A stretch of DNA of 64,000 bases from Octopus bimaculoides (taxonomy: Eukaryota), in assembly GCF_001194135.2 (NCBI RefSeq), contig NC_068983.1, positions 141,942,186-142,006,185 on the forward strand. The letters are read 5' to 3'. Shown here piece by piece: positions 1-64,000 of the stretch. The position numbers were made by a program, and so were the translations under genes. The notes beneath the pieces were generated by a model that was not told the DNA's origin, did no database searches, and was given only the letters and a program-made list of their open reading frames with translations. Each line of letters opens with the position of its first letter. Positions within the stretch are counted from its first letter, which is position 1.

Positions 1-320
1 TGTGTTTACCCATTTCATTCTGTACTCTCTTTCTAGGCTTTCTGCCGCTTACTTGTCCCCCTCCCTACCAACTGCTTTCACTATCACTTGTCCCTCTCTC
101 TCGCCCCTCTCCCTCTGTTGCTTATCCACCCTATCCCTCCCTCAGTTCCCCCATTCGCTTTCTCTTATTCCCCCCCTATTCACTCACTGTCTCTTATTTC
201 CCTATATTTGCTTTCTCTTATTTCCCCTCGTTTGTTTCCACTCTCTTTCTCTCATTTGTTTTCCTTCTCTCTCTCTCTCTCCCTTTCATTTATTTGTTCT
301 TTCTTCCCCTCCCTATCAAA
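1..320. repeat. Pyrimidine-rich (CT) low-complexity tract
   Basis: Mostly C/T on the + strand with (CT)n runs. The F/L/S/P-rich ORFs here reflect composition only. Confidence 0.8.
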
Positions 321-902
321 CAATCAGAAAAATACTAGCGGGCCAGGTGGCTCCATGTTGAGTGAGTGAATGAATGTATGGTTGTCTACTGCAAACTGAT
401 ACATCACCTCACAACCACAGAGAATTCTTCACACCACTCCCCTTCTATCGTTTCTAACTTTTACCATTAAAGGAACTATGCTCCAATCTCTGAAAAGCTG
501 CTGCTGTTTGGCTGAATGGAATAATAGTAGACTCACCTACCCATGCTGGAAACAGGGTGGTGGTGACATTTTGGAGCCTAAGGCTAAAATAGCTTTTACA
601 GCATAGAAGGTAATGGAGGGGTAGTTAGAGGTGTATATACAAAGAATGGAGTTGTTAGGAAATGGAATAAAAAAAAAACATTCTTGAATAAATGTTTAGT
701 TCCATTTCTGTATAGATCAGCAGACCTATGTTCAAAAACATTGCAGTTGTGTCCATCCCATCTTTCATTTAGGTTTATTTAGAATGCGGGTTAGAGATTT
801 GGTTGTTATTTCTAGCAGGTTGAGTTACCATCAGGAGAGGTTCTGTCTTAACGTGCTTGAATGTATACTGGTAGTGGGTGAGAGTTATTAAATGATTTCA
901 AT

Positions 903-1136
903 CAATGGTTCTCAACCAGGGTTTATATGACCCATTGGGGTCCATATGAGATATAAAAATTTATGTCATCAAATTGGTTATACTTCAACAATACACAATA
1001 TTTTAACAATTTTTGTATAGAATTCCTAATAAAATTACACGAATATAGTAAGATTTTTTTAAACATAGAATGGCTGAGAGTAACATGAAAGAAATAAGAT
1101 TCAAAGGTGTCTATAGGTAAAAACTGAGAACCACTG
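903..1136. mobile_element. hAT (Charlie-like) MITE
   Basis: Ends are CAATGGTTCTCAACC (903) and TGAGAACCACTG (to 1136), an imperfect inverted pair of the CAGTGGTTCTCA hAT type. The 8-bp TSD is not cleanly preserved. Confidence 0.6.
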
Positions 1137-1199
1137 ATATAGATGCAAAGTCTTTTTTTTTCATTTTTAGTAAAAGTTAACTTCTGTAAACCATATTTA

Positions 1200-2084
1200 C
1201 GAGGTGGTATCAAAAGGTTTCCTGGACTAGTTGGGTAAATAATTTATTTTTGTATTAAACATAAATTTTAACATTTCTTTTGAAATAGCCACCTTGCACA
1301 AAAATTTACCAGTCCCAGCATTCCTACCACTTTTGGTATCCAGCCTAGAAGTTGTTGGTAAGCAAATCGAGGACCTTTCATGATTTGCTCTTGATCTTGA
1401 CAACAGTGTTGAAACTGACTTTTGAGCTGCATTTTCATCTTGGGGAAGAGATGGAAGTTCACAAGTGCTACATCTGATGAATAGGACAGATGTGGAAGTG
1501 ATACCATGTTGTTTTAGATGAGAAACTCACAAGTAAGGAGTTTGTGACAGGGTGCATTGTTGCTGTGAAGAATCCAATTCTCTGCACTTCAGATTCTTTC
1601 ACTTTAACCAAATGTCCTCCCTCAAATGCTTCAAAATATCATTGATTGTCCTCCAGGCACAAGCTGATGACTTTTCTCCACATTTTCCAAGGGTGATGCT
1701 CATGGTAGGTTTTCCAGATTACTTATCTTCCAGGGACATTCTTCTGCTTTTGAAGTGCCCATGCCACTTGAAACATCACATATAACCCATTGCTTCATCT
1801 CTGTAAGTTTGCCAAACATTCTCAATGTCTCTATAGCAGACTTTCCAAGTTGGATGCAAAATTTCACATTGGCTCTTTGCTCCAACTTCCTGTCCATGAC
1901 AGAAATTGCAGACTACAGTATACACATGATCACAAAAACACAAATTTCACAAGTAAACACAGCGATGTCACTTGGCACACTGCATAATGAAAATCACTGC
2001 TAGCTTCCACTGTATACACAACCATGTGCTGCAATCTGTTAGCACACTACAGAACTAGTCCAGGAACTTTTTGATACCAGCTTA
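1200..2084 (-). mobile_element. Internally deleted mariner transposon (non-autonomous)
   Basis: About 33-bp TIRs (CGAGGTGGTATCAAAAGGTTTCCTGGACTAGTT and AACTAGTCCAGGAACTTTTTGATACCAGCTTA) with TA on both sides. The minus strand encodes the mariner N-terminal HTH (EQRANVKFCIQLGKSAIETL) joined to C-terminal DDD remnants (NWILHSNNAPCH; LPHLSYSSDVALVNFHLFPKMK). The WVPH/first-Asp region is absent. Confidence 0.9.
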
Positions 2085-2564
2085 TATTATGAAGATTCAT
2101 TATAATGGCTTCCAAGATATTTTTCAGGCTCTTTTGGGAGGATTTGAACTCAGCACTTTGAGTTAACAAACATTTAATGTTGCCATACTCTTGTTGACCA
2201 CAGCACTGCTCTCTACAGTCTGAATTTACAATTAGATGGTCGAGACCTTTGAATTCATCAAGTGTCTTAAGGCCTATTTTGTTTCATATCATTTGAATTA
2301 ACACCATTATAAAAATCATTAATTCTTCCTAATGGATTTAATTAATGAGGAGTCATAAAATGTTACCTTGAATATCCACTGAGAAGTTGTGCAATTTGCA
2401 TTCAGAATCAATAGCTGGCTGGTGTACAAATTAAGAACTGAAGTACTTAATTTACAAAGAAAATTGGTTTCAAATTGTTATATATATGAAATCAGTGTCC
2501 TTCAATTGGCAAATGTGTAATTTACGTCCAGTCAAGAGACCTCGTGGCTGGGCTATATAGTATA

Positions 2565-2694
2565 CTTTATATGGAAAGATTAAAACTGCTAGGTTACAAC
2601 TGCAGACTTTGAGCCTCCAACAAAGAGACATTTCCCAAACAATATATATTAAAAAAAAAGACATTTAAGGAAAGAATCTCACAGCTAAGAATAG
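2565..2694 (+). promoter_or_regulatory. Candidate muscle-type promoter elements (CArG-like and MEF2-like)
   Basis: CTTTATATGG at 2565-2574 is one mismatch from CC(A/T)6GG. CTAAGAATAG at 2685-2694 is one mismatch from CTA(A/T)4TAG. Both lie just upstream of the candidate ATG exon. Such motifs are frequent by chance in AT-rich DNA. Confidence 0.25.
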
Positions 2695-2769
2695 TTTTTT
2701 CTAGTTAAAACAAATACATAATCTTCTAGAGAAGCTGTTTGCCATCTCCTTTTTGCTTTTAAAAAAATA

Positions 2770-2791
2770 ATGCCCGGTCATCCCAGAATAT
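2770..2791 (+). CDS. Candidate alternative first coding exon (MPGHPRI), phase-1 donor
   Basis: aaataATG has A at -3. It reads ATG CCC GGT CAT CCC AGA ATA T, then a consensus donor GTGAGT at 2792. Phase 1 joins in frame to exon 6025 (MPGHPRIFPPPLKQK...). Confidence 0.45.
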
Positions 2792-4789
2792 GTGAGTACT
2801 AACATACTTAAATGAGCAAAAACTTTCAATTAAAATTACCTTTACAATGAGGAAGGGAAACATAATCCCAGTGACTAATATTAATCATTTATTTTAAGTT
2901 CTGATTTAAGGAAGTAGTAACTTGTTTTTGCTCGTTTATTTTTATGGGAATAATTTCATGGGAAATGTTTTTGTTTGCAACTAAATTCCATATTTCAAGT
3001 TGTTTCTCATATTACTTCAATAATTAGTTTCTGATAAAAAGTTGAATGAAAGGCCATGAAGGAAGAAGGAAAAGTATTGCTTTATTTTTAACGAGGTGCA
3101 GTGGCAATGAATTTTTAAATATAATCTCGTACTCTTAGCTGCAAATTACAATTTGCTACTCTGCTTTGCTTATGCATCCATTGTTAACTCTTGAGAATTG
3201 ACCCAATTGACTTAATCTACAGAAAAGTGTTTAGAGTGAATCTACTTAAATGTTCTTTTCTGTTGACTATTCATACAAATGTTGTGAAGGCTAATTGTGA
3301 TTTAGTCAGTAAAACAGCTTAAGATAAAATTTATAAAAAAATACATATAAAATGTGCAGCATTTAAATTTGAATAACAATTATAAACTGGGGACAAATTC
3401 CTTTCCAGTCAATATTGAGGCCGTGTGTGTGACAGACACATCTATGAAAGTAATGTGTACCATCACACACATTTTAGAGTTTTGCTAAGTATTCGGTGGT
3501 ATTGTATTCAATTGAACATCTATTTGGTATTGTATTTAGTTGAACATCTATTTCGGCATGCATATTTATCATTGGTTCTTCTAATGTCATATAAAATACA
3601 GTCCATTGTTTCTTCTTTATAGGAGATAAGCTAATCCACAAGAACTCTTATTGGTTTGCATTTTGCTTCAAGTTCTTTTTTAATTTGTTAACTCTGATCA
3701 ATTTTGTTGCATTCGCTACCCCAATCCCACCCAACATGCTGAGTTATAACTTTAATATTTTTTAAAACTTTTATACCAATAGGAAACTTTCTACAACAAA
3801 TTTCATATGTATTGATTACAGATTCAATATTACTCAGTTGCAGAAAATAAAAATGTTCTGGGAAATGTTCTCTGCAATTGATTAACATTGATTTTGGGGG
3901 TTGTAGAAGGGTGTCAGTGATTTGTTTCCTAACGTATCATATTCTACAGGACCTGAAGTAAATCGGCTGCCTTATACTTTTGGTCCTTATGTAATGATAA
4001 ACTGACTAGATTTTTCAAACACCCAAAGTTAAAATCTATTGAAATGGGTTTAATTCAAAGTCCATCTCAACTTTTAATCCTGCATGTTGGGTTTTATCAA
4101 ACTTTACGCTTATGTTTCGCTTTATTTGTGAAGATTTCTTTTATTTTCATAGACATTTATATTGTTTTTGGTTAATGCTTGTTTCTTTGTTTTTTGTACC
4201 TTCAATTTGAGCAATCTGTATTTGTTTAGAATGTTTTTCAAAAACAGTATGTGATTAACAAATATATATTATTCTTGTTATTCTTGGATATTTTATATTG
4301 AAATTGTTATATAATTTGTAATGATTTAAGTGAAATGCTCAGAAAATTAAGGGAATATACTAAATAGGATTTATTTTTAGAAAAGATTAAAACATTTTTT
4401 TTATTTTAATGTAAGCATTTAAAAATTTTTTTCTTTTTCATTCTTTTTCTTTTCTTTTTTCTCTCTCTCTCTCTCTCTCATGCATTCACTATTTTTTTTT
4501 TGTCCATTCAATAGATAGAAGCCTCAGATTAGTAACTTGAACTAAATTCAGTTTATTTCAATCAAATATCACTGCAATTTTAGAAGTGTCTAACCTTTAA
4601 TGAACATATTTGCTATTGCTGCACTTATTGTTTTTATAATTGATCTTATTGTTTTATTTATTGTTGCATTATTGTTTTTTGTTTATTTTATTTATTTATC
4701 ATTTTTTAATTATAGTTATTCTACAATGCAAATAACAAAAACCTGTTATTTTAATTTTTAAATCTGTGTGTGTGTGTTGTATCCTATAA

Positions 4790-5076
4790 TAAATGACAGC
4801 TAAGGGTCTATACAATGCCTTGCTGAACAACCTGCACAGATGACTTATTTATAATGATTGACTGCCTGTACTGTACTTGAACTCCGTCCCTTCCTCCATC
4901 AAAACAGCATTGACCTCACTGGAGCAAGATGTGCCACACGTTAGATACTGCAATGATTGCAGAGCAACATCAAATGAAGTGCTTTGCTCAAGAACACAAT
5001 GTGTTGCCCAGTCCAGGCATCCTCATCACGAACTTGTGATCATGAGTACAACACCGTAATCACTTGGACATGTGCC
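4790..5076 (-). mobile_element. tRNA-derived SINE (CORE-like), decayed
   Basis: The reverse complement begins GGCACATGTCCAAGTGATTACGG (A-box-like) and contains TGTGTTCTTGAGCAAAGCACTT (CORE-like block). Confidence 0.6.
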
Positions 5077-6024
5077 CTTACATGTGTGTGTGTGTGTGTG
5101 TGTGTCTGTTTACCCATCTCCCACAATATTAAGCTGCATTAAACAATTTGGTTCAATGGGTGAAGGTTTAGCATATTTATATCATATTTGCTCTTTCTTT
5201 TAATTTTTGTTAATTGCTACTGTCTGGATTTCATTTTGTTAGTTTCCCGCCTACCTAATTCTGTCAGAAAATGTTACCCTTAAGGCAGACATTGCCTGGG
5301 GATATTCTTATTTCAGTATTTCAGCTTCTTTACGTTGTGAGAAGCATAAAGTAGAAATAGTTTCAAGTCTTTTGAATCTGGGGACAACTATTTCACTTTG
5401 GTTGCTAATGTTCTTGAGGAAGCTATTTCTCTATTTCTGTAGATCCAAAGTAGTATGCACTAGATTGTTATCAGCCCTAACTGAGCAGACTTATGATCAA
5501 AAGAATTCTAGCCCTGATCATCCATTCTTTTTAATGATGTCCAAAATGCTGGTGAGATTTAGTTTCCCTTCCCCCTCCATTTCTTTTTAAAATATAATTT
5601 AGTCAAAGGAGGAGAGGTTAGAATCCATGACCGATTTGCTTGCACATCATCACAGATACGACTAATGTAATTGATACCTAGCCTGAACAACTACTGGTCA
5701 ATGACTGCAGGAAAAACACAGAAAGTATAAGATGACATTAAATCTGGAAACTTCACTGTGTCACAGTACCTCAACCCCATAGGCCACTTTTTACTAGATA
5801 TTTTATTTTGTTTTATATTTTTTTTCAATTTTTATTTATTTATTTATTTTTTTATTTTTTGTCATGCACATAACCATATTGCTCATGCTGGAGCACCACT
5901 GTACAGTACCAACACCTCAGGTGTCTGAATGTTTTGTTTTGTTTTGTTTTTTTGTCTTACATATATGCTTTAGTTTCTGGTAGGATCAGTATATTCTCAT
6001 TCTTTTTCTTTTCTTCTTTACCAG

Positions 6025-6117
6025 TTCCTCCTCCCTTAAAACAAAAACCTCCACCACCACCACCACCAAAGCCTGTAAGGTGTCCCCCTACGGCTGAACC
6101 TACTGATGATGTCTCAG
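6025..6117 (+). CDS. Coding exon E1, proline-rich: (V/F)PPPLKQKPPPPPPPKPVRCPPTAEPTDDVS
   Basis: Long polypyrimidine tract plus CCAG acceptor and GTATCT donor. 93 nt, phase 1-1, in frame with the downstream exons. Confidence 0.8.
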
Positions 6118-6499
6118 GTATCTTATAGTAGTAGCAGTAGTAGTACAAGCTAGTGTTTTTCCTCTTACACATACAATCTACTCCCTATATTTGAGACTGA
6201 ATGGGAGTGAAAATAACAAATAGTAAACAATACCATTTTACACAAGCACACACACACACACACACACACCAAGTCAAACAGCAATTTATTGTACTGCTTC
6301 TGGTTTCTTAGTATTCTTTGATATTTTTATTCCTCTTCCTTTCTTGACTTTTTTCCTTACCCTATCCTCACATCAACCCCCATCTCTAGTAGAAGTAGTG
6401 TTTGCTGTGTCTGTTGTTCCAGGCTCATTGTTTTCTGATCTCAAAAAATAGTATTTTCTGCTTTGGTCCTCCTTGCTTTCATCAATGTTTATATATATA

Positions 6500-6502
<3 letters not shown>

Positions 6503-6558
<56 letters not shown>
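6503..6558. repeat. (TA)n microsatellite
   Basis: Perfect dinucleotide run. Confidence 0.95.
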
Positions 6559-6561
<3 letters not shown>

Positions 6562-8934
6562 GGCGTGTGTTGTGTATATAATGTGTAGTTCTTTTTTCAT
6601 GTGTATTGCTTCTGTTTATCTTTTAATAATTTGATACCAACTTCTGAACCTGTCTCTGCTGACAGGTAATTTATTCCCCAACCCTTTTTTATTGTTTTGT
6701 TGTTGTTTTTTTTTTTTGTTTTGTTTTTTCCATCTTTTGGCTACTTTATTAAAGTGCCAATGATTCTGCTAAATTTCTGCAATAGGATTTCTAACTGAAA
6801 ATGGGGCATACAAAAAAATATGTATATCACAAAAACCAGCATTGTGTTTAACTAATAAACATTTCTCCCTTCTGCTTGTTATACTAGAAAAAAAAAATGA
6901 TTTCAGAAATTTAGATATTTTACATAATTTTAGTCATAGAATTAATTTCTCTATTCAAAAAAGAAAAGCAAAATGTATCTCCTGAATTTGTAACAAGCCA
7001 ATTTCTGGCTCACAATATTCCAATGGCAAAAATGTTAAGCTATTTCTGCACTTAGCCTTTGAAAGTTTGTATTGCAACAGCTGATATGTTGGGAATATTT
7101 CATATTGTGTGTGTATGTGACTGGGAAGAAATATCATTACTTAGTTGTTTTTTTTTTTGCGAAGCTTTTGACTCACTTTTCTTATTTGAGAAGGGAATGA
7201 ATGTGACAAAATGGAATATTTTGTGAATTTGTTGCATAATACCTCAAACTCTATTACTGTTGTTGTAAATACAATGTCTAAATTTGATAGATTCTATAAA
7301 CAGAATTTCCAGTCTCATTTGAGACTTCTCAATTGAGAATATCTTTAAAGATGTAATTTCCATTACTGATTTTAACAACTTCATTACTCTTTTGGAAAGG
7401 CGTGTGTCACACCTTTCTGCTGTTCAGTTCAACAATTCTGAACTTTGTAAAAGCCAAAACTCAGTTGATTACAATTATCCTCTCAGAATCAATAGTACAA
7501 AGTACCTTTCAAGCATTTGGGTTGACTTAGACAGTTTCCCTCCTTCACATTTGAGGACTTGCAGGGAAAGAATCTATACATATCACCTAAATACATTATA
7601 TCACTTATCTTTGTGTTACATTGTTTCAAATCCCAGTTATGTTATTTTTACATTTAAACTGATAGGGTGAGTAATATAAAAAGTATCGTACAAAAACCGA
7701 CTTTGTGTTTAGTCAACAAAAAGTATTAAGATATCAAAAATATTAAATACTTTGATACCCTTGTTACAAACTATTTACATATATGGTGCAGAATGAGATA
7801 TAATTGCTGTTATGATGGAATTATATATTTGATAGTCTTCTTCCCTTTTACCCCTACCATCACTCTTACCTAATGTTTTGCTGTTTGTTTCGCACAACCT
7901 CATATTAATTTTAATGTAACTAGAGATGATGATCAGAGAGATTTACAGCTTGAATGTTGATTTCTTGTTACTTGATGCTATTTTCAGTCCTGCCCTCTCT
8001 TTTCTATATTTCAATATTGATATTAGTACATTAGTGTGGGAGTCTACAAAGGTCAAGTTTTGCTGAGACACCAACTATTACCATTACTATGTACAAGAGT
8101 ATAGTGTTGGTACAGTTATGATGGTAAGCATAGTAATATTAATGTTGAAGCATATTCTGGTTCTTTAATGTTTTAGCTATCTTGGCTGAAGCCATGCTGT
8201 CATTCTATGTAAAATGAAGTAGAAGAAAAATTGTAATAGACATATTATAGTGGATTATACTATGTCTAAGAAATGTTTTTATGAGGTGAGGAAAATGTGC
8301 ATTAATGTTGAATATAGTTATGAGATTGGAGTGAAATCATTTAGTAGCAGGTCATTCCTGACTAATCAGATCTATAACTGAATGCATAATTATGGCTTTC
8401 CAGCTTTATCCCTATGTCTGAAAGGTATCAAGATGATTAATGTTGCACTAGATTCACTATAAAGGTCAATGTTAGCTGGAAAAGTGCTTGTAAAGGTGCT
8501 CAAAGATCATGTGTAATACATTTATTACTATTTAAGGATTGGGTGGTAGTGTTAAGTTTATGATCTCAAAGAGAATAATTGATTGGTACTGGTTATAATG
8601 AAAATTACTGGAAAATCTGTGATAATATGTTGAAGTATTAACACACTTCAACACAATCCAAATCTGTAATTTTTTTTTTCTTCCTTTACAATGTTTGTTA
8701 AAAAGATTTACTTTGGTATTTATTACATTTAAGACTATCAGCTCAATATGTTGATGCTTTTGCTTTTCCATAATTACCTCTACAATTTTTAGACTTATTT
8801 TGTGTTTTATTTAGGTGGAGGAAAAGCTTGCGCTTTCTAGCTTTGTTCCATATTTTGTTTTTGCTGTCTATCTCTCATTCAGTCTTCACCTCATTTTTTT
8901 CTAACCTCTTCATATCGTGTATCATATTCTACAG

Positions 8935-8990
8935 TACCATTAGCATCTACATACACACCCATATTATCTACCACCAAATCATACGTGTAA
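8935..8990 (+). CDS. Candidate alternative terminal exon VPLASTYTPILSTTKSYV*
   Basis: CTAAC branch-like site at 8901, acceptor TATCATATTCTACAG, phase-1 reading open to TAA at 8988-8990, AATAAA at 9103-9108. Confidence 0.35.
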
Positions 8991-10440
8991 CACTTATATA
9001 ATGCAGTAGAGGTGGCTATATTGCATATTCCTTCTGTGTACCCTGAATATCCGCATTGCATACATACTAGAAAATATACTCAGAAAGCATCTTGCTATTT
9101 AAAATAAAAGCATTCATATGTATAACTTTGTATCTTACCAGAACATATATGCCAAGACCATTCCACACTGATATGCTTCATTGAGCTTAAGCACTTAATA
9201 CTTTTCAGTTATAAACTTCAGTCAATGTCAAGCCACACCACTTACTAACTCCTATTTCAATTAACATTTCTCCAGATAATTCTACACCAATCATTTTTAT
9301 TTTACCATTATATACCAGATCATTCCAGTCAGTAATATTCCATTTCAGACTGCACTCAGCCACCATATTTCCAGACTATTTGCTTTTATTCCTACACTAC
9401 TTAACACCAGCCATTTCAAACTGTATTACTCCAGACCACTGTGGGCTGTTTTCCTTAACTCCCATATACATACATGAGACATGACACCACAATACACTCC
9501 AACTAGTTCATTTCTAAACATTCCCTGGTGATGTGAATGGGAGGTCTAATGGGCGACTTAAACATAAGTAATCCTTTTCCTCCTGCAGATTAATTTGCCA
9601 TGATTTTGCATGGGTGTCAGTTTCTGCTTAAAGCAATTTGTGTGGATTTTTAAAGCTTTTTTAAAACTGTATTCTTAGAGTCTGGGACTACCTACCTTCC
9701 TTGCCCTTTAACTCCTTTATACCAATTCTGTCAAACAAGGTTGTGATTGTACATTCTTTTTGCCTTTATTGAGGCATTTCATAATGATTGCTTAAACAGT
9801 TTCTAAAAACCCAACACTCATGTAATTTAAGCCTTATACTAGAAGTAGTTGTCTTTAGGATTTTTGTTTTCTATTGTCACTTGACAATTTTTCATTTCTT
9901 TTATAGTCATGCTGTTTTGTTTTGACTGTTTTATTTTGAAACAGCTTTATTTTTCGCTGTTGTCAGTTAATTTTTTATTTTACTTCATTTAAAGTTAATG
10001 AAGCAATTAGTTATGATTAAAAGCTTTTGACTCTATAGTCATGAGTTCAAACCCTACTACTTATCCATTATTGCAAGTTTCAGTTTACCTGGATGATAAA
10101 CCTGTTTCCCCTCATAACTTATAAGTTAGGTGGCTAGAGGTCAGAAGGGTGTCCTGTTTTGAAAATAATGTTGTAATGACTATATATGTAAATATTAGCA
10201 TCCATCAGCAGATGAGTGTTTAATGCTAAGACGCACCTTACCCACATTTGAATACCCAAGGGAGATGACTTTAATATTGCCTAGGCAAAATTCAGTCACT
10301 GGCTGTTTTTGTGAAGGTATAGCAAGAGGCTAAATTTCTTGAACCTAGTCTCATCACATCAGAATAGCCTTTTCAGTTTTCACTTTTGCTCCCTGACATG
10401 TCAACTTCTGTAGCCTCTTCATTCATTTGGAGAAATAAGA

Positions 10441-10491
<51 letters not shown>
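10441..10491. repeat. (CA)n microsatellite
   Basis: Near-perfect dinucleotide run. Confidence 0.95.
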
Positions 10492-10494
<3 letters not shown>

Positions 10495-11385
10495 TTGTGA
10501 TATTATGCTTTGGTAGCAAACTTGATTTAATCAGTACCACCATAACCTTCACACTCATCATGATTTTTCTTTAATTCCCTCACTTGTATCATATAATATC
10601 ACACCATACATACAACATTGAAACAACTTGTTACTTTATATGGGTGTTACTGCGATAGGATTTTTGAAATTCTAAGTTATAGTTCTTTGGTTTTTATGAG
10701 TCTATATTTTTATCACCAGTTACCACTTAGATTAATTTAGATCGTTTTTTGTGGCAAGTGGAGATCACTATTAGCACATTATATTGCTTAGTATTTCATT
10801 AACTCTTTAATGCTATAAATTCAATTTGTATTGTACAGTTAATTGCAATCAATAAATATTTTGTATTGTATAATTTGCTCTTGTTTTTGAGACATTATAT
10901 TAATTGGCTAAACTAATTTTAGCTCACCATTACCAAAAAACTCAAGCATTTTTATACAAAACTTTGTATCTCAATTTTTGTCATAAACCTTATACCACTT
11001 CCTATATAGTTTTCATGACCAATATAAAATGTTTTTAATTTTTAGATGCTCTCTGATCATATTTCATTTTACTAGATTCTTTAAATACTTAATCCCTTAT
11101 GATAAGCCACTTGTTGATTTCTAGAAATATATTTGAATTCCTTCAGAATTTTTTTCACCTACCATATAGTGTTTGTTTTTCACTGCTCTAAAAATCATTT
11201 GTTTATATATTGGGTTTCTATGGTCTGTGATAAAAGCACTTCAACAAAGATATTAATAAACTAATTGCCAGATTGAAATATTGGGGTTGATCTGATCAGC
11301 TAAACTCATGAAAGCAGTACTCTAATATAGTCACAGTCCAATGACTGAAACCTCTTCTAAAAGATTGTCAGTTTGCTTCTTTTAA

Positions 11386-11582
11386 CCCTTTAGCATTCAA
11401 ATTATTCTGTCAAATGGAATGCTTATTTATTCACATTGTTTGAATTTATCATATACTATCTTGTGGCTTTGAGATTTCAATTTTGTATATTTTTAGAATG
11501 ATTGTAGAGAGGCCAGATCTGACTGGTTTTAATACGAAACAGAATATTTGGACTGGATATGGCCAGTTTAAATGCTAAAGGG
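11386..11582. mobile_element. piggyBac-type MITE
   Basis: TTAA|CCCTTTAGCATTCAAA ... TTTAAATGCTAAAGGG|TTAA. 16-bp TIRs with one mismatch, CCC/GGG ends and an intact TTAA TSD. Confidence 0.85.
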
Positions 11583-12918
11583 TTAAAGTGTTAATTCTCA
11601 TTGAATACTTGCATGCATTTTTCTATTTATTTTTTTTATTTCCTGCATCAGTTTTACCTTTATTTTTTATGTATTTTTAAAGTTTGTCTATTTCTTCTTG
11701 TTTAAGAAATCATTCTTACAGGGATGTTTCCTGTTTTTCACTGTTTTCTATATTACCATGAATGGTATTGTATGCTATAGGTTCTGATTTTGTTGGAGAA
11801 ATTGTTGTCTTTTTCTTTTATTTAAGTTGGATGCACTTAACATTTAGCACCTATCTGAAACTGATGTGAAACTTTTCTAACAGGCAATGTGCCTTGCTAC
11901 AAGATGGAACACAGGGCATAGTAAGATTTAAACTCCTGTCTGTATTCATATTCTACTAAAATGTACACGATGTGTTTCTTAGTTCCTAGAGTTGAGAAGG
12001 CTCCTGGCAAGCGGAATTAACTGCATTTTAATTTCAGAGCATTATCAACATTCTCTCAAGAAAATCGTAATTATCTTAAAATATCTTTTGTGTATATAGA
12101 AATGGAAATTTATTTTTTAAAAACTGTAGACTGGGTAAGTTGGTACAATCCGTGAAGATCTTTTTGTTTGCATTTGTTAGCGTTGTACTACACATTTCAT
12201 AGTTTTGTAGTTGATTCTGACTTTTAATTTTCTTAGTCAATTGCTTAGCTTTATAGTAATGTTAGAAACTATTATTAAGGTAATGGGTGGCAGACTTGGT
12301 CAATAGTGATGAACAAAATTCCCTGGTGTATTTAATTACCTCTAGCTTCAAACTTCACTTTATATCTGGGTTTCATACTTTTGTCATTGATAAAAGAAGT
12401 TTTGATCTAATTAACTATAATCACTGATCAAAATGGAACAGAAATCCTAATTATTATTGCAAGTCTATTAGGTACCAGAATTAGTGTTGGAAAAATATAT
12501 GCCTTGAGTTTGTCATCAAAATCAGCTTTGCGTTTTATCCTTCCGAGATTGATTTAATCAAAAATACTTCTCACATAAAACGCATGGCCTTTTGATTATT
12601 ATATGTGAGAGGAGCTATAAAGTTGTGTAATATTTGAGGTACATTCAATTAAGTATACTCCTCTCTTACAAATGTAGTCTGGTGCTACTAAATAAGAATC
12701 ATTTATTATATAGGATTAAAAATCTTGCTTACAGCATTTCGTTTTATCTTTACTACTTCAATCTTATTAGTAGCTGATCCATTGATAAAATAGCTTATGG
12801 TAATATACTAGTGTTGAGTCAATTGATGATAGCCCTTTCGTCCTCCTTAAAGTGCCTTTTTACTGAGTGAAAACAAGTTCTTATGGGTGATATTAATGAT
12901 TTATACCGTTTTCTTTAG

Positions 12919-13095
12919 TGTCTCGTAAGAAACAGAAGAACCCACTACTGCGTCACAACTCTGAAGATGATGAAATGAGATTCTCTGGTCTCCATAGTAA
13001 GCGTGATATTCCGTCCAAGTCTTTTAAAATGTTGCAGAATTTAACTGTATCAGATAGTCAAGATGAAGTCTCATCACAAGACACTCAAGATGAAG
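12919..13095 (+). CDS. Coding exon E2: VSRKKQKNPLLRHNSEDDEMRFSGLHSKRDIPSKSFKMLQNLTVSDSQDEVSSQDTQDE
   Basis: TTTTCTTTAG acceptor and GTTAGT donor. 177 nt, phase 1-1, carries the IPSKSFKMLQ motif. Confidence 0.9.
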
Positions 13096-15393
13096 GTTAG
13101 TGTTAACTACATTTTTTCTTTTCCCTATCTCAGCCCATTCTCATCTTGATCATCGTCTTTTCAATTTTATCTCAGACCACATTTATATGTTCTATTCTTT
13201 AGTAAGGTTTTGAGGGAGAATTAGTTGCTATTTCTAGCAGACTGGAGGATCAATCTTGCTTCATTGGCTTGCCTACAATTTGTTGATACTGAGATAAGAA
13301 TAGGTTAAAATAATTTTGAATAAATTGCATTTTTTTAAGACTCTTTAACTGCACAAAGCAATTTCCATTTCTTTTAAATTAATCAGGTAAAGAGGGATAG
13401 GACAGATCACCATTGCCTGGTGGGATTGATGTTGCAAACTGCCCAGCCTGACATTGGCAGGAAAGAATGCACAAGGAGAGAATAATATGATTTGCTAACA
13501 ATAGTGAAAGCCTGATAATGACCCCTGGTACCATATGGTGGTGTTAAATCTCCTTTTCTTTCTTTAAAGCTGTTATCGGATCATTTGCAGCTTAATTGAT
13601 ATGGAATCAAATCGATTTGTAACTTTAGTTTAGGAATAGAAAAGAGTTATGTCCCTTTGAACAAAAATTTCTACGTACATTTATATTTGTCCATTCACAC
13701 GTTTGCTCACATTTACACTGTAGTATCCATTCACATAATCTCGTGCATATTCACCACTCTTGTAATCTAGAAATATTGATTAACGACCTTTTTACTTATT
13801 TACATAGAGGTTGATATTAATGAAGTAGAAAGACCAGATTGACCATAGATATGGAGAAAGTTCTAATCCAGTCTGGGATCGTGCAGAAAGTAAATAAAAC
13901 TTGATAACAGAAATCAGGCCAATTAAAATCTGGTTTAGATATATTGTAAATAAAAATTCTAAATATAAGATTAATAGTCTGGAAACTTATCGTAAGCCAT
14001 GATAAATTAAATTGCAACTAAGTGTCAAAGTCTTTCACAAAAACCAAAAAGCCTACATTTGTAAGGCCAGGTAATGGGATAAAATTCTTTTTAAGTGGTA
14101 GAGTGTAAGGTGAGGAGGCAAAAGTCGACTTGAGGAGAGATGGCTTGGTCTTAGCTGGCCATCATGCTTGGATATAGATAAGAATGATGAAAAGAACGGT
14201 TTTGCATTGATCATATAAATGTCTTCAAATACAAACCACGAGGGAGCTTCTGTGAAATCAATCAAATGGTTAGAAATCAAAGCCAAATATTTAAAATTTC
14301 ATTTCGCTACCATAAAGGAAAAACACATTGGATAATATACTCTCACTTAAATTTTGAACAAGACTGAATAATGATGACAGCAGAACCGTTTGATAGTAGA
14401 ATAGATGGATCAGAGTTGACATGAGAACTAAACAATAAATGACGTGAGAATTTCAACAAATGTCTCTTGGTTATTTTCTGCTGACATCCGTATATCTAAC
14501 ACATGACAATCATAGGAAGAAATGAAAAGAAAGTAAACTAGATGATTTGATAGTAACCTATGCCTACTAATAGTTCAAAGTTCCACTACATAGAGTGACA
14601 TTTACAACTCTGCATTCACCACATATGCTGTATTTGCAAAATAGTCACCATCACCTCATTGACAAATGTACAAACAATTTTTTTATATACATATGACTGG
14701 GTCAACATTGGAGCCTTTGTGTAAGTGCCCAACCTTCTAGAAACAGCACCCAAATCTCCCTCAAATGACATCATCCAGTCTTAAAAAGGAAGGACACATT
14801 GGACGAGATGGAGGGAGGGAGGGAGAGGATACAATAAATTCTAATTTTATGTAATTTCGTAAGTTGTAACTGAAAGCATGTAATGCTTGTAATACACATA
14901 GCTTCTGGATTCACAAAATGTTCTAAGACTTTTGTTGCTGTGGTTGTCCCATCAGAAATTTAGTGTTACAGTTTAAGTTAATGGCAGAATGGCTTCAACT
15001 TAATGTGGCCTGAGATTTAAAACTTTTGCAAAGAATTTGGCCACAAGAACTGTGCTTAAAACAAAGCTTAGTAGAGCAATTTGCATTCCATCCCATTTCA
15101 AAAATGCTGCTCCACTGGAACTAGCATTTATTTAATGCTTTCGTAGAATGAATAAATTTATGTACTTATCCATAGGTCTGGTTTTACTGATATTTGAACA
15201 CCCTTAAACTGTCATAATACATCAGCAATCGCATTCTTTTTTAGGTAATATTTGTCTAAAGTATTACTTCTTCTTATAAAATTTTTATTGATCCTTTTTA
15301 TTAATTTATATTAATTATATTACTATCTTAGAACCTTTTGAATTTATGAATTATTAAATTTCTATTTTTTTTCATTTTCTTCTCTCATTTCAG

Positions 15394-15507
15394 ATGGTGT
15401 TGGTAATTATTGTGAAGCATCGATCCGATATAAAGGAAAGCACATTCCATCACCATCTTTCCGTGTCTTGCAGAACTGGGCAGATACAGATACTGACCCA
15501 ACTCCAG
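15394..15507 (+). CDS. Coding exon E3: DGVGNYCEASIRYKGKHIPSPSFRVLQNWADTDTDPTP
   Basis: Strong polypyrimidine tract plus TTTCAG acceptor and GTAAGT donor. 114 nt, phase 1-1, one motif copy. Not in the ORF track because it is too short. Confidence 0.92.
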
Positions 15508-18500
15508 GTAAGTCTTTGTACTTGTTAACTATTGACAATAAGAAGTAAGCTTAAATTGATGTTTTTAGCTATACCTTGGGGAAAAGCAAAAATATCAACC
15601 ACATTTATAGTCTTAACTTTCAAAGTTAAAATTAATTCATTGAGGAGAAATAGTTTTAACAATGGTCCACTATTTACTCTGTGCAATATCTGAGAATATT
15701 TTACAACTGATTCACTTTTATATGATGAAATTTGGCTAAAAGCCTTGTTTTCTCCACAATCATATCTCTTCAACACATAAATTATTTGGATAGCTATTTC
15801 CCAGAAAGATTTTCTTTATTATTGCCAACTATTCTCCAATCAAGCTGTATTATGGCATTGTAGTAAATTGCATCTAAACTAAGCCCCTTACAATGTAATA
15901 AACTTGGGATAGTATTTGGATGCTGGTGTACCAGAATCAGCAGACTGTTGGATTAAATTCTTTTGTAGTATTTGGTTATGTCCCTTTATATTCTGAGTTC
16001 AAATCACATTGAAGTCAATAAAAATAAAACTGATACAATTGACTGCACCTTGAGTAAAAATATGTTGATGAGCATCAAATGATATTGTTGACATGCAAGA
16101 ATTAGACTAGAAATGGAACTATTTAGTTCCACTCTTCTACTTGTCTGAGTCCAAATCTTGCTAGAATCATCTTAATTTGGGAGAAGGTCAATTCAATCAT
16201 TTGTATCCTGACCCTGCTAATTTTTTTAATTGGATCAAGGTAAGCAAGAATCTACAATAAGAAAAAAATGGCACAATTACCAATTTAAAACAAAAAGTAA
16301 TAAAGCTACAACATTCAGAGATGGAATTTTAATCTTTATGTATCTACAATTACTCACCAGATGACTGTTACTAATTACATGACAGACCACTTGTCATTTC
16401 TTTTCAAATTAGGTATGAATTAATCTAGCAGTTCTAACTGAATTATTTTATATCTAATTCATCAAGCACTTGGTGTTAGCTGGGTAAGCTACTCTAGTAA
16501 TGTATCCTATATTGATACAATGTTTGCCACAAGAAATAATAGTGATAGATACATGGTTCAAGTTTTTTTCAGTGAGCCTCTTTCCTGTTTCAAATTGATG
16601 CTTGTAAAATCTAAAATAATTTGCATTAAAATTTTTAGCAATTAAATTATTGATGCTACTCCTCGTGTTGTTTAGCCACAGCTTATCCTTAAATGAACAG
16701 GCCTTTGAATTAAGGCATTCATCAGTAACTATTGCCATTCTCATGTATTTTTAATTGCATTAGCTTATGTGCTTGTCTCTAAGACAGTAATTTGAGTGAG
16801 ATTTGGTTGCTATTTTTAGCAAGCCAAGTGACCCTGTCAAGGATCATTTGGTGATTCCTCTTGTTCAAAGCAAGATCTTAGCAAACCATATTTATAACCA
16901 TGTTGAAACTGTTTGACTATTGCTAATGTTTTTATGGAAGAAAAACCAAAATTTTCTATTTTAAAAATTGTTGTTGCTGTTGTTTTTATGTTAATTGTTT
17001 TTATCAAATTGTTTCCATGAACTTGACAAAATAATCGGGATTCTGCAATTGTCAAAAAAATGGAAGTATCTTATTCTTAATGTTTACAAGTTTTAATGTA
17101 CTTATAAAATACTAATAAAATAACCAACAAATCATTAATCTGCTGTAACGAAATTTGTGTAAGAGGAGGAGTTATACCAATTTGCATGCAAGTGTGTGTA
17201 CATGCATGCTCATCTCTAAATATGTGGTGGAAGGATTTACAATGCATTATGTGCAGTGATTTTTTTATCAATAGCTTCTGAAAGTATTTGGTAACCAGCA
17301 ACAGGTGATTTATTGTCAAGGGGTTTGAAATGTTTCCAATGGTTATAAAAATTTCCAGGAGAAATTCCAATACCCAGTATTTTGAAATTTGTTATCTGAA
17401 TGTCAAACAATATAAGCTAATAAGGGGTCTTGCATGCAAGTCCTTTTATTTTTTACACAAACACCTGAACCTTCAAACAAACAGGTATTTAGAAGCCCTA
17501 ACATGTACAACATATCACAACTGAAATAATCAGGAATAAAATAGATGACCTAGTTCAATTAAGATTTTGCAGTTTGATGGTGGAAGAATATGAAAATTAA
17601 CGTCCTTTGGCAGCAATCTATGGAATGAAGACATTTGACAGGGTTTTCACTAAAATTTAAAATGTAACTCAGAAAAATTCAAATTTGTATTGAATATATT
17701 GAATTATTGGCTATACTCATTATATAGTTTTGTTCCATCATTGTCAGAATTTTTTTTTTAAAGTTTATAAATATCAACATTATTTTAGAGACAAAAGTGA
17801 TTAAGAATGATATATTCAATAAACTTGCATTTCATGACTATGTCTATTAACATACTTATTATGTAGCTATGACAAACTTATTAAATAACCACTTAGATAG
17901 TACATAATTTCTGAATAACAGTAACAGATTCTATTAACTCAACACTGATAATTCATCAATAATACTTGATGTCGCTGTTTCATTTGAAATCTTTAGTTGA
18001 AAATCATTTAAACCTGAAGCTTCATGAAATTTCAGTATTTTGTATACGGATTTCCTCAAAATTATGTAAAGAACAGATTTCTTAAACTCACCTTTTGAAA
18101 GATTGCCACAATGTGAAAGAGTAGATCCACCAAGGGAAAATATATTTGAAGTGAACTAAAAGTATTATATAATTTCTTGAATTCAGGGACGAAATTTGAC
18201 AAAATGAATTTGGAAACTGTTAGCCTATTTCCAGCTTATGTGACTATTTGTTTATTGCAGACAGTATTTTTCAGTTGTATATTGACTAAAAATAAACAGA
18301 TGTAAAATGCTAAAGTAGTTACAATAGTCAAGTTATGATATTGGGCTACTAGCTGGTAGTAGTAATTTAAAGTTTGTTGCTGGCATTCCCTTGCATTTAG
18401 GGTCAATACTTTATTCCCAATTACTTGAATTTATCCAAGCTATCGGGAAGAGTTAATTGATCATCAAACAATATTACTAGTAATAGATAGCACCTTATTC

Positions 18501-20095
18501 AAGAGAAGCATCTTCTTTTAAAGAATACTTATTGATTTTTACTTAATGTCCTTTTACTTGCCTGGAAAATTGCAAAGTGGATTTTGTTTTTATTGATAAG
18601 GTATTTTGTTGAGATTTATTAGTTTTACATTCTTGTTATTTAAATCCATATATAGTCTTTTCTGTTTTCAGTTATAGCCTGGAGCCATGCTTAAGTACCA
18701 CCTTCAAGCATTTGAATCATATTAACTTGTGCTTATTTCAGTCTAATAATTATTTTAATGATATTTCTTCATCAAATTATTAAGTCAATTTTTAAACAAA
18801 GGGTTGCATAATGTGCATATTGTGTACATGCATATAGATGTTGGGCTTCTGCAGTTTCCATCTACCAAATTTTATTCCCATGACACAAGTCAACCCAAGG
18901 TTATTATAGCAAAAGATACTTACCCAAGGTGTCATGCAGTAGGAACAGACTGTTAACATTATTGCAAAGTGAACTTCTCTAGCCATAGCATAACTATAAA
19001 GTGTTTAGTCATGCTTAAAAGAACTTAAATTCCAAATTGGGAAAGTTTCTACATTGTTCTCAATTGCTGATTCACATCATTATCCCAGATGGTTGAAGAA
19101 TGGCATTTGTGGCAAAGTAATCAATACCACAAACGAAGAAGAAAACAAAGCTCTCATCAGACCAACAAAGAATCCCCTATGTGGTCACTCAAGCTGCTAG
19201 AAATAGCAACCAATTTTTTTCCAAGTACACCTTATCTTAAAGAAATAACATTGGACATTCTTAGATAAACAAGTGAGGTGATGACTGATGGAGCACATTT
19301 AATTATAAGTCTGCTCGATTATTGATCTATTTCATAATTTAATTCAATCTTTTATTGCTTATTGATTTCACACAGTTGGCAGATGAAGGATATTTTATGT
19401 CATGTTTATACCTCTTACACTCTATACCTATCTGCAACTAACCACACCCATTTCTAACATGTGTACCATAAGAAATCTGTTTCATTCACTTTTCCTTTTT
19501 GGACTGTGACTAGCCAATAATTAATGGGGAAAATATTTTTAATGGTGATCACTCTATAAGACTAATTTAAATAATATACAGAAAGTCTGTGCTGGATCAT
19601 ATATTTGTTTATTTTTCAAATTTAGAATGTAAACCATTCAATCCTCAGTTAACCAACAAATTATATACTCACAAATACACACTCATCATACATGCAAATC
19701 TACATGTATATACATACGTATGTGTATATAATTTATGTTCATGGAAACGCTTATAAAATGTTTTTACCAATGCATGAAAGTTGTTTATTAATCACTGTTC
19801 CGTTTCTGAATGCCACAAACTTTTTTTTATCAATAACAATGATTACTTAAAACTATTGAAAAGTTTTTTTTTCTTAACATCCTCTCAAGATTTCCAAGAA
19901 TTTGGAACCTCTTTACTCTATTACTTCTATAACACAAAAATACTAAATCCCAACAATGTAACGTTCAACTTGTCAAACTTAGACAAAGTAAACAGATTCT
20001 AACCAATCAACAACTCAGTTTTGTACTAAAGAAATCTAGTAAAAAAAAGTTAGTTAATTTTTTTTTTTTAATTAATTGATCAAAATACCATTTAG

Positions 20096-20239
20096 ATTCT
20101 GGCTTGGATACTGAAGAAGAAACTGTAGGCAACTCTGTTATGAATACTTCAATCCGCTATACAGGCAAATGCATTCCATCCCCAACATTCCAGGTATTGA
20201 AAGCTTGGGCTGACAAAGATGTACTCCCTAGTCCTAAAA
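20096..20239 (+). CDS. Coding exon E4: DSGLDTEEETVGNSVMNTSIRYTGKCIPSPTFQVLKAWADKDVLPSPK
   Basis: TTTAG acceptor and GTAAGT donor. 144 nt, phase 1-1, clearly paralogous to E3. Confidence 0.9.
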
Positions 20240-20777
20240 GTAAGTGATGCAACTGAACAATATGCAATATTCTAACACCATATTATTGATGAATTTCAGA
20301 GAATCTGAATCTCTCTTTCTGTCACTCTTTCTCTCTGAGATGTTGAATATTTCCACTCTGTGCACATGTGTGTATGCTTTTGTTCTGAGAAAGTGCTTTT
20401 AACTTTATACATCTTACTCCACCTATCTGTCAGGATTAGGTATTGGATCTTTTAGTAATATGATGGCAGTCCCATCTAGAGGAAGATTTCCCTTTCCCCT
20501 TGTTACCACCTTAAAAAAGGACGGGCATTACCAGTGATACTTTACAAGGGTCCTGAGATTAGTGGAAGGAAGGGAGCTAATGATCTATAGATAAAGTATT
20601 TGGCCCAAATGCTTGCAACAGAGAGGGGTTTGTTAGTCCTCAAGACCAGGTTGTAGGAGATAAACTGGGCAATGAATTATGTTTACTCAGCGATGTAACA
20701 AGCAAAATTATGGTGGCAGTTTATTACATTTTTTTCTTTGACGTTTTGCACCCAAAATTTTAATCCTTCTTACTGCA

Positions 20778-20940
20778 GGTACAAGGCTTGAAATTTTGTA
20801 GGAGTTAGTTGGTTGCACTAACCCTATGCTCAACTGGTACTTAATTTATCAACCTCAAAGGAATGAAAGGCAAAGTCAGCCGAAGTAGGATTTGAACTAA
20901 GAATGTCAAGACAGACAAAATGCTTTTAAGCATCCTGTCC
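20778..20940 (-). mobile_element. SINE (same family as 39277-39736)
   Basis: AAGGCAAAGTCAGCCGAAGTAGGATTTGAACTAAGAATG..AGACAGACAAAATGC matches the reverse complement of the copies at 39.3 and 39.5 kb. Confidence 0.7.
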
Positions 20941-21373
20941 AAATTGTTTGACTGCAGACGTCATTTGCTGTACAATCTGTTAAGCTTACAGGTGTCTTGT
21001 TAAAAGGAAATAGATAGTGATTGCAGATATATCTTTAAAAATGAGCTAACAGAAATTGCCAAATGACAATCCAAATGAGCGCCTTGTGAGAAGGGGAGAT
21101 AATCTTGAGAATCAAATTCTCTAATGTTGACATGCCATAATATAGAGGACCAGTTTATTGTCTGGAGATAAAAGGACAGTTGTGATTATTTTTCTACCCT
21201 AATAACCATCAGTATGACAAGTATCTTACCTTTTCTTCAAGAAACTTGGACATACACAAAAAAGAGCAGAACACGTCTATTGTTCAAGTACATGCACTAG
21301 CCATCCTGAATTGTTTTTCTTAGCTCATTCTTGTTTAAAATTATATATTTTACATAAGCTGTAAATGTGTACT

Positions 21374-21411
<38 letters not shown>

Positions 21412-24400
21412 TATGCTACTAGAACTAGTGCAGGACACAATTGTTGTGCTGATGATGTTTACAGAAGCAGAAACATATTCGCAGTTGTTGCCTCCAGACA
21501 AACTTGTCCTTTTCCTTTGTGGATTTTCAACATTGGAGATTGATTCTTGAGATTATCTCCTCTTTTCTTATGGAGCTGGTCTTAATTGCCATTTAAGAAT
21601 TATGACACATTCTCTAAAAGCAGAGATAATTTAAATAAATAAATTGGTGTATATTTAACATACCTGTATTTATCTATGTGCACACATATCTATGTACATA
21701 CACATAGATGCATATGCACATATACATCTGTCTGTGTGCATGTGTGTGCGCATCTGTATGGATATCATTTTGTTGTTTTTTTTTAAGTTTTAAGTTGTAG
21801 TTTCGTGTAGCTTTGTCTAAATACTTCGTTTAGGAAAGTCTAAGTTTCTAATTTGTACCACACAGATTGTGTTTTCTTACTGAAGTTATAAATTTTTTTC
21901 TAACCTGATTCTTTTTGTAACATGATTTTTGTCCATCTGCTGTGACTAGGTTATTTGTCATCCATCACAGCAGGATGCACTTCAAACTTTTCGAATTGAA
22001 GCCATAAAGCTAGCAATTAAGTCAATATGATTGTCGTTGGCATTCAAAGCCAGACTATTGAAGTTTTAACTGAAGTAAAAAAAAATTTTTTTTAAATCAC
22101 ATTTGTAACAGCTTTAAGACATTTTTTTGTAGTGTTTGTAGTTTTTAACCTACTGATAGATGATATTAATTCACTTATAACATGAAAAGCTAGATATTAT
22201 TGGAGAAGAGAAGACAGCATATTGAGCAATGAGTCATAGACAATATCATCGATCCTTGTGATACTCAAAATAACCTAAAGTTGAAATATAAAATAAAAAT
22301 ATCAGAGCAGAAGGAAATATGCTGTTAAGTCTGGCTGCATCTTAAGGATAAATGGAAGAATAGGGAAAACAAAAGGAATTGAATTTCAGATCAATGTGAA
22401 AACATTGATAAAGTAACGAAAATAGTCAATAACAAGCTAAATGTTGCATGGTTGTTATACTGAGGAAGTCCACAATCCAGGACTGCATATATTAAACCTT
22501 TTCAATAGCTTAGCCAGAAGAAGGGCAGTGCCTATATTTTTCAGGTCCTCTGAGACTATTGGAAGGGTACAAGTTATATTTAAACCTAACCCAAATGCTT
22601 GCAACAGAGTAAACTCCACTAAATGTACTCACTGTACTTTGGGCTAAGTGGTGGTAAACTGGCAATGGATTAAGTTTACCATCCAAAACTTGTGTAACCA
22701 CTGTTGAAAATTCTGCTATTAACTCTAAGATATCAGCATACTAAACAACGCTATAAATCTGCCATGTGTGGACTCTTTATTCTTTTACTGGTTCTTGTCA
22801 TCAAACTGTGGCAAGTGGCCCTGAGGGGGCACCTCCTTCAATTCAGGAAGGAAATGGAAATTACCATAGGCACCTTTCTTTCCCCTGACCCTGTTGAAGT
22901 ATTTCTGTTTGAGAGCATTTTCAAAGTAACAAGTGCTTCTCATCCATTGTTTTGTTCAATAATTATGGTTTTAACTTGGTATTCACAAGTCTATCAGAGA
23001 TTTTCGCTATATCTTGTGATCAGTTGAAAATCAGTTTCATAAGAAGCTATGGAGTTGAACATACCTGCAAATAAGTGGCTAGTTTATCCTTAAATCAGCC
23101 TGAATATATTAGCCTATGGTTAAGTGTTCCAGTTGTAACTACCTAATTTTCTACTCATTGTTTTTGGGTCTTCATTTTCTAATGTCCTGCATTGTTCTAA
23201 GATGATAGGGTGCATAATTCTAAAAAGGCTTGGGTTCTATTACTTAAAAGGTTATTTCATCAATTCCTCAGTGAAGCTTTTAGTCAGAAAAAATAAAGGT
23301 CTCGGTAAAATCTGAAGCTAATGTGTTAGGTGATGCTAGAAGTGGGGAAAAATTCAAAATGTCTTGGGACTACATGTCAGTAACAATCAACATAATTGTT
23401 GGCACCCACTGATAGTATTGATGAGGTTGCAGTTGATGCTATAAATTAAAACATATTGCATCTGTAACAGCTACAAGGCATTTATATAAAGAATGTTTGC
23501 AGTCCTCCACCTACTGATGGAGGACATTAATTTACAAACATAAGATGTTGCTTTTTAAGGACAGACATAGCTGGCTATAATTATCTGTAACAGCTTTTTT
23601 AGTTAAAAGGCATTGCTGCTTGTTTCTGCAACATGTACAATACTTAGACACTAACTGATTTAAAGTTCAGGCATTTAAATAGGAATTCTTTGAGGTTTTG
23701 AGAAAATCTCTAACAAAGAATGTGAAACTAAGTTTGTTAATTTTTATTATCATTCTTGCAAGAAAACTGATATTTCTTGAAATAGTTAAGTGACACAAGC
23801 TGTAATAGCATTGCATTTCATAACTTTGCTCAAACCTCTTTGACAAAAGCTAGTTAAAGTAGAGTCACAGGTCATCCCTGTCTGCACAGATCTATGATCA
23901 GTGTCATTGCCATCTCATAACATATCTAAAACTGCATTATCCAATATATCCTTCTCTCCTTTTTAGTTTGATTTGAGGGAGATTTGCCAGATATTTCTTG
24001 TAGGCAACATAACCACGTGGAAGCATTATTGGTTAAAAATTATGATGGAACTTGATTGCTTAGGTATCAATTAAAATCTCTCAATGACTAACAATAACTT
24101 GGTTAAATTATAATTAAATAAGTGATTTGTAATATTTCACACTGAAGAATCCAGATATTTGTGATATTGCCAGATTTTATTTCCATAATTGATTTAGTGC
24201 CTACTGTCCATAATTCTTTTTATAACATAGTTTGAATTATTTCAGTAATTGAATTCACTAAAAGTGATTTATATTCAATTTTATACATATCTAAAGTTGG
24301 TTATGTAATGAACAAACTATTTGTAATAAGCATCTTTCTTTAAAATTAGCCCAAGAAGGTGTACATAGTAAAATTTATACCCAAATTGAAGTGACTAAAG

Positions 24401-24727
24401 TGATATTATATTACTGTTAAGTTTGAATTTTAAGATGGGAAAACTCAAGCATGGAGTTCTATATAATTATTAAATTACTCATTTCCTGTTTTAAATTAGT
24501 ACTTTGTTCAGTTTAAATAATGGCATATTGTTTATTGAACAAAATGTTGGTTAGGAAGTTCCAAGTAGATGCACTTTGGATGAAGAAAGACTGATAAAAA
24601 TGTTAGTAAAGGATTCAGAAACATTGGGGCAATTGATAAGCTAGGTAATGCATTTAGTTGAAAGAGCAGAAGCCATTGTAGTAGTGGTAAAAATAAAATA
24701 TGGAAAATGTGACAGTCTCAACTTTCA

Positions 24728-24728
24728 G

Positions 24729-24802
<74 letters not shown>
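24728..24802. repeat. Compound (TG)n(TA)n microsatellite
   Basis: Seen directly in the sequence. Confidence 0.95.
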
Positions 24803-24806
<4 letters not shown>

Positions 24807-25409
24807 CAAAAAATAACATGGCGGTTTTTCAGCAAAATCTTTTCTGGTTTAGTCTTCTCATGGCAGATAAGTTTTTGGAATCTACAAAATATTGGTAAAC
24901 CCCATTTTGGTGGGACATGTCAGTAAGAAAATAAAGGTACAATGCTACAAAGGAAAAAAAAAACTATCCTGTGGGGTTTGAACTTTAAGGTATTTGTTAC
25001 ATTTTTGTTGCTTTTCTTTGATATTCTAAGGTCTTTTTCTGATGAGTGGATTTGTAGTCTTCATAAAAACTTCTTGGAATGAGAAATCGCTGTGCCTTCT
25101 GGCAGTGTTCTTATTTGTTCTTGATATAACTCTAATATCCTGCACCAATAAGTATGTTGTGAACCCTGATACGCACACTATAATCAACAATTATTTTATT
25201 TCCTTCCACAAGTTTTCTTGATTGTACATTCTTACCCAAGTTGCTTCTTTACATTTTTTTTTTAAAGTTTTTCAGAGAAAGAAAATATAAAAGGAAAAGA
25301 GTAATTTGAAAGAGAAAAAGGAATATTCATGGGTATTGTTTGTTGACCTATGATCAGGTTTTAAATTGTACATTTTGTTTATTAGAAACCTTCTGTTGTC
25401 TTCGTTTAG

Positions 25410-25574
25410 TGAGGAAATCTAGATCAAAACCCAAACGCCCACCAATAGAGGAGGATGAGGACAAAAGTGATGGTCCAGTAGAAGTACGATACTCGGGTGG
25501 TAATATCCCTTCACGTGTCTTCAAAGTACTACAAATGAGTGTTGGAGGATCAGATCCTATTGAACCAACAAGCA
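25410..25574 (+). CDS. Coding exon E5: (M/V)RKSRSKPKRPPIEEDEDKSDGPVEVRYSGGNIPSRVFKVLQMSVGGSDPIEPTS
   Basis: TTCGTTTAG acceptor and GTAAGT donor. 165 nt, phase 1-1, motif RYSGGNIPSRVFKVLQ. Confidence 0.92.
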
Positions 25575-25632
25575 GTAAGTATTTAAAGTTTATTATTTGG
25601 TATACACTGTTTTTAATATTACCTTAACTATA

Positions 25633-25847
25633 TGAGGGGGTCCTGAAAAGTTCCTGGGTTTGGGTAAAAGAAAATACAGGAGGATCAGTTGATTAGGATT
25701 TTATTCAACACATTCCCCTCTGATTCACGCACTTATTGCAGCAGTCCTTCAGTTTTTCTAAGCCCTGTAAAAGAACTCAGAAGGTTGAGCCTCAAACCAG
25801 GCTTTTTGCAATACCCTTAAAGCCAGAAACTTTGCAGTGTCCCCTTG
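25633..25847. mobile_element. Mariner-type MITE
   Basis: TA|TGAGGGGGTCCTGAAAAGTTCCTGG ... CCAGAAACTTTGCAGTGTCCCCTTG|TA. Imperfect mariner-like TIRs, TA TSD, no ORF. Confidence 0.75.
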
Positions 25848-26881
25848 TATGTTATGTATGATGACGTTTTCATAAGTTATTCGTTTATAGAAATATAAGA
25901 CCTATTAGAAATATTTTTCATTGGTAAAACATCTGTTCATTGCTTAATTTAAGAATTAGACAAAATCAAAACTGCTCCATCTTTTAGCTGGCATTGGTAA
26001 TTTGGCAAGTTTTTTTTAATAAAGTAGATTTAACACAAATATCTGAATTCAGCACTACAAGGCAATGAAATTCTCATCAGTTCTACAGTGTGTTACCATT
26101 CCTTTTTATCAATAAATATCCACCCACTAGTAATTTTAAACTTAATGTAGGACTTTTATCACTAAGGGTTGGTGCCCTCAACACAGAAGGCAGTAAAATA
26201 GAAAGGATGGATAGGCTAAACAAACCTCAAAGGCCTTTGTTGTTCAGCTCCAGGTCAGCCTGAATATCAAATATGTGCCTTTTTGGAGACAATAAGTTTA
26301 TTTGGTAGAGATTTGGCTCCAGCAGGACAAGTGGTCATGTGCATGCTCTTTCATGGATTCATTTGTTGTTGAAAAATGACTGTGTAGCCTAATAATGGAC
26401 AACCAAAGACATTTTATGTATTTGGGGAACGCATTTAATTTTGCAGGACCCAGCTTAACTTTTGAGATATCCATGTCATCTCTAGAATATTATCTATAAT
26501 AAATTGGTTTCTCACCAAAGAGAATGACATAAGTACCTGGTTTAGCTGGCATGAAAGCTGAGCCAAATCTAGTCCTTAAAAGCCTTTTGAAGCTTGAAAT
26601 ATTGACTTGTTTAGATTCAAAATAGAAATGAGATACTACTGCATATATGGATGAATGTGGTCACTTGGTACACTATTTGTCATTAAAGTATATTGAAACT
26701 TCGTCTAAAATCTCTCACTATGGTCTTAAAATTAAGTTTTCTGACTACTGCTTTAAACTTGATTTCTGTGTCATGATGTTATGGTTTTCTTGTAGAGGGT
26801 GGTAATTCAACAATTACAGCTTGAAAGACTAATCTTTGATTAATCATGTTTCTGATTATTTTCTCTTTATATCCGCTACAG

Positions 26882-27000
26882 GTGAAAACCCAAGTGAAGA
26901 TGAGGACAGATCAACAAAGTCTTTACCACGCCAGTCTCGGTCTATGAGAGTCATCCAGAAAGCTAAAGTACCAGAAGATTCTGGTTGCACAGATTTCTAA
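26882..27000 (+). CDS. Terminal coding exon E6: SENPSEDEDRSTKSLPRQSRSMRVIQKAKVPEDSGCTDF*
   Basis: CTAATC branch-like site, pyrimidine tract and CTACAG acceptor. Phase-1 frame ends at TAA 26998-27000. PRQSRSMRVIQ resembles the PDLIM linker motif PRQSxSFRVLQ, and the C-terminal T-D-F is class I PDZ-ligand-like. Confidence 0.9.
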
Positions 27001-27223
27001 CCTTGAGTTGCTATGTAGGAACTAGATTTCAATCTTTCTATGTCTAATTATTATTATTTATCTTAAAAAAAAAAAAATTAAAATGGGTAAAAAAATATTT
27101 GCATTTTTCACTGTTTGAAATTACTTTCGACTCCTTTACTTTGAACTTTTGGGCTTGCATTCTTCTTTATTAAACATTTTCCTTTTCTCTCTCTCTCTCT
27201 CATGCACGCATGTGTGCACACGC

Positions 27224-27265
<42 letters not shown>

Positions 27266-27786
27266 TAAGCTGCTTCCCAGCTAAATAGGAAGTTAGCATT
27301 TGTGTGCCCTGTGACAGTCTTCTACCCATTATTCTACTTTTTGAGGCAGTACCCTTCCTGTTGTCAATCCTTTTAGTAACTTCTTGCAACACAAAAACAG
27401 AGCATATATTTTTAAAGCCAGGATACATGTGCACACAATGTATGTGTACGTATAAATGAAATGTTATAATTTTTTTAACATACTAAAACCTAACAATGAC
27501 CAGGATGAGATCACATTAAATCCAAAGCCAGCCCAGCAGTGCCTTTTAAAATTTTTTTTAAGTATAAGGAGTAAATTTACCATTGTTAGGAACGGAAACG
27601 TGCCTATCACCCAACTAGTTGTGTGATAGGNNNNNNNNNNTTACCATTGTTAGGAACGGAACCGTGCCTATCACCCAACTAGTTGTGTGATAGGAATCTT
27701 GGATTTACTTTGAACTATTGAGCAGTTAAAGTTTTGATCTTCGATTCTTGGAATGTTAACCATTGCTTTCTTTAGAAAGGATAAAA

Positions 27787-27792
27787 AATAAA
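27787..27792 (+). promoter_or_regulatory. Candidate polyadenylation signal AATAAA
   Basis: A canonical hexamer downstream of the stop. Other AATAAA occur at 28320 and near 28665, so the real site is uncertain. Confidence 0.25.
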
Positions 27793-30700
27793 CTCATAGA
27801 AAAAAAACACAGGAGAGGAAATCATATACGTACTATGAAATTTTAGTTTTGATATTTTAGAATTTCTCAAATCTTTACATTTTTCTGTTGAATTATTTCT
27901 GAAAAGATGGTTGATAGAGTTGTTTCAAACTCCTTGCAATACTGAGTTACATCCCTTTTAACAACCTTTGTTGTTCAAATCCCTTGTGGTCAATAAGTGT
28001 TAGTCAGGTAGTAGGGTTGATCTAATTGCTTATACCCACCCACAAGACTGGCCTCGTGTCTGTTAAATTATTTCCCTGTACAAAAAAAAAATAGTAAAAC
28101 ATTTAGATCTGCCTTAAAAGAATTTTTATTTTATAAACCATCATACACAATATCAAGGGTTTTGTACATTTTTGTACTTTGATAGAAAAGATTGCGAGTG
28201 AGTGGGATGGATTTACTGAAATTTTTAAAATATTTATTTTCGAAACTACAAGTTTCTTGGGTATTTTTTTCAACTCGAATCATTTTATTTTCATGTCTGT
28301 TTTTTACTGAATGTTTTTAAATAAAAAATTTTAAAAAACTTGCCAAAACGAAACAAAGTACTTATATTCTTGTAAAACTATTTTTATTAATTTTCCTTGC
28401 CAATAATCAACTCTCAACAGAAATACAGGCATACACAAAATGAAAGTATAATTATTTAAGTTTGGTATTTGATAATGACAAAAATGAACATTTCTGTTGT
28501 AAAATATATAACTATTCATTTTGGTAATGTAACACTTTGACTCTTTCTTCTCTACTGTGTATTATTTTTAATTTGATATTATTTTTAAAGTAGCTTCAAT
28601 ATTCATTCTGTCTAGAAGAGTATTGCTTGAAATATTTGGTTTGGAATTGTGCCAAAAATTAAGAATAAATAAAAAAAAAATAAAACTGACAGAATTGGAT
28701 TAATCATTACACTAAAAATAAAATATTTTTCTTCATTCATAAATGTTTTTTTTCTTTATCTATGTTACATATTTAAGTGAAATTTCAAAGGTATTTACTT
28801 TCTTTTTGATGAAGAGTGCTGGACATTTCTCTAGTGACCTAAACATAGGTTTCAAAATATATTATGTTCAATACTAAAAATGTGATAAGATGTGGATTTT
28901 TTTTCTTTAATTGGAAGATATAGTGATTTGGTATTTGGCATTGGTATGTTAGTATTTTCTTCAGATTCTTTGCAATAAAATAGAACACAATCTCTTTCTA
29001 GTCAAAGTAAATTTTATTATTGAAATACAAGCAACAAAAGTCACATTCTGACTTAAAAAAACAGACTATAGCAGCGACTCCATCTAAGAATATCTGAAGG
29101 AATTGTATTCCAAAATATCATCGGACTATAGATAACTAAATTACAACAGGTATATAGGCCATTTTTGTATTATAGTGCATTGTTGTTCCATTCAAAACTT
29201 TTTATTCTTTAAATTTTAAATATTTCCATTTTTCTACATACAAATTAACATTCAAACTGTGGAGATATTTTTTAATCTAACTAAAAATGATTTAAGAGTC
29301 TTCTATAATTAAGCAACAGATAGAAGATTGAAGGCGGGGTCTTAGCATCACTCAGCAAGATCTCTGTGAACCGTTAGCCTACTATCTGTTTAAAGTTATA
29401 TTTAGCTGTAGTATGTCCACACTATTGTATGCATCTCCACTCTTCCCTTTCCCCACCATCTTGTTCTGAATATTATTCTACTTGAAGCTATCCAGAGTTG
29501 TATAACTAGATGAATACTCTGCCAGTCACTTTATCTTGAATATTTTCCTTTTCTGGGCATCAACACACTAAAGCTCCAGTCTCACAACTGACTTGGTAGA
29601 AGCATCCAAGATTGTCCACTACCTTTCCATAAAGAACTTTGGCCACCTTTTTTAATTCAATATCTCTACCATCTTTGGACATGCTTATAACATCAATAAA
29701 CAGTACCCATGGCTTTTGGAAACCTTATTTACAAGCTCAGTATTACTTAAGCACAGAATAAATTACCTGCATTGATTGTTGTCAGGACACTGTTTCCTTC
29801 AAAAATTCCATACATCCTAAAATCTACCAACACATCTTCTGATGTGCCTGTGCACCTTTTCCTTTTTATGGCTCTTTTACTTTTTATATTGATGTCATAT
29901 TCTGTGTACTATCATGCACTTCTCACTATCATTGCTGTCTTTCTTAACTTATTGCGGCTTTTTGTCCCTTCCTTTGCATTTTTCCAATGAGATGTAATAC
30001 ACCTGAGCACTGGATACATTAAGCTATTCATTAATTTTATTATTGATCTTTCAATGTGCTGTAGGGTATTGTAACTTTTGAGGTATAGAAGTTACTACTT
30101 CTAAAATGACAAATCTATCATTTTTTACTGTTTGCTAACTAGTAACTTCAATTATAGTTTCTCTTTCCCTGTCTGTGTTGTAAGACTTTTGCTTATTCCA
30201 ATTAGAATATTTTGAGTATGTCAAAATATTGGACAATTTCACAGTAAAAACACAGTAGTAACGGTTATCATGCTACTAATGGGGTTCTGAGAAAAATATT
30301 TTATTTCCTGATAGATTTCAATTAATTGATCATAGCGCATTTACAAACGATTCAATGGTACATTATTAAAACAGCTGTTTATGTATTCAGTTTTTGTGTA
30401 GTTACAATACTGAGTTCAAGTTCTCCTCTATGGTAATTGTTCACATTTCAATCTTGTTTTAACCAATTCTACCATCAACATGATAGAATCTGTACTTGAT
30501 TCAGATTAATAGCAATAAAAAGTTTTTCTTTTTCTTAAAATGCTTTTATTTGTAGAGCTAAAAATCAATGACTGACCTGAAAATATAAATTGATAAAACA
30601 ATTTAATTCAATTGATAAATTTGATAGACAATCCCATGTACAAATTATGCATCACAAATCTTGCTAAGCAACTGTGAAACTAATTTTATTGCTTATAAAC

Positions 30701-31112
30701 TATTTGTTTTAGAGTTGATTTATATTAGGCATCAAACAATATCAATAACACTAACAAAGACACTAGTCTCAATTGACTTTTAAATTGCTTAAAGTGGATT
30801 TGATTTTTCCATTGAAAAGTACTACTAAAGGAATGTTTAAGTATTTTATCAAATAGTGCCAAGTTCAACTTACCCTTTCAGTTTTGTGTGGAAAGCCACA
30901 GGCTTTACTACACTGACTTAATGCTAGCTTTATGGTAAATGTAGACCAGTTTTCATGTTCTAGCTACTCAGTATATGTGTGTGAGAGAGAGAGAGAGAGC
31001 TACAAAAGTATGTTCACAGTAATATAAGGTTAATGCTTAAAAAAGGGGGGAAAAAAATATAAAGTAAGTTAGACTTTTACTCTGAAATTTTTACTTGGTA
31101 ATCTGTTTTATT

Positions 31113-31300
31113 GCGGTTCACCTATCATGGTTTATTATTTAAGCTTATGTCAGTTTCCATTTATAATAAAATAAATGTATACAAATTATAAAAATAGTTT
31201 TAAAAAATTATACAGTACAGTACCGTTTCTACTTCATGGATTTTCACCTATCACGAGGGTGGGATGGAACATAACCCCCACGATAGTCGAGGGATTACTG
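31113..31300. mobile_element. pogo/Tigger-like MITE end fragment
   Basis: The reverse complement of the right end reads TA|CAGTAATCCCTCGACTATCGTGGGGGTTATGTTCC, a Tigger-type terminus. The other end was not found. Confidence 0.55.
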
Positions 31301-32079
31301 TAATCCTTTGTCCAATACACAAAGAAAAGTCCAGGGAAGAGGAGAGAGCCAGGAAAAATGCTCCCGGGTAGCTCACATATCCAACACACTGTCTTTCATA
31401 TATTTGAAAGAGTAAGGTGTAATTTGAGAAGTCTTTACTTACTATTTCTAGCAATTCATACAACCATATAGAGGCTTCCTCATTGGTCCAGCTTTTGTTA
31501 AAATTTAAGCTAATCGCTGTTTACTGAAAGTTATGAAAAATTTTGTTCCTCTAGTCATTGTAGCTTGAAATGATTAATTTCAATGTAAACATACGTTATC
31601 TATTTTTAATCCTGTCTTGGAAAACTTCATATCCTGGTGATACTTATTATAAACCAAATTTTGTTTTAGTCATAGGTTTTCCACAAATTCTCATTGGGTG
31701 TTTTATTGCAAATTATTTTTCGCAGAGCACAAACTATTGCCTATTATTGTTCATTATTTATTACTTATTTGTAGTCTGTATGGATGGCTTGAAAATCATG
31801 AATTAATCATTGATGATATACTTTTTGATTTTTGTCTTATAGGAACAGGTTGTTCAATATCATTTAACTAGCAGTTATATTTAAACAAATTCATTATTTA
31901 TTTATTTATTGACCTGTTTGGTTTGTATGTAGATTATTATTAGATTATTTCAAGATATTTTCTCTTTGTTCATCAAGGATTTTTCTATCTATCATATTTT
32001 GCTGTTTACTTTTTTTTTTTTTAAGGCAAACATTAGTAAAATGGTTTCTGAACGATACTTGAAAGCTAGTGCTTGTTCA

Positions 32080-32225
32080 AGTAGATGGTTGTGTGATTTA
32101 AAAGTTTGCTTTGCAACTGCTGATTCTGGGTTTCATCCCACAATGCAAACTTTGGGTAAGTGGTTTCTAGAGCCTCAGACTGATCCTTGTTAGTGAATCT
32201 GGGATGTAGAAACTGAAAAATAAAA
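32080..32225 (+). mobile_element. tRNA-derived SINE head, decayed
   Basis: A/B-box-like segments followed by CTTTGGGTAAGTGGTTTCT. Similar to copies at 34484, 50206 and 61403. Confidence 0.45.
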
Positions 32226-32539
32226 TACCTATTGTGTGTGGATGCTTGTCTTAATATCTCACAGCAATTGTAAAACCAACATCACTATCATACAAGCAAT
32301 GTCATGTTTCCAATTTCCCTTGTAAATATGTCTAGATTAAAGAAAAATATTACCTTGCTTGAAGGAGGCAGGTGAGGGCTTGCAACAAGAACATTTGGCT
32401 ATAGAAAATTTGTCTCAGTGAACAAATTTTGTCTAACCCATGCAAGCATGGAAAAGATATTAAAACAATGATGTTTTACCTCTAAGTTACTGCCTAACTA
32501 TTATTTCTACTGAGAGAGTGGTCTGTACTTTACTACAAC

Positions 32540-33177
32540 TATAATGTTCATAGTGATGAACCCAACACTCATTCTGGATTAGGAAATGTTCATGGAAACC
32601 ATCTGGATCTGCCTCAAACAATGTCAGATTTTCTAGTTAGGTGATCTACCTGGTGTGCTTTTGATCAGATGTCAGATGTGGGACCCATCAAGCAGAAACT
32701 TTCATCATGCCAAATTTATTGTGCAGAATATTCTCTCTCATAGGATATGCTAATAGCATTGGTTATTGGTTTATAGTCAGTCACCGGTTGTCCAGGTGGC
32801 AGTTACAGAATGTCCAGACTTTGGGTCATCTTCAAGACTCTCCTTTCCCCTCCTAAATTCAGCTGCCTGCTTCGGCACTGTTGATAAAGCTGAAGCATCA
32901 TCCCCTAATGTAGCAACCATGTCAACATGAATGCCCTTGGGGGCTAAACTTTTTCTCTGCAAGTACTTGATAACATCATGATGCCAAATTTTATCCATTT
33001 TCAAGAGAAGTTGCTACTAATCACTTTTGAAGTCTTCTTTGAACACTCAGATGTCAGTTTACCTGGAAAGAAACAATGCAGTTATTAATAAGAATTGAAA
33101 TTAATGCATGCAAGATTTCACAACTCTAGCATCACTCATTCATAGTCAGCCTATGAACTTTTCAGCTTACCCTCATG
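32540..33177 (-). mobile_element. Mariner transposon 5' half (second lineage)
   Basis: TIR GAGGGTAAGCTGAAAAGTTCATAGGC at the right end. Minus ORF VIKYLQRKSLAPKGIHVDMVATLGDDA...AAEFRRGKESLEDDPKSG, then disrupted KVSA*WVPHL and NECWVHHYE (WVP motif and first catalytic Asp region). Confidence 0.85.
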
Positions 33178-33484
33178 TTCCTTTCTACGTTAAATATTTT
33201 AATTCCATATGGAATTCTTCACTTATTCTGTAGTCTAAGAGTGGAGAAATACATTTATATTATTGTTGAGATGTTCATAGATGAAGTGTGAGTAGCTGGG
33301 TGAGGTTAGTAAAGTTTATAGCAAGTTTAGATAATTACAAATTAGAAGTTTGAGGTGAAGAACTTAGATGGAAAGAGTTTCAAAAGTGGACTTGTGAAAA
33401 AAGTACAATAATTCATCCAACAATAATAGTATTTTAAAAGATCAAAATATATCACCTAAATTATGGCTGGGAGATAGCAGTTTA

Positions 33485-34190
33485 CTCAAAGTAGCCACCC
33501 TCAAGTTCCACCACAGCCTCAAGACAGCTCCAGAACCTGGTGCATGTGTTCCTCACTGTATCCCTGAGATCTTCCATACCTCATTGGCTTTAGTATTGTA
33601 GTATTGTAAGCAGAGTAGTTAGTGTCTTTCTCAACTACAGCCCCAACACATAGTTATCTGTGGGATTACAATCGGGGAAATTTGAAGGCCAGAAATTGGA
33701 GCTGGCAAAGTTATGGAAGTATTCTAACAATCACTTCTGACTCTTTCTGGACGTATGGCAAAGAGTCAAAACCTGCTGCCATACGTATGGCCTTCCAGCA
33801 GCAACCTTCTCTAGCCAGAGTCTCTAGCAGCTTCATAGAACTGTCTGATCTGACCCTAAGGCCCTACTGAAAAGTATGGGATGGCACGATGTCACTCTCA
33901 CTGGAGACACATGCAAAGACCATCACAGTTTGGAGGAACTTGCTTTTCATGATGTCCGTGTCATATCATACAGTCATTGCAGGATTCACAGAGTATTAAG
34001 CAACAGTCATAATGTCGGCATTTTGATACCGAGTGTAAATCATCACGATACAGGTAACTCTTTTCTAATATTCAAGTTCTCCATGTCAGCTAACTTTTTC
34101 TTAACTACATCTTTAATCTTTATGTTCAGCAATACATCAAGCTGTTCTTGGAAAAGGAGACATAAAAAAAATCATCAAATTTAGCCCAAA
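33485..34190 (-). mobile_element. Tc1/mariner (maT/DD37D-like) transposase remnant
   Basis: The minus strand gives FWPSNFPDCNPTDNYVLG (WPPxSPDxNPLDY-type motif) and terminal VVELEGGYFE*. The frame is heavily disrupted. Confidence 0.65.
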
Positions 34191-34320
34191 TATTCTGTAT
34201 TAAAGAAATAAAAGTGAGTGTTCATATCCTCTACCTTCACTGTTCATATCCTCCACCTTTTTAAAAACCAATGACCTTCCTTTTACTTTGCTAATAGAAA
34301 GTATCTTATGTATTTGTGTG

Positions 34321-34347
34321 TAGATAGATAGATAGATAGATAGATAT
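34321..34347. repeat. (TAGA)n tetranucleotide microsatellite
   Basis: Seen directly in the sequence. Confidence 0.9.
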
Positions 34348-34483
34348 ACATAAATTCAAAATCCACTTCACAATTCTCAATCCTTGGCTGAACTAAAATG
34401 TTTTAAACATTTCTGCCATGAATGTCAAGGGACTAAGATAAGATAAGTAGGTCAAAGTAATTGTCTCTCTAGGTGCGGCTGAT

Positions 34484-34625
34484 ATAGGTGCAGACATGGT
34501 TGTGTATAGGGGCAAGTATAGCTTTGTGGCTAGGAAGCTTATTTCCCAACCATGTGGTCTTGGGTTCAGTCCCAACATGCAACTTGGGAAAGTGTCTTCT
34601 ACTATATCCCTGGGTCAACCAAAGT
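34484..34625 (+). mobile_element. tRNA-derived SINE head
   Basis: TAGCTTTGTGGCTAGGAAG (A-box-like), GGTTCAGTCCC (B-box-like), then CTTGGGAAAGTGTCTTCTACTATA. Confidence 0.6.
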
Positions 34626-34635
34626 GTTTGTCACT

Positions 34636-36520
34636 GATCTACTCATAACTTCTTTAGAGACCACCAGATAATAGAGTGAGGGGCTCTGTCAAAAGCTTTC
34701 TCAGGTCAACAAAAGATAAATAGAATGGCTTACTTTTAGCCAGATACTTCTCCTACAGCTATCACCCTGGGAAGATGGCTTCTGTAGTATTCTTCCCAGG
34801 CACAAACCCAAACTGCATCTCATCTAGTTTAATTCTTTTCCTAATCAATTGAGCTCTAACTCTCTCTGTAATTTTCATGACCTGCTCTAGCAGTTTGATA
34901 CTTCTGTAATTGTTTCTATCTAAGGTATCACCTTTGTGCTTGTAGCAGCTACTATAATACTACTACACCAGTCATTGGGGATAATGCCTTTCTGGATAAC
35001 CAGGTTAACTATATGAGTGACTAGACCATATCCTAATCCACCTGATATCTTAAGCATTCCTGATGGTTCAGGAACTTCCCCCGTCTTTATATCCTTAGTT
35101 ACCTTATCTATCATATTGCTGTCAACTCTGATGGCTGCCCCACCTCCCCTCCACTTGGTTCTATATTTGAAAGACTCTCCTTCTCCTATGCATTCTCCAC
35201 ATTTAGCTACCTTTTATGGTGGTATTTTCATGCATCTTTCTTCTCTGAATCACCAAGTGCAAGCTTAGCATTATCCATTCATACATATTTCTCACCCACA
35301 TCTCTTTTCTCTCTGCAACAGAAAGACCTCATGCTGTAGAACATTTGCAAATCATTTATTTTATGCTTTTCCTTGCACAATGTAAACATGTCACTTAGCT
35401 TCTCTTCTGATATAATTTTCTTCTTCCACCACTTTTCCAGCTTTTCCAGGCCCGTCTCTTAGCTTTTATTGCATTGTCTACCTCCATTATCTACCATCAT
35501 TTCATCCTCAGCCTAGCTGTGACTTTACACCAGCCACATATTTGGTCTATAGCTCTCAGTTGGTTGTCCCGCAGGAACTTCCAATTGTCCTCTAATCTAT
35601 GTCTCCAACTCCTCCTCCTTCTTGTTAGAAACTTCCATTAGAATATTGCTAAATTTCTGTCAGAGTTTCCATAACCTCCTTTTCCAAACTGGTTTGTTTA
35701 TCTGAGTCCTTCTCACTCTAATTCTGAAGTCACTAACTAGTAGGCTATGTCAGGTTGTATGTTCTTTGCCTGGGAAAGACTTGACACTTACATCTGTCTA
35801 TCTCATTGCCTGGTGAAGATGTAATCAATCTGGTTTATGTGGCTACAAGACTGGTAGGTGATTAGGTAGCTTTCAGGTTTCCTGAAGTTTGTGTTGCAGA
35901 TCATCCTATCATTTGCATCACAGAACTTCAGCAACTTTGTTCCTTCCTCATTCCAACACCCAAAGCTGTAACCTCCATACAGACCATGGAATCTATGTGA
36001 GTGCTACTTAACATGTCCATTGAAGTTACCAGTCACAATAACCATGTCTCTGTCATTTGTCACTGAGATGGTCAGCAAAAGGACCTCATAAAATTAGTCT
36101 TTCTGATCATCAGCCAGCCCAGACTGTAGAGCATAGGCAGAGATAAATTTATTAGTTTAACAACCTTGCAACACACTCTGACTTCCTCAATTACTTGATA
36201 TACCCATTTTCCCACCAAAAGTGTGCCTACACCACCTACCCCATCACTCCTGCCTATCCAGAAGAAGTTGAACCTCTGTTTCTTACCAGTAAAGAATCTA
36301 GCCAAGGCTAAACTCCATCTTACTTGTTGCACACCACACACATCTGCATGTTGTGACTCCAGCATCTCAATAATTTAACCAGTCCTTCCTTTCACTGTGC
36401 CAACATTGACGGTAGTGGCCTTAAAAATGTGGACTTGGGAGGAAGATTGGGATGATAGTTGCTGTGGAACTTTGGTCAACACCTGAAAAGAAGACTTGTG
36501 CAAAAACTTGCCAACTGGCA
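34636..36520 (-). mobile_element. RTE-clade LINE, endonuclease and N-terminal RT part, decayed and 3'-truncated
   Basis: Minus-strand remnants: TVNVGTVKGR and DVCGVQQVRW...FFWIG..DGVGGVGTLL (APE), IIPNDWCSSIIV, and VDLRKAFDRAP (RT). Multiple stops and frameshifts. Confidence 0.9.
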
Positions 36521-36839
36521 GAAGGCTTTGGTACATAATTAATTTACTCAATGACCAATTAATTAAAAAAAAATAATGAATGTGAGAACTAAAATGCAAT
36601 ATAGTAACCATAATTATTCTTGCTTCTATCATAGGCTGAAGTTATCTGTTCTTTGAATTTATTTCATTACATTTGTTAAAATAACTGCTCCTAGGATTTG
36701 TTACAAGAAAAAAACTTAATCTTTTTATTTGTATTCTTTTATTAGCTTCAGTCATTGAACTTCAGCCATGATAGGACAGTGTTTTAAGTGATTTAGGTTA
36801 TCTTATCAATCCCAGGATTTATATCAGCCTGGTACAATT

Positions 36840-38760
36840 ATCATCATCATCATCCTTTCAACATCCACTTTTCCAGGCTCACATGGGGCAAATTGAGTTT
36901 ATTGAGGAAGAGTTTCTATAGCCAGATGCCCTTCTAGTTGCCAACTCTCACTTGTTTCTATGCTCATGGCCAGATATGTTTTCACAGAATATTGAAAAAG
37001 AATGATACCATTTGTATGACAGTGATACTCATTTACAACTATCATGTGATATTAAATCAAGAAGACACAAACACACACATACTCACACACAAATATACAC
37101 ACATATCATCATCATTTAAAGTCCACTTTTCAAGCTGGCATCGGTTAGACGGTTTGCCTGGAACTGGTAAGACAGAGGGCTGCACCAGGTTCCAGTCTGA
37201 TGTGGCATGGTTTTTACGGCTGGATGCCCTTCCTAATGCTAACCACTCTGAGAGTATAATGGATGTTTTTTATGTGCCACTGACATGAGTGCCATTTACA
37301 TGACACTGACAATGGCCATGACTACGATTTCACAGGTGCCATTTACATGACATTGGCAATAGCCATGACTATGATTTCACTTGGCTTGATGAGTTTTCTC
37401 AAGCTCAGCATATTGCCAAAGGTTTCAGTCACTTATCATTGCCTCTGTTAGGGCTGACATTTGAAGACCACGCTACTGGCAACAGCCACAACTATGATTT
37501 CACTTGGCTTGATGAGTCATCTCAAACACAGTCACTTGTCATCATCTCCGTGAGGGCCAATATTCGAAGATCATGCTACTGGCAATGGCCACAATTTACA
37601 ATTTCACAGGTACCATTCACATGACACTGGCAATGGCCACAACTGTGATTTCACTTGGCTTGACGAGTCTTCTCAAGCACAGCATATTGCTAAAGGTCTT
37701 GGTCACTTGTCATCACTCTCATTAGGCCAAACATTTGAAGATCATGCTTCATGACCTTGTCTCATGTCTTCCTGGGTCTACCTCTTCTACAGTTCCCTCC
37801 ACAGTTAGAGATCAGCACTTCTTTACACAGGTTTTCTCGTCCATATGCATCACATGGCCATGCCAGATCATTCATCTGTCTTGCACACCACAATGGGCTT
37901 CTTTCAGTTTTTGTCTACTAAATCCACTCACAAGGCTTTGGCCAAGGCTATAGAAGAATAGAAGACACTTTCCCAACGTGCCATGCAGTGGGACTGAACA
38001 CACCTGCACCTTATATATATATATCATCATCATCATCATCATCATCTTTTAACAACCATTTTCCATGCTAGCATGGGTTGGACCCAATATATATTTATCA
38101 GTGAATATCATCATCATCATCATCATCGTTTAACGTCCGCTTTCCATGCTAGCATGGGTTGGACGATTTGACTGAGGACTGGTGAAACCGGATGGCAACA
38201 CCAGGCTCCAGTCTAATTTGGCTGAGTTTCTACAGCTGGATGCCCTTCCTAACGCCAACCACTCAGAGAGTGTAGTGGGTGCGTTTACGTGTCACCCGCA
38301 CGATATATTTATTATTATTGGTATAGTGGCTCTCCAACACATGGCTAGATTTGTTTCAACACAAATTCACATCAAGAATCGTGCAAAACAAATACAAAAA
38401 CAATGTAATAATTATTTAATAGTTACATAATTACTTCCTCATCATCATTTAACATCTATGTTCCATGTTAGCATGGGTTGGACCATTACTTATGTAATAG
38501 ATACATATGGGAACGTTTAGGTTGTTAGATAGATTTCCTAATACAACTCTTTTAGTTAATTATTTAAAAGTCATCATCATCATTTAGCATCCGTTTCTCA
38601 TGCTGACATGGGCCAGGATGGTTTAACTGGAGCTGGTAAACTGGGGAGCTGTACCAGGCTCCAGTCAGCTGTTTTGGCTTAGTTTCTATAGCAGGATGCC
38701 CTTCCATAGAAATGTCAACCACTTTACAGAGTGTACAAGGTGTCTTTTACATGTCACCAG
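36840..38760 (-). mobile_element. Cluster of short RTE 3'-end fragments with (ATC)n tails
   Basis: Six termini of the form (ATC)n-TTTAACGTCCGCTTTCCATGCTAGCATGGGTTGGAC-like at about 36840, 37105, 38023, 38107, 38439 and 38571. They match the reverse complement of the RTE end at 57756-57805. Confidence 0.8.
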
Positions 38761-39276
38761 CACTGGCTACCCTTCATAATAATCTGAATTATCTTCTAAA
38801 TGTTTGTTCTGTACAAAAGAATCAGATGTCACTGTGTCATCCTATCTCAGTCCTGCTCATGCAAACTTATGATCAAAAACATTCTAACTATGACACTTCT
38901 ATTCTCGCATAAATGTACTTGTGCTCTTCCTTCTTAAAGATGGTAAATTTGAAAAAGGCTTGGCTGCTATTTCTAAAAAGTAGAGTGACAATGTAGATGC
39001 CTTTACATTGACTAAAGAGAGGATTATATACTTTTTGAGTGAAAGTAAAATATTTATAAGAGAAACCATAGATGGCAGAGCTGACCAAAATGTCAGTAGT
39101 ATATATCTTCCTCTACTGGCAAAGTGTTGTCTGTGACAAAACACTTAAATCTCAAGTGTTCAAGTGGAGTCACTTAACTGCACATAGGTATTACAGGGTA
39201 GGAACAAATCACTATAACAACATCACTAGAGTTCACAAGTTTTATGGGGTACTATTATTATTATAATTATCTTTAA

Positions 39277-39500
39277 GGTGGCAAGCTGGTATAATCATTA
39301 GCAGGTCAGACAAAATGCTTAGTGGTATTTCTCCTAACTCTTTACATCCTGAGTTCAAATTCTGCTTTTCATCTTTTTAAAATCAATAAAATAAGTACCA
39401 GTTGGGGATTGGGAGTGGGGTGAATATAATTGACTATCACCCCATCTCATTCCACTAAAAATTTCTGGTCTTATATCATAATGTGAAAGCATTATTATTA
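39277..39500 (+). mobile_element. SINE copy
   Basis: GGTGGCAAGCTGG..TCATTAGC..AAAATGCTTAGTGGTATTTC..GAGTTCAAATTC; paralogous to the adjacent copy. Confidence 0.7.
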
Positions 39501-39523
39501 TTACTATTTGTTGTTGCGAAGAA

Positions 39524-39736
39524 GGTGTGAGTTGGCTGAATCATTAGCATGTCGGGCAAAATGCTTAGTGGTACTTCGTCTGTCTTTGTTTTGAGTTCAA
39601 ATTCCACTGAAGTTGACTTTGCCTTTCAGCCTTTTGTGGTTTAAAAGAGGTACCAGTCAAGCACTGGAGTCGATATAATTGACTCCCACCCACCAAAAAA
39701 AATTCCAGGCCTTGTGCATTCAGTAGAAAGGATCAT
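39524..39736 (+). mobile_element. SINE copy (tandem with the previous one)
   Basis: GAGTTGGCTGAATCATTAGCATGTCGGGCAAAATGCTTAGTGG..GAGTTCAAATTCCACTGAAGTTGACTTTGCCTTTC..GTACCAGTCAAGCACTGGAGTCGAT. Confidence 0.75.
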
Positions 39737-41413
39737 TTGTTGTGAAGATCGTCAGATGTGAAAAAATCTTACCCCATCTTTGCTCAATGTTTTTCATGTG
39801 TAACTAAAGGTAGTCATTTTCATTTTGGATTTCATTTCACACAGGGACCCTTATTGTATATTTTGGAAGGTCAACTCTCACTGGAGTTAGACAACAAGGT
39901 TGTACTTTTTTTATATTTTAATTTTTTTTTTTTTTTTCTGCTGTTTAATGCAAAGGTAAAAAATAGTTTCTTTCCTCAGATTTGTACCTTAGAAAGATTG
40001 CAGGAACAGAGCAAAAAAGAAAAAAAAAGAAATTGTCAAAAGTCTTTTAATGAGCATGAAAACAGTTGCTGAACATTTTTTCAAAATATAACTAAGAAAA
40101 ACAATACAGCAAAAATCAAATTTTTTTACAGCAACAACTACAACAGGATACATGTATGTACTGTTTCAGGCGTAAACATGAATAGTGATAAGTTGTCCAT
40201 TTTAAACATACTTCTAAACAAAAAAAAACCCTTTAATATGAACATTTTGCTAAAAGATCAGAAGCTTGGCATCATTTTTGTCTATCAGTCATAGAAGCCC
40301 ACAAAAGGTGAAAAATAATGCACTTCTACTTTGCCAAGAACACAACAGGCTTTTGTTCCATCCAAGTAAGAGTTGGAGACAGCTCTAGCAGATAAAGTGA
40401 AATCTCCTTCATTGTGAGAGGAAGAGCATATGACATACATGTTATATCTAAAAACGGAAGATAAAGCAAAAGCACAGGCCCAAATACAATTCAACACATT
40501 TGCCTATGAGCTGGTTCTGCTGTATTTGGGAAGAAGAAACACAAAAGTCATCATTAGCAATAGTGATGACAATGTCAACCTCTGGCTAGATGTCATCTTT
40601 ATGGTAAAATATGGGTAAGTGGTCAGTGGAGCTGTAACAATTGGTGACATGTGGTTAGGTGAGATCATTACAAACATATAAATCCCCATCACCCCACAAA
40701 ACTACAAAGCAATACCAGAACTGTATCCTGATCAGGGTGCTCTGAGGAAGACCTTAAAACTCACCATCTAAGGTAGACAACCCAGTGGTTACACATGCAG
40801 AAACAAAAGCCATTTGAAAGGTTTCTGCTCAAAGTTTCTATCAAAACAACAAATACTAGAGGTTGTTGGTCTTAAGGTAACAACAGATACAACTCATGAA
40901 TTGGCAAATAAAACTGCCCCATCCTCATTACAGGAGCCCACAAGAATCAAAAACCACATCCACCAGCTACAACTGACAAAGACAAGTAAAGTCACCCATG
41001 GCCAATAACAGCTAATAAGAAATAACCAGGAAGTACCCACTCAAAGCAGAACAAGCCCATCCACTTATGACAATGGAGACCAAAATTCTTCGAAAGGAAA
41101 ATAAGGTGGGTGGGAAACAAATTTAAAAACAAGAAACAAAGAAAAAAACGTTTTCAATTTTCCATTCAATAAATACTCAAAAAAATAATAAAAAGAAAGC
41201 AAATGAAAGGACTCTCAGAAAAGAATAGATGGAAGGAGATAAGAGAGCTATGTGATGTAATGACATGTCACATTATTTGACATGCAACATTTCAAAATTT
41301 ACCAGATAACAGATTTATGCATTATCAAAATTATAAGTTTTCAACTGCATTTTGCAGCTGGAGTAGAAAGATTGAGGGCTGGAGAAAGCTGTAGGAAAAA
41401 ATCAAAGACGGTG

Positions 41414-41560
41414 GAATATATTGTAGGGTTGGGTAAAAGAGTGCATATTGGAAATCTGGGACAAAAGAGTCATGTTGTAAGGTTGGGAGAAGTGACACAC
41501 ATTGCAGAGTTGGGAGAAATGGAACACATTGAAGGAATGGAAGAACACATATTTCATAGT
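41414..41560 (+). repeat. Degenerate 27-bp (9-codon) tandem repeat within a 101-aa ORF
   Basis: Units EYIVGLGKR / VHIGNLGQK / SHVVRLGEV / THIAELGEM, followed by decaying copies. Confidence 0.65.
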
Positions 41561-42322
41561 GCTGGGAGAAAAGGGTTAACATTATAGGATTGGAAGAGGT
41601 TAGTATACACCATAGGACTGGTTTAGGATGCTGAATACCCAGGTATCAGCACTGAATGGAAGTTGAATCTCAACAGAAAATATGGAAGAAAATACTTGTT
41701 TTAGTGGAAAGTCTGGAATCCAAGGAAAACTAATAAAGGTCTGCATCAGCAAACAAGAACTTGTAGAATGTTGAATAAATTTGATAGGGAATAAAAGTGA
41801 ACAAAAGAGTCATTTATTTGTTAGGTGAATACATAACACAATTGGCAGTTTCAGAGGAATAAAAACAATCATGTTATTGAAAGAGCAAAGAGAGAGATGG
41901 TAAGCAAGTGTCTAGAGAATCAGAAATGGTTTCAGATCAGCTTATTCCAAAAATGAGCAAAGACTACTGTAGTAGTAGTAGTAAGGGCAGAGAAAGGAAA
42001 CAGCACACCAGTGAGCTAAAGGTTGGAATGTGTTGATGAGTGATTTCAAGCCAATGTATAGAAAGTCTTTTAGAGATCACAGACCGAATTCAAAGTATAA
42101 CTTCATTTCTAAACTACAGGTAATAATAATGTCCTTATCCTTAATGCCACACGCAATAATCCAAGGCTTTCTTTATCGAAATAAAACTTAAATAATTTTG
42201 ATATTATAGATATATATAAAAATTTTCACAAATATTCTCAAAGTATCTCAAAGTAAAACATTATAATCACTTATTTTTAATAAAAACTATTGAATAGATC
42301 AGTAATAAAAAAGTGATCGAAT

Positions 42323-42360
<38 letters not shown>

Positions 42361-42911
42361 NNNNNNNNNNNNNNNNNNNNNNNNNNNNNNNNNNNNNNNN
42401 NNNNNNNNNNNNNNNNNNNNNNNNNNNNNNNNNNNNNNNNNNNNNNNNNNNNNNNNNNNNNNNNNNNNNNNNNNNNNNNNNNNNNNNNNNNNNNNNNNNN
42501 NNNNNNNNNNNNNNNNNNNNNNNNNNNNNNNNNNNNNNNNNNNNNNNNNNNNNNNNNNNNNNNNNNNNNNNNNNNNNNNNNNNNNNNNNNNNNNNNNNNN
42601 NNNNNNNNNNNNNNNNNNNNNNNNNNNNNNNNNNNNNNNNNNNNNNNNNNNNNNNNNNNNNNNNNNNNNNNNNNNNNNNNNNNNNNNNNNNNNNNNNNNN
42701 NNNNNNNNNNNNNNNNNNNNNNNNNNNNNNNNNNNNNNNNNNNNNNNNNNNNNNNNNNNNNNNNNNNNNNNNNNNNNNNNNNNNNNNNNNNNNNNNNNNN
42801 NNNNNNNNNNNNNNNNNNNNNNNNNNNNNNNNNNNNNNNNNNNNNNNNNNNNNNNNNNNNNNNNNNNNNNNNNNNNNNNNNNNNNNNNNNNNNNNNNNNN
42901 NNNNNNNNNNN
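42361..42911. other. Assembly gap (other gaps: 27631-27640, 45278-45287, 51256-51355, 55928-56241, 58311-58320, 58605-59246)
   Basis: N runs, most flanked by microsatellites or repeats. Confidence 1.
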
Positions 42912-42932
42912 AAACAAACGATTCTGAAACAA

Positions 42933-42966
42933 TTAACCCTAACCCTATGGTTAGGGTTAGGGTTAA
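42933..42966. repeat. Perfect 15-bp inverted repeat of telomeric hexamers
   Basis: TTAACCCTAACCCTA-TGGT-TAGGGTTAGGGTTAA. Confidence 0.85.
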
Positions 42967-44731
42967 AGCAAATTTAAAATGAAAAAAGCAAATAAAACGA
43001 AGGTATGGAGATTAAATACGCTTTACATCGCTTAATCAGCCAAAGGAGTAAATATAAACAACTGAATACTTGTCAGTGATTGGTTGAAATTATCGAAATA
43101 AGACAATTTTTTACATGAAATAAATTCGAATACAAAAATATTTTTCTGTTCTATAACACAAAATAGATAAGTATACGAAGTTTGAAAGTCTTTCCGTACC
43201 AAAAACACTACGTAAAACATTAATGAAAAATGTGGCCCCCGTTTTAAAATAGATCCCCATTTTCTTGCCCATCCCTTTCTATTGAAGGGCATAAACTCGA
43301 AACTCGAAACTAACACGCCATATGTGTTGTTCCCTCACTTGTCTCTGTCTTTTGTTTTATTTTTCTTGTGCATTTGAACCGTATACATGCACGCACGCGC
43401 GCACACTGGTATTAATAAAATTTTCCAGATATTCTAGACCTTAATAATTGCTTTCTATAAGTAAAAGCTACATAATTCCAACATTAATTAACTTTGTTTA
43501 TTACATAAAGTACATAAAAGAATATACTTATCAAATTAAATAATTGTTTAAATTTATGGCTATATTTTTCCAATTTGTTTCTCCAAAATTTGAAAATATC
43601 TTCTACAATAACTGAAATCGGCTTTTTTTTTTTTTGTTTTGTATATGCAATTAGACTGATTGACTTTGTTACTAAATGGTTGTTTTAAACAGTTACGCGA
43701 TTAACCAAATTGTGTAGTCTTTTTTTTTATGTAATTAAGCGGAATCGATTATAATAGTAAACACAAAATTATTCTTCCATCGTATAAATTCAGGAGTAGA
43801 ACAATGATGAAAAAGAAACAGAAAAGTAAAAAGAGACGTAGAAATAAAAATAAAATAAAATAAAAAGGAAACAAATGAAAGAAAAAAATATGATAAACTC
43901 AAAAAAGTTATGAATTGGAAGTCGTATCGTGAGGCTTGACCCTGAATTTGTGGATCTTGACACACTTAGTGCTAACAAATAGAAAAATAAATAGAGAGGA
44001 GGAGGGTGTGAAAGCAGAAAGAGTAAACGAGAGAAATAGTGGGAGAACGCGAAGAAACGTGGGAGAATGAAAGAGAGAGAGAGAATCGTTTATTTGTAGC
44101 CAAGTCAAGTGAGATCAAACTCAATAGTGTTATTTAGTTTCCTCTGATCTCATATTACCATTAATACTTTCTATTTCAAACATCTCGTAATGAAATCCGA
44201 CAACAGCTACGTCACTGAAAGGCTACTAAAATATCGAGCCTTTGTTAGCACGTACACAAGAAACGGAAGAGTATTGTCTGTCATAAAGTAAATACATGAC
44301 AGCGGGGGTGGGGAAAGTAGATGTCCCAGGGGAGCATTCTGCAAACTTAATACAAACACTGTAAAACTTCACATATGCAACATAATGAACTGAAAAGAAT
44401 TCGGTGAAATTATTGAAACTATTATGGACGAAACTTCCTCTATGGCAATTATCTAAAACAACAAGCAAGATAAATGACAACAATACGATGAGCTTGTTTA
44501 TATTTTTTAGACAAACCAGATCATGTGGATTGCAGTGGATTTGGTATTTAAATCTATGTAGTGAAAGCGGCGGATATATTTTGCTATTTTTAGACCGCTT
44601 CAGCGGAACATGCTCTCTCTCTCTCTCTCTCTCTCTCTCCTTCTCCACACACACACACACATATCGTTTGTAGAAAACATAAATCCAGAGAAGCACACTC
44701 GATGTAGAGCAGTATATATTTTTTACTGCGA

Positions 44732-44871
44732 AAGGCCGGTTTATGGGATTTACCCTGGGTTTCCAGTCCACAAAGGGTTTAACTTTATGGCGTATCGTCA
44801 GACCCCAAAACCTGTTGGCCTAATACCTCTTCAAAATCGGGAAACCCAGGGTAATCCCATAGACTGGCCTT
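44732..44871. mobile_element. Small MITE with about 32-bp TIRs (possibly PIF/Harbinger-like)
   Basis: AAGGCCGGTTTATGGGATTTACCCTGGGTTTCC ... GGAAACCCAGGGTAATCCCATAGACTGGCCTT. The TSD is unclear. Confidence 0.7.
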
Positions 44872-45080
44872 CACCAATAACATATATATACGTATATATA
44901 TATATATATATATTACACGTGTATAAGAGATGACCACTAGGTGGACATCCAATATGCTAGAAAGAGGTCACCAACGACCCAACTACAAAGAAAAAATAAT
45001 GTTCTCCAGAACAATTTCGCAAAAACACCAGAGCAGGACAAAATGAGAAATATAAAATAAAGAATTAGCTGTGTAAAATA

Positions 45081-45115
<35 letters not shown>

Positions 45116-46257
45116 TTGAGGAGGGTATTGGATTTAACCAAACCCCGGAGGATACAGGTAATACCGAGTACCTTCCAATTTAACAACACCAAACTGGTCC
45201 TTGGTTGCCTTCAATGGTGTCCACTCTGTAAGCATTTGGAGCAGGTCTCAGCAATAACTCACATTTCCTTTCATGAGNNNNNNNNNNAAAAAAAAAAAAA
45301 AAACATTCAAACAAGAATAATGTGTTGAACATTCCTGCTACACAGTAATAGGCAAAGCCGCAGATGAATTATTTTAGACTGTACCATAGTCACGGAGAGG
45401 GGATTCAACATAAAAGTCCCGGTTTCGCTTTCATGTCTCTGGTTAAGCTAAATCAAACGCGGAATCGATTAAAACATTTATGTGGCTCCGAAGCCTTTGA
45501 CAAATTCTCTGTTGATGTCAGCTTCATATCTGGTATTGGTGGAATATTTATCAGTTTTTCTTTCCATAACTCTATGCAGACAGATTCTGTGGAAGCTTTC
45601 ATAGAAACGAAGCTTTGAAGTGACCACATTTCCCAGATGGTTTGCATTCATCTCGGCTGTTGGAGTCCATGTCTTCTAAGATGGTTTTCCGGTAGACAAT
45701 TGAAGGTTGCCAGATTGTATATATTTAGGTGTACAGAGAAAAAGAAGAAATGATGAGTAGAAGGATAAATTAAAGTGTTAAAAAGGTTTAAAGATTGCTA
45801 AGGAAATATATATATATATATGTAGAAACACGTAAAATGTAAGCTTGAATTCTTAACAAATTGAACTTTTCACTGGAGAATTTTGTTTCTCTGGTAAAAC
45901 AACACACTTGTTGGTGTAGCAATCAGAATCTTTCTTTCTCCCCTCCCTCTGTGCCATGCATACAGGCGTAGGCGATTATGGACGTGAACGACCTCATATC
46001 CAACATGTTAAAAGGAATCCTTTAGTTGTCATACGTATAGTTTTCCAAAACAGCTGTCATTCTGTTTCAGGGACTTAGGAACTATGAACATTGCTACATT
46101 AACTTTTCCTCTCACATACGAAGAGTCAGTGTCTGCTATTTTGCTATGTAAGTGAGCGCCAGTAGGGAATCATTTACATCACAAATGCTATTTAAAAAGG
46201 CATGAATATTACACCAGTATCTCTTCCTATAAATATAAAATGCCATAATTGTTCTGC

Positions 46258-46293
<36 letters not shown>

Positions 46294-46349
46294 ATCTCTA
46301 TGTATGTACACACACACACACACACACTCATACATGATGCAGCCAAACC

Positions 46350-47096
46350 AAGTAATGATATCTTGAATGCATTTATAAAGTACGTTTCAGATAATTGTGC
46401 AATAGGTAAAAAAGGGAATCTCATCTCTTTCGCAAAACGTTTCTCAATTAAGACATAACAAAATATGAACAAATTAATGGAATTCACCCTTTATATACGG
46501 TCGGGGCACTTTATGTCGCCTACAAGATAATGGGAGGACATGGCCAGGAGCGATAGAATATTTACAGGGAGGCAAGTGGAAGAATATTTACAGGGAGGAA
46601 AGAGGGAGAGAGAATAAAGAATAAAACTAGTATGAGGTAGAATAAAATAAGATTAAGAAAACTGAAAAATAGAAACATAGAACGAAGTCAATGCAAAATA
46701 AGTTATAAGTAAATAATTTCATAAGATAAAAGCATAGTTATGAACATATCCATTAGGATCTCTAATCTTTCTGCCAACTAAAAGATATTACAAAATAATG
46801 CAGAATGTTACATTGAAGTCCTTAAACGAAGTGCTTAGGATCAAATGATGTTATACCACAACAGTACAAAACTTAAGTAGGCTACTTGTACTTATATTAC
46901 TGTGTAACACGATTTTAGTCCTTTGGTAGCAACTGATATTTCCTATATAAGTGCTCCAACCGGATATAAAGAGGGAATTCCATTAATTTGTTCAGACCTT
47001 GAGATACATTTTGCGAAAGAGACGAAATTCTCTTTTTTACCTATTGTGCAATTATCTGAAACGAACGTTTTAAATGCATTCAAAATATCATTACTT
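46350..47096. mobile_element. Foldback/long-TIR non-autonomous element
   Basis: Arms 46350-46511 and 46949-47096 are imperfect inverted copies. The ORF track shows the same peptide FAKE..F.FLPI.QLSET...NAFKISLL on opposite strands. Confidence 0.75.
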
Positions 47097-47479
47097 CTAG
47101 AAAGTATGAAAAATGGGTAAAATTTCCTTCAAACTTTGCTTTTGTTATTTTTATTCAAACTCCGAAGAATCCCTCTCAACACATGATTATGATGCTCCCC
47201 AACTACTGCTCATGATCAGAGATGTACATATTGCTAGTCACTAACGGACATACTCAAGTGGTTAAGGTCAAGGAAATTGACAAGCAAATCTGTGGTATTA
47301 GACAGAATATATGCTATAACGATATTTCTGCTTCAGCAACCCAGCGCCGAATCTATCCGAAATGTAATAGGAAGTGTAATCTACGATAGAATAATAGGAA
47401 GATGAAATGAGAAGGAGATAGTAGTGAAGCTCAGAATGCTGAGCTCCGCATAGCTACATAAAACTCTGGAGCCTGCTGC

Positions 47480-47982
47480 AGGCATACAAACATCAACAAA
47501 CCAAGGAAGCGCAAAATATGTTGGTATAACTTTCCCTTCCTCCCTTCGCTAATAACACCCAAAATCTATATTCCGAAGGCTTTTTGAATTCTGTAAAGAA
47601 AAATCCACCCCCCCCCTCATCATAGGTACAATGTAATATTTAATAGAAAAATCTCTAAATTATCCTACTCAACGACTGAATTTAGAAGCCATTATCGCTG
47701 TATCTAATAATATGAACAAGCTAAAAATCTCACCCTGTTAGCCAACGCGAGAATATTAAAGCCCGTACCTCCATGTCGTGTACTAGCAGTCGCAAACATG
47801 CTACCGCTGACTCTGATACTACCACAACCCCCAAAACTGAGCCAAATACTCACCTACTACTACCAGAAACTATAGATAACGGGCCTCCTATACAAACATC
47901 AACAACCCATTCACTAGGACACAGGTCTAATAGCAAACCTGGGAAAAAAAAGTGTCTCAAAAGGCTGGAATAATACATATAA
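47480..47982 (+). mobile_element. Penelope-like element coding remnant (region between RT and GIY-YIG)
   Basis: Frameshifted peptides KPRKRKICWYNFPF, FLNSVKKNPP and HHRYNVIFNRKISKLSYS match the recalled PLE consensus RKRxIIWFNPPF..FLxLxDKHFP..HxLxKIFNRNTxKxSYS. Confidence 0.7.
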
Positions 47983-48719
47983 TGTGCCAGTTGGAAGGGA
48001 GACACACACCGAATAGGTGTTCAAGAGAAGATTTATTGATATGTCAACATGTGTATTTGTGTGCGCGTCATGTATACAGGCCATCATGAGAACAAAATGT
48101 GTGTATAGGCATGGATGTATGCGTGTGCGTTAAGTACATATAAGAATAAAAATGAAGACAGTGAGAGAGTCTATAATGAGAAGTTAGACGAATGTTCATA
48201 GACGCTAGAAATGAGAGTACCAGTTCGTAGTCAATTGTACAAGGTGATTGAAATACTGTATCAAGAAGTTGCGATGATAATGCAGAGCCGGAGCGGTACG
48301 TGTTGTACGAAGCTGTGGCTGTAATGCTGCTTCCTGATTCACTTGTACAGGAGTTCTCGCAGGTTGTATATTCGCTGTTAACCATAGTGAAGTAATTCAC
48401 GAACAGTGCTGTGTTGAAACCTGGCGTGTTGCTGTTGGACGGAGGTTGTCGCTCGAACTGGCCGTGTCTTGTGTAGTCAGTGGGTAGAACTTAAAATCAA
48501 AGACTTCAAGACGAGGAGATGAGTTTTTATAAGGAACAGTGGGCTCAAACGGGATTGAGAACAGGCTGTCTCACGTGATCTTATTTAGGGGATCCGGTTG
48601 GTTATACTCTGCATAATGGCGCGACAGAGTAAGAGACAAATTGCTCAATACCAACCAATCAGAGTAGTAGACACATATATAATAAAGGGGAGAGGAACTT
48701 CACTCGAGTGCACGCTACA
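47983..48719 (-). mobile_element. Solo-LTR-like segment
   Basis: TG...CA termini. On the minus strand the order is CCAAT box (48655), TATAAAAA (48531-48524), AATAAA (48037-48032). No TSD was found. Confidence 0.4.
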
Positions 48720-48805
48720 GCTATATACATATTTCAAAATGTAACCACATGTGAATCGTTGGTGATTATTTTTCCTCCGTCTCCCTTTTCTATTGGATTT
48801 CCTCT

Positions 48806-48840
48806 GTTTCTAAAGAAGAGCTCTGCTCGAAACGTAAAAC
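48806..48840 (+). ncRNA. Minimal type I hammerhead-ribozyme-like motif 1 (PLE-associated)
   Basis: GTTT-CTAAAGA-A-GAG(CTCTG)CTC-GAAA-CG-TA-AAAC. Stem I GUUU/AAAC, stem II GAG/CUC, palindromic ACGU in place of stem III, core G5->A mismatch. Confidence 0.6.
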
Positions 48841-48982
48841 CACCATTCTTACCTTCCCTGAAAGTCTGCTATTACTTAACATGTACCACGTCCTCGCGTT
48901 TTTTTTTTTTGTGTGTTTGTTCTTCGTTTTTTGGATTTACTAATATATATATATATATATCTTTTTTTTCTCTCTCCTTGTT

Positions 48983-49021
48983 TCTTTCTGTGGAAGAGCA
49001 TAGGCGTCGAAACGTTAAAGA
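48983..49021 (+). ncRNA. Minimal type I hammerhead-ribozyme-like motif 2
   Basis: TCTTT-CTGTGGA-A-GAGC(ATAG)GCGTC-GAAA-CG-TT-AAAGA. Stem I UCUUU/AAAGA, stem II GAGC/GC(G)UC, palindromic ACGU, core A6->U deviation. Confidence 0.6.
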
Positions 49022-49112
49022 CTTTTTCAATTCCCGAGCGTTATACTAATACATCTATTTGTTTTCTTCACCACCTATCTTCGTCTGTTTTTTTGTTTTT
49101 TTAGTGAATTCT

Positions 49113-49149
<37 letters not shown>

Positions 49150-49229
49150 GAAAAATGTATGGTAAATAAACAAACGACATAACGTATACTGAGTGTACAA
49201 CCGGATGGGAGACAAACACAGAAGGTCCC

Positions 49230-49925
49230 TAATTGTTCATCAGTTATCAACCAATTGGTAATACTCAGTTTCGTGGAGCTGCACCAGGCTCCATCGACTG
49301 TTCTGGCATGGTTTCTGCGACTAGTTGCCCTTCGTAAAGCCAACCACTCTACAGAGAGTATCGGGTGCTTTTTACGTGGGACCAGGACCGATATCAATTC
49401 TGCAGTCGTGGACGGGTCTTCTTGAGTACAGCAAAGCACCAGATATCTCGGTCTTTTGTTATCTCCTTCATAAGTCTAAGTATCTTGAGATCAGCTTTCA
49501 ATACTGGGTCTCCCTCTTCCACAACTTCTATTCTCTTTAAGTGAAGGGTATTTCTGTATGCAACTATCTACATCTGTACACATCGCATGACCAAACCACC
49601 GCAGTCTTTTCTCTTGCACAATGCGTCTAATTCCTTTTATGCCTAACCTTTCTCTCAGAACACTAGTGCTCTGTCGGACATGTACACTGACATTCATTTT
49701 CAGAGCATGCAAGCTTCATTTCTTTTTAGCCTTCGCATGTCCTCTGATTTCAGGGTCCACGCCTCGCTACTATGTAGCGTTGTTCTTCGAGTACATGCAT
49801 ATACAATCTTACTTTCACTCAGAGAAATAGGAAAACGACCTACCCCATTGTTGTCATCAGAGATATGTACCGTTACGAATTTTAAGCAATTGGCCGTGAT
49901 AACCTGGAAATATGACACTTGGCCT
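49230..49925 (-). mobile_element. RTE LINE 3' fragment (divergent subfamily)
   Basis: Minus ORFs LHSSEAWTLKSEDMRRLKRNEACML and LRERLGIKGIRRIVQEKRLRWFGH..CGRGRP, followed by 3' UTR-like sequence. Confidence 0.85.
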
Positions 49926-50205
49926 ACATGACTCGCATATACTTTCAGAGTGTACACTCTTGTGTTTGAGCGTTTACTTTCGTTCGTTCACCCACTTTTA
50001 CACGCGCGCACGCGCACACACACACACACACACACACACCTTTTGCGGTATTGGCTCACACAGTGAATAGAGTTTATACTATATGGCGAAACATCAAGGG
50101 TCACTTTTACTGTTTGTATTTGACTCTAAATTTCTGAATCCTATATCAGATAACGTTTTAATTAACGTTTAACACACACAAAATATGTTTGACATCTCTA
50201 TATTG

Positions 50206-50292
50206 CGCGGGCGTGGCGGTGTGGTATGAAGTTCGCTTTCCAACCACATGGTTCATGGTTCAAGTCCACTGCGTGGCACCGTGGGCAAGTAT
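50206..50292 (+). mobile_element. tRNA-derived SINE head
   Basis: GCGGGCGTGGCGGTGTGGTATGAAG..GGTTCAAGTCCACTGCGTGGCACCGTGGGCAAGT (A/B boxes). Confidence 0.7.
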
Positions 50293-50309
50293 CACACACA
50301 GACGCACAG

Positions 50310-50355
<46 letters not shown>

Positions 50356-50357
<2 letters not shown>

Positions 50358-50534
50358 TTTTATTTGTTTCAGTTGACTGGAGCCATGCTGGAGCACCGCC
50401 TTTAGTCGAACAAAGCGACTCCAGGACTTATTCTTTGTAAGCCTAGTACTTATTCTGTTGGTCTCTTTTGCCGAACCGCTAGCTTTCGGAGACGTAAACA
50501 CACCAACATCGGTTATCAAGCGATGGTGGGGGGA

Positions 50535-50537
<3 letters not shown>
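50356..50537 (-). mobile_element. Common octopus-type SINE-like repeat
   Basis: GCCATGCTGGAGCACCGCCTTTAGTCGA..CCAGGACTTATTCTTTGTAAGCCTAGTACTTATTC..GCCGAACCGCTA. A short relative lies near 5880. The family is recognised from memory. Confidence 0.65.
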
Positions 50538-50574
<37 letters not shown>

Positions 50575-52758
50575 CATGAGATTCATTTGAATTAGGTACT
50601 TAAGTTGAAGCACTAGGTCAGTCCGGTATTATCCGCACAGCTCGAAGTAAAGTGAATAAAATCAAAATAAGCAACAGGATATCAGGATATGTAGCTAAGA
50701 ATAGACTACACTTCCAAGAATCGCATGAATTACAATCCTTTATAACACTATGACCCCAATAGGCTTCATGCGATTCTTGGATGTGAAGTCTATTAGCTAT
50801 AATAGCGACAGCAAGAGTTTCTTCCATCTTCTTGCACTATTAGAATATTTGAGAAAAATTATATTAATGTGTCCGACTGGTTAAAATTCTATTTATTTAT
50901 TTGTGCTGTTGAAGATGGCATTGCATTTAAATTGATGTAATGATCGCATTGTTCAATTAAATGGAGTCGCTTGAAACGGTCGTACTGCATCACTACTTGA
51001 TATCCTGTTGCTTATTTATATTTATATAATAATATATATACATAAAAGAGCGATTTGACGTTGATATCCATTATTATTGAAATTTATTCCTATGTCAACA
51101 TTTCTGTATAAGGCTATATTTAGCTGTCAAATTCAAGTCAAATATATAATTTACCTTACACGTCTTCAGGGTAAAAGGTAACGAAAAAAAGTAAAGACCA
51201 AAAACATATATATACATACACACACATATATATATACATATATATATATATACATNNNNNNNNNNNNNNNNNNNNNNNNNNNNNNNNNNNNNNNNNNNNN
51301 NNNNNNNNNNNNNNNNNNNNNNNNNNNNNNNNNNNNNNNNNNNNNNNNNNNNNNNAAAAAAAAAAAAAAAAAGGGGTAAAAGTTACGTGATGGTGGTGCT
51401 TATTCCGAAACTCTGCATTGATGAAATTGTTTTCAACATTTATTCATTTAGTTTCGAAAATATATATTCTTATCATTCGATAACGTTAAACGCTTTCAAA
51501 CATTTTGAGAATTACTAAATTATAATTCATTTAGTTTTAAAACGTAATTTTTAATCGTCTACATGTTTCAAAAGTCTCCTTTCACCCTTATTCATTCTGG
51601 TTTTGCGAGGCGGACAAAATGCTTGTAAAAATTACACAGACAAGAATTAGTTATTCTGATAAAATAAAGGAGAGATTAAAGTAAAGAATAAGCTACAGCA
51701 AAACTATTTAAGTGTATATTATTAACCAATTTATGTCGGGAAAACCGTAAAAATGAAATCGGAAAAAAAAAATTTAAATAGTAATTTAAAAAATACGGTG
51801 ATGGAATCAAAAGTAAACACTGCTTAAAGGAGTGTTGAGTAACAAGATGTGGCCTACATATCTGTAATTAGAACGAAAAGGTGGGAAGGGAAGGAATGTG
51901 AGAGGAAGTAACATTGGGGGGGGGGGGAGATTTAGAGAATAGGAGAAAAAAACAGGGGTTAATAAAAGAAAAAAGTCAGTGAAATTTAACTGAGAAAAAT
52001 AATGAGGAAAGTGGCGGAGAGAACATGAGAAATCGATGAAGAACAAGGAAATAAATGTGAAACTGAGAGAGAGAGAGAGAAGATAGAAAGAAAGAAGGGG
52101 GGAGCGAGGGAGTGAGAGAGTAAGGTGAACCATTTAAGAACTAAGTAACGAAAGAAACGGTATTTAAAGAGGAGTAAGTTTATTATACATATACATACAT
52201 AAACATACGTGTGCGTGGATGAAATAGGTAATGAGGGAGAATAAGAGAAAAAAAAGTAAATAAGAAAGAACAAACGAATGAAAGAAGGAATATGAGGGAA
52301 AAGTAAAAATACATTTAAAGATTTTTAAAAGCGAATTAAAAAAGCAAACAAATTAAAAAGAGAAAGAAAGGCTAATTAATGAGTGTACAAGGGAGATAAC
52401 CGTGTTTGTCGCTTAATGCTCGTCTCTCACTTTCACCTTAACGCGAGAGACGGCGACATTGGAGTACCTTGCTTGTATCGTGTAATTGTTATCAGAATAC
52501 AAACATTACCGGCATCGTTCGGTGTCCAGATGGAAGGAATCGGTCAGAGATTATAGATTATTCACACAACGACTACATTGAAATGTAAGATTTTTTTTTT
52601 CAAACAAATTCCTTAAACTACTCACTTCCCACTTTCCTTTCCAAAACAATAACAACAAAAAGTGTAAATCAGCTAAAACAACTTTCCAGTCAATAATTTT
52701 CCTCCTCTATTTGTTTTCTTAATTACACAGGCAAGTTGGTTCGATATGTACACGCACA

Positions 52759-52794
<36 letters not shown>

Positions 52795-52796
52795 TG

Positions 52797-52834
<38 letters not shown>

Positions 52835-55800
52835 TACAACTTGTGTATTTATACGCAATGTTTATATTAAGGGTTTTGGTGAATATTTTGATCAGAAAAT
52901 ATTGTGCTATTTTTCTCAGTGTTATTGTTGTTAATTAATAATAGTTAGATAAATCATTATCGTTTTTCTTAGTTGCATCTTTATTTTCATTTCACTGACA
53001 GAAGCTGGGTGCTTTTGTTATTGTTGTGTTTTTCTATTTGCTGTCTAAAAATATTGGTGTCTAGTGTGATTTATGGAAGAGAAGAAAGGGAAAAAAATTG
53101 TTACATAAAAAGAGACAAAAGTTTATACGGAAAAAAACATGATATGGCGATAAAGATGAAAATGCTGTATTGGTGCAGCTCTACATGAAGAGTAGATTGT
53201 TTGAACAGGGGAGTGTTAGTGACAAGGAGACACAGACGGCTGGCTAGACGATGCGAACTAATGGAACCAGACAGAAAAGGATGGGGAGTAAGAAAGAAGT
53301 AATCGCTTGCGCTATTTCCACTATCTTTGGACATACTGCTTCAGGCAGCATGGAAACAACCATCCTGCTCTATTTCACTCTTCGATCCTAATATGCTGGT
53401 CATTTTATGGTTAGCTTAAAGAACTCTACCACCTCCAAGCACCTATATTTTAAAGAACACGATATAAATCGATTCATCTTGTATCAACCCAAGCGACCGG
53501 TATTCGCAGCTTGTTTGCTCCCTAAATGAATCTCTTTGAGTCAAATGTGAGTTGTTTTAAAATATTTGTTTATCATGCATTCGACAAATTTTTGAATGGG
53601 GGTGGGGGAATAATCAGTTAATGTGACACCAGTATGTTACTATCACATACTCCTTGATGAGTTAAAAGTTAAACATAATTCCACTAAAATTTGAACTATG
53701 AGCTGTCTTAATATACGACAATGAATTTTTTTTAAATCTTGATAGTATTAGTAATGATTTTTAAAAATATAGACACGTTGCCTTCTTAACTGAGTTGGGT
53801 TTTAAGAAAACAACAGTTATTGTTGTTTAGCCCTTAGCAAGTGGAGAGAGCACGTAGAGGCAACCTCATCATCAGTTCTATTTGGTAATGGTTTCTAACA
53901 TTGGCACATGGCTACACATTTTTGCAACAGAACACAGATTATTGAAATGTTTTGTTGATACTTGTTAATCCCGGAAGGCTGAGCGACGAAATTGATCAAA
54001 ATTATATGATAGTAATTTCCATGAAAATGACTGTTTCTTTTATGTAAAGAAGAAAAACAATTTTTTTCTTCATATACAATGTGCCTCCTGTTTATAGTGT
54101 GGATAAAGTAAGACGTCACAACTTCCAATAGAGTAATTGATTGCTACCTAACTGAAGCGACATGACCCACCGGGAAATGAAACCGGCGCTGTCAACTTTC
54201 TCTTACCTCCAAATGGTTAACAATAATGAGTATCTGTGTGTGAATACTGTTTTACTCTATTTCTCCCTCTCTCTCTAACTTACATGCTGCACACACAAAT
54301 GTGTGTATTTGCATTTATTATTTTTCAATTGATTAAAAAGGAAAAAGACAACAACGAGGATAATGAAAATAACTAAAGAAGCACAATGATTATTCGCCGT
54401 CTCTTCATTCTAAATTGTCCAGTCAATTCACCCGGATTTTTAATTCTTAAATATTAACTATTGCTTGCCTTGCAGGCCAAATAAGTCTCATACACATGGT
54501 TCCTTTTTGTTGCTCTTCCTGCTGCCAACTCTTATAAGTTACTTTTTACGATATGCATGGACAGTATGTATCATGATTCACACAGTGTTGTTAAAATTTA
54601 AATATAACAACTTTAAAAATTATTAACCCCCCCCCCTCCCAAATCATCATAAACAGAAAGAACGATTGTGATTTCGAAGTTTCGGCGAAGGTGGCTTGTC
54701 AAACTGAAAGTGTAAGAGTTAAAAGCTTATATAAAAACAATGAAGGTAGTAAGTATAAAATGCCTCTGGAATTAACAAAGAATAACTGAGATATATTCTA
54801 AGTTCTAAATGTAAAGAAATTCGAACAGTTTGGCGTTATTACTGGAATCTCATTTTAGTGGGTGATTGAGTAAATTTTCGAAGAATGAGAAATAGCATTA
54901 CAGCATTAGTATTCATTCAGTAAAAAATTAAATATTAACCTTCAACAAGGTATAGAGAAATTATGAAATGAAGTGAAATGAAGCATGGTTGTCAAATAAG
55001 ACAACTAAACTCTAGCATGTACAGAGGTGAATAGGAACGAAACCATCGTGGAAACTGGAGAGCTACATCTACAGGCAAATTACCAATTAAGATAGCATAA
55101 TAATAATAATAATAATAATAAAATGGAAAATCAAGGAGATTCATGTACTCTGGATAGTTGACATGTAATATAAGGGAGATAATTGAGGCCTGATTCATGC
55201 AACTCGAACGAAGTAAAAAAAAAAATAAGGACTATATGAAAAATAATAAGTTTGCATAGGGTTAAAAATAACAATAGGTAATATTAAACAGGTAAAAATT
55301 TAGTATAGGTGTCTTCAAATATAATATATACATACATTACAATCATACATTTCTCTGTGTATATGTAATATATAAATTGTTTTAACATCTATTTTTCCAT
55401 GCTCACATGTATTAGACAAAGTTGGTTGTGGCAGAAATTTTGTGGCTGGATGCTCTTCCTGATACCAACTTCTAAGTAACGTAATATTTCCCCATGGCCT
55501 GGCATGTTTCACAGAAGATACATAATGTATTTATATGTATGTATGTGCACATATATCAATATCTGTGTATATATGCATACTTATATATATATATATATAT
55601 ATATATAGACGGTTTAGATATAGATTCAAAGTTGAATATGGTACTTATGCGTAGGCACCCGAATATCGCATCCCAAAAGGATAGGTGATTAAAATAAAAA
55701 AATAAGCAACACGGATTTCAAAGGTGATTGCAGTACGCACATTTCATGCTACTTCAATTTATTTAAGTAATGCGAGCATTACCTTAAATGCAATATGAAG

Positions 55801-56329
55801 AGCAATCTTCAGCTGCACGAAAATGCAGAAAATGATAGACTCGGCTATGTCAAGATGGACTTATGTATTCTTCCTCACATTTGGATTTTTATATATTCTC
55901 TCTCCCACTTGGATTTGAAATGTTGCCNNNNNNNNNNNNNNNNNNNNNNNNNNNNNNNNNNNNNNNNNNNNNNNNNNNNNNNNNNNNNNNNNNNNNNNNN
56001 NNNNNNNNNNNNNNNNNNNNNNNNNNNNNNNNNNNNNNNNNNNNNNNNNNNNNNNNNNNNNNNNNNNNNNNNNNNNNNNNNNNNNNNNNNNNNNNNNNNN
56101 NNNNNNNNNNNNNNNNNNNNNNNNNNNNNNNNNNNNNNNNNNNNNNNNNNNNNNNNNNNNNNNNNNNNNNNNNNNNNNNNNNNNNNNNNNNNNNNNNNNN
56201 NNNNNNNNNNNNNNNNNNNNNNNNNNNNNNNNNNNNNNNNNTATATATATATATATTTGTGTATGTTCTTTCATATATGTATAAAAGTGCAAAGACCCAC
56301 GCTATGGGTTTATGCCTAGAAAGTTCCCC

Positions 56330-56550
56330 TCTGAGGCACAATCCAGGCAAAGTTGTTTTGTGGAAGACCAACAGTTGCTCATGCATATCAGTCTCTCCTC
56401 TCCATGCTACTAATGCTGTCCAAAGGAAAGGCAACAGCCAGTGCAGCTTGGCACCAATGACATTGCAATTCATTTCTGCTGCTAAATGAACTGGAGCAAT
56501 GTGAAATAGAGTGTCTTGCTCAAGAACATAATACACAGCCAAGTCTGGAA
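56330..56550 (-). mobile_element. SINE fragment (CORE-like)
   Basis: CTGGAGCAATGTGAAATAGAGTGTCTTGCTCAAGAACATAATACACAGCC is related to the 4.8-5.1 kb copy. Confidence 0.55.
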
Positions 56551-56604
56551 GGGAAGATAGTTTTTGTATGTGGCAGATGCTCACGAGCAAAAAACACTGA
56601 AAAT

Positions 56605-57805
56605 GTGCAGAGAACAACTTCCACTACATTCCAGGGAGAAAAACTAGAGGTAGTTGATAGCTTCCATTACCTAGGTGACCAAGTCAGTAGCTGGGGAGGG
56701 TGTGCTGAAAGTGTAACTGCTAGAATAAGAATAGCCTGGGCAAAGTTCAGAGAGCTCTTACTTCTGCTGGTGACAAAGGCCTCTTGCTCAGAGTAAAAGG
56801 TAGAATGTATGACACGTGTACAAACAGCCATGCTACATGACAGTCAAACATGGGCTGTGACTGCTGAGGACATGCGTAAGCTCACAAGGAATGAAGCCAG
56901 TATGCTCCGCTGGATGTGTAATGTCAGTGTGTATACTCGACAGAGTGTAAGTACCTTGAGAGAAAAGTTGAACCTAAGAAGCATCAGATGTAGTATGCAA
57001 GAGAGACGACTGTGTTGGTATGGTCATGTGGCGAGAATAGATGAGGATAGCTGTGAGAAAAAGTGCCACACCCTAGCAGTTGAGGGAACCTGTGGAAGAG
57101 GTAGACCCAGCAAGACCTGAGATGAGGTGGTGAAGCACGACCTTCAAACATTAGGCCTCACCAAGGCAATGACTAGTGACCGAGACCTTTGGAAATATGC
57201 AGTGTGTGAGAAGACCTGGCAAGCCAAGTGAGACCATAACCTGTGGCCTATGCCAGGGGTGTAACCAGCCCACTTATGCATACCTCTCCTTCATTGGACA
57301 CTAAACTCTGCTTGCGAATACCTGTTGATGCAAGTGAAATCAAAATTGAATCAAATTTAATGAGTGGAGTGCTAAGAGCATCATCCAAGCACGATCACTG
57401 CCAGAGCAGCTGACTGGCTTCTGGGCCAGTGGCACGTAAAAAGCACCACTCAAGCGTGATCATTACCAGCGTTGCCTTACTGGCACTTATGCCGGTGGCA
57501 TGTGAAAATACATTCGAGCGAGGTCATTGCCAGTGCTGCTGGACTGGCTCCTGTGCAGGTGGCACGTAAAAAACACCATTTTGAGTGTGGCTGTTGCCAG
57601 TACCGCCTGACTAGCCCTTGTGCCGGTGGTACGTAAAGCACTCACTACACTCTCAGAGTGGTTAGTGTTAGGAAGGCCATCCAGCTGTAGTAACTCTGCC
57701 AGATCAGATTGGAGCCTGGTGCAGCTATCTGGTTCACCAGTCCTCAGTCAAATCGTCCAACCCATACCAGCATGGAAAGCGGACGTTAAACGATGATGAT
57801 GATGA
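56605..57805 (+). mobile_element. 5'-truncated RTE LINE, relatively well preserved, with 3' UTR and (TGA)n tail
   Basis: EKLEVVDSFHYLGDQV..VTARIRIAWAKFREL; LRWMCNVS..LREKLNLRSIRCSMQERRLCWYGHVARIDED..GRGRP. It ends ...GGAAAGCGGACGTTAAACGATGATGATGATGA. Confidence 0.95.
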
Positions 57806-58257
57806 CAAAGCATTAGTGAACCTCAGGTTAGAGAAGAAGAGGCTTGTTCAAGTTGCCATGAAGTAGGACTAAATCTGAAACCATGTTGTTAGTAGATGAA
57901 CCACTCAACTCTGCAGACATGTCTATGCCTATATGTGTGTGCATGTATAGCTTTGTGACTTGGGTGTTGGGTGTATATCATATGTTGAATCTCTGGACTG
58001 AGCAAGGTATTTCATTTGACATTGCCCCTGTCTACTTGGCTAAAATGAGTATCAACCATGTATTGATGCATCATTCTCTTCCTCCGGCTGTTAGATTCTG
58101 GATATTTAACCGGGTCAATGGTGGGAAGTTGAGAGCATGTCTATGTATGTTTGCAACTATTTAGACACCTAAAACAATTAATAGTAAGTTTGGTTCACAC
58201 TACTAAGTAATCTTTTAATCTTTAATTCTGAGTGATGGCTTCATTTCAAATATCTCA

Positions 58258-58297
<40 letters not shown>

Positions 58298-59246
58298 AAA
58301 GTACAGTATANNNNNNNNNNTCCAACCCATACCAGCATGGAAAGCGGACGTTAAACGATGATGATGATGACAAAGCATTAGTGAACCTCAGGTTAGAGAA
58401 GAAGAGGCTTGTTCAAGTTGCCATGAAGTAGGACTAAATCTGAAACCATGTTGTTAGTAGATGAACCACTCAACTCTGCAGACATGTCTATGCCTATATG
58501 TGTGTGCATGTATAGCTTTGTGACTTGGGTGTTGGGTGTATATCATATGTTGAATCTCTGGACTGAGCAAGGTATTTCATTTGACATTGCCCCTGTCTAC
58601 TTGGNNNNNNNNNNNNNNNNNNNNNNNNNNNNNNNNNNNNNNNNNNNNNNNNNNNNNNNNNNNNNNNNNNNNNNNNNNNNNNNNNNNNNNNNNNNNNNNN
58701 NNNNNNNNNNNNNNNNNNNNNNNNNNNNNNNNNNNNNNNNNNNNNNNNNNNNNNNNNNNNNNNNNNNNNNNNNNNNNNNNNNNNNNNNNNNNNNNNNNNN
58801 NNNNNNNNNNNNNNNNNNNNNNNNNNNNNNNNNNNNNNNNNNNNNNNNNNNNNNNNNNNNNNNNNNNNNNNNNNNNNNNNNNNNNNNNNNNNNNNNNNNN
58901 NNNNNNNNNNNNNNNNNNNNNNNNNNNNNNNNNNNNNNNNNNNNNNNNNNNNNNNNNNNNNNNNNNNNNNNNNNNNNNNNNNNNNNNNNNNNNNNNNNNN
59001 NNNNNNNNNNNNNNNNNNNNNNNNNNNNNNNNNNNNNNNNNNNNNNNNNNNNNNNNNNNNNNNNNNNNNNNNNNNNNNNNNNNNNNNNNNNNNNNNNNNN
59101 NNNNNNNNNNNNNNNNNNNNNNNNNNNNNNNNNNNNNNNNNNNNNNNNNNNNNNNNNNNNNNNNNNNNNNNNNNNNNNNNNNNNNNNNNNNNNNNNNNNN
59201 NNNNNNNNNNNNNNNNNNNNNNNNNNNNNNNNNNNNNNNNNNNNNN

Positions 59247-59545
59247 CAGCAGTTACAGCCCATGTTTCATTGCCATGTAGCATGGCTGTCCGTACACATG
59301 CGTCATACAGTCTGCCTTTTACTCTGAGTGAGAGTCCCTTTGTCGCCAGCAGAGGTAAGAGCTATCTAAACTTTGCCCAGGCTATTCTTATTCTAGCAGC
59401 TACACTTTCAGCACACCCACCCCCACTACTAACTTGGTCGCCCAGATAGCGGAAGCTATCGACTACCTCTAGTTTTTCACCCTGGAATGAGATAGAAGTT
59501 GTTTCCTGTTTGTTTACAGTCTTTATTGCACCTGAACATCTGCCA
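59247..59545 (-). mobile_element. RTE LINE fragment running into the gap
   Basis: Minus ORF FQGEKLEVVDSFRYLGDQVSSGGGCAESVAARIRIAWAKFR, continuing to MLHGNETWAVTA at the gap edge. Confidence 0.92.
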
Positions 59546-61402
59546 TGGTTTAATTCAATCACAAGCAACTGATTTTGATGATGAATTACAAATAGCATTT
59601 CTTGTACTGTCGTTTAATATAATTTTTATTAAATGATTTTTTTTTTATTCACCAGTGGGTCTATTTTGAGGTTCATGAGAAAGAATGTGCAATTATGTTG
59701 TCAGTATGAAATAAATTTGTTTCTGTTGTTGAGGATTGGCGTAGGGTGGCAACAATTAAGACCACAAGATTTTAATTCATTATTAAATGCTGGAACCTTA
59801 TCTACTCTTTTCCAAGAAATGCTGCTGAATTATTTTCCCTCATCTGATTTCACAGTATATTTTAGAAGTCATGTGATGTTATCTGAGTGACATGGAATGA
59901 GCTATATTCTGCTAGGGTATGTCATCTTTGAAGGCGTGCTCTACGAGTACTATAGAGCTTGTTGACATAATATTAGTGGAGACCTCAGTATGGTATACAA
60001 TATATTTTTCTAAACATTTACCTTGTTATTGCCTTTTGAATTGTGTTTGTTTGCAGTAGGATTCTTGATGTCCCTTAACATATTTCACCTTTGCTGTTCT
60101 TGAGCAACTGGAAATTATATTCTAATCACGAAGAGAAAATATTTTGCAATACATTTTAATCATTATATTGTGGGTTATAGTATATTTCTCCCAGTATTTG
60201 TAGAGTTTTTTTCTTTTCTTTTTTATGCTTTTGGTTGGAAGGATAAAACTTTTACAGAGACTGGTCTATTTGATGTGGTTGATGTTCAGTTCAAACAGAA
60301 GTAAGTTGATACTAATTGGAACAGCATGTGTAGGTTGGAAATTCCAAAAAGTTGATGTTTTAGGAGAAAAAGATTGAAAATAGTGGTTAGTGCAAGAGGA
60401 AGAGAAATGGGCATGATGAGTGTTCATGGGTTGAGGTGGCAAATAACTAGCTAACTCTAAAAGGCTAGACTGTTATAGTTGTGGTAGAAGAATTAGGGTG
60501 AAGAAACTACATCATTTCTCTAACTGTTACAGTGTGTTGTTGAAAAAGTTTTTATGCTAATTTGTTTGATGTATTTCATTTGGGTGCAGTCAGTAATGTC
60601 TCTGTGTGTAACAGCAGCACCATTCTCTGTGTGGGGGAAGTTTTCCATTGCAATTTTTATTTGAGCCTTGTAGAGAGATGTTTGGAGCTTGGGTATTTTC
60701 AGGGTCTGAAAAATATAACTACTCTTTGGAAAGATTTTACTATGCTTTGACTGAAATTGCTAGGAAATATCATCAATGACTGTGTAGTATAGTAGTTGTG
60801 ATTTTAAAGGCTTTAGTTATGTCTTGCTTATGATGAGGGAAAGTGAATCAGAAGACTGTTTCCATGTTACATGTATTGATTGTCATTTTGTGTAGTTGAA
60901 GAAGATTAAATTGTGTCCATGTTTCTGCAGTTTCCGCTGTTACTTTTTGGTAGTAAATACTAATTTTTCTGAATATTGGCTGTGGGTTAGTGCATCATTT
61001 TCTACTCTGTAGCATAATGAATAGCAATTTATTTCAAAGATTCTGGGGTTACTTGAATGTGCAATGAATGCACATCCAACTCTCCTTCATTTTCATCTTC
61101 TGTGAAAACCTGTTGGGCCATGGGGAAATATTATCTTACTTGGAAATAGGTGAATTTTGGTGATAGGCATCTACTTGTTGAAAATCCGCCTCAACAAATT
61201 CTGTCCAACTCATGCAAGCATGGAAAAAGTGCACATTAACATGATGACAATGATTATCACACACACACACACATGTACGCACATCATCACTTTTAGAAGA
61301 GTTGAAACTGAAGTGTGGATTTTGTTGACTGTATTTTCTATATTCCACACTACATTTCAGTCACTCTTCCCACCCCCAAATCTTAACTGTGTTCAGGTTC
61401 TA

Positions 61403-61560
61403 TGCCTATAAATGGGTGAGTGGATAGAGTTCACATTGTTACCTCATTATCTTGAGTTCAATTTCATTGCGTGCCACCTTGGGCAAGTGATTTCTGCTGT
61501 AGCCTTGAGCTGACTAGCACTTTGCAAATAGAATTGATAAACGAAAACTCTATGGAAGCT
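61403..61560 (+). mobile_element. SINE, decayed
   Basis: GGGTGAGTGGATAGAG..GAGTTCAATTTC..CACCTTGGGCAAGTGATTTCTGCTGTAGCC. Confidence 0.55.
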
Positions 61561-61983
61561 TTAGATTCTATTTTATCTGATATACACACACATATGTATG
61601 TATGTATGTGATTGTTTACATTTTGTGTCCTTACATGAAAACATTAATGAAAAAGAAAATAGAAATGGTGACATGTTGGCATTCACTGTCAACAGAATGT
61701 CCTCTAGCTCTGCACTTCGAAAGATAAGTGGAATTTTAAAAAAATGCCCTTCCTTGAAAAGTAGATAAGGATTTAGCAATAGGAAAAACATTCAGCTACA
61801 AAAAAAAAAAAGAAAAAAAACTTCAGTGGGTATTTGTTCAACCCAAACTAGCATGGAAAAACAGACAAACTAGCTGTGTGCACACACACACATATATATA
61901 TTCTCTTGTTACTGCTTTGGTAAGTATGATAAAATCTATGCTTTTAGGGAAGATGTTAGAAGGTAAAAAAAATATCACAGAAT

Positions 61984-62369
61984 GGCTCCCATGCTGGTGG
62001 CATGTAAAAAACACCATTCGAGTGTGATTGTTGCCTTACCGGCACATGTGCCAGTGACACATGAAAAACAACATTTGAGTGTGATCGTTGCCAGTGCCGC
62101 CGGACTGGCTCCTGTGCAGATAGCATATAAAAAACGCCTTTTGAGCATGGTCGTTGCCAGAACTGCCTGACTGGCCCTCATGCCAGCAGCATGTAAAAGC
62201 ACCCACTACACTCTTGGAATGGTTGGTGTTAGGAAGGGCATCCAGCTGTGGAAACTTTGCCAGATCAGATTGAGCCTGGTGCAGCCTTCTGGCTCACCAG
62301 TCCTCAGTCAAACTGTCCAACCCATGCCAGCATGGAAAGCGGATGTTAAACGACAATGATGACGATGAC
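61984..62369 (+). mobile_element. RTE 3'-UTR fragment with tail
   Basis: Paralogous to 57420-57805 (GGTGGCATGTAAAAAACACC repeats) and ends GGAAAGCGGATGTTAAACGACAATGATGACGATG. Confidence 0.9.
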
Positions 62370-62659
62370 ATTTGTTGTGTTTGCTGCAATGCTTGAAATA
62401 ATATTGGCTACAGAGCAGATGTTGTTTTCTATTGATCATATGATGTAGTGGTTTGTTTCTGGTATTGTCATTTATTGCTCATCCCTAGCCAAGCTGTAGA
62501 GTCATATATTTCTTATAGTGATTGAAACACACAAAAATACATATCCAATATGAATCATGAGATTACTGTTTAGAGAAGAAGTTATCCTCAGACTGGTGAT
62601 CTAACCTGAATACTCACAGCAAAAACTCTGCTAAAAGCACCAAGAGACCAGGTGATAGT

Positions 62660-62880
62660 GTTAAGCATAAAAAAACAGGAGCAGTCTCTCTTATGGTCTT
62701 TCATGTCTTTCCATTTACTGAATTTCCTTTGCAAGACTTTGTTTTACCTCAAGCTGTGGGAGCAGGCATGTCTGATAAATACTTTATCAATTGTGAGATG
62801 GGAGATGCTATGCACTGGAATTGAACTTGAAACCATGTAGTTGTGAAGGGAATATTTTAACCTTACAGTTATGCCTGCTC
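62660..62880 (-). mobile_element. SINE, decayed
   Basis: GGAATTGAACTTGAAACCATGTAGTTG..TTAACCTTACAGTTATGCCTGC is the reverse complement of a tRNA-like head. Confidence 0.45.
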
Positions 62881-64000
62881 CCCTAATTCTAATCTCAGAA
62901 TCAATAAAGTGTATACCAGACATATACTAAGGTAAATTGGTCCCATAGTAGTGTGAGAAATGGTTATTAGTGAAACGTCAGGATTGATAGAATGAGGGAT
63001 GAAATATCTTGTACTCTTTAGCTATGTTACTTTATGTTTTGAATTGAAACTTGCTTGGCTTGATTTTGCCTTTCATCCTTTTGGAGTTGGTAAAAGAGCA
63101 GCCACGTAATTGTGGGTTGATTAAATTGATAACTCTTCAATATGTATTCTTGTAGAAAAACAGAGATCACTATCATTCTTTATTTTTCAAGTTGGGTTGG
63201 CTTTTATCCCTCTGGGATCATTAAAATAAGTACTTGGAGTCAACTGAAACTATTATTCTTATTCTTCATTATGCTTCACATATTGGTGGCATTGTGCCAA
63301 CTGTTTAAGAAACAACAATTATATTTTGAAGTTTTGCGAATGGATCTTCTTGAAGTTGACTCTACTCTCTACCCCTCGATGAAAGTCAATTGAATGACTA
63401 CTAGTGATATAATACATTAGAACCAAAAATAAAGTTTATGTAATGTTGATAAGTTTTACTTGTGTTTTTAATAAGTTGATAAGTTTTGTGTTTTACTTGT
63501 GTTAAAATTTTCTCTCCTCGCAATAATTCAACCGTAGCAACATTCCCCAAATTCTCTTTTGCATTATTTGTCAAAACAGACCCTTGCCAGATTACTCAGA
63601 TTGCATACTTTACTCTACAGGAGACTTGCTTGTTTGTTTATTTATCTTATGCCTGCTTTCCTATGTTAGCATGACTTGGACTGGTACTTATTCCAAGGTA
63701 GTATTTTCACAATCAGATGCTTTTCCTATTGCCAACTCTTTTCTGTTTTCCAAGTGAGTTTTTATTCCACCACTTTGATAATGAAGCTACAAGATGTAAT
63801 GTTCACTGGAAATGTAAACATGCCTACTGCTTTGTTTTCCTTCACAGTCTTATGTGAGACATGGAAATGCTAATTGTCATGCACACACTCACATGTACAT
63901 GCACGTGTGCATGTACATATATGTAGTATATGTATATATTAGTGTTACTCATCATCTGATGGGCTAACTTTGGAAGTATATTTATCTACAATGGATAATA

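What the first reader, a model, noticed from the sequence alone, without database searches (positions are those of the whole stretch)
6025..27000. One-motif-per-exon protein built from symmetric phase-1 cassettes (RYxGxxIPSxxFxxLQ repeats)
Seen: E1-E5 are multiples of 3 with phase 1-1 boundaries. E2-E6 each carry one motif copy: RFSG....DIPSKSFKMLQ, RYKGKHIPSPSFRVLQ, RYTGKCIPSPTFQVLK, RYSGGNIPSRVFKVLQ and PRQSRSMRVIQ. Acidic or proline-rich spacers separate them, and the protein ends in TDF. Established: an SxSFxxLQ motif occurs in the PDZ-LIM linker (DUF4749 region) of Zasp/PDLIM proteins. From memory and unverified, YTGxxIPSRSFKxLQ motifs occur in uncharacterised arthropod proteins such as Drosophila CG43897 homologues. 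Inference: a poorly characterised disordered scaffold, possibly of the muscle Z-disc, whose number of binding motifs can be tuned by exon skipping. No folded domain is visible in the window.
Basis: partly seen in the sequence, partly recalled or inferred. Interest (0 to 1): 0.7.

Follow-up and report, generated by a model that had tools for sequence, protein, structure and literature searches.

The report
Octopus Zasp-like scaffold gene, modular exons
This is the last six coding exons of an already annotated octopus gene for a disordered protein related to Zasp/PDLIM (a family of muscle Z-disc scaffold proteins); each exon carries one copy of a short helical motif, one motif exon and a proline-rich exon are optional, and the protein family is conserved across protostomes but has hardly been studied.

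Summary
Six + strand exons (6025-6117, 12919-13095, 15394-15507, 20096-20239, 25410-25574, 26882-27000) join in frame. The first five are multiples of 3 with phase-1 borders. E2-E5 each carry one RYxGxxIPSxxFxxLQ-type motif, E6 carries a degenerate copy, and the protein ends in TDF.

The window is Octopus bimaculoides. The exons are identical to five UniProt isoforms named "Zasp-like motif domain-containing protein" (426-494 aa). These isoforms differ by inclusion of E1, of E4, and of a 20-aa exon upstream of the window. E1 and E4 are fully conserved in O. vulgaris, while introns are about 90% identical.

The N-terminal ~235 aa lie upstream of the window and hold a full DUF4749/ZM domain. The window motifs are extra copies of that domain's C-terminal block.

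Orthologues occur in molluscs, arthropods, tardigrades, priapulids and rotifers. Each motif copy has its own conserved signature, and the tail is [ST]D[FYLM]. Long isoforms in other species start with a PDLIM-type PDZ domain, and none has a LIM domain. AlphaFold2 predicts disorder with a short helix on each motif.

Most likely this is a multivalent cytoskeletal adaptor whose valency is set by splicing. The Z-disc role and orthology to Drosophila CG43897 remain untested.

The parts
6025..6117 (+). E1: optional cassette exon, 93 nt, phase 1-1, encoding VPPPLKQKPPPPPPPKPVRCPPTAEPTDDVS. It is polyproline and carries no IPS motif.
   Evidence: Splice sites were read directly. The exon is present only in the 477-aa isoform A0A0L8GTF2. 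In O. vulgaris it is identical apart from one in-frame 3-nt insertion, while the flanking introns are 84-90% identical.
12919..13095 (+). E2: constitutive exon, 177 nt, phase 1-1. It carries motif copy M1 (EDDEMRFSGLHSKRDIPSKSFKMLQ; motif at 12978-13037).
   Evidence: It is 100% identical to all isoforms and 177/177 identical to O. vulgaris. The M1 signature is conserved from molluscs to ticks.
15394..15507 (+). E3: constitutive exon, 114 nt, phase 1-1. It carries motif copy M2 (VGNYCEASIRYKGKHIPSPSFRVLQNWA; motif at 15426-15473).
   Evidence: It is 113/114 identical to O. vulgaris. AF2 predicts a helix on PSFRVLQNWA.
20096..20239 (+). E4: optional cassette exon, 144 nt, phase 1-1. It is an old duplicate of E3 and carries motif copy M2' (SIRYTGKCIPSPTFQVLKAWA; motif at 20155-20202).
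   Evidence: It is present together with E3 in the 474- and 494-aa isoforms and absent from the other three. It is 144/144 identical to O. vulgaris, against about 89-90% in the flanking introns. Against E3, pS is 0.71 and dN/dS is 0.12.
25410..25574 (+). E5: constitutive exon, 165 nt, phase 1-1. It has a basic and acidic spacer plus motif copy M3 (VRYSGGNIPSRVFKVLQ; motif at 25487-25534).
   Evidence: The acceptor at 25410 is fixed by the annotated junctions PTP|VRKSR and SPK|MRKSR. It is 163/165 identical to O. vulgaris.
26882..27000 (+). E6: terminal coding exon. It carries a degenerate motif (PRQSRSMRVIQ; 26935-26958), the C-terminal TDF, and the TAA stop at 26998-27000.
   Evidence: The [ST]D[FYLM] C-terminus is shared by most family members with short tails.
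27001..29057 (+). Probable 3' UTR of the same gene. This is inferred, and its end is not defined.
   Evidence: It follows the stop codon directly. Window 27641-29057 is 95.4% identical to O. vulgaris, and 28158-28600 is at least 98% identical, against a locus mean of 91%. No transcript evidence was available.

Best explanation
Region 6025-27000 holds the six 3'-terminal coding exons of an annotated O. bimaculoides gene. The gene encodes a LIM-less relative of the ALP/Enigma (PDLIM/Zasp) scaffold proteins.

The full protein is 426-494 aa. It has a ZM motif and a complete DUF4749 domain, both encoded upstream of the window. Three or four extra copies of the C-terminal block of that domain follow (consensus R-Y-x-G-x-x-I-P-S-x-x-F-x-x-L-Q). 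Then come one degenerate copy and a C-terminal TDF.

Each copy sits in its own phase-1 symmetric exon, so any of these exons can be left out without breaking the frame. In practice the polyproline exon E1 and the duplicated motif exon E4 are the alternative cassettes.

Proposed mechanism (inferred). The protein is an intrinsically disordered, multivalent adaptor of actin-anchoring structures in muscle.
- Each motif is a short amphipathic helix that folds on binding a partner. The candidate partners are those known for ZM/DUF4749 regions elsewhere: the LIM domains of Zasp-type proteins and the alpha-actinin rod.
- The T-D-F carboxy terminus is a ligand for a PDLIM-type PDZ domain, either that of Zasp or that of the gene's own long isoforms.
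- Splicing sets the number of binding helices (E4) and adds a polyproline site (E1), which changes how many partners one molecule can bridge.
For: Shown here:
- Exon anatomy and reading frame.
- Identity to five UniProt isoforms that differ by E1, by E4 and by an upstream 20-aa exon.
- Purifying selection on the optional exons. Between O. bimaculoides and O. vulgaris, E4 is 144/144 identical and E1 is 93/93 plus an in-frame codon. Flanking introns are about 84-96% identical, and zero mismatches in 144 nt would have a probability of about 3e-7 at 10% divergence.
- E4 is an old duplicate of E3 kept under constraint (dN/dS 0.12).
- PF15936 scores 67.3 bits over residues 112-229 of the full protein, and the window motifs align to HMM positions 66-91.
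- Orthologues with the same order of copy-specific motifs occur in cephalopods, gastropods, bivalves, chelicerates, myriapods, insects, a tardigrade, a priapulid and rotifers.
- The [ST]D[FMYL] tail is found in 51 of the 85 retrieved proteins that have at least two motifs and fewer than 80 residues after the last one.
- Long isoforms in bivalves, gastropods, aphids and rotifers begin with a PDZ domain.
- The Mytilus PDZ matches all seven PDLIM/ZASP PDZ structures at 48-62 bits. The next best PDZ scores 31 bits.
- That PDZ carries the P-W-G-F-R loop, which is described as unique to PDLIM PDZ domains (preprint 10.1101/2021.07.29.454387).
- AF2 predicts disorder, with helices exactly on ZM and on motif copies M0, M1, M2 and M3, in both the octopus and the mussel protein.

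From the literature:
- The ZM/PF15936 region of Drosophila Zasp proteins binds Zasp LIM domains and targets ZM-only isoforms to the Z-disc (PMC6910826).
- The unfolded ALP internal region binds the alpha-actinin rod (PMC2670261).
- PDLIM PDZ domains bind [ST]xPhi and [ED]xPhi C-termini such as ESDL.
Against: - No binding, localisation or expression data exist for the octopus protein.
- It is not known which part of DUF4749 contacts LIM domains or alpha-actinin. The published alpha-actinin contact maps to the ZM motif proper, not to the SFxxLQ block that is repeated here.
- AF2 did not place the mussel C-terminal tail on the PDZ domain with any confidence (tail pLDDT below 50).
- Whether the octopus gene has PDZ exons is unknown, because the region upstream of the window was not available.
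- Only one motif exon (E4) is documented as optional in octopus.
- I could not check that the UniProt isoforms rest on transcripts rather than on prediction.
Confidence: 0.6

Rival explanations
1. The gene and anatomy are as described, but the protein is a general cytoskeletal or signalling adaptor used mainly outside the sarcomere, for example in neurons or epithelia. Under this reading the motifs are docking or phosphorylation-regulated sites rather than Z-disc valency units.
For: The isolated DUF4749 region of vertebrate Pdlim5 drives dendritic branching in neurons (PMC11312917). The spacers hold basophilic and acidic serine contexts, such as RHNSEDDE, which is read directly from the sequence. 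No expression data tie the octopus gene to muscle.
Against: The relatives with any data point to muscle. Mytilus PDCP-1, a probable orthologue, is expressed most highly in adductor muscle, foot and mantle, and it binds actin (PMC7573561). ZM-only Zasp isoforms localise to Z-discs (PMC6910826).
Confidence: 0.2
2. E3 and E4 are a mutually exclusive exon pair, as tandem duplicated exons often are. Splicing would then swap motif variants rather than change motif number.
For: E4 is a tandem duplicate of E3 with the same phase.
Against: The annotated 474- and 494-aa isoforms contain E3 followed by E4, and no isoform has E4 without E3. The two exons differ in length, and joining both keeps the frame.
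Confidence: 0.04
3. The protein is a secreted or extracellular biomineralisation factor, as was proposed for Mytilus PDCP-1 found in shell matrix.
For: Recombinant PDCP-1 altered calcium carbonate crystallisation, and the native protein was found in the myostracum shell layer (PMC7573561).
Against: The retrieved sequences show no obvious signal peptide, but this was judged by eye only and no predictor was run. The domains (PDZ, ZM) are cytoplasmic cytoskeletal modules. The family is present in arthropods, tardigrades and rotifers, which lack shells. Octopus has no external shell. That PDCP-1 is the same gene is itself unverified.
Confidence: 0.03

Closest known systems
ALP/Enigma (PDLIM1-7, ZASP/LDB3; Drosophila Zasp52) PDZ-ZM-LIM proteins
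   Same: The octopus protein has a ZM motif (FVHGQYNSPLGLYS) and a full DUF4749 domain including SEVYKL...KQSLSFKVLQ. Orthologues carry a PDZ domain that best matches all seven PDLIM PDZ structures and has the PWGFR loop. The linker is disordered and the genes are heavily alternatively spliced.
   Different: There is no LIM domain in the protein, in the 37 kb downstream of the stop codon, or in any family member examined. The C-terminal block of DUF4749 is multiplied into 3-5 exon-encoded copies preceded by an RYxGxxIPS extension. The protein ends in a PDZ-ligand-like [ST]D[FYLM] tail instead of LIM domains.
Drosophila Zasp66 / Zasp67 (LIM-less PDZ+ZM proteins; ZM-only 'blocking' isoforms)
   Same: They are LIM-less, and alternative transcripts either include or omit the PDZ domain (PMC3591300). 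ZM-only isoforms reach the Z-disc by binding Zasp52 LIM domains and limit Z-disc growth (PMC6910826). This is the best working analogy for the short octopus isoforms.
   Different: From memory, and not checked here, Zasp66 and Zasp67 are described as insect-specific paralogues. The octopus family has its own insect orthologues (Tribolium TC006684, Anopheles sinensis ZHAS_00005299) with a KPFTYTPGG N-terminal motif and IPSRSF repeats. Orthology to Zasp66/67 was not tested.
Mytilus coruscus PDCP-1 (PDZ-domain-containing-protein-1, GenBank AKS48171.1)
   Same: [quoted passage not shown] It is expressed most highly in adductor muscle, foot and mantle, and it binds actin with a Kd of about 0.78 uM (PMC7573561). 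The Mytilus trossulus orthologue of the octopus gene (P0027) has the same layout, with its ZM motif at residue 490.
   Different: PDCP-1 is 595 aa, so it would end before the IPSxSFxxLQ repeats. It was interpreted as a shell matrix protein.
Drosophila CG43897
   Same: It is reported to accumulate at the Z-disc (PMC12898291) and to be alternatively spliced in a muscle-splicing mutant study (bioRxiv 10.1101/2025.04.20.649734).
   Different: No CG43897 sequence could be retrieved, so orthology is untested. The insect orthologues seen are much longer (1300-2300 aa) and have a large C-terminal extension that octopus lacks.

Membership tests
ALP/Enigma (PDLIM/Zasp) family | N-terminal PDLIM-type PDZ domain (PWGF carboxylate-binding loop) | tested here: inconclusive
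   It is absent from the five annotated octopus isoforms and from the window, and the genomic region further upstream was not available. It is present in orthologues from Mytilus, Pinctada, Plakobranchus, Patella, aphids and rotifers (Pfam PF00595 at 34-51 bits; taxa). The best PDB matches are all PDLIM/ZASP PDZ domains.
ALP/Enigma (PDLIM/Zasp) family | Zasp-like motif / DUF4749 (PF15936) region | tested here: met
   The full protein P0017 scores 67.3 bits against the gathering cutoff of 28.7, over residues 112-229. That domain lies upstream of the window. The window peptale alone scores 22.6 bits, below the cutoff.
ALP/Enigma (PDLIM/Zasp) family | One or more C-terminal LIM domains | tested here: not met
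   The protein ends in TDF at 26997. Pfam finds no LIM domain in the octopus, cuttlefish, mussel, snail, aphid, rotifer or beetle members. No LIM-like zinc-finger pattern occurs in any frame of the window.
Unnamed protostome family: (PDZ)-KPFxY-ZM-DUF4749-(IPSxSFxxLQ)n-[ST]D[FYLM] | Ordered, copy-specific motifs M0 (QSxSFKVLQxMTDTE), M1 (EDDEMRFSGL...IPSKxF), M2 (IRYKGxxIPSPSFRVLQ) and M3 (YxGGxIPSRxFKxLQ) | tested here: met
   All four are present in this order in the octopus protein, and they align column by column with gastropod, bivalve, tick, scorpion, spider, millipede and tardigrade proteins. The profile search gives E = 3.9e-94 for the octopus protein and 584 representatives at E <= 1e-3.
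Unnamed protostome family: (PDZ)-KPFxY-ZM-DUF4749-(IPSxSFxxLQ)n-[ST]D[FYLM] | C-terminal [ST]-D-[FYLM]-COOH | tested here: met
   The octopus protein ends in CTDF. The tails TDF, SDF, TDM, TDY, SDL and SDM account for 50 of the 85 short-tailed members retrieved.
Unnamed protostome family: (PDZ)-KPFxY-ZM-DUF4749-(IPSxSFxxLQ)n-[ST]D[FYLM] | N-terminal PDxLxNTMxK...KPFxYxPGGxDLSEI motif | tested here: inconclusive
   It is absent from the five O. bimaculoides isoforms, which start with MMRNEAHPF. It is present in a cuttlefish transcript isoform (P0020) and in gastropods, chelicerates and insects. An alternative first exon in octopus is likely but was not seen.
Orthologue of Drosophila CG43897 | Reciprocal sequence similarity to the CG43897 protein | not testable with these tools
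   No D. melanogaster sequence was returned by the three protein searches. The closest dipteran hits are Anopheles and Megaselia proteins.
Mytilus PDCP-1 | Sequence identity of PDCP-1 (AKS48171.1) to the Mytilus orthologue of this gene | not testable with these tools
   The PDCP-1 sequence is held only as a figure. Only the PDZ and ZM coordinates and the amino-acid composition can be compared.

The most novel reading that the evidence does not exclude
The family may be a self-assembling, valency-tunable linker.
- The PDLIM-type PDZ domain of long isoforms binds the alpha-actinin-like [ST]D[FYLM] tail of other molecules, head to tail.
- The exon-encoded helices each capture a LIM domain of Zasp-type proteins, or an alpha-actinin rod.
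- PDZ-less short isoforms, such as the five annotated in octopus, would act as chain terminators.
- Inclusion of E4 would add one more cross-link per molecule.

This would extend the 'growing versus blocking isoform' rule for Z-disc size (PMC6910826) to a second gene family that is ancient across protostomes. It would also give a handle on how the obliquely striated muscle of cephalopods sets the size of its Z-elements.
Probability: 0.12. Interest if true: 0.6.

Novelty: new variant of a known kind. Interest (0 to 1): 0.38.

Why it matters
ZM/DUF4749 regions are conserved in every bilaterian Z-disc scaffold, yet their binding function is still poorly defined.

This family carries the C-terminal block of that domain as a clean tandem array of short helices. 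Each copy has a signature conserved from rotifers to insects and molluscs, and each sits in its own frame-neutral exon. That makes it a natural dissection of the domain. The repeated 16-residue unit can be tested directly as a peptide against LIM domains, alpha-actinin and PDZ domains.

For cephalopod biology, it identifies a candidate structural component of arm and mantle muscle whose composition is set by splicing.

For genome annotation, it shows that many family members carry misleading automatic names, such as SNF2L2, YLP motif-containing protein, nucleolar phosphoprotein and IF-2-like. It is not a new kind of system, and the gene and its isoforms are already in public databases.

Tried and rejected
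1. I looked in the window for the annotated N-terminal exons and the 20-aa exon. None is there. They lie upstream, as the O. vulgaris locus confirms.

2. I tried to see E1 and E4 in a second cephalopod genomic contig (L001, from an ENA assembly). The contig reaches only E2 and E3, and a weak "LKQTPPPP" match proved to be simple sequence.

3. E3/E4 as mutually exclusive exons: rejected, because isoforms contain both.

4. Hidden or decayed further motif exons in the introns: none. The next best HMM hit scores 7.8 bits.

5. LIM exons downstream of the stop codon: none.

6. A solved structure for the motif region: the profile against PDB sequences found nothing at E <= 1.

7. AF2 on the mussel full-length protein, to see whether the tail docks on its own PDZ domain: the tail stays at low confidence, so the test is uninformative. 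I did not run a fold search, because the models are disordered outside the PDZ domain.

8. I tried to reach D. melanogaster CG43897 with an insect-only profile. It returned mosquito, planthopper, cricket and phorid fly fragments but no named D. melanogaster protein.

9. Other blocks that are highly conserved against O. vulgaris (341-597, 5165-5333, 11910-12128) were checked for coding capacity. All frames have stops.

10. Pfam scans of six stray ORFs elsewhere in the window gave nothing.

Full report
**1. The observation**

The window is AT-rich (about 30-40% GC) metazoan sequence with microsatellites and assembly gaps.
- 12978-13037
- 15426-15473
- 20155-20202
- 25487-25534
- 26935-26958, a degenerate SRSMRVIQ

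Each motif lies in a short open stretch bounded by a polypyrimidine-AG acceptor and a GT donor. The exons are:

| Exon | Coordinates | Length |
|---|---|---|
| E1 | 6025-6117 | 93 nt |
| E2 | 12919-13095 | 177 nt |
| E3 | 15394-15507 | 114 nt |
| E4 | 20096-20239 | 144 nt |
| E5 | 25410-25574 | 165 nt |
| E6 | 26882-27000 | 119 nt, with TAA |

E1-E5 are multiples of three and all borders are phase 1. Joined together, the exons give one open 270-aa peptide that ends in TDF.

Chance does not explain this.
- The core pattern occurs 4 times, against a mean of 0.06 in 200 shuffles.
- A motif HMM scores E2-E5 at 44-54 bits, and nothing else in the window scores above 7.8 bits.

**2. What the locus is**

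The peptide matches Octopus bimaculoides UniProt entries named "Zasp-like motif domain-containing protein". The shared exons are 100% identical, so the window is O. bimaculoides DNA.

Five isoforms are on record:

| Length | 20-aa exon | E1 | E4 |
|---|---|---|---|
| 426 aa | no | no | no |
| 446 aa | yes | no | no |
| 477 aa | yes | yes | no |
| 474 aa | no | no | yes |
| 494 aa | yes | no | yes |

E1 (polyproline) and E4 are therefore annotated cassette exons. E2, E3, E5 and E6 are in every isoform.

The first ~235 residues and the 20-aa exon are not in the window. The window starts inside an intron.

**3. Conservation of the optional exons**

The O. vulgaris locus (L003, OX597816.1) is collinear with window 1-37476 at 91% mean identity.

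| Exon | Identity to O. vulgaris |
|---|---|
| E1 | 93/93, plus one in-frame codon |
| E2 | 177/177 |
| E3 | 113/114 |
| E4 | 144/144 |
| E5 | 163/165 |
| E6 | 115/119 |

The flanking 300-nt intron pieces are 84-96% identical. At 10% divergence, a 144-nt stretch without a single change has a probability of about 3e-7.

E4 is a tandem duplicate of E3. Similarity between them is confined to a 72-nt core at 71% identity, and there is none in the introns. Synonymous sites are near saturation (pS 0.71) and dN/dS is 0.12. The duplicate is therefore old and has been kept under protein-level selection.

In O. vulgaris the upstream exons are also visible:
- ZM exon: L003 2969-3325
- a short exon: L003 5147-5206
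- DUF4749 exon: L003 9825-10057
- 20-aa exon: L003 13277-13336

**4. Domain content**

Pfam finds DUF4749 (PF15936) at 67.3 bits over residues 112-229 of the full protein, and no other domain. That stretch holds two elements typical of PDLIM linkers:
- the classical ZM motif (FVHGQYNSPLGLYS)
- the SEVYKL...KQSLSFKVLQ element

The window peptide alone reaches 22.6 bits, below the cutoff, and aligns to HMM positions 70-91. The repeated unit is therefore a multiplied C-terminal block of DUF4749, extended on its N-terminal side by RYxGxxIPS.

AlphaFold2, run with a 24-sequence alignment, gives a mean pLDDT of 48.9. It places short helices only on these elements:
- the ZM motif (126-136)
- the SEVYK helix (173-198)
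- M0 (211-220)
- M1 (289-299)
- M2 (335-344)
- M3 (436-445)

**5. The family**

Word-indexed and exhaustive profile searches recover orthologues widely, with 584 representatives at E <= 1e-3. The taxa are:
- Cephalopods: cuttlefish
- Gastropods: Biomphalaria, Physella, Elysia, Plakobranchus, Patella, Candidula
- Bivalves: Mytilus, Pinctada
- Chelicerates: ticks, spiders, scorpion, horseshoe crab
- Myriapods: a millipede and a centipede
- Insects: Tribolium, weevils, mosquitoes, aphids, cricket, planthopper
- A crayfish, a barnacle, a tardigrade, a priapulid and rotifers

In the alignments each motif copy keeps its own signature across phyla:
- M0: QSxSFKVLQxMTDTE
- M1: EDDEMRFSGL..IPSKxF
- M2: IRYKGxxIPSPSFRVLQ
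- M3: YxGGxIPSRSFKxLQ

The array is therefore ancient and is not a recent expansion. Only E4 (in Octopus) and the degenerate E6 copy (in cephalopods) are lineage additions.

Genomic ORF fragments from other molluscs and from insects each contain exactly one motif flanked by non-coding sequence. One motif per exon is therefore also old.

The tail [ST]D[FYLM] is shared by most short-tailed members.

Long isoforms in bivalves, gastropods, aphids and rotifers begin with a PDZ domain, and none has a LIM domain.
- The mussel PDZ domain folds at pLDDT 97.
- It matches all seven PDLIM/ZASP PDZ structures at 48-62 bits, with the next best PDZ at 31 bits.
- It has the PWGFR loop, which a structural study calls unique to PDLIM PDZ domains (10.1101/2021.07.29.454387).

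The window itself holds no LIM-like pattern in any frame.

**6. Mechanism**

What is inferred: the protein is a multivalent adaptor of actin-anchoring structures. The inference rests on published work with related regions.
- The ZM/PF15936 region of fly Zasp proteins binds Zasp LIM domains. It brings ZM-only "blocking" isoforms to the Z-disc and so sets Z-disc size (PMC6910826).
- The unfolded ALP internal region binds the alpha-actinin rod (PMC2670261).
- PDLIM PDZ domains bind [ST]xPhi and [ED]xPhi C-termini such as ESDL.
- Zasp66 likewise makes transcripts with and without its PDZ domain (PMC3591300).

On this reading, E4 inclusion adds one binding helix and E1 adds a polyproline site.

Weak points:
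- The published alpha-actinin contact maps to the ZM motif proper, not to the block repeated here.
- AF2 gives no confident tail-PDZ docking.
- No octopus expression or localisation data were available.

**7. Comparison with known proteins**

The closest characterised relatives are:
- PDLIM/Zasp52, which have LIM domains
- Zasp66 and Zasp67, which are LIM-less
- Probably Mytilus coruscus PDCP-1, a PDZ+ZM protein that is richest in adductor muscle, foot and mantle and binds actin (PMC7573561). Its PDZ and ZM coordinates fit the Mytilus orthologue, but its sequence could not be compared.

The insect orthologues found here do carry KKYTGSSIPSRSFKILQ, but no D. melanogaster sequence was retrieved. 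That link remains a lead and not a result.

**8. Verdict**

What is new:
- the repeats are copies of the C-terminal block of DUF4749
- the architecture, the per-exon modularity and the tail are conserved across protostomes
- the family belongs with the PDLIM/Zasp PDZ proteins while lacking LIM domains
- the optional exons are under strong constraint

Interest is moderate.

Noticed in passing
window 341-597, 5165-5333, 11910-12128: These intronic blocks of 170-260 nt are about 99% identical to O. vulgaris, against a locus mean of 91%. They are as conserved as the exons, but every frame has stops. They may be splicing or transcriptional regulatory elements. The last block lies about 800 nt upstream of E2.
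   Followed up: partly
window 6070-6080 (inside E1): A second consensus-like donor (AAGCCT|gtaagg) lies after base 6075. Using it would give a 51-nt version of E1 that still preserves phase and ends just after the polyproline run. No isoform on record uses it.
   Followed up: no
window 27641-29057: The stretch after the stop codon is 95.4% identical to O. vulgaris, and 28158-28600 is at least 98% identical. It is probably a conserved 3' UTR.
   Followed up: partly
window 42361-42911, 51256-51355, 55928-56241, 58605-59246 (and 10-N runs at 27631, 45278, 58311): These are assembly gaps (runs of N). ORFs starting at 57883 and at 58448 begin with the same 52 residues on either side of a gap, which suggests a duplicated repeat or an assembly artefact.
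   Followed up: no
window 37500-64000: No convincing coding exon or LIM-like pattern was seen downstream of the gene. Six stray ORFs, including 56809-57120 and 1700-1897(-), had no Pfam match. From memory only, these two look like retroelement and mariner remnants.
   Followed up: partly
P0009 vs P0005 (Biomphalaria glabrata); P0192 vs P0102/P0111 (mosquitoes): A snail isoform skips the M1 motif exon. Mosquito transcripts end either in a short ...GPGETDF tail or continue into a C-terminal extension of more than 1000 aa. Splicing therefore changes motif number and the tail in other phyla too.
   Followed up: partly
family members in public databases: Several orthologues carry misleading automatic names: 'nucleolar and coiled-body phosphoprotein 1-like' (Physella), 'YLP motif-containing protein 1-like' (Mytilus), 'global transcription activator SNF2L2' (Adelges), 'translation initiation factor IF-2-like' (Pollicipes) and 'extensin-like' (Varroa).
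   Followed up: no
Drosophila melanogaster 3L (literature, PMC9709637): Zasp67 (PDZ+ZM), CG32052 and CG43897 lie next to each other around the Ilp1-5 cluster. In aphids, rotifers and molluscs, the PDZ domain and the IPSxSF module are in one protein. Whether the fly genes are pieces of one ancestral gene was not tested.
   Followed up: no
L003 1-9950 (O. vulgaris OX597816.1): The O. vulgaris annotation splits this gene. A 749-aa model ends just upstream of the 228-aa model (CAI9720125.1) that covers the 20-aa exon through E6 and omits E1 and E4. The 749-aa model may hold the missing N-terminal exons, possibly including a PDZ domain.
   Followed up: no
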